From NCBI GenBank assembly GCA_963746905.1, contig CAVVCY010000003.1, positions 949,014 through 1,013,013 of the forward strand: a stretch of DNA of 64,000 bases. Reading direction: 5' to 3'. Every line of letters begins with the position of its first letter. Position 1 is the first letter of the stretch. Shown here piece after piece: positions 1 through 64,000 of the stretch. Position numbers and translations under genes: made by a program. Source of the DNA: an uncultured Acidobacteriota bacterium. Its GTDB lineage: Bacteria; Actinomycetota; Acidimicrobiia; Spongiisociales; ZC4RG35. The notes below the pieces were generated by a model. It was given only the letters and a program-made list of their open reading frames with translations. It was not told the origin of the DNA and ran no database searches.

Positions 1-1625
1 ACGGCGGGCACCAGGAAGGCAACGACGCGAATACGCAGGGGTGTCTCGTTAGATGGATGGGCCAAGGCAGCAATCAGGTCTCCGGCGGCTCCGGCGAGGA
101 AGGCGACCGCGATGTACCAGTAGTTGTCGCTGATCAGGGTCATCAACGCCCCGCTCAGGCCGATGAGGACGGTCAGCGCCCCAAAAGGCACACGACCATG
201 ACGGAGGATCAGCAGAAGGAACCCGCTGATCAAGGCGGCCTGGATCAGCAGGGCAGAGGCCCCAAGTGCCTGCCGGACGAAGGGCTCGAGCCAGAACGGG
301 GTATGCCCCGAAGTGTTGGTGGCGATGGCCGAGCCATCAGCCGACCAACTGGCTCCGGCCCAGGCGTCATGTGCGCCCGGGTTGCGTGTCAGGTTTTCGA
401 CTCCCGAGCCATCTACTCCCATCACATAGAGGTCGGACTCCCCGGTCCGATCACTGGCGAACGAGATTCGAGCCCCATCCGGCGACCATGCCGGGGCTAG
501 ATCTGGGGCCTCGTCAGAGGTGAGCCGTGTCCACCCGCTTCCATCGGGGTGGATGAGAGCGATGTCCTGAGTGCCGGCTTCGTCGGTGTCAAAGGCGATC
601 CACTCGCCGTCCGGTGACCAGGTCGCTCCCGCCTCCGAGCCGTCGGCATCCGTCAGCTGGCTGGGGTCGCCGCCTGATGAGGACATCAGGTAGAGGTCAG
701 GATCGCCATCCCGGTCCGAGGTGAAGATGATCTGCGTCCCATCCGGCGACCATGCGGGGCCCCAATCGACGGCCTCGTCATCGGTCAGCTGAATCGCGGT
801 GCCTCCCTCGGCTGGGACCACGAGAATCTCGGCGTTGCCCTCCACCTCGGCAGTGAAGGCGATCTGGGACCCATCGGGGGACCAATCGGCGTGGTGGAAG
901 ATTGTGTTCCCTTCATACACCGTGACCTGTTCCGTGCCGTCGGCATTCATCACAACGAGTCGACCCACATCATCGGTGACCATGCTGACGACGAGCCGGC
1001 CGTCCGGGGCGAAATCGGGCATCCACACCTGATCGGTGCCATCGATCGGTATCCGAATCTGGCTTCCGCTTTCCGCCGAGACGATCATCAGATCCGAGCG
1101 GCTCGCATCGAAGCCCGACACGTCTTCCGGCCAGGTGTCGATTGCGGTGTGGGCGTACTCGGTGAAAGCCCCGAGGATTGCCAGCCCCATCGTCATCGAC
1201 GCAACCCATGGCAGCCACCTTGGGAGGGAGGTCGGCGGGCCCTTGTGCCATGCGGATCGCACGGGCCCGAAGACCATCATCAGCCCGCTGGTGGCTAGAG
1301 CCAGATGGGTCGGGCTCAGCAAAGCATCGACATCGGCTTCGATTCCGAACAGCTGGTGCCAGACGAGATCGGCCAGCCCTGAGGCGAGGAAGAGCGCAGC
1401 GCCGATCAGAGAGAGGCCGTAACCGGCGGGCAGGGATTCCGACCATCGCGCTCCACCGCGTCTTCCACGCAAGGCGAGGCCGAATAGGACGCCGCCGAAA
1501 AGCCCGGCAGCTGCATATAACAGTCCGTGCCAGGGAGTGAAGAACGTGTCGTCGACCCTCCCGTGAGAATGAGCCCAAAGGTCGATGAAGAACCCTCCAA
1601 CCAGGAGCACCGAGAGGATCCCCAT
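1..1625 (-). CDS. polytopic membrane protein with embedded TolB-like (PD40) beta-propeller; 3' end runs off the window
   Basis: Absent from the ORF track because no stop lies inside the window. Hand translation of the minus strand (codons at 3k..3k+2) is open from the stop at 1755-1757 down to position 1. ATG at 1625 gives MGILSVLLVGGFFIDLWAHSHG, followed by about 170 aa of hydrophobic helices. Repeated DWSPDG / PAWSPDG / ATWSPDG ... DLY(L/V)M PD40 motifs follow (about 990-420), then more hydrophobic helices to the edge. Start uncertain (alternatives GTG 1703, TTG 1742). Confidence 0.75.
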   Translation of the reverse strand, partial: MGILSVLLVGGFFIDLWAHSHGRVDDTFFTPWHGLLYAAAGLFGGVLFGLALRGRRGGARWSESLPAGYGLSLIGAALFLASGLADLVWHQLFGIEADVDALLSPTHLALATSGLMMVFGPVRSAWHKGPPTSLPRWLPWVASMTMGLAILGAFTEYAHTAIDTWPEDVSGFDASRSDLMIVSAESGSQIRIPIDGTDQVWMPDFAPDGRLVVSMVTDDVGRLVVMNADGTEQVTVYEGNTIFHHADWSPDGSQIAFTAEVEGNAEILVVPAEGGTAIQLTDDEAVDWGPAWSPDGTQIIFTSDRDGDPDLYLMSSSGGDPSQLTDADGSEAGATWSPDGEWIAFDTDEAGTQDIALIHPDGSGWTRLTSDEAPDLAPAWSPDGARISFASDRTGESDLYVMGVDGSGVENLTRNPGAHDAWAGASWSADGSAIATNTSGHTPFWLEPFVRQALGASALLIQAALISGFLLLILRHGRVPFGALTVLIGLSGALMTLISDNYWYIAVAFLAGAAGDLIAALAHPSNETPLRIRVVAFLVPA

Positions 1626-1802
1626 CCCAATGTCGAGCCGGCTCGGATTCGGCTCGGCTCTGACGACGATGTCGGGCGTCGCTTGTGTCGGATCGGACGG
1701 CACGGTCGGAGTGTATGAAATGAGACATCCTGGAGCAGGCAAGAGCGTCGGCCCTCACGAACCCGTTCCAACCGAATCCGACATGTCGTACGCTCTCACC
1801 GA

Positions 1803-2162
1803 GTGATGACGATGGACGCCATGGTGAATGAGGATCTACCCCCAATCCTCGATGCGGCCCAGGTGGCGGAGTTGCTGGGGATGAACGTCCAGATGGTGAG
1901 GCGCTATGCCCGCGAGGGTCGCCTTCCTGCGTACAAGCTCCCCGGAGGCCGCACCTTCAAGTTCTTCAGAGACGAGATCTTCGAATGGGTTCGCTCCCAT
2001 CCGGTGATCGCCGACCCGGCATCCGGGGAGGGCTCCCAACCCGTGACGAGGGGTGGGCGGGCAGCGCTAGTCGGCGCCGAGTTCAGGTATCGAACGCCAC
2101 CGCTTGGTCGATGTAATACACGAGGGCTTCCTCGGCGATGTCGTCGACCGATCGGAGTTTGA
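1803..2162 (+). CDS. helix-turn-helix DNA-binding protein, excisionase/MerR-like
   Basis: ORF track. LDAAQVAELLGMNVQMVRRYAREGRLPAYKLPGGRTFKFFRDEIFEWV fits the excisionase-family HTH pattern. The last ~30 codons overlap the convergent DUF1801 gene and look non-coding (R/G/P rich), so the C-terminus is uncertain. Confidence 0.55.
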   Translation: MMTMDAMVNEDLPPILDAAQVAELLGMNVQMVRRYAREGRLPAYKLPGGRTFKFFRDEIFEWVRSHPVIADPASGEGSQPVTRGGRAALVGAEFRYRTPPLGRCNTRGLPRRCRRPIGV

Positions 2163-2436
2163 GGTGCTTGGAGACATGACCCACGCCTTGGAGGAGGTTG
2201 TACCTGTCTTCGAAGGAGGCCCCGCGGGAGAAGGCGAAGGTGATGTCCTTCTTGGTGGGGCTGATCACCGCCAGACCCTTGTTCCGGGTGTAGTTGGGAA
2301 TTCCATAACTGATGTGCTCGCGGGCATCGGGGACGTGTTTCTTCATCAGCTCGCGGAGCATCTCGACGACCGGCCGCAACTCGGGCAGGACTTTGGCGTT
2401 GACGAACTCGTCGACTGTTATCTCATTGTCTGCCAT
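2083..2436 (-). CDS. DUF1801 (YdhG-like) domain protein
   Basis: ORF 2083..2550 trimmed to Met39 (MADNEITVDEF) at 2436, preceded by GGGAG. ITFAFSRGASFEDRYNLLQGVG...LKLRSVDDI is typical of DUF1801. Confidence 0.7.
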   Translation of the reverse strand: MADNEITVDEFVNAKVLPELRPVVEMLRELMKKHVPDAREHISYGIPNYTRNKGLAVISPTKKDITFAFSRGASFEDRYNLLQGVGHVSKHLKLRSVDDIAEEALVYYIDQAVAFDT

Positions 2437-3364
2437 GAGGCTCCCTCTGGATCGTGCGCTTGAACCGACCTTCCGGAATCGACGATCCGGTCCGGAGCAG
2501 CGCCAACTCCCACGATGGCGAGTAGCCAAGGGCCCAACGCAGGCCGGCAATTGCGGTGCGGCCGGCGGTCATGGCACCGGGGGCCTTGGTGAGCCCGAGT
2601 ATGGAACGCACCCGGATGGGAAGGGTGGCGACGGCTGCTTCCAGGAGGATCTTGTAGCCGATCTTGATCCCGGGCTCCAAAGGCGGGTCGACGAGAAAGT
2701 CGACCGCCTCCCGCATCTCCGGGGATGGGGCCAGTTCGGGATGAAGGCCGATCCATCTCGATAACTCCGGCGCGGTGATCGGCATTGGGTCGGAGTCGAG
2801 CAGCGCGCCCACCCGGGTTTGCTCGAGGACGAAGGAATCCTGGTCGGACAGGGGAGAGGGTGAGTCGCCCGTATGTCTGGTGGGCGACCAGAAAGGAGTC
2901 GGTCAGGGCGTTGTGCACCCAGGCCGCGTAGCCGGGATCCCCGGCGTCGTATGGAATGCCGCGGCTGGAGACTCCCGAGACCACACGGTGGATCCGCCGC
3001 ACCTGGGCCACGGCGGCGTCGATCTCGGGCATGCGGCCCCGTAGGTGGTGGCTGTGACGTAGGCCGAGGTACGGGAGAGCCGGCCCAGGGGATCTTCCCG
3101 GTATCTCGAATGGTCGCCGACGCCGGCAACCACTTCGGGATGCGCCGCTTGGAGGATGAGGGCGCGTATCCCACCGACAAAAGTCGCCACATCGGCAAAC
3201 ACCGACCAAGACACCGATCCCGGTCCCAACAGGCCGGGATCGTCCGGGTAGTCGAGGGTGTGCTCGAGGGGATAGGCGGCATGAGTGAAAGGCGAGGTCG
3301 CCGAGGACGCGATTCGCTCCCTCAAGCCCTCCAAACGGCCACTAAGCGCTGTCGGAATCTGCAA
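2423..3364 (-). pseudogene. DUF2236 / MpaB-family oxygenase, disrupted by two compensating single-nucleotide frameshifts
   Basis: Family motifs are spread over two frames. Frame of ORF 2903..3577: GPGSVSWSVFADVATFVGGIRALILQAAHPEVVAGVGDHSRYREDPLGRLSRTSAYVTATTYG. Frame of ORF 2418..3209: MPEIDAAVAQVRRIHRVVSGVSSRGIPYDAGDPGYAAWVHNALTDSFLVAHQTYG. Then back to the first frame (ORF 2423..2812): LSDQDSFVLEQTRVGALLDSDPMPITAPELSRWI... Shift points are about 3033 and the GGGG run at 2851-2854. The 5' end is uncertain (TTG candidates at 3364, 3334, 3325). Confidence 0.65.
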
Positions 3365-3443
3365 GACGGGCCCATTATCAACCCCCTTAACTCCAAGCTG
3401 ACCGGGCCGTACTGTCGGTGGCGTGATCGCGAGCAGCGAGATG

Positions 3444-3995
3444 TCAGCGGTGATGAGAGGTGATGACCGCCAGGATCGAGTCGTTGGGCACCAGAACCGT
3501 GAGATGGTCCTGTCGGATCTCGACCTGATCGGCGGCAACCACCGCGATCGAACCGACCAGAGCCCTCCCTTCGGCAACTACCAGGCGCACCATCTCGCCG
3601 CTCGACGCCAGCTCTGCCAGGCGGGCTTTGAGACTGGTGGCGTCTCCAGATTGATCGCGACCTGCTCCGGGGTCGGGTTCGAGAGTCCAGATGGCCCGGT
3701 CGAGGCGGACGGAGACCTGGTCCTCCACTCTCTCGATGGTCACGTAGTCGGTGCCCGCGAACACGACCTGACCGGCGAAGGTCTGGGTTCCCGATTCGGC
3801 TCGAACCCGCTGTCCGCGGTGAACCCACTCGAGTGCGAGGTCGGCCATCCCCAGCCGCCGCCGGCGGAGGAGCTCGGTAAGGCGCTCATCCTCAGCCGCC
3901 TCTTCGATCATCTCCCGGCCCGCCTCGCGGAGAACCGACTCCAGCTCCGGATCGTGATTCTCTTGCTCGTTCATGTCTTTTCGCGCTCTCGACAT
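3444..3995 (-). CDS. hypothetical protein (acidic N-terminus, two similar beta-rich halves)
   Basis: ORF track. Composition looks coding. It is divergent from the tad operon and no family was recognised. FAGQVVFAGTDYVTIERVEDQVSVRLDRAIWTL and LVGSIAVVAADQVEIRQDHLTVLVPNDSILAVI look like an internal duplication. Confidence 0.55.
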   Translation of the reverse strand: MSRARKDMNEQENHDPELESVLREAGREMIEEAAEDERLTELLRRRRLGMADLALEWVHRGQRVRAESGTQTFAGQVVFAGTDYVTIERVEDQVSVRLDRAIWTLEPDPGAGRDQSGDATSLKARLAELASSGEMVRLVVAEGRALVGSIAVVAADQVEIRQDHLTVLVPNDSILAVITSHHR

Positions 3996-4027
3996 CGGGT
4001 GCTACCCCGAAGATAGGTTGTCGCCCC

Positions 4028-4705
4028 GTGGCATCGGGCCCCTCTGTCATATCGAGGGAAGCGGGCACCTCTTCACCACCGGCCAGGCCGGCGCGTCGTC
4101 GACCTTCACTGTCGCACATTCTGATCGCGGTAACGGTGATCCTGGCTTTCGGTCTCAACTATCTGGCTCTTCAGAATCGTGACGCCCAGGTGCTCGTCGC
4201 AGTAGCCGTCGCCCCGATTTCGGAAGGATCCACGCTGACGGCCGATGTTGTGAAGTTCGTTCCACTGGCCTCGGGTTTCGGGGCATTGGAGGCGCTTCTC
4301 CTCGAAGACGAGCTCGATGCCATGGAGGGTCGGATATTCGCCCGGTCAATACCCGCCGGCGGTCTTGTTGATGACAGTGCCCTGGTCGAGCCCGGGGCGG
4401 AGGATGGTCATCGGGCGATGAGCATTCCAGTAGCGATCGAACATGCAGCAGGCGCCCGGCTCGTGGTCGGGGATCGGGTTGATGTGATCACGGTTGCCGA
4501 CGGAGTCGCACGGTTCGTCGCGACCGACCTCGCCGTGATCGAGCACGCCGACACCGAGACCAGTGGCCTTTCCACTGGGGCGTATCACGTCACAGTCGCG
4601 GTCGACAACGACGAAGCCCTGGCGTTGGCGGAAGCGATCGCCGCCGGTTCCCTTGAGATCATTCGCTCGACGGGAGCGACGCCGATGTCAGGGTCTGGAG
4701 GATGA
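4028..4705 (+). CDS. cpaB: Flp pilus assembly protein CpaB/RcpC family
   Basis: N-terminal TM helix (ILIAVTVILAFGLNYLAL), then a SAF-like segment (VLVAVAVAPISEGSTLTADVVKFVPLAS). First gene of the tad operon. Its stop overlaps the next start. Confidence 0.75.
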   Translation: MASGPSVISREAGTSSPPARPARRRPSLSHILIAVTVILAFGLNYLALQNRDAQVLVAVAVAPISEGSTLTADVVKFVPLASGFGALEALLLEDELDAMEGRIFARSIPAGGLVDDSALVEPGAEDGHRAMSIPVAIEHAAGARLVVGDRVDVITVADGVARFVATDLAVIEHADTETSGLSTGAYHVTVAVDNDEALALAEAIAAGSLEIIRSTGATPMSGSGG

Positions 4706-5799
4706 GCATGGGGCCTGAGTTGGCGCTGGCGGCCTCGGCCCGGGACTGGCCTGATCGGGTGCATCGGTTTCTGCTCGATCACGGTGGAGGCCGGGTCCTG
4801 GCGCGGGTCATGGGCCCTGAGCAGGCAATCAACGACCAATACGACGTCCTCCTCATCGACGACGTGTGCTCGTTCCTCACCCCGAGGCTGGTGCACCGTC
4901 TGCGAGAGGCCGGCCGCGAAATCGTAGGTGTCTACAGCCCGGGCGACGGCCCGGATGCCAAACGGCGCCTTCTCGAGTGTGGGATCACAGATGTCATCGA
5001 GGCAGACGCCGAGCCCGAGGAGTTTGTTGCGATGTCGGCGGCCGTCCTCACCCATCGTGCCGTCGTCACTCGCGAGGCCCCAGCGAGATCATTGACGTTT
5101 CGAATAGGAGTGATGGGATCGGGCGCTGGCACCGGCGTCACGGAGGTGGCGATTGCCCTGGCCGGGCAGCTGGCGGGTCGGGGATCCGCCCTCCTCGTAG
5201 ACCTGAATCAAGCATGGCCGGCAGTCGCGCAACGTCTCGATCTGACCCTTCATCCGAACCTGCGGACCGCGGTCGACCTCGCCCACCACTCACCGGACCG
5301 ACTCGACGAAGCCCTACACCAAGCCGGCGGACTCGATGTGGTGACCGGTCTCGCCAACCCCGGCCCAGGACAGGAGGTGCCCGGCCATGAATTGAGCGGG
5401 CTGATCAACGATCTGGCGATGCGTGGATATGAGTTCTTGGTCGCCGACCTCGGGCCAATGGCGGATCTGCCCGACCTTGGCGAGTTCGGACTGCTCATCG
5501 TCGTTGGGACCGCGAGCCCGGTGGGCCTGACCCGTCTCGTCCAATGCCTGGAGAAGGTTCCCACCGGTTACCGCGCACCACTCTTGGTCGTTGTCAACAG
5601 GGCACCCGCGGGCACCCATCGTCGAAGCGAGATCCGATCGGAGTTGAGCCGCGCTGTCTCCGGAGTGCCGGTGGTCCTCCTTCCGGCTGATCCGAAAATC
5701 GAGACCGCCGCCTGGAATGGAGTCATCGCAGACCGTGGTGGATTCCATCGGGCGGTCAAGGACATGGCTGCCCTTCTCGTTGATGCGAGCCGCTCATGA
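4702..5799 (+). CDS. tadZ: TadZ/CpaE-like pilus assembly ATPase-like protein (receiver-like N-domain plus ParA/MinD fold)
   Basis: IGVMGSGAGTGVTEVAIALAGQLAGRGSALLVDLN is a ParA/MinD-like P-loop region with a degenerate Walker A (no Lys seen). Position between cpaB and tadA. ATGA overlap with cpaB. Confidence 0.75.
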   Translation: MSMGPELALAASARDWPDRVHRFLLDHGGGRVLARVMGPEQAINDQYDVLLIDDVCSFLTPRLVHRLREAGREIVGVYSPGDGPDAKRRLLECGITDVIEADAEPEEFVAMSAAVLTHRAVVTREAPARSLTFRIGVMGSGAGTGVTEVAIALAGQLAGRGSALLVDLNQAWPAVAQRLDLTLHPNLRTAVDLAHHSPDRLDEALHQAGGLDVVTGLANPGPGQEVPGHELSGLINDLAMRGYEFLVADLGPMADLPDLGEFGLLIVVGTASPVGLTRLVQCLEKVPTGYRAPLLVVVNRAPAGTHRRSEIRSELSRAVSGVPVVLLPADPKIETAAWNGVIADRGGFHRAVKDMAALLVDASRS

Positions 5800-7070
5800 C
5801 AACCGACGCCTACCAGGAGATCAGACGACGCGCCCTGGAGCGGATCGACGGCGCGGGCATCGATCCGACTGAGGAGTCGGGACCATTGATCAAGCTTCTC
5901 GAGGAGGCAGTCGACGACTATCAGAGAATGGCCCACCTCGGAAAGGGCCGCTCCCTGGCTAATCCAGAAGAGACCGTGCAGAGGCTCTATCGGTCTGTGT
6001 CAGCGCACGGGCCGTTCGGCGAGCTGCTCGAGAGGGAGGACGTCGAAGAAGTCTTTATCGAGGGTGACCGGGTTACCTACCTGGAAGCAGGCGGGTGGCT
6101 CCGCGGCCTGGAGACGCCAACCACCGAGGAGGAGAATCGCCAGCTGATCGAGCGCTTGATCGCCACGACCGATCGGCGTCTCGACGCCTCGAATCCGATC
6201 GCTCAGGCGCGAATTCTGGACGGGACTGCTCGTTTGACCGCTGTGATCCCACCTGTTGCAGATCGTCTCTCGGCGACAATCCGGCGCTACGCCCTGCGCC
6301 GCGAGACGATGGACTCTCTCGTTGGGCTTGAATCGCTCACCCCGGCAGCCGCCTCTTTCCTCTCATCCGCGATGCGGGCGTCGACGTCGGTGATTGTGAG
6401 TGGTCCTCCCGGCGCCGGCAAGACTTCGTTTCTCTCAGCTCTCATCGCTGCAGTTCCGGTCTCTCATTGTGTGCGCGCCTGCGAAGAGGTACGTGAGCTC
6501 CACGTTCCCCTGATCCACGGCTCGTACTACGAGGCCCGACCTCCGGCGCTCGACGGTGGAGGCGAGATTGCACTCCGCGACCTGGTGAAGGTGACGCTGG
6601 CGATGCGCCCTGACTTGATCGTGGTTGGTGAGGTTCGGGGAGCGGAGGCATTCGAGCTCACTCGAGCGGCCAATGCAGGTTGCGGCATGGTCTGCACGAT
6701 CCACGCCAACTCCGCCCCTGATGCGCTGGCTGCGCTCGTCAACGCGGCTCTGATGGCGGGCGAGAACGTTCCGGAGCGAGTGGTGCGCAAGATATTCTCG
6801 ACTTCGATCGACTTTCTCGTCCATCTGGATCGGGACGTCGAGCCCTCGGAGGGGAAGATCCGACGGCAGACCGTCGAAATTCGCGCTCTGGTTCCCTCGC
6901 TCCACGAGGACTTCTCGTCGCAACCGCTGTTCGTCAGGGAGCGCATGGGAGGGCCGATGGTCTGGACCGGAGCTTTGCCGCCCGAACCGGTTGCCCGCCG
7001 ACTCCAGGACGCTCTGCCGGACGGTTTGACACTGTCGGAAGTCATGAAGGGCACGGAGAGCTCGTGGTGA
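5796..7070 (+). CDS. tadA: CpaF/TadA family secretion ATPase (T2SSE)
   Basis: Walker A SGPPGAGKTSFLSAL. VGEVRGAEAFELTRAANAGCGMVCTIHAN matches the VirB11/CpaF core. Confidence 0.9.
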   Translation: MTTDAYQEIRRRALERIDGAGIDPTEESGPLIKLLEEAVDDYQRMAHLGKGRSLANPEETVQRLYRSVSAHGPFGELLEREDVEEVFIEGDRVTYLEAGGWLRGLETPTTEEENRQLIERLIATTDRRLDASNPIAQARILDGTARLTAVIPPVADRLSATIRRYALRRETMDSLVGLESLTPAAASFLSSAMRASTSVIVSGPPGAGKTSFLSALIAAVPVSHCVRACEEVRELHVPLIHGSYYEARPPALDGGGEIALRDLVKVTLAMRPDLIVVGEVRGAEAFELTRAANAGCGMVCTIHANSAPDALAALVNAALMAGENVPERVVRKIFSTSIDFLVHLDRDVEPSEGKIRRQTVEIRALVPSLHEDFSSQPLFVRERMGGPMVWTGALPPEPVARRLQDALPDGLTLSEVMKGTESSW

Positions 7071-7927
7071 CCTTCCTTGCGGCGACAGCGACTGCGACGG
7101 CCGTTGGCCTGATGATTTTCGCGATTCACTCCGCCTATCGCCGCCGTCAGAGGGTGGCCCCGATCGAGGCGCCGTGGCAAGCCCAGGCCGGAATCGACGT
7201 GACTCCGACCCAGTTCTGGTTGGCGTCGATAGGGGCCGGGGCGGTGACCTATTTGTTGGTCTTTGCGGTCACTTCTCTGCCTGTGATCTCGGCGATGCCC
7301 GCGCTGGTCGTGGCGACACTTCCCCGGGCCTACTTCGGCCGTAAGCGGGGGCGTCGCTTGGCCGAGGTCCAGGAAGCGTGGCCGGATGGGTTGCGGGACC
7401 TCATCTCTTCGGTGCGCTCCGGAGCCTCGTTGCCCACTGCAATAGAGAATCTCGCCGGGTTCGGGCCGGCACCCCTCCGCTCTGCGTTCCAGGGCTTCGC
7501 CGTCTACTCGCGATCCCTCGGGGTGATACCTGCATTGGAGATGGTGAAGTCCGACCTGGCGGACCCGACTTCTGACCGGGTGATCGAAGTGCTGATCCTC
7601 GCCTACGAGCGAGGAGGGGCAGTCGTTCCTGAGATCCTTTCCGACCTGGCTGAAGCGACAACCCGCGACATCTGGACCCTCGAGCAGATTCGAACCGAGG
7701 CACTGGAGCAGAAGATCAATGCCCGGGTGGTCTTTGTCCTCCCGTGGTTCGTGCTGATCGCGATGACCGCCAAGGATGGTGCATTTCGCGAGTTCTACTC
7801 GACCGCGGCCGGACTGACAGTCGCTGCCATCGGCGGCGTCATGAGCCTTCTCGGAATCGCGATTGCGTCGCGGCTGGGCAGTCAGCCTGCCGAGCCGAGA
7901 GTGTTCACCTCGGGAAGGGTGCCGTGA
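7064..7927 (+). CDS. tadB: type II secretion system F family protein TadB
   Basis: Polytopic protein with a T2SSF-like cytoplasmic domain (WPDGLRDLISSVRSGASLPTAIENLA). The start overlaps the tadA stop. Confidence 0.8.
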   Translation: MVTFLAATATATAVGLMIFAIHSAYRRRQRVAPIEAPWQAQAGIDVTPTQFWLASIGAGAVTYLLVFAVTSLPVISAMPALVVATLPRAYFGRKRGRRLAEVQEAWPDGLRDLISSVRSGASLPTAIENLAGFGPAPLRSAFQGFAVYSRSLGVIPALEMVKSDLADPTSDRVIEVLILAYERGGAVVPEILSDLAEATTRDIWTLEQIRTEALEQKINARVVFVLPWFVLIAMTAKDGAFREFYSTAAGLTVAAIGGVMSLLGIAIASRLGSQPAEPRVFTSGRVP

Positions 7928-7929
7928 CC

Positions 7930-8850
7930 ATGTCGCCACTGGTCCTCCTGGCTGCGACGGCTTCGGCGCTGGCCGTAGGGCTCCTGGTCCATCATCTGGT
8001 CCCGCCGCCTCGATCGCTGGCGTCCCGCATCCATCCCTACCTTGCGCCCGCCCGGTCGATGTCACGGTCGCACCGCGCCGGCGGCCCGATTTCCGAGGTG
8101 TTCGGACCGATTGTTCGCCATCTGGCTGAGACCCTGGGGAGGTTGCTCGAGAGGTCAGGCGACCAGGTGACGATTCTGAAACTGCGGCAGGCGGGCTGGT
8201 ATCGCCAGCTCCCAGAGGAGGAGATGGTTTCCGCCTATCGCGTCACGCAATTGAGGTCGACAGCGTTGGCGATTGGACTTGCGGTGGTGGCGGGATCGGC
8301 GATCGGTGCATCGTTGATTCAGCGGCTGATATTGATTGGCCTCGGCTTGCTCATCGGAGCGACCAGGCAGCGATCCAAGATCGAGAAGGCGATCGAGACC
8401 CGCAGGGAATTGATGCGGATCGAGGTGTACACCGTCAATCAGCTCCTGGCCATGCGGGTGCGGGCGGGAGGTGGTGTCGTCCACGCGGTCACTTCCACGG
8501 TCGCTCGGGGACGCGGTGAGGTCATCAACGAGTTGGCGGACGCTCTGCGGCTGCATCGCGCAGGATGGAGAGCCGGTGACGCGTTCCGCAGGATCGCCGA
8601 GCTCACTCCCGAGCCGTTCTGCAGCCGGACCTATCGGCTCCTTGCCTCTGCCGAAGAGCGGGGCGCTGATCTAGCCGGGGCCTTGCTCGATCTAGCGGAA
8701 GATGTTCGGGAGACACGGCGTGAATCGATCAAGCGGTCGGCAACCAAGCGGCGGGCGGCGATGCTGGTGCCAACTATCGCCATCCTGGCCCCGGTCTTGA
8801 TCCTGTTCGTTGCGGCACCGCTTCCAAGTTTGATCACGGGCTGGCGATGA
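7930..8850 (+). CDS. tadC: type II secretion system F family protein TadC
   Basis: ORF 7744..8850 trimmed to Met63 (MSPLVLLAATASALAVGLL) at 7930; GTG 7924 (GTGA overlap with tadB) is an alternative. T2SSF-like domain plus C-terminal TM helices. Confidence 0.8.
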   Translation: MSPLVLLAATASALAVGLLVHHLVPPPRSLASRIHPYLAPARSMSRSHRAGGPISEVFGPIVRHLAETLGRLLERSGDQVTILKLRQAGWYRQLPEEEMVSAYRVTQLRSTALAIGLAVVAGSAIGASLIQRLILIGLGLLIGATRQRSKIEKAIETRRELMRIEVYTVNQLLAMRVRAGGGVVHAVTSTVARGRGEVINELADALRLHRAGWRAGDAFRRIAELTPEPFCSRTYRLLASAEERGADLAGALLDLAEDVRETRRESIKRSATKRRAAMLVPTIAILAPVLILFVAAPLPSLITGWR

Positions 8851-8863
8851 AAGGAGGCCGACC

Positions 8864-9043
8864 ATGCCCGATGTAAACCAACTACTGCGCTCGATGCGCG
8901 ACGACGACCGGGGGCTAAACACCGCCGAGCTAATGGGGAACGCCGCCCTGGCGATCGCTGCCTTGGTGGTGATCTGGGGAGCACTCCAGGCGCTCGGGGT
9001 CGACATAGTCAGTTGGATCCGCACCTCGCTGATCGGAGGGTGA
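8864..9043 (+). CDS. flp: Flp-type pilin, actinobacterial DUF4244-like (59 aa)
   Basis: Below the 60-aa cutoff of the ORF track. AAGGAGG at 8851-8857, ATG at 8864. Product: MPDVNQLLRSMRDDDRGLNTAELMGNAALAIAALVVIWGALQALGVDIVSWIRTSLIGG. It has a G/xxTAE processing-like motif followed by a hydrophobic helix. The TGA overlaps the GTG of the next gene. Confidence 0.7.
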   Translation: MPDVNQLLRSMRDDDRGLNTAELMGNAALAIAALVVIWGALQALGVDIVSWIRTSLIGG

Positions 9044-9408
9044 GCGAGCGGGGGGTCACCTCGGTCCAGTTCCTCTTGGCGGGGGCGCTCTCGCTCGTCC
9101 TCTTCCTGGCATTCGCCAACTTGATCGTCGTCCAGTACGGCCGAGGCGCGATTCGCTCCGCCCTCGACCAAGGAGCGCGGGTCGGTGCTGTCACCGGCGC
9201 CCTCGAAGGTTGCGAGCAACGGGTCAAAGCGGTTCTCAGCCAAATCCTGGGAGGCGATATGGGTGAATCGACTGAGGTCGACTGCACGATCCACGGAGAC
9301 CTGATCGTTGCTCACGGCAGCGCCGTCTTTCCATCGTGGACTCCGTTTACCTCAGACTTTGTTGTCGACCTCCAGGCCCAGGCCACGCTGGAGCCAAATC
9401 GTGCCTGA
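9040..9408 (+). CDS. tadE: TadE-like pseudopilin
   Basis: ORF 9013..9408 trimmed to GTG 9040 (GTGA overlap with flp). N-terminus SERGVTSVQFLLAGALSLVLFLAFANLIV is the TadE N-terminal motif. Confidence 0.75.
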   Translation: MSERGVTSVQFLLAGALSLVLFLAFANLIVVQYGRGAIRSALDQGARVGAVTGALEGCEQRVKAVLSQILGGDMGESTEVDCTIHGDLIVAHGSAVFPSWTPFTSDFVVDLQAQATLEPNRA

Positions 9409-9829
9409 GAGAGGCCACGCCGCCGTCGAGTTCGCTCTCGCGGTTGGCCTCTTACTGCTCCCGGTCGCGATCACGGTGCTCGCGTTTGGGCCATGGTCGG
9501 AGCGACGCGTAGTGGCCGAGGCCGCGGCCGCCGAGGCGGCAAGGACTGCGGTGGTCTCTCTGGATCTCAGCCGGGGAAGCCAGGTGGTCTCGGAGATTGG
9601 CGGCAACCACGGCCTGGGGTCGGAGTCGATTCAGCTCGGTTGGTGTGGCTCTGAGCCTGGTCCGGCCGAGATCTCGATCGCCGGGTGCTCGCTGGACCGC
9701 GGGTCGGAAGTGGTGGCAGAAGTGCGGATCTGGGCACCCCTCATCACCACGCCTTGGGGCCCGGTGGGTGGGCTGTGGGTCACCGGGGTGCATGCCGAGC
9801 CAGTTGATCTCTACCGGAGCCTGGGATGA
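9401..9829 (+). CDS. TadE/TadF-like pseudopilin
   Basis: ORF 9308..9829 trimmed to GTG 9401, overlapping the previous stop. PERGHAAVEFALAVGLLLLPVAITVLAF is the TadE-type motif. Confidence 0.7.
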   Translation: MPERGHAAVEFALAVGLLLLPVAITVLAFGPWSERRVVAEAAAAEAARTAVVSLDLSRGSQVVSEIGGNHGLGSESIQLGWCGSEPGPAEISIAGCSLDRGSEVVAEVRIWAPLITTPWGPVGGLWVTGVHAEPVDLYRSLG

Positions 9830-10242
9830 GGGACGACCGGGGATCGATGACCATCTGGATGCTCGGTCTCTCGGTCCTGCTGCTCCTGTTCGGCGGGCTC
9901 GCCATCGACTTTTGGAGGGCGCTGGCGTTGCAGCGCGAGTTGTCTGCGATGGCCGACTCGGCGGCTATCGCCGCCGCCTCGGGCATCGACGAGGTTCGCT
10001 ATCGGGAGTCCGGCGAAGTGGTTCTCGACCCGTTCCGCGCCAGGGAGCTCGGGGTGGCGTCGATCGAGGAACAGGACGTCGATCCGCTCTCGTTTCAGGT
10101 CGCCACTGACGGCGCCGGGCTCACGGTGAGTGTCATCGTGGTCGACGCTGTCGAACTTGGTCTTCTCGGCCTGCTTGTGGATCAGACGGAGCCTCTGACT
10201 GTAAGGGCTGAGGCAACGGCTTCACCCCGTCTTCTGCCCTGA
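9826..10242 (+). CDS. TadG-like / Tad N-terminal domain pilus assembly protein
   Basis: DRGSMTIWMLGLSVLLLLFGGLAIDFWRALALQRELSAMADSAAIAAA matches the TadG-type N-terminus. ATGA overlap with the previous gene. Last gene of the operon. Confidence 0.65.
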   Translation: MRDDRGSMTIWMLGLSVLLLLFGGLAIDFWRALALQRELSAMADSAAIAAASGIDEVRYRESGEVVLDPFRARELGVASIEEQDVDPLSFQVATDGAGLTVSVIVVDAVELGLLGLLVDQTEPLTVRAEATASPRLLP

Positions 10243-10313
10243 CCGCAACTTCGCACTGACCCGGTGATCGGGTAACCTTGCGTTCCCCGCATTGCCTTCG
10301 GGTGTGTGCGCGT

Positions 10314-10388
10314 TCGGGGGTGGTGTAATAGGTAACACGACAGGTTCTGGCCCTGTTATTGAGGGTTCGAGTCCTTCCCCCCGAGCCA
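10314..10388 (+). tRNA. tRNA-Gln (anticodon CTG)
   Basis: Folded by hand. Acceptor TCGGGGG/CCCCCGA with the U1:A72 typical of tRNA-Gln, D stem GTGT/ACAC, anticodon stem ACAGG/CCTGT with loop TTCTGGC, T arm GAGGG-TTCGAGT-CCTTC, discriminator G, encoded CCA. Confidence 0.85.
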
Positions 10389-10413
10389 CGGCCAACGCGA
10401 GTTGGCCGAGTCT

Positions 10414-10489
10414 GGTCCCGTCGTCCAGAGGCCTAGGACGCCGGCCTCTCAAGCCGGAAACGCCGGTTCGAATCCGGTCGGGACTGCCA
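10414..10489 (+). tRNA. tRNA-Glu (anticodon CTC)
   Basis: Acceptor GGTCCCG/CGGGACT, D stem GTCC/GGAC, anticodon stem CCGGC/GCCGG with loop CTCTCAA, T arm GCCGG-TTCGAAT-CCGGT, discriminator G, encoded CCA. Confidence 0.9.
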
Positions 10490-10676
10490 TATCTAGCCGC
10501 CGTGCACCAAGCGGTCATACAGGCCCCGGAACATCGCCGCCGACCTGCCCAAGAGGTCTCGAATGACCTCGGTTGATTGCTCTACGAGCCAACGCCAGCC
10601 GAGGATCAACTCATTCATGCGTTGATAGATACCCCGGTCGGCGTGCGCCGATACCAGGCGACGATTCAGATCTCTC

Positions 10677-11093
10677 TCAGACCCGAGCGACCTTCGGATT
10701 GGAACCGGCCGCCACGTCGACAAAGTCGGGGATTGTCTTGAGGACCTCCTCGGCTCCGGCCGGGGCGTAGATGGCGAGGATCACCATCGTCTCGTAGCTG
10801 GTGTTCAGAGTGGAGTGGAAGACACCTTTCGGGATCCACACCGCATCCCCAGGAACAACGGGAAACGGCTCACCGTCGTCGATCATCTGGTTTCCCCTGC
10901 CGGCGAGGATGTAGAGGATTTCATCCGACTCGGGGTGGTTGTGACGATCGTGGCCCTTGCCCGGGAACAAGATGACGTGCATGAGGCTGCAATCGCCGTC
11001 ATCGGTGTTGTCGGTGGCGATGAGGGGCTTGATGATCCCCCAGTCGAATGTCCAGGTCGGGATCGAGTTGCGGTCTACGAGCTTGGCGGGCAT
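10677..11093 (-). CDS. cupin domain protein
   Basis: GHDRHNHPESDEILYILAGRG ... PGDAVWIPKGVFHS is the two-motif cupin signature. Confidence 0.8.
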   Translation of the reverse strand: MPAKLVDRNSIPTWTFDWGIIKPLIATDNTDDGDCSLMHVILFPGKGHDRHNHPESDEILYILAGRGNQMIDDGEPFPVVPGDAVWIPKGVFHSTLNTSYETMVILAIYAPAGAEEVLKTIPDFVDVAAGSNPKVARV

Positions 11094-11108
11094 TTTCTTC
11101 CTTGCTGT

Positions 11109-11930
11109 CTAGATGGTCATTGACTTGAAGCGGCGCATGTTCTCCGTCATCGCCACCTCGGTGGGCAGACGCTCCATCGATGACGCTCCGAAGAAGCCGA
11201 CGATGCCTTCGGTGCGGTCGAGGACATATTGAGCATCCTCGGGCTCGGCCAAGGGGCCCCCATGGCAGAGGACCGTGATGTCGGGGTTCACCTTCACCGC
11301 CGCATCGCGCATCGCCTGGATCTCGACGACACAGTCGTCGAGCGTCTTGGCGGTGTGGGCTCCGATAGTGCCTTTTGTGGTCAAACCCATGTGGGGTACC
11401 AGCACGTCGGCCCCCGCTTGAGCCATGGCGACCGCATCGTCGGGGTCGAACACATAGGGCGCCGTGACCAGGCCGAGGTCAGCGGCTTCCCTGATCATGT
11501 CGACTTCCAGGCCGTAGCTCATGCCGGTCTCCTCCAGGTTGGCGCGGAAGGTCCCGTCGATCAGACCGACTGTCGGAAAGTTCTGCACTCCGGCAAAGCC
11601 GGCATCGATCACCTGGCGGAGGAATCGGCCCATTATCCGGAAGGGATCGGTCCCACACACTCCGGCCAGAACCGGGGTGTCCTTCACGATGGGGAGCACC
11701 TCTTGGCCCATCTCCATCACGATCGCGTTGGCGTCGCCATACGGGAGCAGGCCGGCCAGCGATCCCCGGCCCGCCATGCGATAACGGCCAGAGTTGTAAA
11801 TGATGATTAGGTCGGCTCCGCCGGCTTCGGCGCACTTCGCCGACAGCCCGGTGCCGGCTCCGGCGCCGATGATCGGGTCGCCGGTCGCAACGGTCGCCTT
11901 CAATTTTGCGCGAGCCTCCTCACCTGTCAT
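11109..11930 (-). CDS. PEP-hydrolase-like TIM-barrel protein (TIM-br_sig_trns family, partner of UPF0261)
   Basis: ORF 11109..12002 trimmed to Met25 ([10 protein letters not shown]) at 11930, giving an ATGA overlap with the upstream UPF0261 gene. [49 protein letters not shown] and [13 protein letters not shown] match this family. Confidence 0.8.
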
Positions 11931-13150
11931 CTCGAGGCCTTCATATAGCCGTCCAAGGTGTCCGCCATCGCCTTCGCGAAGTCCGGGTCGTTGATGTCGC
12001 ACTCCATCTCGATGAGGTCCACCGAATCGGGAAGGTTGTCCCGAATGGCTCCGAAGAGGGCAGCGTCGGCCTCGGGGTCGTAGAACGGTTGACCCTCCAC
12101 GGCGATCATCGAAACCCCCTTGAGCGGAATGAAGAGGGTTGTCGGACCGGTCGCGGCAGAGAGCTTCTCGGCAATCTGACGGCCCAGTTCGGCGGATTCT
12201 TCTGGTGTCGTCCGCATCAGCGTCACCGAAGGGTTGTGCTCATACATGGTGCGACCCTCGAACTTGGCCGGCACGGTGTCGGGCGCTCCGAAGTTCACCA
12301 TGTCGAGGGCACCCAAGGACACCACCTGAGGGACCCCGGTCCGAGCCGCCGCCCCCATCCTGTCAGGCCCTGCCGAGAGGACACCACCCACCAATTCATC
12401 ACACAACTCGGTTGTGGTCAGGTCGAGCACGCCATCGAAGAAGCGGGCCTCGATCAGGTTCTCCATCGCCCGTCCTCCGGTGCCGGTGCAATGGAATACC
12501 AGCACTTCGTAGCCACGCTCCTCGAGAGCGGTCCGGGCCTCGGTGACGGCCGGAGTGGTGACGCCGAACATGGTCGCTGCGACCAAGGGCCGCGCCCCGT
12601 CGAGTTCGACCGGCGCTCTCTTGACCATCCCGACCATTGCAGCCGCTGCGTTGGCGAGGATCTGGGCAGAGATCGAGTTGACGCCGGCGATGTCTGTGAT
12701 CGACGCCATCATCGTGATGTCGGTGCTTCCCACGTAGCTCGAGGTGTCCCCCGATGCCATCGTGGAGAGCATCAGTTTGGGAACACCCACCGGGAGAGCC
12801 CTCATGGCACGGGTGGCAATGGCCGTGCCTCCCGAGCCTCCTGCGGCCAGGATGCCATCGAAGCGCCCCTCGCGGTACAGCTTGGAGACGAACTCTCCTG
12901 CGGCCTCGGTCATTGTGGCCACAGCCCGTCCCCGATCCGAGGCGGCGGCGAGCGAAGTTGCGTCGGCCCCGATGGAGGCCGTCACCTCGTGACGCGTCAC
13001 GTCGGGGGTGATCCCGTTTGGATCGTTGATCCCGACGTCGACGACAAGCACGTTGACTCCGTCCGCCAGGAGGCGGTCGCGGAGGTAGGCGTACTCGATT
13101 CCCTTGGTGTCGAGCGTGCCTATCAGCAGGACGGTGGGCGAGTCGGGCAC
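11927..13150 (-). CDS. UPF0261 family protein (Tm-1-like ATP-binding domain), copy 1
   Basis: ORF 11927..13318 trimmed to GTG 13150, preceded by [28 protein letters not shown] ... [32 protein letters not shown] ... [15 protein letters not shown]. Confidence 0.85.
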
Positions 13151-13204
13151 AGATTCTCCTCTCGTGGTCAGGCCCGTCGCAACGGGCGAAACGGCTCGGG
13201 TTAT

Positions 13205-13228
13205 GGTGACTGAGTGCGGGCTGTCACC
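13205..13228. promoter_or_regulatory. inverted repeat GGTGAC-N12-GTCACC in a divergent promoter region
   Basis: Seen directly. It lies 12 nt upstream of the SDR ATG (13240), between the divergent UPF0261 and SDR genes. Function not established. Confidence 0.25.
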
Positions 13229-13239
13229 GTCAACGATCG

Positions 13240-14004
13240 ATGAACGACATGTTCCGTCTCGATGGTCGGATCGCCATCGTGACCGGCGCCAGTAGGGGTT
13301 TGGGCAAGGCAATGGCAAGCGCCCTTGGGCAGGCCGGGGCGAAGGTGGTGCTGGTCAGCCGGAGCGCCGGCGACCTGGCTGGAGCGGCCGAGGAACTGAC
13401 CGCTGCGGGATGCGATGTGCTGGCGACACCGTTCGACCTGTCCAATATCGGTGCCATCGAACAGTGGGTCTCGGACACCTGGTCTGATGTCGGACCCGTC
13501 GACATCCTGCTTCATTCCGCGGGCCACCAACGTCGGGGAGCTGCCGTGGACCTGGACCACGCCGACTGGGAACAGATCCTGGCTGTGAATCTGACAGGGC
13601 CCTTCTTCCTCTCTAGGGAGGTTGGAAAGCTTCAGATGGAATCCGGGCTGGGCGGATCCCATATCTTCATTGGCTCGTTGACGACGAGCATCGGGATTGC
13701 CAACACTGCGGCCTACTCCGCCTCCAAGAGCGGGGTCGCCGGAGTGGTGAGGACCTTGGCGGTCGAGTGGGCATCGTCGGGTATTCGGGTCAACGCCATC
13801 GCTCCTGGCTATTTCCGGACCCAGCTCACCGAGGGCCTTTTCCAGGATCCAGAGCGAAGTGCATGGATCCAATCGCGGATCCCCATGGGCCGGATCGGAG
13901 CGCCTGACGACCTGGGAGGTGCCGCGGTGTTTCTCGCCTCCGATGCCTCCTTGTACATCACCGGCACGATCCTCAACGTCGACGGTGGTTGGCTCGCCGG
14001 TTGA
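13240..14004 (+). CDS. SDR family oxidoreductase (KduD / gluconate-5-dehydrogenase-like)
   Basis: IAIVTGASRGLGKA cofactor motif. YSASKSGVAGVVRTLAVEW contains the YxxxK active site. Confidence 0.9.
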   Translation: MNDMFRLDGRIAIVTGASRGLGKAMASALGQAGAKVVLVSRSAGDLAGAAEELTAAGCDVLATPFDLSNIGAIEQWVSDTWSDVGPVDILLHSAGHQRRGAAVDLDHADWEQILAVNLTGPFFLSREVGKLQMESGLGGSHIFIGSLTTSIGIANTAAYSASKSGVAGVVRTLAVEWASSGIRVNAIAPGYFRTQLTEGLFQDPERSAWIQSRIPMGRIGAPDDLGGAAVFLASDASLYITGTILNVDGGWLAG

Positions 14005-14018
14005 CGTGAGGATTGCCG

Positions 14019-15470
14019 TCATCGGGGGGGCCCGAAGCCGAGCTTGCCCGGGTTGAGGATGCCGTCGGGGTCGATGGCGTCCTTGATCCCTTGCAGATAA
14101 GGCCACATCGCCCCGTACTGCTCACGCATGAACCGGCCCAACTTGACCCCGACGCCATGGTGCTCGTTGATCACACCGCCGTGGGCGAGTGACGTGCGGA
14201 CGGCAGAGTCCCACAGTCGGTCGTGCAGATCGAGCGCCTCCATCGGGTCCTTGGGAGAGTCATGGATGTAGAACCGGTCATAGACCATCACTCCCCACGG
14301 GAACCAGTGGGAGAAGTGGGCGGTGTACTGGGCCCCGTACTCGGCGAAGCCTTCCTCCACGTTCTTGCGCTTTGCCCGATAGAGGTCGGGCATGTCGTCG
14401 AAGGTGCAAACCGTGTCGGTGGTGCCGAAGATCGTCGGGGGAGCGGGTGCCTTGCCTTCGGCGTAGGGCTCGTACTTGCCATCCCACCAGGTCTTGGCGC
14501 CCCCGGGACCTAGATGAGTTCCGCCCACCTCGCCGCAGATCGCGGTGATCGCCTCTGATTCGAGGTCAACGAGACGCTGATCCCCGTCGCAGATGACGAC
14601 CAGCAGGGCCCCGGTCAGTTCCAGGCCCAGAATGTGGTTCAGCTTGTCCCGGTCGGCCTCGTCATAGAGACGCATCACGGAGGGGCGCCAACGTTGAGTC
14701 ATGATCCGCCGACCCGCTTCGAGACCATCGAAGACCGTCGCAAACTCGTACGTGAGGAAGGCCTGAGTCTCGGGCAAGGGGTCCATTCGGAGGGTGGCCG
14801 AGGTGATGACCCCCATCGTGCCCTCGGACCCGACCAGGAGTTGGAGCAGCCCGGGACCGGCCGCATGGTTTGGGACCGTGGGTGTCGACGCCAGCTGGCC
14901 CGGGGGAAGGGCAGCCTCGACCTGAAGCACCATGTCCTCCGGCTTGCCGTACTTGGTCGATCGAACGCCGGATCCGCGAGCGGCCAACCAGCCGCCAACT
15001 GTTGCGCCGAAATGGAATGAGCCAGGCTCGTGCGCAACGGCCAGGCCAAGAGGGCTGAGTGCCTCCTCGAGTTGGGGCCCGGTCACACCAGCCTCGACGT
15101 TGACGACCAAGCTGGTCTCATCGATTTCCAGGATGCGGTCCATCCGGGTCAGATCGAGGGCGATTCCCCCGTATAGGGCAAACGTCCCCCCTTGAGTGCC
15201 CGACCCACCCCCACGCGGCACCAAAGGGACCCGATGGTCGCTGGCGACCCGGACCACGTCTGCCACCTCTTGGGCGCTTCCCGGCTTCACCAGTACATCG
15301 GCGGTCGGCAACTCGATGCCGTGGAGCCTGTAGAGCTGTGACATCCACGACCAGTCGGCCGCCTGGGCAGCCAATTCCCCATGATCGACCGAGACCTGCT
15401 TCGCGCCCACCACATCCTCGAGCTCATGGCGGAGCATTCGGATCCGGTAGTCGGCGCGGGAATCAGACAT
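14019..15470 (-). CDS. FAD-binding oxidoreductase (FAD-linked oxidase, GlcD / D-2-hydroxyacid dehydrogenase-like)
   Basis: VPLVPRGGGSGTQGG FAD_binding_4 motif. About 480 aa with a C-terminal FAD-oxidase domain. Confidence 0.85.
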   Translation of the reverse strand: MSDSRADYRIRMLRHELEDVVGAKQVSVDHGELAAQAADWSWMSQLYRLHGIELPTADVLVKPGSAQEVADVVRVASDHRVPLVPRGGGSGTQGGTFALYGGIALDLTRMDRILEIDETSLVVNVEAGVTGPQLEEALSPLGLAVAHEPGSFHFGATVGGWLAARGSGVRSTKYGKPEDMVLQVEAALPPGQLASTPTVPNHAAGPGLLQLLVGSEGTMGVITSATLRMDPLPETQAFLTYEFATVFDGLEAGRRIMTQRWRPSVMRLYDEADRDKLNHILGLELTGALLVVICDGDQRLVDLESEAITAICGEVGGTHLGPGGAKTWWDGKYEPYAEGKAPAPPTIFGTTDTVCTFDDMPDLYRAKRKNVEEGFAEYGAQYTAHFSHWFPWGVMVYDRFYIHDSPKDPMEALDLHDRLWDSAVRTSLAHGGVINEHHGVGVKLGRFMREQYGAMWPYLQGIKDAIDPDGILNPGKLGFGPPR

Positions 15471-16161
15471 GATCGAGGGCTGATCCGTTCGTCGAAATGA
15501 AGGGACGCGCCATCTCGAGATGGCGGATCATGCTCTCCTCCATGTGATCGATGTGCTCGTTGACGAGTCTTCGGATGCCGTCATGATCCGAGGCTGCGAT
15601 CGACTTGGCGATCGAGGAATGCTCGTCGGCGCATTTGGCCAGGCGCTCGAGGCGGCCGGCTCCTGACATCCAGAACCGGTGAAGGCGGCGCCGCTGCTTC
15701 TCGGCAATGTCAGAGAAGAGAGTGTGGTCCGATGCCATCTGGAGAAGCTCGTGGAATCGGGCGTCGGCGGTGGACCACATTTCCAGGTCTCGTTTGGACG
15801 CGGCCATCGCCATTCTCTCGACACACTCCTGGAGGTGGTCGCCCTGCTCGTCGGTGAGGTTCTCTGAGGCTCGCATGAAGAGGGCGGCGTCGAGGAGACG
15901 GAGGACGTCGCAGATCTCGTGGACGTCCCCGGCCGTCAACCCGGCTACCGAGTAGCCACTGTTGTGGTTGCGGCGCACGAGTTGATCCAGTTCCAGCCGC
16001 TGTAGGGCGGCCCGGACCGGTGTGCGGCTGATGCCGAGCCACTGGGCGACGGCGACCTCTCCCAGGTGGTCGCCTGGTCGGACGTTCTCGCTCGTCAAAA
16101 GCTCGCGCAGTTGGACGTACGCCCTATCGGTCACGGTCGTGGGATCGGGCTCCGCCATCAC
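15463..16161 (-). CDS. GntR family transcriptional regulator (FadR/FCD type)
   Basis: N-terminal wHTH (GDHLGEVAVAQWLGISRTPVRAALQRLELDQLV) plus an all-helical FCD-like C-domain. Overlaps both neighbours. Confidence 0.9.
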   Translation of the reverse strand: MMAEPDPTTVTDRAYVQLRELLTSENVRPGDHLGEVAVAQWLGISRTPVRAALQRLELDQLVRRNHNSGYSVAGLTAGDVHEICDVLRLLDAALFMRASENLTDEQGDHLQECVERMAMAASKRDLEMWSTADARFHELLQMASDHTLFSDIAEKQRRRLHRFWMSGAGRLERLAKCADEHSSIAKSIAASDHDGIRRLVNEHIDHMEESMIRHLEMARPFISTNGSALDHV

Positions 16162-17066
16162 AAGACTCGGTCGATGAACTCTCGGTTCTCGACCTTGACC
16201 GGCACCTTCATCAGCTCCAGGACACCCCGAGCCACGTGTTCCGAATATCTGCGGAAAGATTCCTCGCCTTTCTCCTTGGTCGCCCGCATCGGGTTGCCAA
16301 TCACTCCGGTCTCGGTGAACTCATGGTGATCCATCGGGAAGTTGAAGTAGGTGTAGCCCTCGAACTCGACGTCGGGGGCACCGTCGTACTTTCTGAACGA
16401 CTCGGGCAGGAAGTCGGGGATCGACGTAGGCGTGTGCTTCGCCCTGTCCATGCGAACCAGCTTCTCGTTCCAAGCGAGACATTGCGATGTCTCCCACTCG
16501 CTCGAATGCCAGCCTGGTGTCTCCTCCGGGGGATTCTCGAATACACCTTCGACCACGCCCACATAGCGCTCCATGTAGGGCTTGACCAAGCCGATCAGGG
16601 CTCCCGTCTCATAGCGAAGTTTGCGCAACACGGGGTCGACGACCTTGATATTCGAACCGTGCCCGTTGACGAAGATGATTCGGTTGAAGCCGTGGTGAAT
16701 CAAACTTCGGGCGATGTCTTCCATCAGGGCGAGGAGGGTCGATGAGCGAACCGTGATCGTGCCTCGCCCTTCTCCGGGTCGATGCATGTGTTGCGGCGAG
16801 TAGCCGGTCCAGATGGGCGGGGTATGGAGGACCCCGATCAGGCGGGAGACGCGTGCTGAGATCTCGATCGCGGTGATGGTGTCGCAGTAGAGGGGCAGAT
16901 GAGGCCCGTGCTGCTCGGTGCTCGCCATTGGCACCAGAACCACGTCCTTGTCCTCGAGGTAGGCCTGGATGTCCACGTATGAGAGCTCGGCCAGGTTCCA
17001 GGAAACGAACTGCTCGCGAAACGCCCGCTCGGCTTCGGTGACGTCGGTCAATGCGTCGGTGGTCAT
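16158..17066 (-). CDS. creatininase family amidohydrolase
   Basis: LVPMASTEQHGPHLPLYCDT and IIFVNGHGSN are the creatininase-family metal-site motifs. Confidence 0.8.
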   Translation of the reverse strand: MTTDALTDVTEAERAFREQFVSWNLAELSYVDIQAYLEDKDVVLVPMASTEQHGPHLPLYCDTITAIEISARVSRLIGVLHTPPIWTGYSPQHMHRPGEGRGTITVRSSTLLALMEDIARSLIHHGFNRIIFVNGHGSNIKVVDPVLRKLRYETGALIGLVKPYMERYVGVVEGVFENPPEETPGWHSSEWETSQCLAWNEKLVRMDRAKHTPTSIPDFLPESFRKYDGAPDVEFEGYTYFNFPMDHHEFTETGVIGNPMRATKEKGEESFRRYSEHVARGVLELMKVPVKVENREFIDRVL

Positions 17067-18319
17067 GTTGCTTTCTCCAGTTGGGTCGTTGCGCCAGCCT
17101 GGTCGAGCAGGTCGGCGAATAGGTCGGCGACGACCTCTCCGAATCGAGGATCGTTGACGTGATGGTCGAACTCACGAACCGCGATGTCGGGTCGCAGGTC
17201 GGATCTCAGGCTCCTGGCAAACGCGGCGTCGGCGTCGGGATCCCAGAAAACGCCGCCGGGCACGTTGGGTATCGACAGCCCATTGGTGGGGATGGCAATG
17301 ATCAGCGGGCCGCTAGCGCGGTTCAGTCGCTCGGCGAAGAGCTCCCCGATTTGGGCCATCTGGCTCGCCGGTGTGCGAACCAGGGTGTACTCCGGGTTGT
17401 GGTCGTAGACAGGGCGGTCGGCGAGTTCCAAGGGGACCTGGCCACTAGCGAAGACGCTGAAGTCGATGCACCCGGGGACCACGATTTGTGGAATCCCGAG
17501 CTCTGCCACCGTCGACAGGCGACGGGGACCGCCGTCGTGGATGCCACCGACCATGGGGTCTGTCACCTCGTTGGTAGTGAAGTCGATCACCCCCACGAAC
17601 ACGCCAGCCTCGGCCAGCTCCTCCATGGCCGGTCCGCCCACACCGTTGGAGTGGAAGACAACTGCCTCATAGCCATGCTCGGCCAATCGGTCGCGGAGAG
17701 CCATGACCGCCTTGGTGGTATTGCCCAGCATCGTTACACCGACCAGGCGGCTGGCGGAGCCGTGAGGCTCGAGCCGCCTGTTGTCGTGGGCCATCGCCGC
17801 CACCGCGGTGGCCACGTTGTCAAACACCGTCGTGGCCACCGGGTTCAGCCCCATGATGTCGACCACCGTGTGCACCACCATCATGTCCGAGGTCCCCACC
17901 AGAGGACCGAACTCGTGGCGCCCGGAGGCAATCGGGCTGAGAACCACTTTGGGGACGCCGATCGGCAGCATCATCAGCGCCGCCGCTCCCATGACCGCCC
18001 CCTCGGCCCCACCGAGACCTATCGCCGCGTCGACCTTGCCTTGCAGGTAGAGGTCGGTCATCAGCGATCGCACCGCCTGGCGCATCAGCGCAACGGCACG
18101 TCCCCGGGTTCCGGCCTGGCGGACCTCATCGATGTTCGCCCCCGCATAGGCAGCGACCGCGCTGTGGTCGACATCGGGGACGATGTCGAGGGGCTCTCCG
18201 AGAATCCCGACGTCGACCACCGTCGTGGTACACCCGCGATCGATCAAGCGATCGCGGATGTACGCAACTTCCGGCCCCTTTGTGTCGAGGGTGCCGACGA
18301 TGACGACGTTGGGGACCAT
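17063..18319 (-). CDS. UPF0261 family protein (Tm-1-like ATP-binding domain), copy 2
   Basis: MVPNVVIVGTLDTKGPEVAYIRDRL ... GLGGAEGAVMGAAALMMLPIGVPKVVLSPIASG ... FHSNGVGGPAMEEL. Clearly paralogous to 11927..13150. Confidence 0.85.
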   Translation of the reverse strand: MVPNVVIVGTLDTKGPEVAYIRDRLIDRGCTTTVVDVGILGEPLDIVPDVDHSAVAAYAGANIDEVRQAGTRGRAVALMRQAVRSLMTDLYLQGKVDAAIGLGGAEGAVMGAAALMMLPIGVPKVVLSPIASGRHEFGPLVGTSDMMVVHTVVDIMGLNPVATTVFDNVATAVAAMAHDNRRLEPHGSASRLVGVTMLGNTTKAVMALRDRLAEHGYEAVVFHSNGVGGPAMEELAEAGVFVGVIDFTTNEVTDPMVGGIHDGGPRRLSTVAELGIPQIVVPGCIDFSVFASGQVPLELADRPVYDHNPEYTLVRTPASQMAQIGELFAERLNRASGPLIIAIPTNGLSIPNVPGGVFWDPDADAAFARSLRSDLRPDIAVREFDHHVNDPRFGEVVADLFADLLDQAGATTQLEKAT

Positions 18320-18321
18320 CC

Positions 18322-19212
18322 TCAGTCTTGGATCAATGGCAGCACATGTTCGCTGGCCTTCATGACCATCCAGTCGTAGAACTCCTCGCTCAACGTCGAG
18401 CTTCCATGGTCCTGGATGAACTTGAGCTGCTCGGGTGAGATGCCCTGGGGGTTGTGCTCGATGGCATTCGGATAGTGATTGGCCGGGGTGCGGTCGATCG
18501 GAGCTACGAACTCCATTGTCATCGCGCCGTCGTAACCGACCTCCCTCAAGATCGACACGACTTCTTTCCAGTCATAGTCGCCCATGCCCGGAGGCATCCG
18601 ATTGTTCTCGGCGACATGGAAGTCGGTGAGCCTGGGTCCAACGTCACGAATCGCCTGACGCCAGTCGGCTTCTTCGATGTTGATGTGAAATGCATCCATG
18701 CACACCCCACAGTCGGGGCCGGTCGCCTCGGCGAGCGCTAGGGCTTGTTCGCCGCGGTTGATGAAATAGGTCTCGAAGCGGTTGAGCGGCTCGATGCAAG
18801 GGCGGACCCCCTCGATGAGAGCGTGAGCCATGATCTCGGTCATCCCGTCGACCGCCCACTTCCATTCTTCCTCGGGGGAGGCGTCCGGGATGATCTTGCC
18901 GACGGTGGCCGGAACGATGGTGATCTCATAGCCCTCGAGCTCCTTGACCATCGTGATGCAGTCCTTCACGTACTTGACAGAGGCCTCCCGCTGGGCTTCG
19001 TCTTTGGCGACCAGGTTTCGCTCACCGAGCATCAGGGTCACCGCTCCCCAGCACTTGAGGCCGGCATCTTTGAGCAGGCCGCCAACGTGCTTTGTGTCGT
19101 AGATGTCGGGCTCTCCACTGATCTCGATACTGGAATATCCGAACTTCGCCAGCCGGGCGATCGTCACCTCGATGGGCTCCGCTCGCATCCAGTTGTGCAT
19201 CGACAAATGCAT
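18322..19212 (-). CDS. sugar phosphate isomerase/epimerase (xylose isomerase-like TIM barrel)
   Basis: ORF 18322..19287 trimmed to Met26 (MHLSMHNWMRAEP) at 19212, preceded by GAGGAGG. AP_endonuc_2-like pattern (CMDAFHINIEE, HVAENNRMPPGMG). Confidence 0.8.
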   Translation of the reverse strand: MHLSMHNWMRAEPIEVTIARLAKFGYSSIEISGEPDIYDTKHVGGLLKDAGLKCWGAVTLMLGERNLVAKDEAQREASVKYVKDCITMVKELEGYEITIVPATVGKIIPDASPEEEWKWAVDGMTEIMAHALIEGVRPCIEPLNRFETYFINRGEQALALAEATGPDCGVCMDAFHINIEEADWRQAIRDVGPRLTDFHVAENNRMPPGMGDYDWKEVVSILREVGYDGAMTMEFVAPIDRTPANHYPNAIEHNPQGISPEQLKFIQDHGSSTLSEEFYDWMVMKASEHVLPLIQD

Positions 19213-19262
19213 CGTTGGTCCTCCTCGGACTAGGGAGCAGACCGGGTTCTGCTCGCCCGAAA

Positions 19263-19284
19263 ATTGTATACAGGTTTGTACACA
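19263..19284. promoter_or_regulatory. candidate GntR-type operator (TGTATACA palindrome plus TGTACA)
   Basis: An AT-rich pocket, ATTGTATACAGGTTTGTACACA, in otherwise GC-rich DNA. It sits in the 114-bp divergent region between the minus-strand operon that encodes GntR and the ABC transporter operon. Confidence 0.35.
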
Positions 19285-19326
19285 CACGTCCCGACGGGGC
19301 GTGGTACTTTCCTCGCCGGTGACTAG

Positions 19327-20409
19327 ATGAATCTGGCGAGTGCTGCCGGATCCGACACGTTGACCCCCGCCCGTAGCCGGCCAGAGCTGCGGCGTCGCCT
19401 GGTGCTGGGCTTGATGGTCGTGCCACTGCTGCTCGTGCTTGCCTGGGTGCTCTTCCTGGCCAACGGGACCTCGGCTGGCCCCGCCATCAGGGAGCCAGGC
19501 GAATTCCTGGTCACGCTTCTCGACGGGATCACTGTGGCCGGGCTCTTTTTCGTGGTCGCCTCAGGCTTCACCCTCATCTTTGGGCTGATGCGCACCGTGA
19601 ACATGGCGCACGGCTCGCTGTTCGCGATGGCCGCCTACATCGGGATCACAGTGCAGCAGACGATGGTCGGCAAGACCCGCAACATCGAGGCCGCCGACGT
19701 GAGCATGGCTGCCTGGTTTGTGCCACTGCTGGTTGGCGCGCTTGTGGCTGCTCTGATCGGCATCGCCATCCAACAGGTGCTGCTGCGATGGAATGAGGGC
19801 CAGGAGCTTCGCCAAGCACTGATCACCCTGGCCGTGGCTGTCATCCTCAGCGATCAGATGTTGGCATGGTTCGGCGGTCTGGCACAGCGGATGGTGTGGC
19901 CGGGAGCTGTGACCCATTTCTTCGAGATCGCGGGCCAACGCTACGCCACCTCACGCCTGTTCATGCTCGCGATCGCGATCGTGGTCGGCGTGGGCCTATG
20001 GCTCTGGCTCGGGCGAACCCGCATGGGCATGGTCATCCGTGCCGGCGTCGACGACAGGGACATGGTCCGGGCTCTCGGCATCAACATCATGGCCGTCTTC
20101 GCGATCACGTTTTTCGTGGGAGCGTTCCTGGCCGGAGTTGGAGGGATCATGGGAGCGTCTTTCGCCGGAGTTGCCCCGGGGGCCGACGGCCAGTGGCTTC
20201 TCAACTCCCTCGTGGTGGTGATCATCGGGGGCTTGGGCTCCTTGAAGGGCGCGGTAGCGGGATCGCTGTTGTTCGGTCTCGTGGTTTCGTTCTCGCCCGC
20301 GTATCTGCCACAAGAGTTCACCTTCTACAGCATCATTCTCACCTTCGTACTGCTGGCCGTGGTGCTGGCCGTCAGGCCATACGGCCTGTTCGGGAAGGCG
20401 GCTGCCTGA
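19327..20409 (+). CDS. branched-chain amino acid type ABC transporter permease (LivH family)
   Basis: GITVAGLFFVVASGFTLIFGLMRTVNMAHGSLFAMAAY matches the LivH N-terminal core. It carries an extra N-terminal TM extension, so the start is uncertain. Confidence 0.8.
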   Translation: MNLASAAGSDTLTPARSRPELRRRLVLGLMVVPLLLVLAWVLFLANGTSAGPAIREPGEFLVTLLDGITVAGLFFVVASGFTLIFGLMRTVNMAHGSLFAMAAYIGITVQQTMVGKTRNIEAADVSMAAWFVPLLVGALVAALIGIAIQQVLLRWNEGQELRQALITLAVAVILSDQMLAWFGGLAQRMVWPGAVTHFFEIAGQRYATSRLFMLAIAIVVGVGLWLWLGRTRMGMVIRAGVDDRDMVRALGINIMAVFAITFFVGAFLAGVGGIMGASFAGVAPGADGQWLLNSLVVVIIGGLGSLKGAVAGSLLFGLVVSFSPAYLPQEFTFYSIILTFVLLAVVLAVRPYGLFGKAAA

Positions 20410-21422
20410 TGATGAGCAAGTCGCGGATCGCTTTCCTTCTTGTCATTGCAGCGGTGGTGGCCCTGCCGTTGATCGGGTCTGACTTCTTCATCTCGTTCCT
20501 GATGACCAGGGTCCTGATCCTCGCCATCGCAGCTGCCTCGATCGTTTTCCTGTTCCGTTACGGGGGGATGACCTCGCTAGCCCAATTCCTCATTTTCGGT
20601 GTGGCCGGGTTCATGGTGGGCAACGCCGTTGCCGAGTCCGGTAAGGGGCTCAAGCTGGGCTGGGGGCCATGGGTTGCCGTCGCCTTCGCGCTCGGGATAT
20701 GCCTGCTCGTCGCTTTGATCCTCGGCGCCTTGGCGAGCCGGACGAGTGGGATCTATTTCCTGATGCTGACCCTCACGTACGCGGTCATCGGCTACTACTT
20801 CTTCGGCCAGGTGACATCTCTTTCAGGATTCGGGGGGATCACCGGAATTAGGCCTCCTCCGTTCTTCGATGGGCACCCCGATCGCCTGTACTACGCGGCG
20901 GTGGGCCTTTCGATTGTTGCTTATGTCGGGTTCAAGGCGATCGCACGGACTCCGTTCGGGCTGGCGTTGCAAGGGACCCGTGACGACCCGGTGAGGATGG
21001 CCTCACTTGGTTTCAATGTCCCGTTGCATCGCACCCTGGCGTTCGTGATTGCCGGGTTCGTTACCGGGTGCGCCGGGATCCTCTATATCTGGTGGAACGG
21101 CCAGATCGATCCGACATCGATCTCGATCGGCCCCACCCTCGATCTCCTCATCATCGCCGTGATCGGCGGCATCTCCTACTTCGAAGGTGCTTGGCTAGGC
21201 GCCCTGGTTTACGTGCTGGCCAACAACTATTTGCGAAACGTCCCGCTGCTCGATCAGATCGGTATCACGGAGGCTCGATTCAACACAGTGATCGGTCTTC
21301 TGGTGCTGCTGATCATGATCCTCTCACCTGAGGGGATCATGGGCATCGTCGACCGACTTGGTCGTGGTGGCCGGGGCGCCGAGCCTTCGGTGCCTTCCAT
21401 TGCGAAAGTCGAGACAGGTTGA
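20409..21422 (+). CDS. branched-chain amino acid type ABC transporter permease (LivM family)
   Basis: ORF 19866..21422 trimmed to Met182 at 20409, overlapping the livH-like stop. Polytopic, with LQGTRDDPVRMASLGFNV (LivM motif). Confidence 0.8.
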   Translation: MMSKSRIAFLLVIAAVVALPLIGSDFFISFLMTRVLILAIAAASIVFLFRYGGMTSLAQFLIFGVAGFMVGNAVAESGKGLKLGWGPWVAVAFALGICLLVALILGALASRTSGIYFLMLTLTYAVIGYYFFGQVTSLSGFGGITGIRPPPFFDGHPDRLYYAAVGLSIVAYVGFKAIARTPFGLALQGTRDDPVRMASLGFNVPLHRTLAFVIAGFVTGCAGILYIWWNGQIDPTSISIGPTLDLLIIAVIGGISYFEGAWLGALVYVLANNYLRNVPLLDQIGITEARFNTVIGLLVLLIMILSPEGIMGIVDRLGRGGRGAEPSVPSIAKVETG

Positions 21423-21493
21423 TGCTGAAGCCGGCGGACGAAACAAAAGGAAAGGTGAGTGGCATCGGCAACTCACCGTTATGAGGAGGAAAG

Positions 21494-23008
21494 ATGAGAG
21501 CATCTAACACGGGACGTGTGAGGCCAGCCTGGTGGCTGGTCATCCTCACCGTCCTCGCGTTGACGCTGGCCGCGTGTGGCGAGGATGCCACCGACGGGAG
21601 CACCACGTCGACGGGGGCCACCGCAACCACGGAAGCCCCGACGGGGACCACGAGCGCTCCCGGCACCACGGTCGCCGGAGGTGAAGCAATCAAGCTCGGC
21701 ATCCTCGCCGAGTGTGAGGGGGCCTTCGGTGGCTTCAATGAGGACGTCGTCGCCGGAGTGGTGCTGGGCCTCATCAATGGTGCCGGGGCCACCAGCGTTT
21801 CGCGGACAACCGCCCTCGAAGGGTGGACCGGCGCGGTCGCAGGTGGTCGCGAGATCGAACTGGTAGGCATCGGCTGTGGTGACGACACCGCGGACAAGAT
21901 CATCCAGGAAGTTCGGAAATTGGTCGAGGAGAACGGCGCCGAGGTCGTTATCGGCCCGCTCTCGGGCGACGAGTCGATCGCCATCGCCAACTATGCGAAG
22001 GATCATCCTGAGGTGACCTTCCTCAGTGGCATCGGCGGCGCCCAGGAAACCACACTGCAAGTGCAGGCTCCCAACTTCTTCAGGTTCCACGGCGACGGTG
22101 CCCAGTGGAATGCAGGTCTGGGTGACCTCTTGCACAACACGGCCGGTTGGGATACCGCAGCGGTCATCGCCGACGACTACAGCTTCGGCTGGACGTCATC
22201 TGCGGGATTCATCGCCGACTTCTGTGCGGTCGGTGGGACGATCGCACCCGAGCATCGGATCTATCCACCATTGGGGACGACCGACTATTCGTCGTTCATC
22301 CAGCAGCTCCCCGACCCAGATGAGGTCGACGGTTACTTCTGGGTTGTCGGCGGAACCGGTACCCAGGCCGCACTCGAGGCCTTCGTCAATGCCAAGGGCG
22401 AACTGACAGGGGCCCAGCATGCTGGGAACCTGTTCTTCAACCCCGGTCTGGCGGCAGCCCTGGGCCCGAACATCGCGGGTGCCTATGTGGGTGGGTTTGC
22501 CACTCCCCCCGGCGATGTGGTCACGCCTGAGATCACGGCGTATCTGGACAGTGCCAACGCAGCCTGGGATACCCTGGCTGGGGCCTTGACCGGCAACGAG
22601 CCGGGCGATCCGTCGATAGCGGCGGGATTCGGGTTCTTCTACGGGTTCTACAGCGGCACCACAGCGCTCGTCAATGCGCTGAATGCCGTCAATGGTGACC
22701 TGTCGAACAATCACGAAGCGCTTCGCGCTGAATTGTCCGGCATGACTGCCGAACTGCCGTATGGCCCGGTGAAGCTCGACGCGAACCGTCAGGGCATCGT
22801 CGACGTCTACCTCTCACAGCTGGTCCTCGATGGGGAGGACGTGGTCCAAAGCACGGTCGCGCTCATCCCACAGGTCGACCAGACCTTCGGAGGAACGTTC
22901 AGTGGAGACACCCCAGGACCGTCGCGAGACTTCCCCGGGTGTGAGACAGCGGATCTGCCGTGGGCCGGGAATGCAATTCCCGTCGTCGACGGCGTTCCCC
23001 AAGGATAA
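21494..23008 (+). CDS. ABC transporter substrate-binding lipoprotein (type 1 PBP, Leu/Ile/Val-binding family)
   Basis: Lipobox LTLAAC, a Thr/Ala-rich linker, then IKLGILAECEGAFGGF ... IGPLSGDESIA. Sits between the permease and ATPase genes. Confidence 0.8.
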   Translation: MRASNTGRVRPAWWLVILTVLALTLAACGEDATDGSTTSTGATATTEAPTGTTSAPGTTVAGGEAIKLGILAECEGAFGGFNEDVVAGVVLGLINGAGATSVSRTTALEGWTGAVAGGREIELVGIGCGDDTADKIIQEVRKLVEENGAEVVIGPLSGDESIAIANYAKDHPEVTFLSGIGGAQETTLQVQAPNFFRFHGDGAQWNAGLGDLLHNTAGWDTAAVIADDYSFGWTSSAGFIADFCAVGGTIAPEHRIYPPLGTTDYSSFIQQLPDPDEVDGYFWVVGGTGTQAALEAFVNAKGELTGAQHAGNLFFNPGLAAALGPNIAGAYVGGFATPPGDVVTPEITAYLDSANAAWDTLAGALTGNEPGDPSIAAGFGFFYGFYSGTTALVNALNAVNGDLSNNHEALRAELSGMTAELPYGPVKLDANRQGIVDVYLSQLVLDGEDVVQSTVALIPQVDQTFGGTFSGDTPGPSRDFPGCETADLPWAGNAIPVVDGVPQG

Positions 23009-23020
23009 GTAAGGGCCTTC

Positions 23021-23812
23021 GTGGGGCTTAGTCCCGATTCACCGACCGAAACCGCTCAGGGCGAGGCCCTCGGGCTTCGGTCGGTGACGAAGGCATTCGG
23101 AGGCCTTGTGGCCGTGGACGGCGTCGATCTCGATGTCGCCCACGGCCAACGCCTCGGCCTCCTCGGCCCCAACGGCGCTGGGAAGACAACCCTCTTCAAT
23201 CTGATTGCTGGCGACCTGAGGGCTACCTCGGGAACGATCCGAATCGGAGGCGTCGACTGCACGATGTTGCCATCGCGGCATCGGGCGAGCCTCGGAGTGG
23301 CCCGCACCTACCAGCGCACCCGCCTCTTCGGCGGTTTGACTGTGGCCGACAACCTCTACCTGGCCCAGACCGGCAAGAGTGGGCGGCATCGAGCGTTGTG
23401 GCGGTCGGCGGTGGATGATGTATATGAAGAGAAGGCCCGCGCCGCAGCAGAAAAGGTTTGGCTGGGCAAACGGATGGCCGACGTCGTCGAGGACCTTTCC
23501 CACGGCGAGCATCGTCAGCTCGAGGTGGCCATGGCGTTGGTCACCGATCCGGCGATCCTCATGCTCGACGAGCCCGCCTCGGGCCTTTCGCAGGGTGAGC
23601 GCGAGAATCTCACACAACTCCTGCTTGGCTTGCCCCGCGAGCTGACCCTGATTCTGATCGAGCACGACATGGATGTTGCGCTCAAGGCTGCCGAGCAAAT
23701 CGTGGTGATGTCCGATGGCAAGGTCGTCGCGTCGGGCACCACTGAAGAGATCCGTGATGATCCAGTCGTTCATGAGGTCTATTTGGGGGAAGCAGAGAAG
23801 GGTCACCGGTGA
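23021..23812 (+). CDS. ABC transporter ATP-binding protein (LivG-like)
   Basis: Walker A GPNGAGKTT, signature LSHGEHRQLEVA, Walker B ILMLDEPASG. Confidence 0.9.
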   Translation: MGLSPDSPTETAQGEALGLRSVTKAFGGLVAVDGVDLDVAHGQRLGLLGPNGAGKTTLFNLIAGDLRATSGTIRIGGVDCTMLPSRHRASLGVARTYQRTRLFGGLTVADNLYLAQTGKSGRHRALWRSAVDDVYEEKARAAAEKVWLGKRMADVVEDLSHGEHRQLEVAMALVTDPAILMLDEPASGLSQGERENLTQLLLGLPRELTLILIEHDMDVALKAAEQIVVMSDGKVVASGTTEEIRDDPVVHEVYLGEAEKGHR

Positions 23813-24519
23813 CCGATCAACTCCTGGAAGTTCAGGGATTGGAGGCCGGATATGGCCAGTCGAGGGTCCTCGACGGCGTCTCCTTCTCGATGGGCACCGA
23901 GTCGGTGGCGATCATCGGCCGCAATGGCATGGGGAAGACCACATTGTGCAAGGCGTTGATGGGTCTCATCCGACCCAGTGCCGGGTCGGTGAGGTTTGAT
24001 GGAGTGGTGCTCAACGGTCTGACGCCGGAAAAGATCTCGCGGGTCGGAATCGGCTATGTCCCCCAGGGTCGACGCTTGTTCCCCTCATTGACTGTCGACG
24101 AGCATCTCCGCATGTTGGCGAACGGGGCCAAGGGAAAGCGGTGGACCTCCGAAAGTGTCTATGAGCTGTTCCCACGACTCGCCCAGCGACGCCAGAATCG
24201 GGGCGGTGAGCTCTCCGGCGGGGAGCAGCAGATGCTCGCTGTCGGCCGGGCGCTGATGCTGAACAGCAAGTTGCTCCTCATGGACGAGCCATCCGAGGGC
24301 CTTGCCCCGACGATCGTCGATACTCTCATCGCCGCCGTCATCGCGCTGGTCGAAGAAGGGGTGGCAGTTCTTGCAGTGGAGCAGAACATTCACGCTGCCA
24401 CGGCGATGGCAGATCGGCAGCTGGCAATGGTCTCAGGCCGGATCGAGGCTGAGTTCGGGGCCGAGGAGCTTCGAAACGACCCCATCCTGCAACGCCGGTA
24501 TCTCGGGGTCGATGCTTAG
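23809..24519 (+). CDS. ABC transporter ATP-binding protein (LivF-like)
   Basis: Walker A GRNGMGKTT, signature LSGGEQQMLAVG, Walker B LLLMDEPSEG. GTGA overlap with the previous gene. Confidence 0.9.
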   Translation: MTDQLLEVQGLEAGYGQSRVLDGVSFSMGTESVAIIGRNGMGKTTLCKALMGLIRPSAGSVRFDGVVLNGLTPEKISRVGIGYVPQGRRLFPSLTVDEHLRMLANGAKGKRWTSESVYELFPRLAQRRQNRGGELSGGEQQMLAVGRALMLNSKLLLMDEPSEGLAPTIVDTLIAAVIALVEEGVAVLAVEQNIHAATAMADRQLAMVSGRIEAEFGAEELRNDPILQRRYLGVDA

Positions 24520-24548
24520 CCGAGTCCCGAAGAGAGGAATAACACTCA

Positions 24549-25733
24549 ATGACCGTGACCAATATCGCATTGCTGGGCTCCAAGTTCATGGGACGTGCCC
24601 ACTCCAACGCCTGGATGAGCGTTGGCAAATTCTTCCCGGAAGCCGGCGCAGCGGCTCTCCACACAGTCGCTGCTCGAAATGCCGAGGAGCTCGAGAAGTT
24701 CGCGGCCACGTGGGGTTGGTCGTCCTGGACCACCGATTGGCACGCCGCCGTCACCGATCCTGAGGTCGACCTCGTCGACATCGCAACGCCAAACGATGTC
24801 CACGCTGAACAGGCAATAGCCGCCCTCGAGGCAGGCAAGCACGTCGCCTGCGAGAAGCCGATGGCAGCGACCCTCGATGGCGCCAAGGCAATGGCCGCCG
24901 CGGCGGCTGCCGCCGACGGCAAGGCCTATGTCTGGTACATGTATCGCCGGGTGCCGGCTCTGGCTCTGGCCTATCGATTGGTTCGAGGCGGGGCCCTGGG
25001 TCGGATCTATCACAGCCGGGCCGCCTACCTCCAGAGTTGGGGCGGGCCGAGCACACCACTCCTGTGGCGATTTCAGGGCGAGGTTGCAGGTTCGGGCGCA
25101 CACGGTGATCTCAATGCCCACATCATCGATGCCGTTCGGTTCCTCACCGGGGAGGAGATCGTCACTGTCGATGGGGCGATCGAGCACACCTTCATCGAAG
25201 AGCGAGCGCTCCTCGAGGGCGGCTCGGGAGGAGAGATCGCCGGCTCCGGCGCCCACACTTCGGGGGGTCTCGGCAAGAGCACTGTCGACGATGCGGTGCT
25301 CTTCATCGGCAGACTGTCCGGAGGGGGGCTGGCCAGCTTCGAGGCGACGAGGTTGGCGACCGGCTATCACAACGCAAATCGCATCGAGGTCCACGGCGAA
25401 AGAGGAGCCATCCGCTTCGACTTCGAGCGAATGAACGAACTGGGGTTCTACGACGCCAGTGGCGAGGGCGCCAGTCAAGGGTGGACAACCATCGACGTCA
25501 CCCGAGGTGGCGACGGCCATCCCTATGCCGGCGCCTGGTGGCCCGATAGCCATGGGCTCGGGTACGAGAACACATTCGTCAATCAGGCTGCGGACATGCT
25601 CCAGGTGATCGGTGGGGGGGAGCCTGTGGTTCCCTTGCCGGACTTTGCCGACGCCCTCGAAACCCAAAAGGTGCTCACGGCGGCTCTCATGTCGGCGCGC
25701 GAGCACGCCCCGATCGACATCACCGAACTCTGA
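24549..25733 (+). CDS. Gfo/Idh/MocA family oxidoreductase
   Basis: [18 protein letters not shown] Rossmann start and the VACEKPMA motif. Confidence 0.85.
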
Positions 25734-25753
25734 CACCCAACGAGAGGAACCAA

Positions 25754-26998
25754 ATGAGCACTGCTGCACCCTTTGAGCCAACATTCATGCCCGTCGGCGT
25801 GTTGACAGCCGCCCTTCAGGAATTGACGCCACGTGAGAAGCGGGATCCCGATCCCGACCTCGCCATCGAGGAATGGCTTCAATTCGCGTCGGAGTTGGGC
25901 GCCGACTGCATCGAGCTGTCAGCGGCCGTCCATCCTGACCTCGCCGACATCCCTCCCGAGGCGATGCTGGATCCGGTGGCCAACACCCTTGACCTGCGTC
26001 AACCGTTCGACCAAAGCCGGGCTCGTCGGGTCCAAGCGGCAGTCGACTCCACCGGGGTTCGCATCGTCGACATCGCGTATTTCGACAACCTCTTACATCA
26101 GGACCCTGACATACGCCGTCAGAAGCACGAATTCATGTTGCGCGTGATGGACACCGCGGTCCTGTTGGGAGCGCCGGCCGTGGCCGGCTTCGTGGGTCGT
26201 GACCAGACCAAGTCGATGGACCAGAACCTCATCGAGTACGAAGAGAGCTTCATCCCGCTGCTGCAGGCAGCCAAAGACCGAGGCCTCATGTATCGCGTGG
26301 AGCAGTGCCCGATGCCGGGGTGGACTCCCAGTGACAACTACCACAACAACATCGGCTACACGCCTGCGATGTGGATTGCCCTCCACAAGATCGCTGAGAA
26401 GCACGGCCTGGGCGATCAGTTCAGGATCCACTACGACCCGTCGCACTCGGTGCTTATGGGTCAGGACACCCGGTCGATGTTCCAATACTTGAAGGATGAG
26501 GGCTACGCATTCCTCATCGGAGGGCTCCACGTCAAGGGTCAGGTGATCGACAGCCGCGGAGTCTCGGCATGGGGCTACGGCGGCCAGACAGTCCAGCGCG
26601 GCGACTGGATCGATGGCGAGATCTCGCCGAATCCGGCCGATCACGCCAAGGCGTGGCTCATTCAGACCGTGCTGGCCGAACATGAGCTGCCGGGCACTGC
26701 AAAGCATGACCCGCTCGCCTATCTCCAGAACCGATCGGTTGACTGGCTCGACCATCAATTGGCGCTCCGCGAATTGCTCGATCTCGACGTGGCAACGACT
26801 CCTCTGATCGTCGAGCACGAATACCCCCTGGCGCGCGTCCAGGACAAGGACAACCTTCGGCCAATACTCGAAGGGTCGATCGCATTCACCCGGTACATCG
26901 ATCAGGCGGCCGCGGCGATGTATTCGCTGCAGAACCAGGTGCTCGCGTCGCAGGGCATCCCGGTTCAGGGGGTCGGGCGAGAGGCTTATCGAAGCTGA
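25754..26998 (+). CDS. sugar phosphate isomerase/epimerase family protein (xylose isomerase-like TIM barrel, long form)
   Basis: TIM-barrel-like pattern ([24 protein letters not shown]). It is a common genomic partner of Gfo/Idh/MocA genes. Family call is moderate. Confidence 0.65.
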
Positions 26999-27083
26999 TT
27001 CTCAACTGATTGGACGCTATGGGCCGCCCCGAGGTCGAGCCTTGCCGGAGCGTGGTGCGGGTCGGGCTAATACGTCCCGTCCG

Positions 27084-27089
27084 TATAAT
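27084..27089 (+). promoter_or_regulatory. candidate -10 box TATAAT upstream of hppA
   Basis: Perfect TATAAT 42 nt upstream of the hppA ATG. No convincing -35 at 17 nt spacing. Confidence 0.3.
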
Positions 27090-27130
27090 CCGCCTCGCCG
27101 GTCGCCTGCCTCAATGACGAGGTCCTTTCG

Positions 27131-29185
27131 ATGTCAGACCTGATCCTTTATGCCGCGCTCACTGCCGGTCTAGCCGCTCTCGCCCTGGCGTCGTATTACC
27201 GACGATCGGTGTTGGCAGCCCCGCGCGGCAATCCACGGATGGTTGAGATCTCCGACGCGATCAGGGAAGGAGCCATGGCCTTCCTACGTCGCGAATACAC
27301 CTGGATCTTGATCTTCGTAGCGGCGATGACCGCCCTCATCGCCCTCCTCCTCGATTGGGGATGGCCCTGGGGCGCCGCCGCCTACGTGTTCGGAGCGGCC
27401 CTGTCCGCGGGCGCTGGCTACGCCGGGATGCGAATCGCAACCGCGGCTAACTCGAGGACGACCGAGGCGGCGCGAACCGGCGGAGTCGCCGCCGCTCTGA
27501 CCGTGGCCTTTCGTGGGGGGGCGGTTGCCGGTTTCACCATTGCCGGGTTCGGGCTGCTCGGCGTGGGTCTCGGATTCCTGCTCTTTAATCGCATCCTGGG
27601 ATTGGACTCGTGGGCCGACACCATCACCGCCATCGCACTCGGGGGCTCGTCGATAGCCGTCTTCGCCCGGGTCGGCGGCGGGATCTTCACCAAAGCAGCC
27701 GACATCGGCGCCGATCTGGTTGGCAAGGTGGAAGCAGGGATCCCCGAAGACGATCCACGAAATCCCGCAGTGATCGCTGACAATGTCGGAGACAACGTGG
27801 GCGACGTGGCGGGGATGGGTGCCGACTTGTTCGAGTCCTATGTCGGCGCCCTGGTCGCTCCAATTGCATACGCGGCGATCGTGTTTGGTGCCTCCGACCT
27901 GATCGAGGAGTCGATCCTCTTCCCCCTTGCGGTTGCCGCTCTTGGGATGCTGGCCGCGATCCTCGGCTCGTTCCTGGTCAGCACCAACGATGAGGGTCAT
28001 CTCGCGGCAGCCCTACATCGGGGCTCAAACTTCGCCCTGGCAGCGACCGGTCTCGGGGCCCTCGGTTTGTCGTATTGGATCTTCGGTGACGCGGTCGATA
28101 ACCCGCTCGGGGTCTGGCTGGCCGTCATCGCCGGTCTCGTTGTCGGTTGGCTCGTGGGGAAGATCTCTGAGTGGTTCACCTCGGACAACCACAAGACGGT
28201 CAAGGAAATCGCCCGGCAAGCGCAGACCGGCCCGGCCACCGTGATCATCACCGGCCTCGCCGAAGGAATGCGGTCGGCGGCCTTCTCGGTGGTCGTGGTG
28301 GCGGCAGGAATTGGCGCCGCGTACTGGGCGGGCGACTGGGCTCTCGGCCCGGGAGGCGGGCTCTACGGAGTGGCCATAGCGGCGATCGGTGTCCTGGCCA
28401 CGCTGGGAATGACCATTTCGATGGATGCCTACGGCCCGATAGCCGACAACGCGGGCGGTATCGCTGAAATGGCCCAGTTACCCCCTGAGGTCCGCCATGC
28501 CACCGACTCGCTCGACGCACTGGGGAACACCACGGCCGCCGTGGCCAAGGGCCTGGCCATCGCTTCGGCGGCGGTGACGGCCCTTGCCCTGTTCACCGCT
28601 TTCATCGAGGCCGTGGGGTTGACCGCTATCGATCTCACCAGGGCCGACACCACGATCGGATTGCTGATCGGTGCCATGTTCCCGTTCTTGTTCGCCGCCC
28701 TCACCATGAGCGCCGTCGGCCGGGCCGCCAACCGCATGGTCGATGAGGTTCGGCGGCAGTTCCGCGAGATCGCCGGGTTGCGCGAGGGCGAGCCCGGCGT
28801 GAAGCCTGAGTACGCCAAATGCGTCGACATCGCTACAACCGGCGCACTGCGCGAGATGGTGGTCCCGGCCACCATGGCCGTTGCGCTGCCGTTGGTCGTC
28901 GGGTTCGTCGATGTCGAGGCTCTCGGCGGCCTCCTCGCCGGTGCTCTGGTCACCGGCTTTCTGCTGGCGATCTTCATGGCGAATGCAGGGGGCGCTTGGG
29001 ACAACGCCAAGAAGTTCATCGAATCCGGCGCTTTCGGCGGCAAGGGCTCTGACGCTCACAAGGCGGCAGTAATCGGTGACACCGTTGGGGATCCGTTCAA
29101 GGACACCTCGGGGCCTTCGATGAACATCGTGATCAAAGTCATGACCATCGTCTCACTGGTCTTTGCCTCGTCGTTCGTCAGCTGA
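27131..29185 (+). CDS. hppA: membrane-bound proton/sodium-translocating pyrophosphatase
   Basis: 684 aa, polytopic. Diagnostic motifs: GGIFTKAADIGADLVGKVE, DNVGDNVGD, GGAWDNAKK, DTVGDPFKDTSGPS. Confidence 0.95.
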   Translation: MSDLILYAALTAGLAALALASYYRRSVLAAPRGNPRMVEISDAIREGAMAFLRREYTWILIFVAAMTALIALLLDWGWPWGAAAYVFGAALSAGAGYAGMRIATAANSRTTEAARTGGVAAALTVAFRGGAVAGFTIAGFGLLGVGLGFLLFNRILGLDSWADTITAIALGGSSIAVFARVGGGIFTKAADIGADLVGKVEAGIPEDDPRNPAVIADNVGDNVGDVAGMGADLFESYVGALVAPIAYAAIVFGASDLIEESILFPLAVAALGMLAAILGSFLVSTNDEGHLAAALHRGSNFALAATGLGALGLSYWIFGDAVDNPLGVWLAVIAGLVVGWLVGKISEWFTSDNHKTVKEIARQAQTGPATVIITGLAEGMRSAAFSVVVVAAGIGAAYWAGDWALGPGGGLYGVAIAAIGVLATLGMTISMDAYGPIADNAGGIAEMAQLPPEVRHATDSLDALGNTTAAVAKGLAIASAAVTALALFTAFIEAVGLTAIDLTRADTTIGLLIGAMFPFLFAALTMSAVGRAANRMVDEVRRQFREIAGLREGEPGVKPEYAKCVDIATTGALREMVVPATMAVALPLVVGFVDVEALGGLLAGALVTGFLLAIFMANAGGAWDNAKKFIESGAFGGKGSDAHKAAVIGDTVGDPFKDTSGPSMNIVIKVMTIVSLVFASSFVS

Positions 29186-29192
29186 GATCGAT

Positions 29193-30425
29193 ATGCCAGA
29201 AGTCGTACTCATCCGCCACGCCGAGTCCGAGACCAACCGCTCGGCGGTCTGGGCAGGACGATCGGACGGTCCGCTGAGCGCATCTGGCGAGGCCAGTCTC
29301 GAGGCCCTCGCCCGCCGGTTCTCGAATCAGAAGTTCGACCTGGTGGTCAGCTCGCCGTTGGAACGAGCGGCCCGCACTGCGGCCGCCCTCTCTTCGAGAA
29401 TCGAGATCTCAGAGGAGTTCGTCGAGCTCGACATCGGGCGATGGGAGGGACTGACCCGCGACGAGGTGCTCGCTGGCGATGGGGAACTGCTCCGCGAAGT
29501 GAGGGTAAATCGTGGTCTGGCTTGGGGGGAGACCGGGGAGAGCCTTCGTGACGCCGAGCATCGGGCCTTTCTCGCCATGGACGAACTGGCCGGGCGGCTT
29601 GGAGAGCGGGGCCGGGCGGTCGTCGTAACTCATGGGGGCCTGCTCAACGCACTGCTTCATCGTTATCTGGGTGGATCGGGCCGAAGGGTCCATGGCTTTT
29701 CCGGCAACACCTCGGTCACCAGGCTGGTTTGGACCCACGATCGTCCGAGGTTGGCCTCGTTCAACGACCAGGGTCACCTCGGGCCGCGACCCAAGCTCGT
29801 CACCGAGGAACTGGCTGCCAACCGGCCTGTCCTGGCCCTGATTCGCCACGGTCAGACTCAGGCCAACATCGAGGGTCGGTGGCAAGGCCACGGTGACTGG
29901 GATCTCGACGAGCGAGGCCACCGTCAGGCGGCCGCCTTGCGGGACTGGTACGGAACTCATGACCTTGTCTATTCCTCACCCTTGAGTAGGGCGCGGACCA
30001 CTGCGGGCTACCTCGCGAACAATGGCGTGGTGACGGTCGACGGCCTCAAGGAACTGGGAATGGGGAAGTGGGAGGGGCTCACCTCGCCCGAAGTCATTGA
30101 ACAATGGCCGGACCTCATGGATGACATCTTCAGGGACGGAGTCGATCTCCGTCGAGGCGAGGATGGGGAGACCTGGGGAGAGTTGGCGCATCGAGTCCGT
30201 AACGCCGTTCATTCCCTGAGGCCAGCAGTCGGCGTCCCGACGGTTGTCGTGGCTCATGGGGGTGCCATTCGCTCGTACATCTCGTCATTGACCACGACCA
30301 CCGACACCCATGCCGAGTCCCTGCACACACCGCGGAACACATCGGTGACCCACATCGCCTTTCACGACGATGGCCCCTTGATTCTCGACTACGCAGTTGC
30401 GACTCACCTGGAAGCCCTCTCCTAA
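29193..30425 (+). CDS. tandem histidine phosphatase (PGAM-like) domain protein
   Basis: ORF 29163..30425 trimmed to Met11. Two complete domains, each starting with an RH motif (VVLIRHAESETN and VLALIRHGQTQAN) and each containing a distal H (VVVTHGG, VVVAHGG). Confidence 0.85.
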   Translation: MPEVVLIRHAESETNRSAVWAGRSDGPLSASGEASLEALARRFSNQKFDLVVSSPLERAARTAAALSSRIEISEEFVELDIGRWEGLTRDEVLAGDGELLREVRVNRGLAWGETGESLRDAEHRAFLAMDELAGRLGERGRAVVVTHGGLLNALLHRYLGGSGRRVHGFSGNTSVTRLVWTHDRPRLASFNDQGHLGPRPKLVTEELAANRPVLALIRHGQTQANIEGRWQGHGDWDLDERGHRQAAALRDWYGTHDLVYSSPLSRARTTAGYLANNGVVTVDGLKELGMGKWEGLTSPEVIEQWPDLMDDIFRDGVDLRRGEDGETWGELAHRVRNAVHSLRPAVGVPTVVVAHGGAIRSYISSLTTTTDTHAESLHTPRNTSVTHIAFHDDGPLILDYAVATHLEALS

Positions 30426-30434
30426 TCTCGTCTG

Positions 30435-31016
30435 ATGGCCGAATACGACTCCCGCCGCTACGCACTGGTCAATCGGTGGGACCCCCAGCACCTGAAGACG
30501 GTCGACCGCCTGCTCCCACTGAACCCCGGAGACCGGGTGTTGGAGGTGGGTTGTGGGAGTGGGCACCTCACCAAGCGCCTCGCGGCTCGGGGGATCGACG
30601 TCGTCGGCATCGACGCCAATCCCAACGCTCGGGAAGTTGCCGACACCGAACGTGTCCTTCACATGCGGGCCGAGCAACTGGACTTCGAGGACAAGGAGTT
30701 CGATGCCGTCATCTCGGTGCACGCCATCGAGCACATACCCCCCCTCGCCGAAGCAGTTGCCGAGATGGCCCGGGTATTGCAGCCCCAGGGCCGAGCCCTG
30801 TTCATCTATCCGGCGGAGCCGATACAAGGGCTCTACGCGATTCCCACCTCGGTGATCCTCTACGGAACGCCGTTCAAGGCCCGTCAGGTTCACTGCCACA
30901 AGCTGTGGCCCTCCAAGGTGCGTCGCATCGTCGAGCCATTCGGGCTCACCGAGACCCACCACGAGTTCAATCTGTGGAAGTCGCCGCAGTTCGTGTCTCT
31001 CTTCACCCGGTTCTAG
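30435..31016 (+). CDS. class I SAM-dependent methyltransferase
   Basis: VLEVGCGSGHLTKRLAARGIDVVGIDANP is motif I of the family. Confidence 0.85.
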   Translation: MAEYDSRRYALVNRWDPQHLKTVDRLLPLNPGDRVLEVGCGSGHLTKRLAARGIDVVGIDANPNAREVADTERVLHMRAEQLDFEDKEFDAVISVHAIEHIPPLAEAVAEMARVLQPQGRALFIYPAEPIQGLYAIPTSVILYGTPFKARQVHCHKLWPSKVRRIVEPFGLTETHHEFNLWKSPQFVSLFTRF

Positions 31017-31018
31017 AG

Positions 31019-31234
31019 GTGTTCCTCTGTGACACATGCGGGCGCAGTTTCGAGGTTCGTCAAGAAACCCTCGACCGTTATCCGGGCTGGGTGCCCCGTC
31101 AGTGCCTCGACTGCAAGAACCGCTCCAGCGCAACCTCCTCGAAATTGGGATCTACAGGTCCGGATATGACCCCTACTCGTCCCAATTACGGAGGTGGACG
31201 GGCTCCGCGAGCCGGACCAAGGGCAAAGACCTGA
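31019..31234 (+). CDS. small zinc-ribbon protein (CxxC...CxxC), or a frameshifted N-terminal extension of rnhA
   Basis: Frame of ORF 30476..31234, from GTG 31019, which lies 2 nt after the methyltransferase stop. Product: VFLCDTCGRSFEVRQETLDRYPGWVPRQCLDCKNR followed by a low-complexity tail. The part of that ORF upstream of 31019 is antisense-like noise. Confidence 0.45.
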   Translation: MFLCDTCGRSFEVRQETLDRYPGWVPRQCLDCKNRSSATSSKLGSTGPDMTPTRPNYGGGRAPRAGPRAKT

Positions 31235-31245
31235 CCACCGCCGAG

Positions 31246-31707
31246 GTGCTCGCATCGTTCAGCGATGGCCCGACCACCGGGGTGTTCACCGACGGCGCAT
31301 CGGAGGGCAATCCGGGGCCAGGGGGATGGGGGGCGGTCTATGTCGACGACGATCGCATCGTCGAACAGGCCCACGGCTCGGAGCCGCACACCACCAACAA
31401 CCGCATGGAGCTCACCGCTCTCATCCACGGTCTGCGCATGCTTCCCGGCGACTCGACCATGACCGTCTACACCGACTCACAGCTCATCGTGAACATCGTC
31501 ACCAAATGGGCTGACGGTTGGGAGGCCAAGGGCTGGACCAAGAAGTCCAGCGGCCCGATCGCCAATCTGGAACTGGTCAAAGAGGCGCACGCCCTGTACC
31601 AGCAGCGGCCCGGGGTGGGCATGGAGTGGATCAAGGCGCACAACGGCTACCGGTGGAACGAGTACGCCGACGCCCTCGCCACCGCCTATCGCCGCAAGGT
31701 TTTTTGA
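31246..31707 (+). CDS. rnhA: ribonuclease HI
   Basis: ORF 31036..31707 trimmed to GTG 31246. VFTDGASEGNPGPGGWGAVY ... TTNNRMELTALIHGL ... VYTDSQLIVN ... WIKAHNGYRWNEYADALA carries the DEDD catalytic pattern. The trimmed size (153 aa) is canonical. Confidence 0.8.
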   Translation: MLASFSDGPTTGVFTDGASEGNPGPGGWGAVYVDDDRIVEQAHGSEPHTTNNRMELTALIHGLRMLPGDSTMTVYTDSQLIVNIVTKWADGWEAKGWTKKSSGPIANLELVKEAHALYQQRPGVGMEWIKAHNGYRWNEYADALATAYRRKVF

Positions 31708-32705
31708 TGTGGACCAGCCCGCAGGGGGTCCGCGCCTGGGGAAAACATGCTCATGGTTCGCCGCTCTATGCCCATCTCGTGGAGGTCATAGCCGACGATG
31801 AGGAGTTGATGCGGGTTCTGCATCGAATCGAGCATCTTCCGCAGGTGAATCTCCTCTTGGGCAGCATTCACTTCCTGCTGCTTCGAGACCCGGCTGCAAC
31901 CCTGGCAGGGTGGTACGGGTCGCTGGTCGAAGACCCGAAGCCGGCCAGCGAGGTTGATTCGGTGTTTCGCTCCTTTCTCTTCGAACACGAAGACCAGATC
32001 GTGGAGCTGGCCAATAGTCATTACACCCAGACCAACGAATGCCGGCGATGCATCGCCCTGCTACCCGCGGTGATGTCAGCGGGCTTCGATCGTTTTCACC
32101 TGATCGAGGTGGGGGCGAGTGCCGGCCTCAACCTCGCCATGGATCGCTATCGCTACGAGTTCGGAGACCTGAGATGGGGCCCCGCTTCGAGAGTTGTCCT
32201 CGAGGGTGAATGGCGTGGGAGGCGGGTGGCGCTCCGGGACATCGAAGTATTGAGCCGAACCGGTCTCGACCTGAGCCCGATCCTGCCCGGGGACGTTGAT
32301 GCCCAACAATGGCTTGACGCTCTGATCTGGCCTGAGCAGATGGAGCGTCGGGATCGGCTTCGGGCCGCCCTCTCGATGGTGCCGACTCTGGGTCTGGAGA
32401 TGGTGGCAGGCGACGCATTGGAGACCCTGCCGGACGCCCTCGAGAGATTGCCTGCAGGCGAACCGGCTGTCGTGATCAATGCCTTCACGTTCGGTCAGCT
32501 CACGCCCGAAGGGAGAGAACGAGTCGAGGCAATATGTGATGCAGAGCGGGAGAGTCGCCGGGTGTACCGGGTCTCCTTGGAGCTGTTGGCAAATGCCGAT
32601 GAGTGGGCACGGGTTTCGGTCGCCAACCAAGGGCCTCTGGTGCAAATCGGTCAGGCGCATCCCCACGGGGAATGGGTCGAGCTCTGGGATCAGGCTCGGC
32701 CGTAG
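31707..32705 (+). CDS. DUF2332 domain protein
   Basis: ORF 31518..32705 trimmed to Met64 (TGATG overlap with rnhA). GSPLYAHLVEVIADDEELMRVL ... LLLGSIHFLLL fits my recollection of DUF2332. Moderate certainty. Confidence 0.6.
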   Translation: MWTSPQGVRAWGKHAHGSPLYAHLVEVIADDEELMRVLHRIEHLPQVNLLLGSIHFLLLRDPAATLAGWYGSLVEDPKPASEVDSVFRSFLFEHEDQIVELANSHYTQTNECRRCIALLPAVMSAGFDRFHLIEVGASAGLNLAMDRYRYEFGDLRWGPASRVVLEGEWRGRRVALRDIEVLSRTGLDLSPILPGDVDAQQWLDALIWPEQMERRDRLRAALSMVPTLGLEMVAGDALETLPDALERLPAGEPAVVINAFTFGQLTPEGRERVEAICDAERESRRVYRVSLELLANADEWARVSVANQGPLVQIGQAHPHGEWVELWDQARP

Positions 32706-33394
32706 ACGGGGATCGATGCCCCGTTCATCACGCCGGAGTCGTCGCTCAGGAGGAAGTGGGCGACTGCGGCGATCTCATCGGGAGTCGGCCAGTTGACGTA
32801 GTCGGCGTAGGGGAGCGACTGTCGGGTGGCCGGGGTGTCGATTACTGACGGCATCAGCACATTTGCCGTGACGCCGGTCCCATCCAACTCCTGTGCCACC
32901 GACTTGGCGAGGGCGACCACTCCTGCCTTGGAGAGGTTGAAGGCTGCCTGACCGGTCGGGTAGTCGACTGCGCTCTTGCTACCGACCAGGACGATCCGCC
33001 CCCACCCCGCCTCTTTCAGGTAGGGAACAACGGCGCGCACTGCATAGAAGGCGGAGCGGAGATTGAGGTCGATCATCCTCTCGAATCGGACGTCGTCCGT
33101 CTCTTCGACATCGCGGCCTCCGGCCCATCCACCAACCAGCGAGCACAAGCCATGTATCGAGCCCCATTGCTCGGACACGTTCTTCATCAGGCTGTTGACC
33201 GCCTCGGCATTGGTGGCGTCGACGCGGAGCAAAAGAAGGCGATCCTCGTCGATGTCGAACTCCTCCTCGAAACGGGTCGCCTCGTCGGGAAGGAGGTAGG
33301 TGACTACCAGTCGGTAGTCCTCGAAGATGAGCCGACGGACCAGTGCGGTCCCAAGTCCGCCCGTGCCACCGGTGATGACGACTGTTTTTTCCAC
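32690..33394 (-). CDS. SDR family oxidoreductase
   Basis: ORF 32690..33502 trimmed to GTG 33394, giving (M)EKTVVITGGTGGLGTAL. LSKAGVVALAKSVAQEL is in the active-site region. Confidence 0.8.
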   Translation of the reverse strand: MEKTVVITGGTGGLGTALVRRLIFEDYRLVVTYLLPDEATRFEEEFDIDEDRLLLLRVDATNAEAVNSLMKNVSEQWGSIHGLCSLVGGWAGGRDVEETDDVRFERMIDLNLRSAFYAVRAVVPYLKEAGWGRIVLVGSKSAVDYPTGQAAFNLSKAGVVALAKSVAQELDGTGVTANVLMPSVIDTPATRQSLPYADYVNWPTPDEIAAVAHFLLSDDSGVMNGASIPVYGRA

Positions 33395-33432
33395 GCTCTC
33401 GATTGCTTTCTGAAGTTGTCGGTTCGCTAACT

Positions 33433-34653
33433 CTACGTTGCCTCCGGGGCATGTCGCCGGAGAATCCAGAGATCGGCGACATTGGTCCCGGTCGGTGGGC
33501 AAACCAGCAGATCTCCCGTGGCGGCCAGATAGCGAGCAGAGTCGAAGTCGGCCAATGCCCGATCCGGGTCTCCTCCCCGATCGATCGTGCTCCCATCGAT
33601 GATGGCCCCGGCGGTCCCCGACGGGCCGTCAACACCGTCGGTCGCGAACGCGGTGAACAAAGCATCCGTGCCCGCCAGGCGCCGGGCTGCGAGTAAGGCG
33701 GCATGGGTGTTCCGGCCACCGGTACCGGATCTGGTGACTTCTACCACGGGCTCTCCCGCAGCGATCGTCACACCAGGGCCGGCACCGGCGAGGAAGTGCT
33801 CGAGACAGATCGCGATGTCCCCCTCCAGCCATTCGGGGCTGACGGTAAAGGGCCCGCCCTGGATCCCTCCTATGGCCATGGCTGCCGTGCGGCCATCGGC
33901 AAGCACGGTGACCACCGGCGACTCGAGAGGACCGGTATCCCGGTTCATCGCCTCCCAAACCGGGTCGGGGACGTCGATGTGGTGGCGAATCATGATTGAT
34001 CTCGCCCCGTATGGGTCGGACGCGGTCGGGATGGTGGGGCCCGAGGCGACGATCGACGGGTCTGCGCCTGCCACGTCGGACAGCACGAGCGTCTCGATTT
34101 CCCGCCCTGCGGCACGGGCCAGGCCGCCACACTTGATCGAGGACAGGTGTCGTCGCACCAGGTTCAGGTCCTCGATGCTGGCGCCGCCGTTGAGCAATGC
34201 CCTGGTTGCCATAGTCAGGTAGTCGCCCGAGATCCCCGGGCGCGGCGACTCGCAGACAGCTGATCCCCCTCCGGAGACCAGGGCAAGGAGCTGCGCACCA
34301 GGCGGTGCATTGACGACGGCTTCGACCACGGCCTCCCCGGCGGCAAAGGAGCGATCACCGGGGAGCGGATGATCGCCCGTCATCGAGCGCATCATCGGAG
34401 GAACGGCCTCAGGGTGTTCGGAGACGCAAACTCCGCCTATCACTTCGACCGAATCTGCAGCGCCGCGCGCCATGGCGGGAGCAGCCTTGCCGAGAGCGAT
34501 CACCACCACGGGCCCGTGTTGGCTGCGGCCGCGAAGCGCCTCCCGGGTGAGCCGTTCCGGGTTCACTGCCTGAAGCCCTGTCTCCAACCATCGCAGGATC
34601 TCAGTTCGCTGAACCGGGTCGTTCGCCAGAACCCGAGGGTCAAATCGGGTCAC
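33433..34653 (-). CDS. glycerate 2-kinase / hydroxypyruvate reductase-like protein (DUF4147 + MOFRL)
   Basis: VVVIALGKAAPAMARGA (DUF4147) and AAGEPVVEVTRSGTGGRNTHAALLAA...FATDGVDGPSGTAGAIIDG (MOFRL). The GTG start overlaps the cofC stop (GTGA). Confidence 0.8.
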   Translation of the reverse strand: MTRFDPRVLANDPVQRTEILRWLETGLQAVNPERLTREALRGRSQHGPVVVIALGKAAPAMARGAADSVEVIGGVCVSEHPEAVPPMMRSMTGDHPLPGDRSFAAGEAVVEAVVNAPPGAQLLALVSGGGSAVCESPRPGISGDYLTMATRALLNGGASIEDLNLVRRHLSSIKCGGLARAAGREIETLVLSDVAGADPSIVASGPTIPTASDPYGARSIMIRHHIDVPDPVWEAMNRDTGPLESPVVTVLADGRTAAMAIGGIQGGPFTVSPEWLEGDIAICLEHFLAGAGPGVTIAAGEPVVEVTRSGTGGRNTHAALLAARRLAGTDALFTAFATDGVDGPSGTAGAIIDGSTIDRGGDPDRALADFDSARYLAATGDLLVCPPTGTNVADLWILRRHAPEAT

Positions 34654-35240
34654 CCCGTGATGGCTCCCAGCCAGGCACCGCGTGGGTGATTCCGGGCCGA
34701 GACCAGGTCGGCCGGTGAGTCCACGTCATGGAGCAGGCCGGTGCGCGCAACCACCACCGCTTGCGGCATCCTCGCCAGGTGTCGATGAAAGCTCCCCGGT
34801 CCGTATGTGAAACGGAACGGTTCGCTGCCTCCCAATGCCGAGGTCCCGCTGTCGGACGAAGGTGCGATAGCGGCCCCAAATTGCTCGAGGGCTTGTTGCA
34901 AGACGGCCAGCTCGCCAACATCCAATAGCGGGAGGTCGCTATGAAGCACCAGCCATAGCGACCCGGCTGCAATCGCCCAATCGACACCCGCCGCGGCCGC
35001 CGCACTCAAGTCGACCCCGGGATCTTCAACGGTGGGGATTCCGCGGATTAGCGCCCACTCTGCGACCTCTTGGTCACCAGCGACGATGAGCGGGATCATG
35101 CCCGAAGCTGCTGCGAGATCGGCGGTGTGGAGCGCGAACGCCGCCCCGAGCGCAACTCTGGTGTCAACCGACAGGGAGTCGGCGAGTCGCCCTTTGCCGA
35201 GTCGGAAGGGCTTGATCGGGAGAATGGCGACGATCGGCAC
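34650..35240 (-). CDS. cofC: 2-phospho-L-lactate / phosphoenolpyruvate guanylyltransferase (F420 biosynthesis)
   Basis: MPIVAILPIKPFRLGKGRLA N-terminus and ...LVLHSDLPLL... are typical of CofC/FbiD. Confidence 0.75.
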   Translation of the reverse strand: MPIVAILPIKPFRLGKGRLADSLSVDTRVALGAAFALHTADLAAASGMIPLIVAGDQEVAEWALIRGIPTVEDPGVDLSAAAAAGVDWAIAAGSLWLVLHSDLPLLDVGELAVLQQALEQFGAAIAPSSDSGTSALGGSEPFRFTYGPGSFHRHLARMPQAVVVARTGLLHDVDSPADLVSARNHPRGAWLGAITG

Positions 35241-35282
35241 CCGCCGAGGGTAGAGGCGAGCCCTGTCCCTCTCCTGTCAGCA

Positions 35283-35726
35283 TCAGGGAACTACGAGCAC
35301 CGGGACTTCGGATTGGTGGCACAGCCTGTCAGCGACCGAGCCCATCATCACCCGTTCGGCAAAGCCGGCCCCGCGCCGCCCGATCACGATCAGATCGGCG
35401 CTGCTGGTTTCTGCGACTGAGAGGAGACGCGACGAAGGGTCTCCGAGCTCCTCGACGGTCTCGTAGTCGACCCCCTCGAGGTCAAGGTTCTCCTCCAACT
35501 CGTTGAGCACCTGTGCCTGGCCCTCTGCCAATGCGGCGGATAGCGCCTCCGGTGGCGGTGGTGCCCCGCCTATGCCCCACCATCCCTCGGGAGTCCTGAC
35601 CACCGTGACCAGGAGGAGCTTTCCCTTCGACAGTCTCGCCATGGCGACCGCATGCTCGGCGGCGGCATGGCTGGTCTCTGACCCATCAACTCCGACCACG
35701 ATCACCTTGGGCTGCCAATCCATCAT
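35283..35726 (-). CDS. universal stress protein
   Basis: KVIVVGVDGSETSHAAAEHAV ... ADLIVIGRRGAGFAERVMMGSVADRLCHQSEVPVLVV. Confidence 0.9.
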   Translation of the reverse strand: MMDWQPKVIVVGVDGSETSHAAAEHAVAMARLSKGKLLLVTVVRTPEGWWGIGGAPPPPEALSAALAEGQAQVLNELEENLDLEGVDYETVEELGDPSSRLLSVAETSSADLIVIGRRGAGFAERVMMGSVADRLCHQSEVPVLVVP

Positions 35727-35783
35727 TCACCTCCAGCCCTCAACATAGGCGATTCAACGCCGCGTCCGAAGGGGCGGGGGTCC

Positions 35784-36248
35784 TCAGAAGAGGGTCGGGG
35801 CGACAAGATGCCCGATCGCGAGGCCGTAGAGACCGGCCACCACGTCGTCGGCCGTGATCCCGATCGCGCCCGGAAGCCGCTCCGCCTGGAGGACTCCCGT
35901 GAAGCGGCTCTTGACGATGTCGGCGACCCGAAACACCAGGAACCCGATCAAGGCCGGCCAACCGGCGAGGCCGACGGTCGCGATGAAAGTTCCGGCGGCC
36001 TCATCGATCACGATCCAGCCGGCATCGCCGAATTCGGCCACCAGAGGGCGCGTGGACCAGAGGGCTGCCAGTGTCAGAAGGGCCGCTCCGATCAGCTGGC
36101 CGAGCCATCCGAAGCCGGTGCCGATCCACAACGAGAAGGGAAGCGCCACCAAGGCTCCGACCGTCCCTGATCCCGAATCCGATCCCCGGATGCGGCGCAG
36201 GATCAGGCCGGAGCCGAAAAAGGAGGCGACCAGGCGATGCATTGGCAA
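35784..36248 (-). CDS. pgpA: phosphatidylglycerophosphatase A family protein
   Basis: VASFFGSGLILRRIRGSDSGSGTVGALVALP ... DAGWIVIDEAAG matches the PgpA family. Confidence 0.75.
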   Translation of the reverse strand: MPMHRLVASFFGSGLILRRIRGSDSGSGTVGALVALPFSLWIGTGFGWLGQLIGAALLTLAALWSTRPLVAEFGDAGWIVIDEAAGTFIATVGLAGWPALIGFLVFRVADIVKSRFTGVLQAERLPGAIGITADDVVAGLYGLAIGHLVAPTLF

Positions 36249-36341
36249 TCGAGCCTAGATCCGGCCGTGAAGCCTCCCCGGCCACCCCTCCCGGTCCCGG
36301 CAACGATTTCACTTTCCGCCGCAGCAGTTAGCCTCTTGTCG

Positions 36342-37256
36342 ATGGAACCGTCATCCAAGATATGGGTGGACGGCGAGTTCGTCGATTGGGACGACGCAAC
36401 CGTTCATTTCCTCGCACACGGGCTTCACTACGGGACGGGTGTCTTTGAAGGCATTCGCGCCTACAAGACCCCGGAGGGAACCGCCGTATTCAGGCTCCAT
36501 GAGCACATGATCCGCCTGGTGGCATCGGCTCGCGCCTACGGCATCCCGATGCCCTGGAACGTCGATCAGATGGATGAGGCTTGCCTCGAACTGCTCAGGG
36601 TCAATGAGCTCGAATCCGCTTACATCCGCCCCCTATCCTTCTACGGCGCCGGGGCCTTCGGCATCAATCCGGCGAACAGCCCGGTGCATACCTACATGGC
36701 TGCGTTCTTTCTCGGCAGCTATATGGGCGAGGAGGGCATCCAGAAAGGGATCACCACCATGGTTTCCAGCTGGCGCCGGATCTCACATACCAGCTTCATA
36801 CCGACGGCCAAGGGCAGCGGCCAGTATCTCAATTCCGTGCTCGCCAAGCAGGAGGCCCTTGCCGCCGGCTTCGACGAGGCGATCATGCTCAACGATGGAG
36901 GGTCGCTCTCGGAGGGGAGCGGGATGAACCTGTTCACGGTGAGCGGTGATGTTGTCTACACCCCACCGGTCTCGTCGGGGATTCTCGAGGGCATAACCCG
37001 GAACAGCGTCATCCAGTTGCTGAGAGCCGAAGGTGTTGAAGTCAGAGAGATGGATCTTGCCCGGGGGAGTCTTTACACCGCCGATGAGGTGTTTCTCACC
37101 GGCACCGCCGCCGAGGTCACCCCGGTGCGCGAGATCGACCGACGGGTGGTAGGCAACGGTGAGCCTGGACCGGTGACTCGCAAGGCACAGGACATGTTCT
37201 CTGACGCGGTGGCAGGAAAGCTTTCGGACTATCGGGACTGGCTGACCTTCGCCTGA
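36342..37256 (+). CDS. ilvE: branched-chain amino acid aminotransferase
   Basis: ORF 36237..37256 trimmed to Met36. IWVDGEFVDWDDATVHFLAHGLHYGTGVFEGIRAY ... GSGQYLNSVLAKQEA ... EGITRNSVI. Confidence 0.9.
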   Translation: MEPSSKIWVDGEFVDWDDATVHFLAHGLHYGTGVFEGIRAYKTPEGTAVFRLHEHMIRLVASARAYGIPMPWNVDQMDEACLELLRVNELESAYIRPLSFYGAGAFGINPANSPVHTYMAAFFLGSYMGEEGIQKGITTMVSSWRRISHTSFIPTAKGSGQYLNSVLAKQEALAAGFDEAIMLNDGGSLSEGSGMNLFTVSGDVVYTPPVSSGILEGITRNSVIQLLRAEGVEVREMDLARGSLYTADEVFLTGTAAEVTPVREIDRRVVGNGEPGPVTRKAQDMFSDAVAGKLSDYRDWLTFA

Positions 37257-37765
37257 TGGGTCAACAGCCGAATCAGGAGATCACCGAGGGCGAGAGGCCC
37301 AGAGAGACTCCGGAGACACCTCCCGCCCGAAGGTGGCGCCCGACCAAGCCTGGAGTCATCACCTCGCCGGATCAGGTCCCCAAGGGCGGGCGCTTCGGCG
37401 CTGCGGGCCCCGACGCCGGCTGGGCGCTGCGGCTCCTCAGCTTCTCCGAATTGCCCGATGACGACCCCAATCTTCGTGGTGTCCTTGCGGGCCTGATGAC
37501 GGCACGGGCCGCCGCTCTCGGGCGAGCCCCTGTCAAGGAGGATCTCGAGGTAGCGCTGGTGTTGTGCGGATACGGCTTCGAGGCGCCCCCGGAGGTAGTG
37601 GCGACGAGGGAACGCTGGAAGGCCGCCGTTCCCCACGAGGCCAGACCAGGTCAGACGGCAGTGGCCGAGACCGACAAGGAGTTGATCGTCAACAAGCCAG
37701 AACAGGTCCGTTGGGCCTTGACCCGCGCCGAGCGACCGCAAGGCGAGCCCGGCGCCGTCAGCTAG
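37256..37765 (+). CDS. hypothetical protein
   Basis: ORF track. The ATG shares one base with the ilvE stop. Composition looks coding in the C-terminal two-thirds. No family recognised. Confidence 0.55.
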
Positions 37766-37778
37766 CGTCCGTCGCCTC

Positions 37779-38540
37779 ATGAAGATCGTTCGCGTCAAGG
37801 CTGGAGATGACATTTCGTACGGTGTGGCCGATGCCGAAGGGGTGCTCGTCTACCGGGGGACACCATTTGTTGCGTGGGAGCCGACCGAGACGGTGGTTCC
37901 CTGGGATCGAGTCCAACTGCTCGCACCTGTCATTCCAACCAAGGTGGTATGTGTTGGGCTCAACTACACGGACCACGTCGGTGAGATGGGCGACAACTTG
38001 CCAAAGGAGCCCCTGATCTTCCTGAAACCCGCCACCGCGGTGGTGGGGCCAGATGCCTCGGTGGTCCTGCCACCAGCATCCAGCGAGGTGCATCACGAGG
38101 CCGAGCTGGCAGCTGTCATCAACAGGGTGGCCCGGAATGTGCGAGCCGAGGACGCATCGCAATACATCCTCGGCTACACCGCGGCCAATGACGTTTCAGC
38201 ACGAGATCTACAGAAGAAGGACGGCCAATGGGCTCGGGCCAAGGGCTTTGACACTTTCTGCCCGCTGGGCCCGGCGATCGAGACCGAGATTGACCCGCTC
38301 GAGCGTCTCGCCGTGATCTGCCGGGTCAACGGAGAGGTGCGTCAGGCCGGCTTCACGTCGGACATGGTGTTTGGAGTGGCCGAGATCTTTGAGTTCGTCA
38401 CCACGGTGATGACACTGCTTCCGGGCGACGTGATTCTGACCGGGACCCCGGCCGGAGTGGGAAGGATCGACCACGGCGACACCGTGGAAGTGGAGATCGA
38501 TGGAATCGGGACTTTGAGCAACCCGGTTGTGCGGCGGTGA
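37779..38540 (+). CDS. fumarylacetoacetate hydrolase family protein
   Basis: [16 protein letters not shown] ... [10 protein letters not shown] ... [10 protein letters not shown] ... [16 protein letters not shown]. Its position upstream of gltX is as in mycobacteria. Confidence 0.9.
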
Positions 38541-39995
38541 CGGTTCGGGTTCGGATCGCTCCTTCCCCGACCGGGCACCTCCACGTCGGCACCGCCCGTG
38601 CCGCACTCTTCAACTGGCTCTTCGCACGGCATAACGACGGGATCTTCATCGTCCGCATCGACGACACCGATCGCGAGCGCTCGACGACGGAGTTCGAGAC
38701 GGACATCCTCGATTCTCTGCGCTGGCTGGGACTCCAGTGGGACGAGGGAGTCGAGGTGGGGGGACCACATGGCACCTACCGCCAATCGGACCGTTACGAC
38801 CGGTACCGGGAGGCAGCCGCCGGGCTGGTCGCGAGCGGGGCGGCCTATTACGACAATCGGACGCCCGACGAGCTCGAAGAACTTCGCTATCGCGCCCAGG
38901 GCGAGGGAAAGCACCCCGGTCATTACATCCGGCGCCCGGAGTCGGCGGCCGGCGAGCGGGGCGATCCGGGTCTCGATCCCTCAGGATGCGCCCGTGGTCT
39001 TCGAGGACCTGGTGCGTGGAAAGGTGAGTTTCGAGCCACGTGACATCGACGACTTCGTCATCTTGCGCAGCGACGGCACTCCCACCTATCACCTCGCATC
39101 GACGGTGGATGACGTCGATTACGAGATCACACACGTCGCCCGTGGCGAGGATCTGCTCCCGTCGACGCCCAAGCACATCCTTCTCTCCAGGGCGCTCGGC
39201 GCCACCGAGCCGACCTATGCCCATTTGCCCCTGCTGTTCGGCACGGACGGGAAGAAGCTCTCCAAGCGCTTCGCCGCCGTCTCACTCTCGGTTTACCGCG
39301 ATCAGGGCTATCTGGCCGACGCGGTGTTCAATTACTTGTCGTTGCTCGGTTGGTCTCTCGGACCGGAGGCCACCCTCTTCAGCAGAAGTGATGCGATTGC
39401 GGCCTTCGACCTGCGCGACGTTTCCAGCAACCCGGCGACCTTCGATCCCGACAAACTCGCCTGGATGAATGGCGAATACGTAAGGGCGCTGCCGACCGAG
39501 CAGTTCCTGGAGCTCGTGGCGCCCTATGTGGAGTCAGCTGTCGGCCGACCGCTGGAGCCCGAGGAGTGGAGCAGATTCGAGTCTGTGGCGGCGCTGGTGC
39601 AGGAGCGCACCCGCCTCTTGCCCGACGCGGGAGAGCAGGTGGTGTTCCTGTTCGAGGACTTCGAGGAGTACGACGAGGCCTCGTGGCAGAAGGTGATGGC
39701 CAAGGACGGAGTCGCCGCGATCCTCGAGGAGGCCAACAACCGTCTCGAACCCATCGACGACTGGGATGTCGGGAAGATCGAGCCTGCTCTCAGGGGGATG
39801 CTCGACGAGTTGGGGATCGGCGCCGCCAAAGGACTGCAACCACTCCGGGTTGCCGTGACCGGGTCCTCGGTGAGCCCACCCCTTTTCGAATCGATGGCGG
39901 CATTGGGAAAGGCGAGGACCTTGGAGCGACTCAAGAGGGCCATCAGGGTCTTGAACGGAACGGTCAACGGTCAACGGAAAGCGGAAAGCGGATAA
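38537..39995 (+). pseudogene. gltX: glutamate--tRNA ligase, frameshifted as sequenced (+1 nt in the GGGG run at 38958-38961)
   Basis: The N-terminal 141 codons are in the frame of ORF 38537..39043 ([26 protein letters not shown] motif). The rest is in the frame of ORF 38598..39995 ([24 protein letters not shown] ... DGKKLSKRF, KMSKS-like). Removing one G from the run restores ...AAGERAIRVSIP... Confidence 0.85.
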
Positions 39996-40028
39996 CCAAG
40001 TCGGCCCCGGTATCCTCTGGTCCTTCCA

Positions 40029-40101
40029 GGTCCCGTCGTCCAGAGGCCCAGGACGCCGGCCTTTCAAGCCGGAAACGCCGGTTCGAATCCGGTCGGGACT
40101 G
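40029..40101 (+). tRNA. tRNA-Glu (anticodon TTC)
   Basis: Same fold as the copy at 10414. It differs in one D-loop base and in the anticodon loop (CTTTCAA). The 3' CCA is not encoded (GCCC). Lies 33 nt after the gltX stop. Confidence 0.9.
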
Positions 40102-40115
40102 CCCCTAAGAGAAGC

Positions 40116-40652
40116 GTGATGTCAGTCGAAGCCACTCTGATCTACAACAACGTCCTCGCCATACTCGCCCTGGTTGCTTTGGTCGCTGCCGTCGGCCTCC
40201 TCGTCTATCGGATGGTGAAAGGGCCCGAGGCGGCCGGGCTCCTCGGAGGCAGCGCGATCTGGCTGACCTGGATCGTCGCCCTTGTGTGCACCGTTGGCTC
40301 CTTGATCTACTCCGAGGTCATCCACTTCGTGCCCTGTCGTCTCTGCTGGTTCCAACGAATCGCCATGTACCCGCTGGCTTTCATACTCCTGGTTGGTGCC
40401 ATTCGCAGGGAAGCGGTGGTCAGGTATTACGCCCTTCCACTGGCTCTTACCGGGCTGGCGGTGTCGATCTATCACAACCTGGTCCAGCTCAACCCGAGCC
40501 TGGAGGGCGGCTCCTGCGATCCGCTCAATCCCTGCTCGGCGCGCACCATCGAAGTGTTCGGTTTCATCGACCTCCCGTTTATGGCCGGCGCCGCGTTTAT
40601 CTTGATCTCCACCTTGCTCGCCTTCTATGTGAAAACTGAGAACTACCAATGA
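40116..40652 (+). CDS. disulfide bond formation protein B (BdbC/DsbB family)
   Basis: Four TM helices with CRLCWFQRIAMYP and a second Cys pair (GGSCDPLNPC). Confidence 0.8.
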   Translation: MMSVEATLIYNNVLAILALVALVAAVGLLVYRMVKGPEAAGLLGGSAIWLTWIVALVCTVGSLIYSEVIHFVPCRLCWFQRIAMYPLAFILLVGAIRREAVVRYYALPLALTGLAVSIYHNLVQLNPSLEGGSCDPLNPCSARTIEVFGFIDLPFMAGAAFILISTLLAFYVKTENYQ

Positions 40653-41305
40653 CGCAACGCACCTCGAAGAAGCCTCCGCCCAAACCGACGCGCAACCTGA
40701 GCACCCTTTGGTGGATCCTTGGCGGAGTGGTCTTGCTGGCACTGATCGTCCTCCTCGCGATTTCGATCGCGGGCGAAGGGGAGATCGACACGACAGTCGG
40801 CTACGGGGAGGTCACCATGGACGGTGACCCTCTCCCCACCTACTCCGACCCGAGCAATGACCCGGCAGCGGGAATGACACTGGCCACTATCAGCGGCGGT
40901 GACTGGAATGACAACCAGTACACGATCGCACCCGACGGGACCCCCAAGATCGTGGTCCTTCTCGCCCACTGGTGCCCTCACTGCCAGGCCGAAGTTCCCG
41001 TCATCCAACAGTGGGTGAACGACGGAAATCTGCCCGATGGGATCGACATGTACTCAGTGACGGTGTTCACCGACCCGCTGCGGGGCAATTGGCCACCTCA
41101 GGAATGGTTGGAGGGGGCAGGTTGGACTACCCCGGTGATCATGGACGACGACGCCGGCACCGCTGCGGTCGCCTTCGGGATGGCAAGCACCCCGATGTAC
41201 GTGGTTCTCGACGGGAACAACAAGGTGGTGCAGAGAGTGTCGGGCGAGATCGGCACCGACGGTCTGGACGCGTTGTCGCTGCTCGCCCTGCAGGCCTCCG
41301 GTTGA
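40649..41305 (+). CDS. membrane-anchored thioredoxin-fold thiol-disulfide oxidoreductase (TlpA/DsbA-like)
   Basis: N-terminal TM helix plus the AHWCPHCQAEVP active site. ATGA overlap with the dsbB-like gene. Confidence 0.8.
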   Translation: MTQRTSKKPPPKPTRNLSTLWWILGGVVLLALIVLLAISIAGEGEIDTTVGYGEVTMDGDPLPTYSDPSNDPAAGMTLATISGGDWNDNQYTIAPDGTPKIVVLLAHWCPHCQAEVPVIQQWVNDGNLPDGIDMYSVTVFTDPLRGNWPPQEWLEGAGWTTPVIMDDDAGTAAVAFGMASTPMYVVLDGNNKVVQRVSGEIGTDGLDALSLLALQASG

Positions 41306-41308
41306 GAA

Positions 41309-41749
41309 TCAGGTCTCGAGAGACCGGATCTTCTCCAATCGGCGAACGTGCCGTTCCTCGCGGCTGAACTTCGCCTCCAGAAATGTGGTCACCAGATCTT
41401 GAGCCAGCGAGAGGCCGATCACCCTCGAGCCGAGGCAGATGACATTCACATCGTCGTGCTCAACCATCTGATGTGCCGTGTAGGAGTCGTGGGCCACCGC
41501 GGCCCGGATCCCGTTGAGTTTGTTGGCGGCTACCGATGCTCCAGCCCCTGAGCCGCAGATGATGATGCCACGGTCGGCCCGCCCGTCGAGGACGGCCTGG
41601 CCCACGGCGGCCGCATAGTCGGGATAGTCGACCGGTTCCGCAGAATGGGTGCCGAGGTCGTAGACGGCATGACCGGACTCGGCGAGCCAGGATGCCAGGT
41701 GTTCCTTCATCGAGTATCCGGCGTGGTCAGAGCCGAGTGCGATTCTCAT
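41309..41749 (-). CDS. rpiB: ribose-5-phosphate isomerase B
   Basis: ORF 41309..41911 trimmed to Met55. MRIALGSDHAGYSMKEHL ... GIIICGSGAGASVAANK ... DDVNVICLGSRVIG. Confidence 0.9.
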   Translation of the reverse strand: MRIALGSDHAGYSMKEHLASWLAESGHAVYDLGTHSAEPVDYPDYAAAVGQAVLDGRADRGIIICGSGAGASVAANKLNGIRAAVAHDSYTAHQMVEHDDVNVICLGSRVIGLSLAQDLVTTFLEAKFSREERHVRRLEKIRSLET

Positions 41750-41831
41750 GGCCGCGGCAGGGTAGCCACGCCACTCAGGGTGACCGGAGCCAACCTGAGG
41801 TTGGGGGCGCATGGTGGTTACATTCGACGCA

Positions 41832-43082
41832 ATGTCCGTGATCGTCGTCGAGGGTGGAGCGCGTCTCCAAGGAACCGTTGGTGTGCGCGGGGCGAAGAAC
41901 GCCGTGCTCAAAGAGATGGTTTCCGCGCTGCTCGCTCCCGGCAGGCATCACCTCACCAACGTCCCAACCATCCTCGACGTCGACCTCATGTCCCAGGTTC
42001 TCGAACACCTCGGGTGTCGGATCGAGCAGGGCGACAACGAGTTGTGGGTGGTGGTCCCCGAAGATCTGCACCCCGAGGCTCCCATCGAGCTGGTACGTCA
42101 GATGCGAGCCTCGATAGTCGTGCTGGCGCCGCTCCTGGCACGGACCGGTTTCGCCAGGGTGGCCCTGCCCGGTGGGGATGACCTGGGAGCGCGGCCGATC
42201 GACATGCACCTCAGTGGCATGGAGTCGATGGGAGCGGAATTCGATCTGGTCCACGGCGAGCTCGTTGGAAGGGTCGACGGTCGATTCAAAGGAACGGAAG
42301 TCGAACTGCCCTTCCCCTCGGTCGGTGCCACTGAGAGCCTCCTCTTCGCAGGCGTGACAGCGGAGGGAGAGACGGTGATAGTCAATGCGGCGCGCGAGCC
42401 CGAAATCCAGGACTTGATCGACCAGCTACTGGCGATGGGTGCCGACATCGAGGGCGGCGGTACCTCGTTGGTGACGATCACCGGTGTCGAAAGCCTCTCC
42501 GCGGTCGAGCATCGGGTGATCCCCGACCGGCTCGAAGCCGGGACCTACGCCGTGGCCGCAGCGATCACCGGTGGAGACGTGACCGTGACCGGGTGCTCCC
42601 CAGCCGACCTCAGGATGGAGCTGAAGAAGATCGAGGAGACCGGTGCCGGCGTCGAGCGGGGAGACGGTTGGCTCCGAGTGACCGGACCCGAGCGGCCCGC
42701 CCCGGTCGACTTTGCGACCCTTCCGTTCCCTGGCTTTCACACCGACATGCACCCTCAGATGGTGGCGTTGCTATCAGTTGCCTCGGGGACCTCGGTCATT
42801 ACCGAGAACCTCTATGACTCCCGTTTCCGCTACGTCGGCGAGCTGGCCCGTATGGGAGCCGACATCACGACCGAGTCCCAACATGCGATCGTCCGCGGCG
42901 TCGAACAACTCTCCGGATGCCCGGTGCTGGCGCCTGATATCCGGGCGGGTGCCGCGCTCGTGCTCGCTGGTTTGCGTGCCGAGGGGACCACGTCGGTGGC
43001 AGAGGCCGAGCACATCGACCGTGGGTATGAGGACTTCACCGGTCGCCTCGAATCGTTGGGGGCGCGGATCTCGAGGAAGTGA
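41832..43082 (+). CDS. murA: UDP-N-acetylglucosamine 1-carboxyvinyltransferase
   Basis: VVEGGARLQGTVGVRGAKNAVLKEM ... LPGGDDLGARPIDMHL ... typical MurA. Start at ATG 41832, or 41811 as in the ORF track. Confidence 0.9.
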   Translation: MSVIVVEGGARLQGTVGVRGAKNAVLKEMVSALLAPGRHHLTNVPTILDVDLMSQVLEHLGCRIEQGDNELWVVVPEDLHPEAPIELVRQMRASIVVLAPLLARTGFARVALPGGDDLGARPIDMHLSGMESMGAEFDLVHGELVGRVDGRFKGTEVELPFPSVGATESLLFAGVTAEGETVIVNAAREPEIQDLIDQLLAMGADIEGGGTSLVTITGVESLSAVEHRVIPDRLEAGTYAVAAAITGGDVTVTGCSPADLRMELKKIEETGAGVERGDGWLRVTGPERPAPVDFATLPFPGFHTDMHPQMVALLSVASGTSVITENLYDSRFRYVGELARMGADITTESQHAIVRGVEQLSGCPVLAPDIRAGAALVLAGLRAEGTTSVAEAEHIDRGYEDFTGRLESLGARISRK

Positions 43083-43154
43083 CTCGATTGGGCCAGCCCC
43101 GGCGGCACCGTAGAATCGGGAAGAGTTGACCCCAAGGACCGGTTCTACCTGACG

Positions 43155-43526
43155 ATGACATCGATCACCCCAGTCACCATCAATTCATCGAGCGCGCCGG
43201 ATCGAATCGAAATCGACCAGGGCAAACTCGCTGAGACACTGGAGTACATCCGGCCGGCCGTTCAGGCCGACGGCGGTGACTTGATCCTGCTCGGGACCGA
43301 CGGCGGCACCGTGAACATTCAGATGGTCGGCGCCTGCGGAGGTTGCCCGCTGTCGATGATGACCTTGAAGGCCGGGATCGAGCGGATCCTGATTGATCGG
43401 GTTCCCGGCGTCGAAGAGGTCAATGCCAGCGCCGATTCTCCGACCCTCGAAGAGGACGTGTCGATGTCGAAGAACGGTGGGATCACGCTTCCTGGTCACC
43501 TGCTGGCTTCCCCCGATCCAGCCTGA
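43155..43526 (+). CDS. NifU-like (Nfu type) Fe-S cluster protein
   Basis: LEYIRPAVQADGGDLILLGTDGGTVNIQMVGACGGCPLSMMTLKAGIERIL is the NifU C-terminal domain with its CxxC. Confidence 0.85.
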   Translation: MTSITPVTINSSSAPDRIEIDQGKLAETLEYIRPAVQADGGDLILLGTDGGTVNIQMVGACGGCPLSMMTLKAGIERILIDRVPGVEEVNASADSPTLEEDVSMSKNGGITLPGHLLASPDPA

Positions 43527-43547
43527 CCGGTCTTTAGGCTCCATTCC

Positions 43548-44273
43548 ATGAGCTCTAGTGAGCTGATCGACCGCGTCCGTTCTGGTGATCGCGTGGCCTT
43601 GGCCCGATTGGTGACCGCCATCGAAGCGGGTGAGCCCGAAGCGATCGCAGCCGTTTCCTCAGGGAAAGAAGTGGCAGGATCAGTCAGAAGGATCGGGATC
43701 ACCGGGCCGCCCGGCGCGGGCAAGTCGACGCTGATCAGTGCGATCATCGGCGAATTGCGATCACGAGGCCTTTCGGTCGGTGTCCTCGCGGTGGATCCAT
43801 CGAGCCCGCTCACCGGTGGCGCCTTGCTTGGTGATCGGATCAGGATGCAAGAGCACGTCGATGATCCCGATGTCTTCATCCGCTCCATGGCCACCCGGGG
43901 GCACCTCGGTGGATTGGCTCACGCTGCAGAAGCGACCATTGGCGCCTTCGTCGAGGCCGGGTTCGACTATCAGGTAGTGGAGACGGTCGGGGTTGGGCAG
44001 TCCGAAGTGGAAGTCATGGATCTGGTTGATGTGGTGGTCCTCGTGGTTGGCCCGGGCTGGGGTGACCAGGTACAGGCCGAAAAGGCAGGGGTCGTTGAGA
44101 TTGCAGACCTCTTCGTGGTGAACAAAGCGGACCGGCACGGGGTGGATGAGGTACGTCGCGCGCTCATGAGCGCCTTCGGGGAATCAGGGCGGCAGGTCAT
44201 GGTCACTGCCGCCACGATCGGTCAAGGTGTCGAGGCGCTGGTCGACGAGATCGACCGGCTCCTCAACCGCTAG
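43548..44273 (+). CDS. MeaB/ArgK-family G3E GTPase, short form
   Basis: IGITGPPGAGKSTL (P-loop), AVDPSSPLTGGALLGDRIRM, ETVGVGQSE, NKAD. At 241 aa it lacks the C-terminal extension of canonical MeaB. Confidence 0.8.
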   Translation: MSSSELIDRVRSGDRVALARLVTAIEAGEPEAIAAVSSGKEVAGSVRRIGITGPPGAGKSTLISAIIGELRSRGLSVGVLAVDPSSPLTGGALLGDRIRMQEHVDDPDVFIRSMATRGHLGGLAHAAEATIGAFVEAGFDYQVVETVGVGQSEVEVMDLVDVVVLVVGPGWGDQVQAEKAGVVEIADLFVVNKADRHGVDEVRRALMSAFGESGRQVMVTAATIGQGVEALVDEIDRLLNR

Positions 44274-46891
44274 CCATTCAGCGCAGCCTGTGCTGCGGCC
44301 AATCGGGCGCCCTCGATCCGGGGTGGGCTGCAGGACACGTAGTCGAGGCCAAGTTCATGAACGAAGGCAATCGATTCCGGATCGCCGCCGTGCTCTCCAC
44401 AGAGACCCACCGTCAGCGAGGGGTTGGCCTCCCGTCCTTCCTTGGTAGCCACCCGCACCAATCGCCCAACTCCGGCGCGGTCCAAGGTCTGGAATGGGTT
44501 CGAGGCGAGGATGCCCCGTTCCAGGTAGTCACGCAGGAAGAGTCCTTCTGCGTCGTCGCGACTGAGCCCATAGGTCATCTGGGTCAGGTCGTTGGTGCCG
44601 AACGAGAAGAAGTCGGCGGCCTTGGCGATGGCGCCTGCAGTCAGGGCCGCTCGAGGCAGCTCGATCATGGTTCCCACCGGAACCTTCAGCTCGAGCCCTG
44701 ACTCCTCGGCCGCAGCTGCAACCTCCTCCTCGATCATCTCCCGCATCCGGATCAGCTCCTCCACGTCGGCGACGAGGGGGATCATGATCTCGAGCTTGGG
44801 GTTGCCACCTGCCTGGATTCTGGTCACGAGGGCATGACATGCGGCACGGGCCTGCATCCGGTAGAGGTGGTCGACCATGAGACCGAGACGGACCCCGCGT
44901 AGCCCGAGCATCGGGTTGTCCTCTTCCCATCGAGCAACGTGCTCGGACATCGACTGCAGGGCATCTATAGGACGACCCGCCTTGGCGTCGAGACGCATCT
45001 CATGCTCCAGCTCGAAACGGGAGGGAAGAAACTCGTGAAGTGGGGGGTCGAGGAGCCGGATCACAACGGGGAGGCCATCCATGGCCTCGAGCAGACTCTC
45101 GAAATCACCGACCTGGACCTGCTCCAGCTCCTTGAGGGCAATGGCCCTCTCCTCCTCGGAATCGGAGAGGATTATCCGCTGCACGACTTGGAGTCTTTCG
45201 CCGAGGAACATGTGCTCGGTGCGGGCCAATCCGATTCCCTTCGCCCCGTTCTTGCGGGCGATCGCCGCGTCCTTGGCGTTGTCTGCGTTGGCCCACACCT
45301 CCAGGACCCGGTACTCATCGGCCCATTCCAGGAGCTGATGCAGTTCGGGAGGTGACTCGGGGGCGACCACATCCACACTGCCGATGTAGACGGTTCCGGT
45401 ACTGCCATCGATCGTCAGCAGGTCACCGGCCCGGATCTCCCCGGCAGGGGTGCGGGCGACGCCGGCCTCGGCGTCGACCACGAGACCGGCCGCTCCCGTG
45501 ACCGCGGGTTTGCCCATTCCCCTGGCGACGACCGCAGCGTGGGAGGTCTTCCCTCCCTGACTGGTCAGGATCCCAATCGCAGCGGCCATGCCGTGAATGT
45601 CGTTGGGAGTGGTCTCGGGGCGGATCAAGATGACGATCTCGCCCGTCTTCGCCTCGGCTACCGCGTCGTCCGAGGAGAACACTGCTCGCCCGATGGCGGC
45701 TCCGGGGGAGGCGGCGACCCCAGTCACGGCGGCGTCGGACTGCTTGACATGATCTGCGATACGGGGGCGATGCAGCTGCTCCAACGAGGCGGGGGAGACT
45801 CGCTTGACCGCGGTGACTCGATCGATGAGGCCTTCCTCAACCATGGCCACTGCCATCTTGACCGCAGCTGCCGCGGTCCGCTTGCCGGCTCGGGTTTGGA
45901 GGATGTAGAGGACGTCATGCTCGATGGTGAACTCGATGTCACACATGTCCTGATAGTGGGTTTCCAGACCGTCCATGATCTCCAACAGCTGGCGATGGCA
46001 TTTCGGATGGAGCTCTCCAAGCTCATCGAGCGTCAGTGGGTTGCGGATCCCGGCCACGACGTCCTCTCCCTGGGCTCGCGGCAAGTAGTCGCCGTAGACG
46101 AGACGGGCGCCGGTCCCGGGATCTCTGGTGAAACAGACGCCGGTTCCCGAGTCGTCACCGAGGTCACCAAATACCATCATTTGCACATTGGCCGCGGTCC
46201 CCAGGTCGTCGGGGATCGCATTGATCCTCCGGTATTCGATGGCTCGTTTGGTGTTCCAGGAGCTGAACACTGCAGTGATCGCCCCCTTCAGCTGCTCACG
46301 AGGGTTGGTCGGGAGCTGGCCGGGTCGAAGCTTCTCGACGATCGCCTGGAACTGTCGAGTGGCAACTTCGAGGTGGGCGGCGTCGAGCTCCGAATCGTCC
46401 GTTACGCCTGCTGACGTCCTGAGCTCGCCGAGAACATCCTGGAACAGGACCTCGTCCACTCCAAGGACCACATCACCGTACATCTGGACGAAGCGGCGGT
46501 AGGCATCCCAGGCGAAGTGAGGGTCCCCTGACCAGTCGATCAAGGCCTCGACGACGTCGTCGTTGATCCCGAGGTTCAAGACCGTGTCCATCATCCCGGG
46601 CATGGAGAACTTGGACCCGGATCTGACGGAGAGGAGGATCGGCACCGGGCCTCCCCCGAAGTGGCGCCCGGTCTTGTCTTCGAGGCGAGCTATCGCGGAG
46701 TCGACCTCGCCCCAAAGGTCTACAGGCACGCGCCCGTCTCTCATGGTGAGACGGCAGGCTTCGGTGGTGATGGTGAACCCCGGAGGGACCGGAAGGCCGA
46801 GTGAGGTCATCCTCGCCAAGCCAGCCCCCTTGCCACCCAATAGGTCCGGGTCCGATCCGTCGGTGATTGAGAAGTCGAAGAGATGGGGCAA
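44270..46891 (-). CDS. ppdK: pyruvate, phosphate dikinase
   Basis: 873 aa. LLGGKGAGLARM, phospho-His region GGKTSHAAVVARGMGKP, C-terminal PEP-utilising TIM barrel (FFSFGTNDLTQMT). Confidence 0.95.
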   Translation of the reverse strand: MPHLFDFSITDGSDPDLLGGKGAGLARMTSLGLPVPPGFTITTEACRLTMRDGRVPVDLWGEVDSAIARLEDKTGRHFGGGPVPILLSVRSGSKFSMPGMMDTVLNLGINDDVVEALIDWSGDPHFAWDAYRRFVQMYGDVVLGVDEVLFQDVLGELRTSAGVTDDSELDAAHLEVATRQFQAIVEKLRPGQLPTNPREQLKGAITAVFSSWNTKRAIEYRRINAIPDDLGTAANVQMMVFGDLGDDSGTGVCFTRDPGTGARLVYGDYLPRAQGEDVVAGIRNPLTLDELGELHPKCHRQLLEIMDGLETHYQDMCDIEFTIEHDVLYILQTRAGKRTAAAAVKMAVAMVEEGLIDRVTAVKRVSPASLEQLHRPRIADHVKQSDAAVTGVAASPGAAIGRAVFSSDDAVAEAKTGEIVILIRPETTPNDIHGMAAAIGILTSQGGKTSHAAVVARGMGKPAVTGAAGLVVDAEAGVARTPAGEIRAGDLLTIDGSTGTVYIGSVDVVAPESPPELHQLLEWADEYRVLEVWANADNAKDAAIARKNGAKGIGLARTEHMFLGERLQVVQRIILSDSEEERAIALKELEQVQVGDFESLLEAMDGLPVVIRLLDPPLHEFLPSRFELEHEMRLDAKAGRPIDALQSMSEHVARWEEDNPMLGLRGVRLGLMVDHLYRMQARAACHALVTRIQAGGNPKLEIMIPLVADVEELIRMREMIEEEVAAAAEESGLELKVPVGTMIELPRAALTAGAIAKAADFFSFGTNDLTQMTYGLSRDDAEGLFLRDYLERGILASNPFQTLDRAGVGRLVRVATKEGREANPSLTVGLCGEHGGDPESIAFVHELGLDYVSCSPPRIEGARLAAAQAALNG

Positions 46892-47044
46892 AGCTCGATG
46901 CTCCGTTCGCTGCCTTACGACAGGAAGTTAACGACTCAGGACCGATGGACAACAGAGTCCTCCGCGAAACAAACTCGGGTCTTTCGACCCCAATCAGGGA
47001 GTCCGTTAAGTTTCGGCCAATCCGTTCTTCGATTCTGAGGCCAC

Positions 47045-47981
47045 ATGCCCACCAACACAGATGACATGGTTGCCGTCCCCGCCGGCACCTTCACCATGGG
47101 CTCGGACGACCACTATCCGGAGGAGCGGCCGTCACATCCTGTCACCGTTGACGCCTTCGCCATCGACCGTCATCAGGTGACCAATCGCGAGTTCACCAGC
47201 TTCGTGGATGAGACCGGGCATGTGACGGTTGCCGAGGTTCCGCCCGACCCGGCGGACTACCCCGGGGCACTTTCTGAGATGCTTTATGCCGGGTCGCTGG
47301 TCTTCATACAACCCCCAGGTCCGGTCGATCTGCGTGACATCGGGAACTGGTGGTCCTTCGTCAAGGGTGCAGATTGGAGGCATCCAACCGGCCCGGATAG
47401 CGATCTGACCGACCTCGAGGATCATCCGGTGGTCCACGTCGCCTACGCCGACGCTGTCGGCCTATGCCGAATGGGCGGGCAAGGAGCTGCCCATCGAGGC
47501 CGAGTGGGAGCGTGCCGCATGGGGCGGGCTGGAAAACGCCGAATACGCCTGGGGTGACGAGCTCATGCCCGACGGGCAGCCGATGGCCAACTTCTGGCAG
47601 GGGGACTTTCCCTGGCAGAACGACCTGGTCGACGGCTACCTGCGAACCGCACCGGTCGGATCGTTCCCGCCAAATGGATTCGGGGTCTTCGACATGATCG
47701 GGAACGTCTGGGAATGGACCACTTCGTGGTATTCGACCTCACACCCCGAAGCTGTGGCTCACGCCTGCTGTGCTCCGGTGAACCCTCGCGGTGCTGATCA
47801 GGAGGCAAGCTTCGACCCCTCGCAGCCGGAGATTCGGATTCCCCGCAAGGTGATCAAGGGCGGTTCCCATCTGTGCGCCCCCAATTACTGCCGGCGATAC
47901 CGGCCTGCGGCCCGATTTCCCGAGCCGATTGACACGTCGACGTCACATCTCGGATTTCGCTGCATCTCCCGGATCGGATAG
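47045..47981 (+). pseudogene. formylglycine-generating enzyme family protein (SUMF1-like), frameshifted (+1 nt at 47459-47460)
   Basis: The N-terminal part is in ORF 47045..47557 up to HPVVHVAYADAV. The continuation AYAEWAGKELPIEAEWERAAWGGLENAEYAWGDELMPDG... is in the frame of ORF 47565..47981 (GNVWEWT, KGGSHLCAPNYCRRYRPAAR). Confidence 0.8.
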
Positions 47982-47988
47982 TCAGGCG

Positions 47989-48435
47989 ATGAAGAACCTC
48001 GTCGCCCGCGTTGACGAGGTGGTCATCCCCTTCCTCCGTCGTTGGGGTGTGCCCACGTTGCGGATATCGCTGGCCGTGGTTTTCATCTGGTTTGGCGCCC
48101 TCAAGGTCCTGGGCGTTTCGCCGGTAGTTGATCTAGTGGCTTCCACCGTCTACTGGGTGGACCCGGACTGGTTCGTGCCTGCTTTGGGAGTGGTCGAAGT
48201 CCTGGTCGGTGTCGGCCTGGCGGCACGGTTTGGGCTGAGACTGGTGTTGCTGGTGCTCGCCCTACAAATGCTGGGCACCTTCATGGTGTTCGTCCTGCTC
48301 CCCGAGATCACATTCCAGGATGGCAACCCGCTCAAGCTCACGATCGAGGGTGAGTTCGTGCTCAAGAACCTGGTGTTGTTGGCGGCTGCGATGGTCGTGG
48401 GGGCCAGCATCGAGTCGTCGGAGGCCGTGCCCTAG
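47989..48435 (+). CDS. small polytopic membrane protein (DoxX/DUF417-like)
   Basis: ORF 47929..48435 trimmed to Met21. Four predicted helices, FIWFGALKVLG motif. Family assignment is tentative. Confidence 0.55.
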   Translation: MKNLVARVDEVVIPFLRRWGVPTLRISLAVVFIWFGALKVLGVSPVVDLVASTVYWVDPDWFVPALGVVEVLVGVGLAARFGLRLVLLVLALQMLGTFMVFVLLPEITFQDGNPLKLTIEGEFVLKNLVLLAAAMVVGASIESSEAVP

Positions 48436-48565
48436 TTTCCTCCCCCAGGAGCGAAGCTGTTTCCTCCTCCAGGAGCGGAGCGACGTTGGGGGAGGTGGAT
48501 CGGCCGTAGGCCGAGACGGAGGGGGTGCCTTGGGGGAGGTGGCCCGAAGGGCCGGAGGGGGAAAC
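48435..48565. repeat. composite direct and inverted repeat element in a convergent intergenic region
   Basis: Two 23-nt direct repeats, GTTTCCTCC(C/T)CCAGGAGCG(A/G)AGC, at 48435-48457 and 48459-48481. They are followed by two copies of TTGGGGGAGGTGG (48486-48498, 48530-48542), each followed by GGAGGGGG. CCTCCCCCA (48439-48447) pairs perfectly with TGGGGGAGG (48531-48539), and CCTCCTCCA (48463-48471) pairs with 48487-48495, giving nested hairpins. Confidence 0.6.
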
Positions 48566-48589
48566 TCCTACGTGTGGAGGGCGTTCCCG

Positions 48590-48853
48590 TTAGCCATCGG
48601 CCTCGGTCTCGATGCCGAGGGCCACGAAAATCCGGTGTCGTTCCGAGGTGTAGTGGCTCTCGCTGACGACGTTGGCGTTGTACTGCTCGCTCAAGGCCCT
48701 GAACTCCTCCATGAGCGCCGTCTCGTCGGGTGCCTCAACCAGTGCTGCCTCCTCGACGCGATCCTCCTTCTTCTGGCGCTTGGCCTCTTGCTTCTCCTGA
48801 CGGGTCCGCTCCCGGGCCCGCTTGCTCATCGCCTCACGTCCTCTTTGTGCCAT
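48590..48853 (-). CDS. hypothetical small protein (basic N-terminus, acidic centre)
   Basis: ORF track. Composition is coding-like. No family recognised. Confidence 0.55.
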   Translation of the reverse strand: MAQRGREAMSKRARERTRQEKQEAKRQKKEDRVEEAALVEAPDETALMEEFRALSEQYNANVVSESHYTSERHRIFVALGIETEADG

Positions 48854-49257
48854 CTGAATCCTCTGCTCGCGTAGGGCGTCGACTCACCCGGTCAAACGAA
48901 TATGTCGATGGTGCCCGTGACCGAATTACTCGTCCGTCGAACCGTCCGGTCGGGGTCGGCCCTCGGGGGCCTGCGGTGAATGACGCGGTGACCACCCTAA
49001 CCCTGTGTCACCGCTAGACCGGAAATGGGCGGATTGCGTCCTTACGACTCGGAGTACATGACCGCGTCGGTTACTGTGGGAATCACAGCGCACGCCTGGA
49101 TGCGTGCTGCGCCGTTTCTTCGCTCCTTCGTACCGTCGGGTGAAGTCGCCACAGGCGCCCACTCGGACCCTCCGTTTCAAACCGAAGGTGATCACAGTTG
49201 GGCCGGATGTGGGGCGTCAAGGAAGTCGACGGTTCGAGCTCTGGAAGGAGCAAATCA

Positions 49258-49512
49258 ATGTCCACCAATATCTATGTGGGAAACCTCTCGTTTTCCACGG
49301 ACTCTGCAGCGTTGGAGTCCTTGTTCGCGCCCCACGGTCGTGTGACAAAGGCGCAGGTCATCAATGACCGCGACACCGGCCGTTCCCGCGGATTCGGGTT
49401 CGTCGAGATGGAGTCGGCCGAGGAGGCGCAGGCTGCGATCTCCTCGTTGAACGGCAAGGACATGGGAGGGCGTCAGCTCACCGTGAACCTGGCCAAAGAG
49501 CGTTCCCGCTGA
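49258..49512 (+). CDS. RRM-type RNA-binding protein
   Basis: ORF 49198..49512 trimmed to Met21, preceded by GGAAGGAG. RNP2 IYVGNL and RNP1 RGFGFVEM. Confidence 0.9.
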   Translation: MSTNIYVGNLSFSTDSAALESLFAPHGRVTKAQVINDRDTGRSRGFGFVEMESAEEAQAAISSLNGKDMGGRQLTVNLAKERSR

Positions 49513-49560
49513 CCAACCGCACGCACGGTGGTTTCGGCTGCCGAGCCCATCACAACGTGA

Positions 49561-49592
49561 GAAACCCCCCGGATTCCGGGGGGTTTCTTCTC
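49561..49592. terminator. bidirectional intrinsic terminator hairpin
   Basis: GAAACCCCCCGG-ATT-CCGGGGGGTTTC is a perfect 12-bp stem, followed by TTCTTCT. It lies between the convergent RRM gene and the META lipoprotein gene. Confidence 0.8.
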
Positions 49593-49609
49593 GTCCTATG
49601 ATCGTCGGA

Positions 49610-50026
49610 TCAGGCGTTGGCAGCGAACACCAATTCGACACCCTCACCGGTCAGGGTCAATGTGTCATCGGTCGCGGTGAAGGAATCGACCTTGGCCATG
49701 GCATCGAGGTACATCGATTCCAAGTCCATCACCTCTGGCTCGCAGGCCATCATCGTCGAGCCCATGTCGGTGAACGAGATATCGCTGCCTTCGAGGGTGT
49801 AGCCACCGAAGTACGAGTTGCAGGCCGCACTGCCGGCGATGGCGTTGTCTGCCTCAAAGGTCAGCGTGATCGGATGGTCGGCGACGATTGGGATGTCAGC
49901 CCCATCGACGGTTCCCGATTGCAGGGTCCAGTCAGAAAGTGTGGGGTCTGCCCCAGGCTCGCTGGGATCGGCACAGGCGGTCAGGATCAGTCCAAGTACA
50001 GCGGCAAACACAAGAGTCTTTCTCAT
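49610..50026 (-). CDS. META domain (HslJ-like) lipoprotein
   Basis: Lipobox LILTAC. AGSAACNSYFGGYTLEGSDISFTDMGSTMMAC is the META domain core. Confidence 0.8.
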   Translation of the reverse strand: MRKTLVFAAVLGLILTACADPSEPGADPTLSDWTLQSGTVDGADIPIVADHPITLTFEADNAIAGSAACNSYFGGYTLEGSDISFTDMGSTMMACEPEVMDLESMYLDAMAKVDSFTATDDTLTLTGEGVELVFAANA

Positions 50027-50063
50027 ATCGATTCGACGCTACTCCGATCGAAAATGGTTCCGA

Positions 50064-50942
50064 TCACAGCCAGGCGCCGACGGCGAGTACGACTCCCGTC
50101 CAGAGGTGGAGTCGGCCGTTCATCTTGAGGGCCCGAATCAGGGAGGGACCGTCAGTGTGCTGCCACAGGGTGCGCACCGGTCCCACGGCGTAAGGGGCGA
50201 GCATTGCCGCAAACAGGGTCGGGAGCGGCGTCCACCCGGCGATCGCGAAGGCGACGATTAGCACGAAGGCGCCATAGATGAGCACGGCATAGAGCCACTT
50301 GGTGGGCTCCCGTCCGATGATGACGGCCAGGGTGCGTTTGCCCGCTTCCCGATCCGTGTCGAGATCCCTGTAGTTGTTGGCCACGAGAAGTGCGGTGACC
50401 AGCATCCCCACCGGGATCGCCAGCAGCCAGGCGGAGAGGGGGGCGGTCATGTCGTGGACGTACCGGCTGCCCACGGTCGCCACCAGCCCGAAAAAGACGA
50501 AGACGAACACCTCGCCCAGACCGTGGTACCCGTAGGGGAACGGCCCCCCGACGTAGCCGAGCATCGCGATGATCGAGATCACACCGATGGCGAGGATCAA
50601 TGGCCCCGCGATCAGGGCCAGGCCGATCCCGGCGCAGGCGGCGATCAGGATGGCGATCGCCACCCCGCCCCACATCTGGCGCGGTGTCAGCACACCCAGG
50701 GCCACCATCCTCGGGGGGCCGACGCGGGCCGAGTTGTCGACTCCGCGGGCGGCGTCCGACGCGTCATTGGCGAAATTTGCCGCCACCTGAATCGAGAGCG
50801 CTGCGATCAAAGTCAGGATGAACGCGTCGGCTCGAAACACGCCCTCTCCGAGCGCCAGGCCTCCGCCAACCAGCACCGGCACCACGGCCGCGGGCAGGGT
50901 ATGGACCCGTGCCGCGGTCTTCCATGCCTGGAACCGGGTCAA
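50064..50942 (-). CDS. menA: 1,4-dihydroxy-2-naphthoate polyprenyltransferase
   Basis: ORF 50064..51002 trimmed to TTG 50942, just after the menB stop. UbiA-family motifs NFANDASDAARGVD and ANNYRDLDTD. Confidence 0.85.
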   Translation of the reverse strand: MTRFQAWKTAARVHTLPAAVVPVLVGGGLALGEGVFRADAFILTLIAALSIQVAANFANDASDAARGVDNSARVGPPRMVALGVLTPRQMWGGVAIAILIAACAGIGLALIAGPLILAIGVISIIAMLGYVGGPFPYGYHGLGEVFVFVFFGLVATVGSRYVHDMTAPLSAWLLAIPVGMLVTALLVANNYRDLDTDREAGKRTLAVIIGREPTKWLYAVLIYGAFVLIVAFAIAGWTPLPTLFAAMLAPYAVGPVRTLWQHTDGPSLIRALKMNGRLHLWTGVVLAVGAWL

Positions 50943-50946
50943 TGGA

Positions 50947-51870
50947 TCAGAAGTGCCAGGGATAGCGGCCAAAGTCCGGATCGCGCTTCTCGAGGAACGC
51001 ATCCCTGCCTTCTCCGGCTTCCTCTGTCATGTACCCGAGGCGGGTGGCCTCCCCAGCGAAGATCTGTTGGCCGACCAGCCCGTCATCGATGAGGTTGAAC
51101 GCAAACTTGAGCATCCGTTGCGACATGGGGCTCTTGTGCGTGATCTCGACTCCCCACTCCAGGGCCACTCTCTCTAAATCGGCGTGAGGGACCACTGCAT
51201 TGACCATCCCCATCTCAAAGGCTTCCTGGGCGGTGTAGGTCCTTCCCAGGAAGAAGACTTCCCGGGCACGCTTCTGTCCCACCTGGCGGGCCAGGTAAGC
51301 CGAGCCATAACCGGCGTCGTAAGACGCGACATCGGCGTCCGTCTGCTTGAAGAGGGCGTGCTCTTCGGAGGCGATGGTGAGGTCGCAGACGACATGGAGG
51401 CTATGGCCGCCGCCCACGGCCCAGCCAGGCACCACGGCGATGACGACCTTGGGCATGAATCGGATCAGTCGTTGCACTTCGAGGATGTGGAGGCGTCCGA
51501 CGCGCGCCGGGTCCACGGCCCCCTCCCCATCGCCCGCGGCGTACTTGTAGCCGTCGGCGCCGCGGATTCTCTGGTCACCGCCGGACGAGAAGGCCCAACC
51601 CCCGTCCTTTGGTGAGGGCCCGTTCCCGGTGAGCAGCACGCAGCCGACATCGGTGGTCTGCCGTGCGTGGTCAAGGGCGGCGAAGAGCTCGTCGACGGTC
51701 TGGGGGCGAAAGGCGTTTCGGACTTCGGGACGGTGGAAGGCGATGCGAACCACTCCGGCGCCCCTGGCCCGGTGGTAAGTGATGTCGGTGAGGTCGAACC
51801 CGGGCACAGCGTCCCAGGCAGCTTGGTCGAATATCTCGGAAACCACGGACCAGCAGGATAAGAGGCACAA
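50947..51870 (-). CDS. menB: 1,4-dihydroxy-2-naphthoyl-CoA synthase
   Basis: ITYHRARGAGVVRIAFHRPEVRNAFRP ... GGDQRIRG ... C-terminal PDFGRYPWHF. The start may instead be GTG 51846. Confidence 0.9.
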   Translation of the reverse strand: MCLLSCWSVVSEIFDQAAWDAVPGFDLTDITYHRARGAGVVRIAFHRPEVRNAFRPQTVDELFAALDHARQTTDVGCVLLTGNGPSPKDGGWAFSSGGDQRIRGADGYKYAAGDGEGAVDPARVGRLHILEVQRLIRFMPKVVIAVVPGWAVGGGHSLHVVCDLTIASEEHALFKQTDADVASYDAGYGSAYLARQVGQKRAREVFFLGRTYTAQEAFEMGMVNAVVPHADLERVALEWGVEITHKSPMSQRMLKFAFNLIDDGLVGQQIFAGEATRLGYMTEEAGEGRDAFLEKRDPDFGRYPWHF

Positions 51871-51877
51871 TCGTCTT

Positions 51878-53074
51878 GTGATCCATTGGCTGACCCGCCA
51901 CGACCCAAACCGAGTGTTCTTGGAGACCCCGATTGGCTCGCATACATACGGCGATGTTCTCGAATCGGTTTACAACCGACCGGTGGCTGGCGCAGAAGTT
52001 CTGCGTCCCCGTCTCACGGCCGGGTCGGTTGTAGACGTCCTGGCCGTGATGTCCTCAGCCAGTGCAGTCCTCGTCGGTCCCGAGGCCGATGTTCCTCCTG
52101 ACACCGATCCTGGGGGAGCGGCCACAGTCGTCTTCACTTCCGGCTCTACCGGGAGCTCGAAAGGCGTCCGCCTGACTCGCGACAACTGGGAGGCGGCGGT
52201 GATCGCATCCCAATTGCACCTTGGTAACCGTCCTGATGACGTTTGGCTGCTGGCAATGGGGATGCATCGGGTAGGAGGCCTTGCCATCGTCCTGCGCTCG
52301 GCCCACATCGGCGGAGCGGTGCGAATGCTTGCGAAGTTCGAAGCCGCTGAGTTCGCTGCCGCATTGCGAAGCGGGGTGACGATTGCGTCCGTGGTCCCAA
52401 CGATGCTTCGCCGGATTCTCGACATCGACCCGGGACCGTTTCCGGCCGTGCGCGCCATCATTATTGGTGGTGGCCCGATCCCCGATGGACTGTTGGAGCG
52501 CGCCGAAGCCGCAGGGCTTCCCGTCCTCCCCAGTTATGGGATGAGCGAGACTTGTGGTCAGGTTGCGACACTTCGTCCCGGTTCGGCAGTCGAGCCGAAG
52601 GCGCATCCGTTGCCCGGTGTTGAGCTGCGGATCGAGCGAGATCAACGAATCGCGGTCCGGGGGCGGATGGTCTCGCCGGGGTACGTAGGTGAGCCCGACC
52701 GTGCCCCGGGAGCATGGTTCGTGACCGGCGACCTCGGGAAACTCGACCTAGATGGCGCCTTGCGAGTCCTGGGCCGGGCAGACGGCGTCATCGTGAGCGG
52801 GGGGGCGAATATTGACCCCGCGGAAATCGAGGCTGCTTTGACCGCAATTCCCGGGGTGGACGCCGCGCTGGTGTTTGGTGTGCCCAGTCAGGAGTGGGGG
52901 ATGGAGGTGGCCTGTCTCTATGTTGGGAGCCGGACGCCCGACACGGTGGAATCGCGTCTCAGGGAGCAGTTGTCCGGCCCGCTGATCCCAAAGCGCTGGC
53001 GACGGGTCCAAGCCCTCCCGATGACAGATCTCGGCAAGCCGGATCGCAGCCAGGCGATTCGGCTGCTCAGCTGA
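51878..53074 (+). CDS. menE: o-succinylbenzoate--CoA ligase
   Basis: ORF 51779..53074 trimmed to GTG 51878. AMP-binding motif VVFTSGSTGSSKGV, YGMSETCG, GDLG. Divergent from menB. Confidence 0.8.
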   Translation: MIHWLTRHDPNRVFLETPIGSHTYGDVLESVYNRPVAGAEVLRPRLTAGSVVDVLAVMSSASAVLVGPEADVPPDTDPGGAATVVFTSGSTGSSKGVRLTRDNWEAAVIASQLHLGNRPDDVWLLAMGMHRVGGLAIVLRSAHIGGAVRMLAKFEAAEFAAALRSGVTIASVVPTMLRRILDIDPGPFPAVRAIIIGGGPIPDGLLERAEAAGLPVLPSYGMSETCGQVATLRPGSAVEPKAHPLPGVELRIERDQRIAVRGRMVSPGYVGEPDRAPGAWFVTGDLGKLDLDGALRVLGRADGVIVSGGANIDPAEIEAALTAIPGVDAALVFGVPSQEWGMEVACLYVGSRTPDTVESRLREQLSGPLIPKRWRRVQALPMTDLGKPDRSQAIRLLS

Positions 53075-53716
53075 AACGCCGGGCGATCATCACACCCTGA
53101 CGAAGGGGCACGGCAACGGCTTCGAAGTCAGGGTCGGCAGCGATCAGCCTGTTGAACGGATCGGTCCCGTATCCCTGATCCACCCACCCTTCGCCGGTGC
53201 CGAGAACATTGTCGGCGAGAACGAGCCCACCGACAGCGATCAGCGGTCGGGCGGCCCGGAAGTACTCGGAGTACTCCGTCTTCACGGCGTCGATGAAGAG
53301 GACGTCGACGCTCCCCGGCTCCAACTCGTCGTTGAGAGCGGTCAGAACTTCGATTCCAGGGCCGAGTCGAATCTCTACCTGGTCCGAAACACCGGCCCGC
53401 TCGAACTGCTTCCTGGCAAATTCAGCGTGCTTTGGCTGCAGTTCGATGGTGATCAGCTTTCCGTGTTGGTTGCAGGCCTCGGGCGATCCAGATCCCGGAA
53501 TAGCCGGCCAGGGTGCCGACCTCGACTGCCAGCAGGCCTCTGGTCATCAGCGGTCAGGATGTGGAGCAGCCGGCCGACATCCGCGGTCACCGCGATATCC
53601 GGCAGGCCGGCTGCCACCGCCTCATCCATCAGTCCGGACAGGTGGTCATCCTCGGCTCCGAAGACTTCACGGGAGTAGTCGTCGAGGAAGTCCCAACGCT
53701 CAGGGGTCATCGTCAT
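53067..53716 (-). pseudogene. class I SAM-dependent O-methyltransferase (caffeoyl-CoA OMT-like), two frameshifts
   Basis: The gene reads across three frames. N-terminus (ORF 53453..53716): ...DVGRLLHILT. Middle: MTRGLLAVEVGTLAGYSGIWIARGLQP. C-terminus (frame of ORF 53067..53324): GKLITIELQPKHAEFARKQFERAGVSDQVEIRLGPG...VDVLFIDAVKTEYSEYF. Shift points are about 53552 and about 53467, each consistent with one extra base. Confidence 0.75.
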
Positions 53717-53730
53717 GCCAGGACCCTAGG

Positions 53731-56193
53731 TCATGTCGATGCGACTGAGCCGGAAAGCGAGGTCGGTGTCGTCGGGCTTGCGTGACGGGCACGCTCAGCG
53801 TCGAGGAGGATCGGAATCGTCCGGACGACAGTGTCGGGATTGAGGCTGATCGAATCGATCCCCATTTCCACCAGTCGACGAGCAACTTCTGGAAAGTCGG
53901 AGGGTGCCTGACCGCAGATCCCGATATGGCGACCGTGGCGATGTGCCCCCTCGACTGCCAGTCGGATCGTCTCCATGACCCCCTCGTCGCGCTCATCGAA
54001 GTCGAAGGCGACCAGCTCGGAATCGCGGTCGACGCCAAGCACCAGCTGGGTCAGGTCGTTCGACCCGATCGAGAAGCCGTCGAAGATCTCGGCGAAGGCA
54101 TCGACTTGCACGACGTTGTTGGGAATCTCACACATCACATAGATCTCCAGGCCGTTCTCACCTCGGCGGAGGCCATGAGATGCCATCACATCGAGCACCT
54201 TGACGCCCTCCTCAACCCTCCTGCAGAAGGGGATCATCAGCCTGATGTTGGTTAGCCCCATCTCGTCTCGAGCCCGTTTCATTGCTGCGCATTCCAGGGC
54301 AAAGCCGGCGGCGTATGCCGGATGGGCATAGCGCGACGCTCCCCGGAATCCGATCATCGGGTTGGACTCGATGGGCTCGAAGGCCTGCCCACCGAGAAGG
54401 CTCGCGTACTCGTTGGTCTTGAAGTCGGACATGCGGACGATGACCGGCTTCGGGTAGAAGGCTGCAGCGATGGTCCCCACTCCCTCAGCGAGACGCTCAA
54501 CGAAGTAATCGGCACCGGTCGGATATCCATCGATGAGTTCGAGAATCTTCTGCCGATCCTCGAGATCCTCAACGCGATTGGGGTCGAGGAGGGCCATTGG
54601 ATGGGCCCGGATCGATTCGGAGATGATGAACTCCATCCGGGCAAGACCGACGCCATCCACCGGGAGCTGCGAAGTTTGAAAGGCGAGGTCTGGATTGCCG
54701 ATGTTGACCATGATCTCGGTCTTCGTCTTGGTCAGATCTGCCAGATCGATGGTTCGGGTCTCGATCGGAACCTTGCCCGCGTAGACGCGGCCTACCTCAC
54801 CTTCGGCGCAGGAAACGGTGATCAACTGGCCGGAGTGAACTTGATCGGTGGCGTTCACCGTTCCGACAACTGCTGGTATCCCCAGCTCCCGAGCAACAAT
54901 CGCCGCGTGACAGGTGCGTCCTCCGCGATTGGTGACGATCGCTGCGGCGTTCTTCATGACCGGCTCCCAGTCCGGAGTGGTGGTGTCGGCGATGAGGACT
55001 TCATTGTCTTGGAATGCGGACAAACCGGCGGTGGACGTGATGACACGGGCTCTGCCTGAAGCAGCTGCGCTACCCACTGCCCGGCCCTCGACGAGGACCT
55101 GAGACCCGGGTTGCACCAAGTACTCCGTGAGCGTGGTGCCGCGTCGTTGTGAAGCGACGGTCTCCGGTCTGGCTTGCACGAGGTAGAGCCGGTTGTCGAT
55201 GCCGTCCTTGGCCCATTCGATGTCCATCGGCATCTGGTGCCCTGCCTTGGCGCCGTAGTGGCGCTCGACCTCGATGCCATATCCGGCCAGGGCGAGGACC
55301 TCAGCGTCGGTGAGACAGAATCTTGCTCGGTCGGCCTCGGGAGTGGGCCCGATAGAAGTGGTCTGCCCACCACGGCCTTGGGAGTAGACCATCCTGATTT
55401 GCTTCCTCCCCAGCTCGCGTTTCAGGACAGACCTGTACCCGAGCGCAAAAGTCGGCTTGTGGACGTAGAACTCGTCGGGGTCGACCACTCCCTGAACCAC
55501 GGTTTCGCCCAATCCATAAGCACCGGTGATGAAGATGACATCTTCGAACCCCGATTCGGTGTCGATCGTGAACATGACCCCGCTGCTTGCCAGGTCGGAG
55601 CGCACCATCTTCATGACACCCACCGACAGAGCAACCGAGAAATGATCGAAGCCTTTGTCGATCCGATACGAGATCGCCCGATCCGTGAACAGCGAGGCAA
55701 AGCACCTCCGGCAGGCCTCGACTACCCGCTCTGCGCCGTGGACGTTGAGATAGGTCTCGTGTTGTCCGGCAAAGCTCGCGGTGGGCAGGTCCTCGGCGGT
55801 GGCTGACGATCGGACCGCAACGCTCAAATCAGTCCCGTATTCCTCAACCAGTCGTTGATACCCCTTCATGATCTGCTCGCGAATCGGCTCAGGGAGGGGT
55901 GACTCGTAGATCAGCTCACGAGCCTTTCGAGCGCGTCTGGCAAGGTCATCGACGTCGGACTTGTCTACGCCGCCGATGATCTCTTCCAGCTTCGACCAGG
56001 CACCCGAATCGGTCAGTGTGTCCCGATACGCCTGGGCGGTCACCGCGAATCCGTTGGGAACATTGACCCCGAGCGGGGTCAACTCGCGGTACAACTCGCC
56101 GAGGGAGGCGTTCTTGCCTCCGACCTCGCCGACGTCATCGATCCCTAGCTCCTCGAACCAACGTATGTATCTGATCCCCAAATGTGTGGTCAT
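53731..56193 (-). CDS. ppsA: phosphoenolpyruvate synthase (pyruvate, water dikinase)
   Basis: 820 aa. IRWFEELGIDDVGEVGGKNASLGEL, phospho-His region GGRTCHAAIVARELGIPAVVG, C-terminal PEP-utilising barrel (FSIGSNDLTQL). Confidence 0.95.
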   Translation of the reverse strand: MTTHLGIRYIRWFEELGIDDVGEVGGKNASLGELYRELTPLGVNVPNGFAVTAQAYRDTLTDSGAWSKLEEIIGGVDKSDVDDLARRARKARELIYESPLPEPIREQIMKGYQRLVEEYGTDLSVAVRSSATAEDLPTASFAGQHETYLNVHGAERVVEACRRCFASLFTDRAISYRIDKGFDHFSVALSVGVMKMVRSDLASSGVMFTIDTESGFEDVIFITGAYGLGETVVQGVVDPDEFYVHKPTFALGYRSVLKRELGRKQIRMVYSQGRGGQTTSIGPTPEADRARFCLTDAEVLALAGYGIEVERHYGAKAGHQMPMDIEWAKDGIDNRLYLVQARPETVASQRRGTTLTEYLVQPGSQVLVEGRAVGSAAASGRARVITSTAGLSAFQDNEVLIADTTTPDWEPVMKNAAAIVTNRGGRTCHAAIVARELGIPAVVGTVNATDQVHSGQLITVSCAEGEVGRVYAGKVPIETRTIDLADLTKTKTEIMVNIGNPDLAFQTSQLPVDGVGLARMEFIISESIRAHPMALLDPNRVEDLEDRQKILELIDGYPTGADYFVERLAEGVGTIAAAFYPKPVIVRMSDFKTNEYASLLGGQAFEPIESNPMIGFRGASRYAHPAYAAGFALECAAMKRARDEMGLTNIRLMIPFCRRVEEGVKVLDVMASHGLRRGENGLEIYVMCEIPNNVVQVDAFAEIFDGFSIGSNDLTQLVLGVDRDSELVAFDFDERDEGVMETIRLAVEGAHRHGRHIGICGQAPSDFPEVARRLVEMGIDSISLNPDTVVRTIPILLDAERARHASPTTPTSLSGSVAST

Positions 56194-56205
56194 CTCGAGC
56201 TCTTG

Positions 56206-56316
56206 TCAGCTGGTGCGGCCACGGACGAACCAGAGGGCGAACAATCCGGTGACAACAGCTCCTACCAGCATCAGCCACATTGCACGATGGCTCGACGCTT
56301 CTTCTTGACGGCTCAT
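56206..56316 (-). CDS. candidate 36-aa single-pass membrane peptide upstream of ppsA
   Basis: Not in the ORF track (too short). AAGGAGGT at 56321-56328 (minus sense), then ATG at 56316. Product: MSRQEEASSHRAMWLMLVGAVVTGLFALWFVRGRTS. The stop lies 12 nt before the ppsA ATG. Confidence 0.45.
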   Translation of the reverse strand: MSRQEEASSHRAMWLMLVGAVVTGLFALWFVRGRTS

Positions 56317-56562
56317 ACGTACCTCCTTGAATCAATAGATACGTCATGGGGCAGTTCACCGCCAGGGTCGGAAGTCAGTATCGGGCCTAAGGAGATGTCT
56401 CGAAGTTCTTGACCATCGATGGTGCAGTCGACTACCTGATGACCCACACCGGGTCGTCGGCCTGACCACTTCTGAGTCTTGCCGAAGCCGTCAGGCCATT
56501 GTCCTCTATGAGCGACGGTCGCAGGGACGGATCCTTGTTGGTGAGCATGAAGGGAGTTCTTG

Positions 56563-56778
56563 ATGCATGCCAAACCTGGCGATTATCTCGTGATCCAAGG
56601 CCACCATGTCGGAGAGACCGACAAGGAGGGAGAGATCCTGGAGGTGCACGGAGAGGGCGGACAGCCACCCTTCCTTGTCCGATGGTCTGACGAGGAGCAC
56701 GAAACCTTGCTCTTCCCCGGAAGCGATGCAGTTGTGCACCCATCACGAAGGAGACCACCGAAGAAGAACCCGGCCTGA
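56563..56778 (+). CDS. DUF1918 domain protein
   Basis: MHAKPGDYLVIQGHHVGETDKEGEILEVHGEGGQPPFLVRWSDEEHETLLFPGSDAVV matches the DUF1918 pattern. GAAGGGAG lies upstream. The ORF-track start 56560 is a TTG one codon earlier. Confidence 0.8.
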   Translation: MHAKPGDYLVIQGHHVGETDKEGEILEVHGEGGQPPFLVRWSDEEHETLLFPGSDAVVHPSRRRPPKKNPA

Positions 56779-56846
56779 CAAGAAGCTTGCGGGAATCGGG
56801 ACTTCCGGCTCTGTCGACTTTGTGGAAGGGCGCGCATGCTTGGGGC

Positions 56847-57434
56847 ATGGCACGAAGCGACGCAGAGCGCATGCTGGAGCTGGAGGAGTCGGCTCAAGGG
56901 GCGGATCTTTATCGAGCGCCCGGGAGTGAGTTGCAGTTCCAGATTGCGTCCGAAGAAGCCGAAGTCCATTCGGACACCGATGAGGTCCACGAGCTCTCCG
57001 CCCTGGCCAGGGCGGTGAAGCGCCGGGGTCGTCTTTGCAGCATGATGACTGGCCTGGAGAAAGCGGTGGCCGGACCGTCGTCTCGAGAGGGGTGGCTCGC
57101 CGATGTCGACGTGGCTCTCGCCGAACTCCGCAAAGCCCTCGAGGAACACATCGAGGTGGTGGAGGGCACGAATGGCTTGTTCGAGGAGATCATGGCGACC
57201 GCCCCCAGGTTGGCTTCGGAAATGGAGGGGCTCCGCGACGAGCACCGGCAGGTGATGACTTCACTGACTCGCACAACCGAGGTATTGCTCTTCACCAAGG
57301 GCGATCCGACAAAGGGACCCGAGCGGTTGCGTCGATCAGCGACAAGTCTCCTGGGGCGATTGACGAGGCATAGACAGCGGGGATCCGACCTGGTGTTCGA
57401 CGCCTACAACGTGGACATCGCAGCGGCCGACTAG
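56847..57434 (+). CDS. hypothetical helical protein
   Basis: ORF 56787..57434 trimmed to Met21. Predicted all-helical, with EEHIEVVEG and DEHRQV motifs. No family recognised with confidence. Confidence 0.55.
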   Translation: MARSDAERMLELEESAQGADLYRAPGSELQFQIASEEAEVHSDTDEVHELSALARAVKRRGRLCSMMTGLEKAVAGPSSREGWLADVDVALAELRKALEEHIEVVEGTNGLFEEIMATAPRLASEMEGLRDEHRQVMTSLTRTTEVLLFTKGDPTKGPERLRRSATSLLGRLTRHRQRGSDLVFDAYNVDIAAAD

Positions 57435-57444
57435 GCGCGTTGCG

Positions 57445-57693
57445 ATGAGCGCCAAACGCCAGCAGATCATCGACCTGGCGCTCGGCATCGTCGGGGGCGC
57501 GGTGGTCGGCGCGATAGTGGCCGTGAACTTCATCATCACAATCGGGATTGGCTATGACGTCACCCTGGCCGATGTTTACCGGGAGAGCCCTCCAGCTGGA
57601 GTTCTCACCACCGCCATCCTGGTTGCTGGCCCCATAATCGGCGTCGTGCTGATGCGAAAGCTGAGCAGACGTCGCAACGGTTCCTCGCCGTGA
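57445..57693 (+). CDS. small two-helix membrane protein
   Basis: ORF track. Two hydrophobic helices (LALGIVGGAVVGAIVAVNFIITIGIG and VLTTAILVAGPIIGVVLM) and a basic tail. Confidence 0.5.
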   Translation: MSAKRQQIIDLALGIVGGAVVGAIVAVNFIITIGIGYDVTLADVYRESPPAGVLTTAILVAGPIIGVVLMRKLSRRRNGSSP

Positions 57694-57729
57694 CAGTGGT
57701 CGTGATCTGGAATCGAAGGAGGATCGAAG

Positions 57730-57757
57730 GAGGCGAGCCATCTGAATGGCTCGCCTC
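57730..57757. terminator. bidirectional terminator hairpin
   Basis: GAGGCGAGCCAT-CTGA-ATGGCTCGCCTC, a perfect 12-bp stem, between the convergent genes ending at 57693 and 57778. Confidence 0.7.
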
Positions 57758-57777
57758 TGCATCGGTCGCGTTCACTA

Positions 57778-58212
57778 TCAGGATGCCTTGACTTCGATCG
57801 GGATGTGATGCGGCTCGGTTGTCCTCTCCTCAGGGAGCGATACTCGAACCTTGAGGATGCCTTTGTCGTAATCGGCCATCACTTTGTCCGGGTCAACTCC
57901 AGTCGGGAGTGGGATCCGACGCATGAACGTCCCATGGGCCCTCTCGTGAACATAGCGACTGTCCTCGGAGACCTCGGTCTCCTCGGTCTTTTCGCCCTTG
58001 ATCGTGAGAATGTCATCTTCGACAGAGATCTCGACGTCCTTATCGGGGTCGATGCCCGGCAATTCGGCCGTGACGATCAACTCCCCTTCTTGCCTGAAGA
58101 TGTCGATCGAGGGTCGGAATGCAAAGTCGTGCTCCCCGATGAGGCGGGGGAAGTTGAACAGCCGCCATTCCTTGTCGAGGTCGAAGAACGGTGTCCATAC
58201 CTTGAGTTCCAT
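57778..58212 (-). CDS. Hsp20/alpha-crystallin family small heat shock protein
   Basis: ORF 57778..58344 trimmed to Met45, preceded by AAGGAGGTG. Alpha-crystallin domain: PSIDIFRQEGELIVTAELPGIDPDKDVEISVEDDILTIKGEK ... GTFMRRIPLP ... GILKVRV. Confidence 0.9.
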   Translation of the reverse strand: MELKVWTPFFDLDKEWRLFNFPRLIGEHDFAFRPSIDIFRQEGELIVTAELPGIDPDKDVEISVEDDILTIKGEKTEETEVSEDSRYVHERAHGTFMRRIPLPTGVDPDKVMADYDKGILKVRVSLPEERTTEPHHIPIEVKAS

Positions 58213-58403
58213 TTGGTGATTCACCTCCTTTCTCGGGCCTGACCCTTGAGCAGCAGGCGGCCCGGATCCAGCACGGGTGTCATTCGCGATGATCGGACTT
58301 GGCGAATTCCTTGACCAGAGCCAAACGGCCCGATTCGTCGCCATTGACGTGAGTCTCGATGAGAGGGCCTATGGCGACGGGACGGGGACTTCCGACCGTA
58401 GAT

Positions 58404-58422
58404 GACGGGAGAAGATCCCGTC
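58404..58422. promoter_or_regulatory. perfect inverted repeat GACGGGA-N5-TCCCGTC upstream of usp
   Basis: Seen directly, 29 nt upstream of the usp ATG (58451), in the 238-bp region between divergent hsp20 and usp. Could be an operator or a leader hairpin. Confidence 0.3.
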
Positions 58423-58450
58423 ACCGTTCAGTCGACCAAGGGAGATCCCC

Positions 58451-58855
58451 ATGATTGTCGTCGGAGTGGACGAGTCGTCGGTTGCGAAAAGGGTTCTGGC
58501 TAGGGCGATTGACGAGGCCGCCTGGCGGGGAGCGGAGCTCCATGTCGTCAACGTCTATCAGCTGCCCTACACCTACGTCGAGATACCAGTTGACTATGTG
58601 GCGATAGCCGAAGGGCACCACAGCGCGGTGTGGGAACCGCTCGCGGCCCAACTCTCCGAGCCGAAGGTCGAAGTGCTTCGAGTCGAACTCGAGGGCTATC
58701 CAGCGGAAGCTCTCGTGTCTTATGCCAACGACATCGGCGCTTCACTGTTGGTGGTCGGCACTCGTGGCCGTGGCGAGTGGGGAGCGCTGATCCTGGGGAG
58801 CACCAGTCATCGTGCCGTTCATCTCGCCGACTGCGATGTGCTGATCGTCAAGTGA
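58451..58855 (+). CDS. universal stress protein
   Basis: MIVVGVDESSVAKRVLARAIDEA ... LLVVGTRGRGEWGALILGSTSHRAVHLADCDVLIV. Confidence 0.9.
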   Translation: MIVVGVDESSVAKRVLARAIDEAAWRGAELHVVNVYQLPYTYVEIPVDYVAIAEGHHSAVWEPLAAQLSEPKVEVLRVELEGYPAEALVSYANDIGASLLVVGTRGRGEWGALILGSTSHRAVHLADCDVLIVK

Positions 58856-58874
58856 CGATCGCACGGTTCCGGGG

Positions 58875-59150
58875 TCAGCCAAGTAGGACGGGATACTCGC
58901 GAATGTTGATTCGGCTGCCGTCTTTGGCCGAGTATTCCCACACGATCAGTGCACCGACCTGGTCACGATCGACTTCGTAGGGGACTGAGACTCTCCAGTC
59001 GCCCCAGCATCCGGTGCCACAACTGGCCATGACCGTGTTCTCAAACAGAGGCAGACCATCGTCATTGGTGAGCCTGACCTGAGAAACGGCTTCGAAGACG
59101 TTGCTCAGACTCCGGACCTCGATCGGGCTCGTCTGCGGCCGAACCCACAA
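58875..59150 (-). CDS. Gmad2-like immunoglobulin-fold domain protein (single domain, no signal peptide)
   Basis: SNVFEAVSQVRLTNDDGLPLFENTVMASCGTGCWGDWRVSVPYEV...GALIVWEYSAKDGSRINIREYPVLL resembles the Gmad2 domain. The TTG start lies 21 nt after the ATPase stop. Family call is moderate. Confidence 0.5.
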   Translation of the reverse strand: MWVRPQTSPIEVRSLSNVFEAVSQVRLTNDDGLPLFENTVMASCGTGCWGDWRVSVPYEVDRDQVGALIVWEYSAKDGSRINIREYPVLLG

Positions 59151-59171
59151 ACGTTGACAGGGAACCGTTGA

Positions 59172-61475
59172 TCACGTCTCCTGCAGGGAGAAGTACAACT
59201 CCTCTTCCTGGTCGAAGTGAAGTCGGAGGATGGCGTGGAGGCTGTACAGGGTGCGACGGAGGTCCAGCACGTCGGCGGGCTCCGGCCCAGTCTCGGGGAG
59301 GTCGGCCAACTGCCTTTGGTAGACGTCGACAAGGTGGAAGATCTCCCGGTGGGTCCGGCTCATCAGGGACATCGGGTCGTCTCCGGGGAGGACGGCCGAT
59401 ACCTGTGGGTAGATCTCCTTCTCGTCTTCAGCCTCGTGGGGGAGGATCACATCCACCAGGAGTCTCCGTGTCTGTTCCAGGTCTCGTCTGGCTTCCTCAG
59501 GGGCCAGGGTGTCGAGCAGATCTGCAGTGTCGCGAAGCGAATCGAGCTTTGGAATCAGTTCGTCATGTTCGACGCGGAGACGATGGGACAACTCAGGAGA
59601 GATCTTCGGCCCGCTCTCTGACGGGGTCTTACCGCCCAGCGCTCGGAGAGCGTTGGTGATCGAGAGGAAGTCGATGGCCTCCTGAATCAGTGCTCCGGCG
59701 ATCGGGGCCAAGAGCCCAAGGGCGGCCACGGCCATTGCCATCAGCGAAAGGCCCATCCCGATCACCATGCTCTGCACGGCAATCCGTCGCGACCGCTGTG
59801 CGATCCCGATGGCATCGACCAGACGTTGCAGCCGATCGACTATCAGAACCACCCCAGCGGCCTCCGACGATGCGGTCGCCCCGCGTGCTCCCATGGCCAC
59901 GCCCACGTCCGCCGCGGCCAGGGCGGGAGCATCGTTGATGCCGTCCCCCACCATCGCCGTCGTTCCCTGGGCTCGCAGCCCTTCGAGGGCGGCGACCTTC
60001 TCCCGTGGCGTGGATTCGGCAAGGACGTCGTCAACACCTATTGCCGTGCCAACGGAACGAGCCGCATCGGGGTGGTCTCCCGTCGCCATGACGATTCGCT
60101 GCACGCCAATCCGGCGCAGTGCCCGGATGGTGTGGGCAGCGTCAGGCCGGATCGTGTCGTCGAAGGTGATCGCGGCCGTGACTTTGCCATCGATCGCGAC
60201 GTAGACAGCGAGCGGTGCCACCCGCATCAATCGCCGGCGAAAGTTGGCGATCTCGATTGGCTCCGGCTTGCCATCCAGCAACCAAGCCAGCCGTCCCACC
60301 TCGACATGCGTGTCTCCGACCATGGCCCCTACGCCGGATCCCGCAACCTCGGTGACGTGCTTGGGCATTTCGATTGAGAGCCCACGATGGCGTGCGGCCT
60401 CGACGATTGCCCGGGCCAATACGTGTGAAGACGTTTGATCCACCGAGGCGGCGAGGCTGAGGAGCTCGCTTTCGTCGACTCTGGTGTCGAAGCCCACGAT
60501 CGAGCGCAAGGTCGGCTTGCCAACAGTGACGGTCCCCGTCTTGTCAATGAGAACATTCTTGGTCTGGGCAAGCGTCTCCAACGCGGCTCCTCCACGGAAG
60601 ACGATCCCGCGATGGGCCCCACGCGAAATCCCGGAGACGACAGCAATGGGAACCGCCAGCAACAACGGACACGGGGTGGCTACAACCAGGACGGCCAGTG
60701 CCCGGATGGGGTCACCGGAGACAGCCCAGGACAAAGCTGAGAGCCCGAGAGCCAGCGGGACGAACCAGCCGGCCCATCGATCGGCGAGGCGGATCGAGGG
60801 CGACCTCGATTCTCGTGCTTCTTGCACCAGCCGGATGATTCCGGCATATGTGCTGTGCTGGGCATCCGCGGTGGCAAGTAGCTCAAAGGCGTCGGCGGCA
60901 TTGACGACTCCGCTGCTGACCAGGTCGCCGTTCTTGCGTTCGACCGGCATTGGCTCCCCGGTGAGAGCCGACTCGTCAATCAAGGCAGATGGGCTAAGTA
61001 CCACGCCGTCGACCGGGATCACCTCGCCTGCCTTGATCAGAACCCTGTCACCACGGCCCACCGAGTTGATGTCGACTTCCTCGATCTTGTGATCGCTGAT
61101 GACATGCGCGAATCTGGGCACTCTCCCGAGCAGCGTGGTTAGCTCCCTCTCGGCTCTTCCTGCGGCGAACTCCTCCAAGAACCGGCCGGTGGCCAGCATG
61201 AGCCCGATGATCGCTGCCGTCAGGTATTCGCCGAGGGCCAAAGCCCCTGACACCGCGAGGACCGCGATGATGTCGACTCCCGGTCTGCGGAGCCTGATCT
61301 TGACGATGATTTCCCGGATCAATGGCAACACCGGCACCACCGCAACCGCGGTGAAGGCGACATTGGCCGCGGTTTCGTAGTCGAGGACCGCGAGGAGGCC
61401 GCCGAGACCCAGACCGGCAGCCGTGCCGATTAGCAACCAACGGGTGGACCGTTCAGAGCTGAGCTCTTCAGTCAA
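59172..61475 (-). CDS. heavy-metal P-type ATPase, P1B-5-like, with C-terminal hemerythrin-like domain
   Basis: ORF 59172..61967 trimmed to TTG 61475, overlapping the upstream stop (TTGA). The first 164 codons of the ORF overlap the SRPBCC gene and look like noise. Motifs: TGEP, membrane ATPCPLLLAVP (TPCP), DKTGT, GDGINDAPAL. No N-terminal metal-binding domain. The C-terminal ~140 aa carry HHE-type motifs (VEHDELIP, LPHEAEDEKEIYP, THREIFHLV, LHFDQEEELYF). Confidence 0.85.
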   Translation of the reverse strand: MTEELSSERSTRWLLIGTAAGLGLGGLLAVLDYETAANVAFTAVAVVPVLPLIREIIVKIRLRRPGVDIIAVLAVSGALALGEYLTAAIIGLMLATGRFLEEFAAGRAERELTTLLGRVPRFAHVISDHKIEEVDINSVGRGDRVLIKAGEVIPVDGVVLSPSALIDESALTGEPMPVERKNGDLVSSGVVNAADAFELLATADAQHSTYAGIIRLVQEARESRSPSIRLADRWAGWFVPLALGLSALSWAVSGDPIRALAVLVVATPCPLLLAVPIAVVSGISRGAHRGIVFRGGAALETLAQTKNVLIDKTGTVTVGKPTLRSIVGFDTRVDESELLSLAASVDQTSSHVLARAIVEAARHRGLSIEMPKHVTEVAGSGVGAMVGDTHVEVGRLAWLLDGKPEPIEIANFRRRLMRVAPLAVYVAIDGKVTAAITFDDTIRPDAAHTIRALRRIGVQRIVMATGDHPDAARSVGTAIGVDDVLAESTPREKVAALEGLRAQGTTAMVGDGINDAPALAAADVGVAMGARGATASSEAAGVVLIVDRLQRLVDAIGIAQRSRRIAVQSMVIGMGLSLMAMAVAALGLLAPIAGALIQEAIDFLSITNALRALGGKTPSESGPKISPELSHRLRVEHDELIPKLDSLRDTADLLDTLAPEEARRDLEQTRRLLVDVILPHEAEDEKEIYPQVSAVLPGDDPMSLMSRTHREIFHLVDVYQRQLADLPETGPEPADVLDLRRTLYSLHAILRLHFDQEEELYFSLQET

Positions 61476-62155
61476 CGACGGCGGCTTGTCGGAGCGGTCC
61501 CGTGCGTCGAATCTGCAGCCAATACCCGGCTCCGTATGCCGCTGAGCATTTGGTGGGACATGATGAAGTCGGCGGGAATGATTGCCAATCGGTAAATCGC
61601 GAGCAGCCACCACGGAGCGGCATTCCCGCGGCAGCGAAAGATCAACCGGCTGCGTTCTCCGCCAAGGTCGTCGATTGAGAACGACCAGGTCCAGTCCAGC
61701 CGTGCACCGTAATTCTCCCGCCAGGACTTGGGCAGGTGCGTCGTGGAGTGGAGAACCAGGCTTCGGTCCGTCTCCATGCCCTCGATTATGAACCCGCACT
61801 CGCTTTCCGGGGGGCCGTCCGGGATGAAGTCTCCAATCGCTCGATCTTGGAGGGCGGGGAGGATCTGGGTAGCGGCCGGCCAATTCGCTGGAAACAGGAT
61901 CCGATCTACCCAGGGAGCTGTGTACCACCCTCCCTGATGCCAGCCCATTTGAATCAGCCACGGCCACACCTCTCCCGGCGACGCGTCAATGGTGGTGGCG
62001 TGCGTGGTCAGAATCTGTGGGTGGGGCACAATCTCATCGCCAGGCATCAGTGCCCTTCTCTCCGCGCCGGTGGCCCCCCACGTCCTCCCGAGCCATTGCA
62101 GGAGGAAATAGGAGGCCACGGCGACGAATAGGGCAAAAGTCGATTTGCGTGTCAT
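61472..62155 (-). CDS. SRPBCC (START/polyketide-cyclase-like) family protein with N-terminal membrane anchor
   Basis: N-terminal hydrophobic helix (FALFVAVASYFLLQWL), then IDASPGEVWPWLIQMGWHQGGWY, typical of SRPBCC proteins. Confidence 0.65.
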   Translation of the reverse strand: MTRKSTFALFVAVASYFLLQWLGRTWGATGAERRALMPGDEIVPHPQILTTHATTIDASPGEVWPWLIQMGWHQGGWYTAPWVDRILFPANWPAATQILPALQDRAIGDFIPDGPPESECGFIIEGMETDRSLVLHSTTHLPKSWRENYGARLDWTWSFSIDDLGGERSRLIFRCRGNAAPWWLLAIYRLAIIPADFIMSHQMLSGIRSRVLAADSTHGTAPTSRRR

Positions 62156-62298
62156 GAACCTACGTCGACGCTATGACCCGAACTTCCGGCCTGGCAGGGC
62201 CGTTAGGCCCGGATCGCCACGGCAATACGGTCCAAATCGCCGATTCCGCCGCCTTTTGGCCCTACTGACGACTCTGGGCCATTCGTAGCGTTTTGGGT

Positions 62299-63576
62299 AT
62301 GCGAACCAGAGAGCCCTTGAAGCGTCTTGTTGTCCTCGGCGCTGGCACGGCTGGCACCATGATCGTGAACAAACTTCGGCCGCGGCTGGCGGTTGAGGAG
62401 TGGGAGATCATTGTGGTGGACCCTGCGCCCTCTCATCTCTATCAACCGGGTCTGTTGTTCGTCCCTTTCGGCCGTTACGAGGCTGACGAGCTTCGCAAAC
62501 CAACCAGAGACCTCCTCTGCGACGGAGTGGAACTGGTCACCGAGCCAGTGGAACGGGTAGATGTCGACGCCAGCCAGGTCCAACTGGCCGGTGGTCGAAC
62601 CATTGACTTCGACCAGTTGGTGATTGCGACCGGAACCCACGCCCGACCGGACATGACGCCTGGAATGGACGGCCCCGAGCTCGGGGACACCATCCACGAG
62701 TTCTATACCCTGCCTGGGGCCGAGGCCCTTCGCTGGAAGTTGGCACTTTGGGACGGCGGGCGGTTCGTGGTCCACATCACCGAGCTTCCGATCAAATGCC
62801 CGGTGGCACCGCTCGAATTCGCCTTTCTTGCCGATGACTACTTCAGACGGGTCGGGATGCGTGATCGGGTCGACATGACCTTTGCCACGCCCCTGTCTGG
62901 CGCTTTCACCAAGCCGATCGCCTCGGGGCTTCTGGGCGACATGCTCGAGTCACGGAATATCCGCGTTGAGCCTGATTTCTACGTGGAGCGGATCGACGAC
63001 CACGCCATCGTTTCTTATGACGAGCGAGTCATCCCCTTCGACCTTCTCGTCACCGTGCCGCTGAACATGGGGGCGGACTTCGTCGGCCGGTCTGGCCTCG
63101 GTGACGAGTTGAACCATGTCAGAGTCGATCCCCACACCTTCCTCGCGGACGGCTGCGAAAACGTGTTCGCCATCGGTGACGCCGCCGCACTTCCTATCTC
63201 GAAGGCAGGGTCGGTGGCCCACTTCGCCGTCGACGTCTTCGTCGAGAATTTCATGGATCACATCGTCGGCCGACCTATGACGCGGGCGTTCGATGGGCAT
63301 GCCAACTGCTTCGTCGAGTCGGGTGCAGGCAAGGCGCTGCTGATCGATTTCAACTACGAAACCGAGCCTCTGCCCGGTACCTACCCCGTTCCGGGGTTAG
63401 GGCCGCTGCGCCTTCTCAAGGAGACAAGGCTCAACCACCTGGGCAAGCTCGCGTTCAGGCCCATCTACTGGCACCTGCTGCTCCCGGGTCGACGACTTCC
63501 GGTTCCAAATGCGATGTCAATCGCCGGAAAGGAGATACCGACCGGTCAACCACCAAGAGAGGACGTGAACATATGA
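62299..63576 (+). CDS. sqr: sulfide:quinone oxidoreductase-like NAD(P)/FAD-dependent oxidoreductase
   Basis: RLVVLGAGTAGT FAD motif, IKCPVAPLEFAF and HANCFVESG cysteine motifs, IGDAAALP. Start taken at ATG 62299 (ORF-track TTG at 62293). Confidence 0.8.
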   Translation: MRTREPLKRLVVLGAGTAGTMIVNKLRPRLAVEEWEIIVVDPAPSHLYQPGLLFVPFGRYEADELRKPTRDLLCDGVELVTEPVERVDVDASQVQLAGGRTIDFDQLVIATGTHARPDMTPGMDGPELGDTIHEFYTLPGAEALRWKLALWDGGRFVVHITELPIKCPVAPLEFAFLADDYFRRVGMRDRVDMTFATPLSGAFTKPIASGLLGDMLESRNIRVEPDFYVERIDDHAIVSYDERVIPFDLLVTVPLNMGADFVGRSGLGDELNHVRVDPHTFLADGCENVFAIGDAAALPISKAGSVAHFAVDVFVENFMDHIVGRPMTRAFDGHANCFVESGAGKALLIDFNYETEPLPGTYPVPGLGPLRLLKETRLNHLGKLAFRPIYWHLLLPGRRLPVPNAMSIAGKEIPTGQPPREDVNI

Positions 63577-63887
63577 CGGTTGCAACCATGCGAGGACGCG
63601 AGCTCCACGTCGACGCCGAGGGGTTCCTCACGGACTCCACGGAGTGGGACGAGAGCCTGGCGGAGACCCTTGCCACCAACATCAGCCTCGAGCTGACCGA
63701 ACGTCATTGGGCGGCCATCAACTTCGCCCGGTCGGACTTCGCCGCAAACGGCGAGGCTCCGACGCTCCGTCGCATGGCGACAGCGGGTGGCATCCCCACG
63801 AAAGAAATGTTCGAACTGTTCCCCAAAAAGCCGGCGAAGAAGCTGGCCTATGTGGCCGGCCTCCCCAAGCCGGTCGGATGCGTCTGA
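63573..63887 (+). CDS. TusE/DsrC/DsvC family sulfur relay protein
   Basis: GFLTDSTEWDESLAETLA ... ELTERHWAAINFARSDF ... C-terminal GLPKPVGCV. ATGA overlap with sqr. Confidence 0.85.
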   Translation: MTVATMRGRELHVDAEGFLTDSTEWDESLAETLATNISLELTERHWAAINFARSDFAANGEAPTLRRMATAGGIPTKEMFELFPKKPAKKLAYVAGLPKPVGCV

Positions 63888-63897
63888 AGGAGGCATC

Positions 63898-64000
63898 ATG
63901 ACCATGACACTGGAAGCACCAGTACCGGTGTTCGATGACGAGTCGACCACACGGAAGCTGGCGATCATCTGCTCCAAGGGCTCGCTCGACATGGCGTACC
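63898..64000 (+). CDS. DsrE/DsrF-like family protein, 5' fragment (runs off the window)
   Basis: GAAGGAGG, then ATG at 63898. MTMTLEAPVPVFDDESTTRKLAIICSKGSLDMAY has the KLAII.SKGSLD.AYP start seen in DsrE-family proteins next to sqr/tusE genes. Confidence 0.55.
   Translation, partial: MTMTLEAPVPVFDDESTTRKLAIICSKGSLDMAY

Follow-up and report, generated by a model that had tools for sequence, protein, structure and literature searches.

The window analysed here is a 64-kb stretch of DNA from an uncultured actinobacterium (class Acidimicrobiia), in which positions 10677-26998 hold a tightly packed block of 16 genes. An earlier note on this DNA had counted 17; every family name, coordinate and strand it gave was confirmed by Pfam. 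We divided the block into module A (19327-26998), module B (10677-14004) and module C (14019-19212). The longest open reading frames of three genes started too far upstream, and the true starts are GTG 13150 (UPF0261-1), ATG 11930 (PEP-hydrolase-like barrel) and ATG 19212 (296-aa TIM barrel); all three have a ribosome-binding site and give lengths that agree with those of the genes in relatives. The whole block was retained in 84-97%-identical relatives, and it was constant between the window and locus L001 while the flanks differed. Because the block is kept entire in relatives and its modules recur across phyla, the arrangement far exceeds chance. It is a real gene cluster whose modules are all biochemically uncharacterised. 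As the note had supposed, the gene set matched no characterised pathway, all curated equivalog models tried scoring below cut-off.

Three genes of module B lie on the minus strand: Tm-1-like UPF0261-1 (11927..13150; 407 aa, UPF0261 N and C domains by Pfam), a PEP-hydrolase-like TIM barrel (11109..11930; 273 aa, PF09370, 1e-131) and, third, a small single-domain metal-type cupin (10677..11093; 138 aa, Cupin_2, 9e-15). ATGA coupling had been ascribed to the whole trio; it applies to UPF0261-1 and the barrel, while the barrel and cupin genes are 15 nt apart. The barrel, 65-77% identical to proteins of Thermomicrobium, Rubrobacter, Streptomyces, Vibrio and Haloarcula, scored 367 bits against PDB 2P10 (Mll9387). 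The structures nearest to its AF2 model were 2P10, then methylisocitrate lyase, carboxyPEP (CPEP) mutase and PanB, which makes the proposed lyase role plausible; the modelled fold is nearest to the ICL/PEPM superfamily. In the cupin, the metal motif H51-x-H53...E58 and H93 is invariant in the alignment. Among its weak PDB matches are cupin-type sugar-phosphate isomerases, and it is 43-44% identical to Haloarcula and Haloferax cupins adjoining PEP_hydrolase/UPF0261. The trio recurs in haloarchaea, Mesorhizobium and Chloroflexota. On the plus strand, an SDR oxidoreductase (13240..14004; adh_short_C2, 6e-62) resembles KduD, gluconate-5-dehydrogenase or GolD/DthD; its best NCBIfam match, KduD, reached 245 bits (below the cut-off of 339) and GolD/DthD 187 bits. 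Relatives carry this gene along with the block, at 61-81% identity.

Module C lies entirely on the minus strand. A ketose-3-epimerase-like, xylose-isomerase-like TIM barrel (18322..19212; 296 aa, AP_endonuc_2, 1e-39) is followed after a 2-nt gap by UPF0261-2 (17063..18319; 418 aa, UPF0261 domains by Pfam). The latter is joined by an ATGA overlap to a creatininase-fold metallohydrolase (16158..17066; 302 aa, PF02633, 2e-59). The remaining junctions, likewise read on the sequence, are a GTGA overlap with a GntR/FCD transcription regulator (15463..16161; GntR and FCD domains), which thus sits inside the operon, and an 8-nt overlap with a GlcD-like FAD-linked oxidase/dehydrogenase (14019..15470; 483 aa, FAD_binding_4 and FAD-oxidase_C). 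The barrel matched D-tagatose and D-psicose 3-epimerases and TM0416 in the PDB, and scored 125 bits for D-psicose 3-epimerase and 121 bits for IolO, both under the 300 cut-off. The creatininase-fold enzyme failed three equivalogs (creatininase, 119 bits against 235; MftE, 92 against 172; IolN, 85 against 245), and its E-x-H...D, H, H...E motifs are invariant. The flavoprotein scored 168 bits against GlcD, below the 568 cut-off; the 367-aa Fe-S subunit that partners it in other phyla is missing here. This core of four is widespread: among 86 loci, which span at least five phyla, its members keep together in 73-84. The creatininase-fold enzyme, 70-78% identical across phyla, was found in 84 loci and adjoined UPF0261-2 in as many (in reversed order in Thermus); the barrel was present in 79, and the flavoprotein stood alongside UPF0261-2 in 73. 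In Chloroflexota, the core adjoins XylB, PfkB, RhaI/XylA-like barrels, LarA, a DeoC-type aldolase and AFOR.

Module A, on the plus strand, encodes an ABC importer and two enzymes. Two HAAT-family (Urt/Liv-type) permeases (19327..20409 and 20406..21422; BPD_transp_2) scored 151 bits for UrtB (cut-off 250) and 95 bits for UrtC (cut-off 296), and two ATPases (23021..23812, UrtD/LivG-like; 23809..24519, UrtE/LivF-like) likewise had only sub-cut-off equivalog scores. The lipoprotein solute-binding protein between them (21494..23008; Peripla_BP_6, lipobox LAAC) is unusually large at 504 aa and had no NCBIfam match. Its distant PDB matches were 4EY3, 3NND and 3N0X (E-values 1.6e-06 to 2.4e-04), which probably belong to a group of Rhodopseudomonas proteins with lignin-derived aromatic acids as ligands. 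The note had placed the importer in its third unit, but it is not tied to that unit alone: in Thermomicrobium and Haloferax, related HAAT importers adjoin the UPF0261/TIM pair. The Thermomicrobium permeases, upstream of UPF0261/PEP_hydrolase, are 42-45% identical to those here, and the T. roseum binding protein 32%.

The importer is followed by a Gfo/Idh/MocA NAD-dependent sugar or polyol dehydrogenase (24549..25733; Pfam), which reached 312 bits against the levoglucosan dehydrogenase model (below the 650 cut-off) and matched 4H3V, LGDH 6A3F and the scyllo-inositol/L-glucose dehydrogenase 5YA8. After Gfo in every locus compared comes a second xylose-isomerase-like TIM barrel (25754..26998; 414 aa, AP_endonuc_2, 4.5e-16). 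No PDB or NCBIfam sequence match was found for it; the best 120 of its 5910 homologues are 78-99% identical, mostly from Actinomycetota, and its AF2 model (pLDDT 74) matches structures of ketose 3-epimerases and of xylose isomerase, with sequence identities of 12-17%. In sister genomes, genes closely orthologous to the importer, Gfo and this barrel precede true xylose isomerase and xylulokinase or join tetritol-type genes. In L097, the orthologous binding protein, Gfo and barrel (71%, 78% and 80% identical, respectively) lead to a true XylA (638 bits, cut-off 533) and, ending the operon, a true XylB (576 bits, cut-off 380). L102 has the same set minus XylB, and the Gfo/414-aa-barrel pair of L101 and L103 has TIM, RpiB and Dak genes next to it.

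A candidate GntR operator, TTGTATACAGGTTTGTACACA (19264..19284), was located in the divergent promoter region between modules A and C. No exact matches occur anywhere else in the 64-kb window than the two found here. It is identical in L001 despite the differing flanks, related boxes occur in L007, L010, L016 and L018, and the box is absent from L017, which has no GntR gene; these comparisons show that the candidate GntR-type operator is conserved. The co-regulation proposed for the block is therefore backed by operator evidence for modules A and C, but not for the module B trio or the SDR. In the divergent region between UPF0261-1 and SDR (13151..13239, read directly), no GntR-type box was found; positions 13205-13228 form an imperfect inverted repeat that L001 does not conserve.

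The UPF0261 protein MarK, described in 2025, is an ATP-dependent kinase that phosphorylates phenols, which it contacts through G195, H219 and H304 (PMC12624787). MarK is the sole UPF0261 enzyme of characterised activity, and it outdates the earlier statement that the bacterial function of the family is undefined. Both copies in the block retain the ATP motif (D-T-K) and the pocket residues (G/H/H) of MarK: UPF0261-1 has the LDTKG, FGVTT, FH and EHNP motifs, and UPF0261-2 has D12-T13-K14, G199, H223 and H307. With this precedent and these motifs, the kinase role that the note had suggested is probable for UPF0261-1 and UPF0261-2 alike. The pocket differs in that P351 of UPF0261-2 replaces H348 of MarK. 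G/H/H is conserved family-wide, plant Tm-1 included, so these residues are no pointer to a phenol substrate. UPF0261-1 and UPF0261-2 each match Tm-1 better than MarK (for UPF0261-1, 292 bits against 223 for 9MPY).

UPF0261-2 is an ancient paralogue of UPF0261-1 (41% identity), and its orthogroup, 61-67% identical across phyla, reduces to one representative when clustered at 50% identity. The best PDB matches, Tm-1 and Mll9387, upheld the view of UPF0261 and the PEP-hydrolase-like barrel as a split Tm-1; the two domains are also fused in both orders, in plant Tm-1 and, reversed and prokaryote-style, in P0476. Coupling of kinase to partner is strong, an ATGA overlap joining each UPF0261 gene to its own partner. 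By Pfam, the block has no candidate kinases besides the UPF0261 genes and no candidate lyase besides the PEP-hydrolase-like barrel. Two non-canonical kinase-partner pairs are the best reading of these data, and the block offers a testable context for the function of bacterial relatives of plant Tm-1.

For the block as a whole, we lean towards a composite locus that breaks down a small neutral carbohydrate, either a polyol or a rare sugar of probably four or five carbons, along with keto or acid sugars derived from it. The data show gene content, junctions, conservation of genes and operator, retained kinase and metal motifs and fold relationships; all substrates and reactions are inferred. The importer and its binding protein would take up the compound, Gfo would turn a hydroxyl into a ketone, and the 414-aa barrel would then epimerise or isomerise the keto sugar, much as oxidation is followed by epimerisation with YcjS/YcjR or LgdA/LgdB. 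In module B, UPF0261-1 would use ATP to phosphorylate an intermediate, which the metal cupin might isomerise; the isocitrate-lyase/PEP-mutase-like PEP-hydrolase-like barrel may cut a C-C bond beside a 2-oxo or 2-hydroxy-carboxylate, with the KduD-like SDR adjusting a keto group. The epimerase-like barrel, UPF0261-2, the creatininase-fold enzyme and the GlcD-like flavoprotein of module C would handle a by-product or second branch whose last step oxidises a D-2-hydroxy acid. The role of the creatininase-fold enzyme is the weakest step. GntR/FCD, bound at the TGTATACA-TGTACA operator, would keep the divergent promoters of A and C repressed until a carboxylate intermediate releases it.

The neighbours XylA/XylB, Dak/TIM/RpiB, FGGY and PfkB point to this sugar or polyol context. 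Sugar chemistry also fits the closest folds and families of the PEP-hydrolase-like barrel, the 296-aa barrel, Gfo and the SDR. The note had expected import of a sugar acid or hydroxy acid; sugar-type catabolism remains the likeliest reading, but the neighbours favour neutral sugars or polyols as what is imported. HAAT-family importers carry amino acids, urea, amides and aromatic acids, and to our knowledge are not known for sugars. The importer class counts against the sugar reading, as do the sub-cut-off scores of every equivalog model, the action of MarK on phenols, the aromatic- or heterocyclic-looking Thermomicrobium neighbourhood and the occurrence of the modules alone. Two further points against it are that xylA and xylB are missing from the window and that no operator ties module B to GntR.

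Elsewhere, module A stands alone in L097 and L102, module B in Haloarcula, Vibrio and Rubrobacter, and module C in Rhodothermales and Gemmatimonadota, so the modules may not form one pathway. They could be independent units for different compounds, chance neighbours in a sugar-utilisation region, and the confinement of the operator to the A/C region, with no such box in the SDR/UPF0261-1 promoter region, agrees with this. We consider such independence unlikely, as co-localisation recurs in varied arrangements in separate lineages: modules B and C share a single co-directional array in 11 Chloroflexota loci; A and B are interleaved (PEP_hydrolase, UPF0261, cupin) in L098, with ILVD_EDD, SGL and FAH genes adjoining; and B accompanies Gfo in Mesorhizobium. 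These loci answer positively the question of whether modules are conserved together elsewhere, and the constancy of the full block between the window and L001 argues in the same direction.

Catabolism of a nitrogen compound (a lactam, ureide, creatinine-like ring, or amino or amido sugar acid) is distinctly unlikely. Here, urea/amide-type ABC uptake would supply a cyclic amide that the creatininase-fold enzyme opens, perhaps after ATP-dependent activation by UPF0261-2 in the manner of 5-oxoprolinase or N-methylhydantoinase. The good creatininase family match with conserved metal ligands, creatininase as its closest equivalog, the translational coupling of kinase and hydrolase and the top scores of the transporter subunits against the Urt urea system are consistent with this. 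However, the creatininase and Urt scores are all sub-cut-off, IolN, a C-C hydrolase, is a member of the creatininase family too, and elsewhere the creatininase/UPF0261-2 pair keeps company with MFS, SusCD or TTT transporters amid sugar genes. The nitrogen-containing substrate floated in the note drew only on the creatininase and Liv names, a weak inference: Pfam found no deaminase, amidase, aminotransferase or urease-type gene in the cluster.

Phenolic or aromatic catabolism, in which the UPF0261 proteins would be MarK-like phenol kinases, the HAAT binding protein would import an aromatic acid, and the VAO-type flavoprotein and cupin would act on the ring or side chain, draws on the conserved MarK contacts, the PDB matches of the binding protein and the Thermomicrobium pair, whose neighbours are genes for PEP-utilising enzyme subunits and of FAH, cyclase and xanthine-dehydrogenase type. 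We give it little credence: the pocket residues and Tm-1 affinity described above speak against it, acvCDEF-type carboxylase, ring-cleavage dioxygenase and CoA-ligase genes are missing from the cluster by Pfam, and Gfo, three sugar-type TIM barrels, the KduD-like SDR and the XylA/XylB, Dak, FGGY and PfkB neighbours favour sugars.

The 16-gene block at 10677-26998 is an ordinary regulated catabolic cluster assembled from known superfamilies, and it carries two widespread and highly conserved, uncharacterised enzyme pairs. Long ORFs of the window from 10.6 to 27.0 kb were scanned against Pfam, which recovered every family that the earlier note had named there, and the checked count is 16 genes rather than its seventeen. 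Unit 1 comprises, on the minus strand, a cupin (10677-11093), a PEP_hydrolase TIM barrel (11109-11930), and the first UPF0261 protein (UPF0261-1, 11927-13150), with an SDR on the plus strand (13240-14004). Unit 2, entirely on the minus strand, encodes a GlcD-like FAD oxidase (hereafter the flavoprotein, 14019-15470), a GntR/FCD regulator (15463-16161), a creatininase-family protein (16158-17066), the second UPF0261 protein (UPF0261-2, 17063-18319), and a xylose-isomerase-like TIM barrel of 296 aa (18322-19212). Unit 3, on the plus strand, consists of two HAAT permeases (19327-21422), a 504-aa Peripla_BP_6 lipoprotein with lipobox LAAC (21494-23008), two ABC ATPases (23021-24519), a Gfo/Idh/MocA protein (Gfo, 24549-25733), and a 414-aa TIM barrel (25754-26998). 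Junctions were read on the sequence, and ribosome-binding sites together with the lengths of related genes led us to reset the starts of three genes. Each UPF0261 gene shares an ATGA overlap with its partner, PEP_hydrolase for UPF0261-1 and the creatininase-family gene for UPF0261-2; the creatininase-family gene and GntR share a GTGA overlap, and GntR overlaps the flavoprotein gene by 8 nt.

No gene of the block reached a curated equivalog cut-off in the NCBIfam comparison. The creatininase-fold protein scored 119 bits against creatininase (TIGR04448; cut-off 235), 92 against MftE (172), and 85 against IolN (245), matching only at the Pfam family level (201 bits). Scores were 125 bits against psicose 3-epimerase and 121 against IolO for the 296-aa barrel (cut-off 300 for each), 312 against levoglucosan dehydrogenase LgdA for Gfo (650), 168 against GlcD for the flavoprotein (568), and 245 against KduD for the SDR (339). 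We therefore rejected membership in creatinine amidohydrolase, IolN, and IolO, and dropped the levoglucosan and Thermotoga-type inositol pathways. Glycolate oxidase GlcD was likewise set aside, the Fe-S partner seen in other phyla also being absent from the window. The transporter scored 151 bits against UrtB (cut-off 250), 95 against UrtC (296), 204 against UrtD (304), and 220 against UrtE (286), and neither its binding protein nor the 414-aa barrel matched any NCBIfam model; a UrtABCDE urea transporter was thus discarded. So was the Otn acid-sugar pathway, as Pfam detected no DUF1537 or class II aldolase domain and the OtnI model gave 39 bits (cut-off 325). No characterised pathway matched the gene set, and the literature contained no study of the PEP-hydrolase-like partner or of the creatininase-coupled kinase. 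The core proposal of the earlier note, a not yet described system with UPF0261 and its TIM-barrel partner at its heart, is supported.

Both UPF0261 copies exceeded the gathering scores of PF06792 (N-terminal) and PF23189 (C-terminal), with 221 and 327 bits for UPF0261-1 and 164 and 236 bits for UPF0261-2, and both passed the cut-off of NCBIfam subfamily NF002674. They are 41% identical to each other and each has much closer orthologues in other phyla, indicating that they are ancient paralogues. The bacterial function of the family, described earlier as undefined, is no longer wholly so. MarK of Novosphingobium aromaticivorans uses ATP to phosphorylate acetovanillone and related phenols, which its authors present as the first catalytic activity for UPF0261 (J Biol Chem 2025; PMC12624787). 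No functional study beyond MarK was found in the literature on UPF0261, Tm-1-like proteins, PF09370, Mll9387, or IolN/creatininase.

MarK (Saro_1862, PDB 9MPY) has the same two-domain architecture as the window copies. Its ATP-site D-T-K (D14-T15-K16; K20 in Tm-1) lies within LDTKG in both copies and is invariant in alignment A1, and the residues equivalent to G195, H219, and H304 are also kept in both (G199, H223, and H307 in UPF0261-2). As the ATP motif and pocket residues are conserved, an ATP-dependent kinase role is the default expectation for both copies. The Gly/His/His residues are conserved in plant Tm-1 as well, and so give no pointer to a phenol substrate. In contrast, the ketone-binding H348 of MarK is not conserved, being replaced by P351 in UPF0261-2 and, when transferred through pairwise alignment, by Met in UPF0261-1. 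In the PDB sequence search, both copies matched Tm-1 and MarK and were closer to Tm-1, the similarity to MarK amounting to only 173-223 bits. MarK works alone within an acvCDEF carboxylase operon, whereas the window copies each have a coupled partner, a TIM barrel or a creatininase-fold protein, and lie among sugar-type genes; Pfam found no biotin-carboxylase or related domain of acvCDEF/hpeCBAD-type neighbours in any of the 16 genes. The MarK/acetovanillone pathway was rejected on the loss of H348 and the absence of carboxylase genes. Since both copies are nearer to Tm-1 than to MarK and acvCDEF-type genes are missing, UPF0261-1 and UPF0261-2 are probably kinases acting on substrates other than those of MarK.

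UPF0261-1 and the PEP_hydrolase barrel correspond to a split Tm-1, as had been proposed from the sequence. The two genes are adjacent and co-directional with a 4-nt overlap at 11927-11930, and the same adjacent UPF0261 and PF09370 pairing was found in Thermomicrobium, Rubrobacter, Streptomyces, Vibrio, Mesorhizobium, and Ensifer. UPF0261-1 scored 292 bits against Tm-1, and the barrel scored 367 bits against Mll9387 (PDB 2P10), a structural-genomics entry without an assigned function. Homologues of the barrel at 65-77% identity were found in Thermomicrobium, Rubrobacter, Streptomyces, Azospirillum, Vibrio, Proteus, and haloarchaea, and they always adjoin a Tm-1-like gene. In plant Tm-1 (PDB 3WRV-3WRY), the UPF0261 part is fused to the TIM barrel, while the window has two separate genes, whose stop/start overlap suggests that their products form a complex. 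A 684-aa metagenomic protein (P0476) joins PEP_hydrolase to UPF0261 with the TIM barrel N-terminal, the reverse of plant Tm-1, and is independent Rosetta-stone evidence for a predicted physical partnership. Among the 150 best family representatives, no UPF0261-creatininase fusion was present; only the PEP_hydrolase fusion, a fusion to a GNAT acetyltransferase (P0399), and internal duplications of UPF0261 domains (P0380 and P0506) were found.

The one known role of plant Tm-1 is to bind ATP and inhibit tobamovirus replication, whereas the window pair is accompanied by a conserved cupin in a catabolic operon. The His/His/Glu/His metal motif of the cupin is invariant, and the protein belongs to the set in several lineages, including Haloarcula and Haloferax (43-44% identical), Mesorhizobium, and Chloroflexota. 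In Mesorhizobium japonicum the order is Tm-1-like, Mll9387, cupin, and Gfo/Idh/MocA. In Thermomicrobium roseum the pair directly follows a five-gene HAAT importer homologous to that of the window (permeases 42-45%, ATPases 52-55%, and the 475-aa binding protein 32% identical) and is itself followed by a GntR gene, and on pHV3 of Haloferax volcanii the trio brackets another HAAT importer. When an AF2 model of the PEP_hydrolase barrel (pLDDT 75) was searched with Foldseek, 2P10 came first, followed by 2-methylisocitrate lyase, carboxyvinyl-carboxyphosphonate phosphorylmutase (CPEP mutase), and ketopantoate hydroxymethyltransferase (PanB), with E values of ~1e-8 to 1e-6, a TM score of only ~0.55, and 14-20% identity, a modest similarity. 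The three enzymes that follow 2P10 are members of the isocitrate lyase/PEP mutase superfamily, whose C-C or P-C chemistry takes place beside a 2-oxo-carboxylate.

For unit 2, a profile scan for UPF0261-2 with one genome per species yielded 80 loci in Acidimicrobiia, Chloroflexota, Rhodothermales, Gemmatimonadota, Trueperaceae, and Zixibacteria. An exact-sequence look-up of UPF0261-2 itself gave no record, and the representative of its 100%-identity cluster (P0001) lies on a 1.14-Mb contig. Six loci from exact-sequence look-ups brought the set to 86, over which the 16 window proteins were searched by tblastn. The creatininase-fold protein was present in 84 of the 86 loci (70-78% identity across phyla), the 296-aa barrel in 79 (56-72%), and the flavoprotein in 73 (43-51%), and UPF0261-2 itself showed 61-67% identity across phyla. 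Clustering at 50% identity reduced the UPF0261-2 orthogroup to a single representative whose next relative is 48% identical. The E-x-H...D, H, and H...E motifs of the creatininase-fold protein are kept. Outside Acidimicrobiia, a 367-aa Fe-S protein follows the flavoprotein in 58 loci; it is absent from the window.

The recurrent neighbours of unit 2 are sugar-type genes, including Gfo/Idh/MocA, xylose-isomerase-like barrels (RhaI/XylA-like among them), PfkB, an FGGY kinase passing the XylB cut-off (574 bits against 380), and LarA passing the lactate-racemase cut-off (500 against 460). Also found were a DeoC-type aldolase carrying fused ferredoxin domains, aldehyde oxidoreductases of the aldehyde:ferredoxin or molybdenum type, TauE, and a membrane protein of 157 aa; in Rhodothermales and Gemmatimonadota, unit 2 lies beside 3keto-disac_hyd, ThuA, DUF7133/HEAT/cytochrome c proteins, MFS, and SusCD. 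A sulfonate or sulfolactate substrate was considered, TauE being a neighbour in 15 loci and in Streptomyces, but was rejected, as the window has no TauE and no sulfo-specific enzymes were seen. The cultured Thermus thermophilus carries a distant version in which a creatininase-family gene (45% identity) precedes a Tm-1-like gene, a gene of the class II aldolase family, and a carboxylate transporter of the TTT type; genes for GntR, a Zn-dehydrogenase, and a sugar-phosphate isomerase run divergently from these. A PLSDB search for the UPF0261-2 orthogroup returned only paralogues below 45% identity, and this Thermus creatininase variant was the sole cultured plasmid-borne form of unit 2 there. 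Very large 'PVC-type heme-binding CxxCH' or DUF7133-HEAT-cytochrome c proteins recur beside UPF0261 modules of both types, namely unit 1 in Haloferax volcanii pHV3 (L096, 246152-265327) and unit 2 in Rhodothermales and Gemmatimonadota (L003-L005). They may be extracytoplasmic sugar dehydrogenases feeding UPF0261 pathways.

Unit 3 ends in the 414-aa barrel, whose homologues number in the thousands; the top 120 show 78-99% identity and are mostly from Actinomycetota, and the gene always follows that of Gfo. In the PDB sequence search, Gfo matched LGDH (267 bits) and scyllo-inositol/L-glucose dehydrogenase, the 296-aa barrel of unit 2 matched ketose 3-epimerases, TM0416, and YcjR (6WN6), and the 414-aa barrel had no match. 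The AF2 model of the latter (pLDDT 74) matched ketose 3-epimerases and xylose isomerase at only 12-17% identity, and specificity could not be read from such generic matches. Two related loci (L097, 3521-14121; L102, 3480-12578) contain the same HAAT importer (~500-aa binding protein 71% identical), Gfo (78%), and the barrel in one operon, followed by a true xylose isomerase (638 bits against 533); L097 also has a xylulokinase (576 bits against 380). These operons suggest an HAAT subfamily for a pentose, a pentitol, or a related neutral solute. In two further loci (L101, 7488-11245; L103, 7442-11245), the orthologous Gfo and 414-aa-barrel genes (81-83% identical) stand directly after TIM and RpiB paralogues, among three Dak-type kinases (Dak1/Dak2). 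TIM, RpiB, and Dak form the enzyme set of erythritol/threitol catabolism (PMC10733421, citing Huang 2015 and Barbier 2014), and by analogy the arrangement resembles tetritol catabolism.

We then considered whether the three units form one system. G+C is ~63% throughout the window with no break at the block, so there is no compositional sign of recent transfer. The block lies between Tad pilus genes and an H+-pyrophosphatase, both unrelated to it, whereas in an 84%-identical relative (L001) it is flanked by an ILVD_EDD dehydratase; the flanks are therefore not syntenic. On the pyrophosphatase side (27131-30425, plus strand), the gene after the membrane H+-pyrophosphatase encodes 420 aa with two His_Phos_1 (histidine-phosphatase) repeats. 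The complete 16-gene block is nonetheless kept in relatives whose UPF0261-2 is 80-97% identical. The names carried by close homologues place the organism in Acidimicrobiia. Several MAGs (L009-L011, L014, and L015), with cluster proteins ~82-99% identical to those of the window (SDR 61-81%), are labelled 'uncultured Acidobacteriota' while others are labelled Acidimicrobiia, which probably reflects a taxonomic error in the records.

Units 1 and 2 lie less than 10 kb apart in 11 Chloroflexota loci. Six of these (L028, L049, L050, L073, L074, and L084) have a single co-directional array with short gaps, in the order TIM, UPF0261-1, PEP_hydrolase, cupin, (glyoxalase), TIM, Gfo, membrane protein, flavoprotein, Fe-S, TIM, UPF0261-2, creatininase, TauE, Gfo. 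In L098, units 1 and 3 are interleaved in one operon (importer, Gfo, barrel, XylA, PEP_hydrolase, XylB, UPF0261, cupin), which adjoins a Weimberg-type set of ILVD_EDD dehydratase, SGL lactonase, FAH, and ADH genes. That each unit is also found alone elsewhere counts against one system, and the units could be independent neighbouring modules. We regard this as rather unlikely, since co-localisation recurs in different arrangements; it would also be compatible with the catabolic reading of the whole block.

The regulator has a GntR winged helix and an FCD domain, and a palindrome with the GT-N-AC core of FadR/FCD operators lies nearby; its sequence places it in the FadR/FCD subfamily of the GntR family. 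In the 114 bp that separate the divergent genes of the 296-aa barrel and the first permease lies TTGTATACAGGTTTGTACACA, comprising two GntR-type palindromes that are the only two exact matches within the window. Relatives keep the palindromic TGTATACA and TGTACA boxes found here at 19264-19284, which represent a candidate operator. The sequence is identical in L001 even though the flanks differ, related boxes occur in four other loci (L007, L010, L016, and L018), and the box is absent from L017, which lacks GntR. No GntR-type box was found upstream of UPF0261-1 or the SDR, so the operator evidence for co-regulation does not extend to unit 1. An imperfect inverted repeat in the SDR/UPF0261-1 intergenic region (GGTGAC-N12-GTCACC, 13205-13228) is not conserved in L001 and may therefore be a chance occurrence or a lineage-specific operator. 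A promoter and terminator scan yielded sites no more numerous than in shuffled sequence. The expectation that the units are conserved together was thus borne out by the relatives, the Chloroflexota loci, and L098, while co-regulation finds an operator only between units 2 and 3.

We hold, with slightly better than even confidence, that the block serves the catabolism of a small neutral sugar or polyol together with keto or acid derivatives. The assignments of individual steps are much less certain than this overall reading, and the mechanism is one that we infer. The Urt/Liv-type system would import a small neutral sugar or polyol, which Gfo would oxidise and the 414-aa barrel would then epimerise or isomerise, in the manner of YcjS/YcjR and LgdA/LgdB. 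Sister genomes would pass the product on to XylA/XylB or Dak/TIM/RpiB routes; here, the two UPF0261 proteins would be the only kinases. In unit 1, UPF0261-1 would act as kinase, the cupin as isomerase, and the ICL/PEPM-like barrel as C-C lyase, with the KduD-like SDR adjusting a keto group. Unit 2 would proceed through the epimerase, the UPF0261-2 kinase, the metallohydrolase, and then a D-2-hydroxy-acid dehydrogenase. By analogy with IolN, the substrate of the creatininase-fold protein could be a lactone, a cyclic diketone, or an activated ester, and a lactate- or glycolate-type by-product is suggested by the LarA and Fe-S partners found elsewhere. FCD-type GntR regulators usually sense carboxylates (LldR, GlcC, GntR, and UxuR), which fits an acid intermediate as inducer.

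A nitrogen-containing substrate, which the earlier note had raised as a possibility for its sugar acid or hydroxy acid, is distinctly improbable: family names are all that point to it, nitrogen-handling enzymes are lacking, and unit 2 is found with other transporters elsewhere. The proposed chemistry moves from such an acid towards a sugar or polyol and the keto or acid compounds derived from it. An aromatic or phenolic substrate, to which MarK and the Thermomicrobium context point, is highly improbable given the sugar-type enzymes and neighbours.

Several known systems resemble parts of the block. E. coli YcjS/YcjR are a glucoside 3-dehydrogenase and a 3-keto-glucoside 4-epimerase. As in YcjS/YcjR and LgdA/LgdB, a Gfo/Idh/MocA dehydrogenase precedes a xylose-isomerase-like TIM barrel, but the 414-aa barrel has no sequence match to a solved or curated family and the importer is HAAT rather than CUT1/CUT2. 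In the oxidative inositol pathway of Thermotoga maritima (IolG, IolM, IolN, and IolO), IolN is a creatininase-family hydrolase opening a carbocyclic diketone and IolO is TM0416. It shares with the block a Gfo-type dehydrogenase, a creatininase-family hydrolase, and a TIM-barrel epimerase; however, the window lacks IolM, and the pathway has no counterpart of the two UPF0261 kinases, the flavoprotein, or the PEP-hydrolase-like barrel. The five-component architecture is that of UrtABCDE/LivHMGF importers, the best-scoring models, yet the binding protein exceeds the usual length by ~80-100 aa, and operons with its orthologues have xylA-xylB at their end. Four-carbon acid-sugar pathways (LtnD/DenD, OtnI, OtnK, and OtnC; PMC12994016) and tetritol pathways (EltD, LerK, LerI, and DerI; PMC10733421) similarly combine a dehydrogenase, a TIM-barrel isomerase, a kinase of an unusual family, and C-C cleavage. 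The Thermus creatininase/UPF0261 variant compares with them in its class II aldolase-family gene, TIM barrel, dehydrogenase, and carboxylate transporter, whereas the window has no DUF1537 kinase, class II aldolase, or Dak.

Each kinase-partner pair is a discrete, highly conserved orthogroup, and comparative data place both the TIM-barrel-coupled and the creatininase-coupled kinases in carbohydrate or polyol catabolism. The UPF0261 and TIM-barrel pair extends from bacteria and archaea to fungi and, in the form of Tm-1-like proteins, all land plants, yet only one family member, a solo one, has a known activity, reported in 2025. We tentatively propose, as a possible generalisation, that UPF0261 is a general family of ATP-dependent kinases acting as obligate two-component enzymes with interchangeable partners, either an ICL-like TIM barrel (the Tm-1 ancestor) or a creatininase-fold metallohydrolase. 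The two pairs would then be two new, widespread steps of sugar or polyol metabolism, in which enol or hydroxyl phosphorylation of a keto sugar activates C-C cleavage or ring/ester hydrolysis, replacing FGGY/PfkB/Dak kinases and class I/II aldolases. The comparison also suggests that a subfamily of Urt/Liv-type importers may carry neutral sugars or polyols, which would widen the substrate range of HAAT systems. Cultured, genetically tractable carriers of the individual modules include Haloferax volcanii (pHV3), Mesorhizobium japonicum (pMLa), Thermomicrobium roseum, and Thermus thermophilus (megaplasmids).

Elsewhere in the window, a DUF4147 and MOFRL protein of the glycerate-kinase/hydroxypyruvate-reductase-type family is encoded at 33433-34653 (minus strand) and could receive glycerate from a C2/C3 branch. 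Two PPDK/PEP-synthase-type genes (PPDK_N, PEP-utilizers, and PEP-utilizers_C) lie less than 10 kb apart on the minus strand, at 44270-46891 and 53731-56193. At 59172-61967 (minus strand), a P-type (E1-E2) cation ATPase ends in a hemerythrin HHE domain; this unusual fusion suggests that sensing of O2, NO, or iron controls a metal pump.

Follow-up and report, generated by a model that had tools for sequence, protein, structure and literature searches.

A P1B-5 ATPase with a hemerythrin-like domain, and SRPBCC-like and Gmad2 neighbours that are not a conserved module with it

[quoted passage not shown] Three open reading frames (ORFs) are concerned, all on the minus strand and all exactly where the preliminary description had placed them: an SRPBCC/START-like gene (61472-62155), the ATPase gene (59172-61475) and a short Gmad2 ORF (58875-59150). 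Taken together, they are not a conserved module. What P1B-5 pumps transport and what their hemerythrin domain does are matters of continuing debate, and for that reason real accessory proteins would have given a helpful clue. The SRPBCC and Gmad2 neighbours offer no such clue, which spares effort on co-folding or co-expressing proteins that would be adjacent only through recent deletions.

Identity and domains of the pump

The pump gene (59172-61475, minus strand) encodes 767 residues counted from a TTG. In its product Pfam recognises E1-E2_ATPase (1e-44), Hydrolase (3.7e-26) and Hemerythrin (PF01814, 4.8e-10), and the NCBIfam model for heavy-metal P-type ATPases, TIGR01525, matches at 6e-156; with the ZntA, CopA and CadA-type models it stays under the equivalog cut-offs. 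Pfam finds neither an HMA nor any other metal-binding domain at its N-terminus, and the first hydrophobic helix starts at about residue 13, with eight transmembrane helices predicted from a reading of the sequence. The defining features of the P1B-5 group were drawn from reviews (PMC9388753, PMC13460109, PMC4932525), among them a PCP (TPCP) motif on the transmembrane helix that binds the metal (PMC13460109, PMC4932525). In the window pump this motif can be read at 60666-60677 (minus strand; residues 267-270), inside VATPCPLLL (264-272). The DKTGT phosphorylation motif is read at 60531-60545 (minus strand; residues 311-315), and the last transmembrane helix carries QEAIDFLSITNALR at 59643-59684 (minus strand; residues 598-611), for which the subfamily form is QExIDxxxIxNALR. 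All of the 120 best ATPase homologues have both PF01814 and the TPCP motif. ATPCP is found in every one of 76 full-length relatives and QExIDxxxIxNALR in 74 of them, the S. meliloti pump being included in both counts.

The hemerythrin-like domain occupies pump residues 630-763 (59187-59588, minus strand). When aligned with 11 distant relatives, S. meliloti among them, its H/E columns are invariant (EH, PHExxD/E, HxE, LHxxQE). The ligand set described for the hemerythrin-like C-terminus of P1B-5 pumps is of the H / HxxxE / HxE / HxxxxD type (PMC9388753), whereas the final motif of the window pump is HFDQE, with HxxxE in place of the published HxxxxD spacing.

The TPCP motif, the missing N-terminal metal-binding domain and the C-terminal hemerythrin domain, all claimed beforehand, were each recovered by Pfam and by reading the sequence. 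Assignment to the P1B-5 class likewise holds on Pfam, on TIGR01525, on the ATPCP and QExIDxxxIxNALR motifs common with relatives and on 47% identity to the S. meliloti pump. Judged by its sequence, the ATPase is clearly a regular P1B-5 (PCP-motif) pump with a C-terminal hemerythrin-like di-iron domain; the family is already known, though poorly understood, and the window gene adds one more member. By analogy with S. meliloti Nia, the pump would most likely export Fe2+/Ni2+-type divalent metals out of the cytoplasm, and its hemerythrin domain would most likely sense O2, redox state or iron.

Neighbouring genes and their probable history

The upstream gene (61472-62155, minus strand) encodes 227 residues with an N-terminal hydrophobic helix at residues 3-25. 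Searches of Pfam, NCBIfam and PDB sequences returned no match to it even at E ≤ 10, and no curated sequence model of the SRPBCC clan (Polyketide_cyc2, AHSA1, START, CoxG and others) recognises it, so that its fold was resolved by structure prediction alone. At E ≤ 1e-3 its homologues number 496, and a few of these are named at source 'SRPBCC family protein' or 'YndB with AHSA1/START domain', and 39 columns of the family are invariant, many of them Trp. The AF2 model (pLDDT 89.8, pTM 0.85) places strands at 48-56 and 121-180 and a helix at 182-218. All 50 PDB matches listed by Foldseek are SRPBCC-type folds, the top ones reaching probability 1.0 and E-values down to 9e-6, and their fold types are AHSA1-like, CoxG, Bet v1/norcoclaurine synthase, PYR/PYL and polyketide cyclase-like. 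The modelled helix-grip fold, with an antiparallel sheet around a long C-terminal helix, matches 3q64, 2ns9, 3q63, 2pcs, 6rp3, 7wa9 and the PYR/PYL receptors of the SRPBCC superfamily at 8-15% identity, with TM-scores of 0.34-0.44 on query length; unlike these, the protein has a hydrophobic helix added at its N-terminus, as well as a helical insert around residues 70-110 that is modelled with lower confidence. The earlier SRPBCC call is therefore borne out by predicted structure, which supports an SRPBCC/START-like helix-grip fold, but not by sequence profiles, and the gene is one of a large family, found for the most part in actinobacteria, for which neither Pfam nor NCBIfam has a model.

At 61472-61475 (minus strand) the sequence TTGA, already remarked upon, indeed joins a candidate TTG start of the pump to the TGA stop of the SRPBCC gene. 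In relatives a 28-nt spacer precedes the ATG start of the pump (MSTERFTRW), and the window reads CTC in place of this ATG. The gene order in one close relative (L164) is SRPBCC gene, P2-type ATPase, pump, and the final ~18 nt of the SRPBCC ORF in two others (L165 and L004) align to the 3' end of the L164 P2-ATPase ORF. All close relatives have a P-type ATPase directly after the SRPBCC gene, P2-type in L164 and P1B-5 in L004, L165 and the window. The best explanation for the adjacency of SRPBCC gene and pump, and with it for the TTGA overlap, is that a P2-type ATPase gene between the two was lost. The ancestor of the genus-level clade would have had a P2-type cation ATPase gene at this place, which L164 retains; the window lineage would have lost that gene plus the pump's own ATG and upstream spacer, and its pump would now start from the TTG overlapping the SRPBCC stop codon. 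Parsimony points to a deletion here, not an insertion.

A second deletion would account for the downstream ORF (58875-59150, minus strand; 91 codons). It carries Gmad2 (PF10648) at 4.5e-15 and 56.1 bits against a cut-off of 25.7, and its TTG follows the pump after 21 nt (59151-59171), the distance given previously. Its characterisation as a signal-less single Gmad2 domain is literally correct by Pfam and ORF, and is so because the 5' part of the gene has been cut away. Lipoproteins that combine GerMN (Germane, PF10646) with Gmad2 (PF10648) belong to Gram-positive bacteria. The 91-aa ORF shares 74-83% identity with the C-terminal domain in GerMN-Gmad2 proteins of close relatives and, unlike such lipoproteins, is without lipoprotein signal, linker and the entire GerMN domain because of a deletion of ~740 bp. 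The L164 orthologue is an intact 307-aa Germane and Gmad2 protein, and a lipobox signal is present in the orthologues of L001 (LATAAC) and L164. In blastn comparisons with L001, L004, L164 and L165, all four hold 733-805 bp between pump and Gmad2 domain that are missing in the window. The deletion scar runs from the pump stop codon to the Gmad2 remnant (59134-59171, minus strand), and the alignments reaching it from either end have 59134-59148 in common; the junction is also spanned in independent read assemblies, by contigs X1 (59079-59582, 0 differences) and X2. The deletion of ~740 bp would have stripped the gene for a GerMN-Gmad2 lipoprotein of ~307 residues to its 3' end. Going by these alignments, the Gmad2 ORF is a truncated remnant of that gene, probably a pseudogene fragment and most likely non-functional.

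The three-gene block lies within a clade-specific run of stress-type genes (usp, hsp20, sqr-dsrC-dsrE). A universal stress protein (Usp) gene (58451-58855, plus strand) is syntenic with the GerMN-Gmad2 gene in relatives, with Usp at the matching position in L001 and L164, and a gene for an HSP20 small heat-shock protein lies at 57778-58212 (minus strand; start MELKVW, set from orthologues of 144-145 aa). Divergent from the SRPBCC gene are sulfide:quinone oxidoreductase-like (Pyr_redox_2) and DsrC/TusE-like genes (62293-63887, plus strand), the counterparts of which in L164 and L165 carry Pfam Pyr_redox_2, DsrC and DsrE. The stress or redox connection that had been read from usp, hsp20 and sqr gains a little from our survey, where Usp genes and second P-type ATPases recur close to P1B-5-hemerythrin pumps in a minority of loci. 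Membership of a hypoxia regulon was considered and rejected, as the DosR-type box (GGGACNNNNGTCCC) has 4 matches against 7.5 expected and none near the locus. A promoter and terminator consensus scan of 57600-62500 stayed at background level.

Conservation of the arrangement and alternative readings

The pump survey comprised 79 species-level genomic loci, each encoding a P1B-5 pump that carries a hemerythrin domain; they were drawn from Acidimicrobiia, Actinomycetes, Chloroflexia, Thermoanaerobaculia, Ralstonia, Myxococcus, Steroidobacteraceae and others. The best 80 of 569 confirmed genomic hits were examined, and the loci sampled in this work number 160. Family HMMs over six-frame ORFs served as the primary evidence on neighbours and Pfam counts as secondary evidence, neighbour gene calls being crude (GC3-based caller; the L004 upstream gene was mis-called). 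An SRPBCC-like gene upstream together with GerMN/Gmad2 downstream was found at a single one of the 79 pump loci, that of L004, a 97%-identical relative. Over the same loci the SRPBCC-family HMM detected only L004 (co-directional) and L043 (convergent), and GerMN-Gmad2 only L004. SRPBCC, Gmad2 and Germane are all missing from the recurrent Pfam families of the pumps' immediate neighbours, where the top count of any family is at most 7 among 73-74. All-against-all clustering of six-frame ORFs around the pumps, a noisy measure (spurious high-GC ORFs, seven near-identical Ralstonia loci) used only on the question of dominance, likewise has no dominant family. Around the SRPBCC-like family, a co-directional ATPase downstream occurs at none of the 80 loci examined; the commonest neighbour is a tandem paralogue (20/80), and members normally occupy unrelated contexts, often beside a paralogue. 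More distant GerMN-Gmad2 homologues adjoin hsp20, usp and glycosyltransferase genes, and none of them has a P1B-5 pump for a neighbour. The preliminary description had put forward the SRPBCC and Gmad2 proteins as partners of the pump and co-occurrence with P1B-5 genes as the check; no conserved linkage emerged, and one of the two proposed partners is a deletion remnant.

That the three genes make up a dedicated module, with the SRPBCC protein as substrate or lipid-ligand chaperone and Gmad2 as accessory subunit of the pump, is scarcely credible, even though they are packed tightly on one strand (4-nt overlap, 21-nt spacer) and the near-identical L004 keeps the same order. The synteny survey largely refutes it: neither S. 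meliloti nor 78 of the 79 species-level pump loci have the arrangement, the co-directional pair is missing from 80/80 SRPBCC-family loci, and in L164 the P2-type ATPase gene stands between SRPBCC gene and pump. The Gmad2 ORF is truncated, and its full-length orthologues are exported lipoproteins and therefore across the membrane from the soluble domains of the pump. A functional 91-aa Gmad2 product, whether a newly cytoplasmic small protein or an appendage of the pump made by in-frame TGA read-through, also seems very improbable. The ORF is intact, it shares the frame of the pump with a TGA and 7 codons between pump and TTG, and its dN/dS against orthologues is 0.08-0.14 (0.14 against L164; L165 was left out because of frameshifts), with too few sites to judge decay. 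The open frame and low dN/dS make residual function possible, which counts against a dead remnant. However, a recent deletion may by itself give a low dN/dS, and frame sharing has a one-in-three chance. The TTG start is without a recognisable ribosome-binding sequence, the export signal is lost and the cysteine pair (CGTGC) would face a reducing compartment, and the window alone departs from the orthologues at several positions that are otherwise invariant (G to S in GLSNVFEA, M to R, E to R).

It is unlikely, too, that the SRPBCC-fold membrane protein serves P-type ATPases generally, P2-type or P1B-5, through a clade-restricted or loosely recurrent link, for example as sensor or carrier of a pump-modulating lipid or hydrophobic ligand, with the linkage often broken. 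Such a link would fit the P-type ATPase that directly follows the SRPBCC gene in all close relatives, and in the window both genes now probably share a transcript, with translation of the pump perhaps coupled to that of the SRPBCC gene. Independent cases of proximity also speak for it, an SRPBCC gene lying ~100 bp from a hemerythrin-bearing P1B-5 pump, convergently, in L043/L126 and 4 kb from one in L087; this exceeds pure chance for two arbitrary genes and counts against accidental neighbours. Yet ~95% of the sampled family members and pumps have no such proximity, orientation is inconsistent where proximity exists, the most frequent neighbour of the SRPBCC family is its own paralogue, and the hydrophobic helix of the protein has charged residues on either side. 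We regard as decidedly unlikely a real but loose tie of this unmodelled SRPBCC-fold family to P-type ATPases, for instance as a lipid or small-ligand modulator of stress-induced cation pumps; if true, that tie would be why the SRPBCC gene precedes a P-type ATPase clade-wide and lies near P1B-5 pumps in L043/L126 and L087. The reading we prefer stays with a regular P1B-5-hemerythrin pump and neighbours made adjacent by local deletions.

Comparison with known P1B-5 pumps

The window pump is 47.1% identical over 743 aa to the hemerythrin-bearing pump of S. meliloti LMB1, which we take to be the Nia orthologue and which sits on plasmid pB, and both contain QExIDxxxIxNALR. The S. meliloti locus has the order Usp, Usp, PNPOx, BON, P2-ATPase, pump, and contains neither an SRPBCC nor a Gmad2 gene. 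Across ~80 species, hemerythrin-bearing P1B-5 pumps are without a fixed partner gene, and there is a loose enrichment of universal stress proteins and of second (P2-type) P-type ATPases in their vicinity, as in S. meliloti. Two P1B-5 pumps with C-terminal hemerythrin-like domains have been characterised, S. meliloti Nia (SMa1163) and that of Acidothermus cellulolyticus (UniProt A0LQU2). Unlike these, the window pump is an uncharacterised member from an uncultured Acidimicrobiia-like soil bacterium, with a candidate TTG start that a local deletion would have made.

Three reading frames and a truncated lipoprotein gene

The preliminary description claimed three minus-strand open reading frames (ORFs), and all were found exactly where it placed them: a 227-aa SRPBCC-fold protein (61472-62155), a P-type ATPase or pump of 767 aa counted from TTG (59172-61475) and a 91-aa ORF (58875-59150). 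The TTGA overlap of the first stop and second start (61472-61475, minus strand) and the 21-nt spacer ahead of the third minus-strand ORF can likewise be read straight from the sequence, and Pfam assigns the third ORF to Gmad2 (4.5e-15).

The 91-codon ORF represents a lipoprotein gene cut down to its 3' third, because four of four close relatives (contigs L001, L004, L164 and L165, syntenic with the window and with pump DNA identities of 84-92%) keep 733-805 bp between the pump stop codon and the Gmad2 domain which are missing from the window. In L164 this region and the Gmad2 part form a single intact 307-aa gene (Pfam Germane and Gmad2), and the L001 orthologue has a lipoprotein signal (…LVLATAACGSG…), then a Thr/Ser-rich linker and the GerMN domain, with one in-frame stop. 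A deletion of ~740 bp would have taken the export signal and GerMN domain off the window gene. The alignments from its two sides overlap over 59134-59148. An assembly artefact was ruled out as its source by contigs assembled independently from two public soil metagenome runs, which cross the junction at 59079-59582 (X1, 0 differences) and 58991-59700 (X2); other contigs from the same soils break at 59133 and 59171 and run on into undeleted sequence.

For the remnant, dN/dS comes to 0.14 with L164 and 0.08 with L001, compared with 0.06 among intact copies, and a few positions that are invariant elsewhere are changed in the window only. These values may reflect very recent loss or residual function, and are too little to choose between the two. 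The in-frame stop in L001 (L001:2132-3076, MAG GCA_040877165.1; …SASM*ARLAQ…) occupies a position that is Phe in homologues; it may point to decay of the gene in two or more clade members, or be a sequencing error. The pump TGA and the remnant TTG lie in one frame, seven codons apart (59148-59174), so read-through would add the Gmad2 domain to the pump; the shared frame is probably chance, at one in three. Distant GerMN-Gmad2 homologues adjoin hsp20, usp, glycosyltransferase and PEP-synthase genes and lack an adjacent P1B-5 pump; the gene therefore belongs with the hsp20/usp side of the neighbourhood, not with the pump.

The junction of the SRPBCC and pump genes

L164 has an additional gene between SRPBCC and pump, for a P2-type cation ATPase (Cation_ATPase_N, E1-E2, Hydrolase and Cation_ATPase_C); it appears as three gene calls, probably owing to long-read frameshifts. 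In L004 and L165, 28 nt separate the SRPBCC gene from the pump ATG (MSTERFTRW…), and the last ~18 nt of their SRPBCC ORFs can be aligned to the L164 P2-ATPase ORF at its 3' end; by alignment, this tail would be the expected leftover of a deletion that fused the two ORFs. The SRPBCC tail of the window is collinear with that of L164 as far as the stop codon, where the sequence skips to the fifth codon of the pump. CTC replaces the pump ATG of the relatives, and the sole upstream in-frame start is the TTG within TTGA. The most parsimonious reading is that the P2-type ATPase was lost twice independently, one loss making the TTGA overlap of the window. This polarity is inferred; S. meliloti, where a P2-type gene likewise precedes the P1B-5 gene, supports it.

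P2-type (Cation_ATPase_N/C) genes stand directly upstream of a hemerythrin-bearing P1B-5 pump at L164:8689-11298 and, in S. meliloti, at L167:2826-5513. Across 79 pump loci, 15 hold a second P-type ATPase, seven of them strong P2-type matches within ~7 kb of the pump (L007, L008, L011, L032, L034, L060, L075), which points to a loose pairing of P2-type and P1B-5-hemerythrin pumps. We know of no description of such a pairing.

Gene splitting is widespread on the ENA contigs (L164, L165, L168, L169 and L170; ERZ250394xx-ERZ250395xx), where many genes fall into two to six calls, among them the pump in L165, the P2-ATPase in L164 and PEP synthase in L168. Frameshift errors in long-read assemblies typically split genes in this way, and 'fragmented' genes on these contigs are therefore not to be taken as pseudogenes. 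The closest genomic relative, L004 (CAVRWT010000005.1; DNA identity over the locus 90-92%), bears the label 'uncultured Acidobacteriota bacterium', and the remaining close relatives are labelled Acidimicrobiia or Actinomycetota; the L004 bin may be mislabelled. A set of sqr-like (Pyr_redox_2), DsrC/TusE-like and DsrE-like genes (window 62293-64000) runs divergently from the SRPBCC gene; it is kept in close relatives (L164:5741-7828, L165:5754-7842) and in L164 precedes a NiFe-hydrogenase cluster that includes a cNMP-binding regulator.

The SRPBCC-fold family and its neighbourhoods

The name SRPBCC, given to the upstream protein in the preliminary description, is supported at fold level only, because no sequence profile matches but all listed structural matches are of this type. 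The protein has zero matches in Pfam (even at E<=10), NCBIfam or PDB sequences. An AlphaFold2 model built on its homologue alignment is confident (pLDDT 89.8, pTM 0.85), with an N-terminal helix (residues 3-25), a beta-sheet and a long C-terminal helix, and all 50 matches listed by Foldseek against the PDB are SRPBCC-type folds at probability 1.0 (AHSA1-like, CoxG, Bet v1/norcoclaurine synthase, PYR/PYL and polyketide-cyclase-like), with sequence identity of only 8-15% and moderate TM-scores. The model thus supports a predicted SRPBCC fold. At least 496 homologues were found, chiefly in Acidimicrobiia and other Actinomycetota; most are unnamed, and a few are labelled at source 'SRPBCC family protein' or 'YndB with AHSA1/START domain'. 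Thirty-nine columns, many of them tryptophans, are invariant in a 40-homologue alignment. For all its hundreds of members, the family is covered by neither a Pfam nor an NCBIfam model; in a single case it occurs as a fusion of two copies (P0014, 393 aa).

The SRPBCC and Gmad2 proteins had been proposed as linked partners of the pump, and surveys in both directions, each of the 80 best loci only, found no conserved linkage. The pump survey took a single genome for each GTDB species and used as query an alignment of the last two TM helices and the hemerythrin domain. Of 569 confirmed loci, the 80 best were all searched by HMM, with counts over the 79 that keep the hemerythrin end; they span Acidimicrobiia, other Actinomycetota, Chloroflexia, Thermoanaerobaculia, Methylomirabilota, Ralstonia, Paraburkholderia, Myxococcus, Polyangium, Steroidobacteraceae, Mycolicibacterium and Prescottella. 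The SRPBCC-like family HMM, run on six-frame ORFs, matched only in L004, where the gene is co-directional and directly upstream of a pump whose C-terminal query segment is 97% identical to that of the window, and in L043, where it is downstream and convergent. GerMN-Gmad2 matched only in L004 (HMM and phmmer). Neighbour genes were called crudely, HMMs were family-specific and Pfam summaries covered the top 25 families; on this basis, any nearest-neighbour family on either side of the pump occurs in at most seven of 73-74 loci, the commonest being cytochrome b561 (seven Ralstonia species), Usp and haem-binding domains, and Gmad2, Germane and SRPBCC-clan families are absent from the 25 most frequent. 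In the reverse direction, none of the 80 best-matching metagenomic loci holding the SRPBCC-like family has a co-directional ATPase. A tandem paralogue is the most frequent neighbour (20 of 80), and a 69%-identical member is located among PspC/LiaF, two-component and multicopper-oxidase genes.

A loose functional link with the pumps has some evidence in its favour. SRPBCC-like genes lie near hemerythrin-bearing P1B-5 pumps outside the clade of the window, convergent in L043:1666-4408 and L126:983-4016 (counted as one lineage because they are syntenic at 78% DNA identity) and 4 kb away in L087:6016-12239, and the gene is ahead of a P-type ATPase in every close relative. This proximity is above that due for two arbitrary genes; we nevertheless give such a link a low probability. 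The SRPBCC-fold gene is a lineage-specific, unlinked neighbour, most probably placed beside the pump via loss of the intervening gene, and the three-gene unit is the outcome of local genome history within a narrow clade.

Ahead of the S. meliloti pump come two Usp genes, one PNPOx-family and one BON-domain gene and the P2-type ATPase, and a hydrolase gene comes after it. Usp genes were found in 10 of 79 pump loci by single-sequence search, and in more by clustering. The recurrence of Usp genes and second P-type ATPases near these pumps fits a location in stress islands but does not amount to a fixed operon; neither a DosR-box search nor a promoter/terminator scan contributed further evidence.

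The pump as a P1B-5 ATPase

The domain content and P1B-5 class first read for the ATPase were borne out. Pfam matches E1-E2_ATPase (1e-44), Hydrolase (3.7e-26) and a C-terminal Hemerythrin domain (4.8e-10, residues 630-763), with no N-terminal metal-binding domain found, and NCBIfam places the protein in the heavy-metal P-type ATPase subfamily TIGR01525 (6e-156). TPCP (residues 267-270) and DKTGT (residues 311-315) are read directly from the minus-strand ORF. The hemerythrin domain and TPCP are present in 120 of the 120 best homologues, and the His/acidic ligand columns of the domain are invariant in 12 divergent pump sequences. A tblastn search of plasmids found a 774-aa hemerythrin-bearing pump on an S. 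meliloti megaplasmid, 47.1% identical over 743 residues, which we take to be the Nia orthologue. ATPCP and QExIDxxxIxNALR are common to 74-76 of 76 full-length relatives, S. meliloti included. These features agree with the P1B-5 lists of reviews (PMC9388753; PMC13460109; PMC4932525). The classification stands: the pump is a new member of the known hemerythrin-bearing P1B-5 family, in an uncultured Acidimicrobiia-like soil bacterium.
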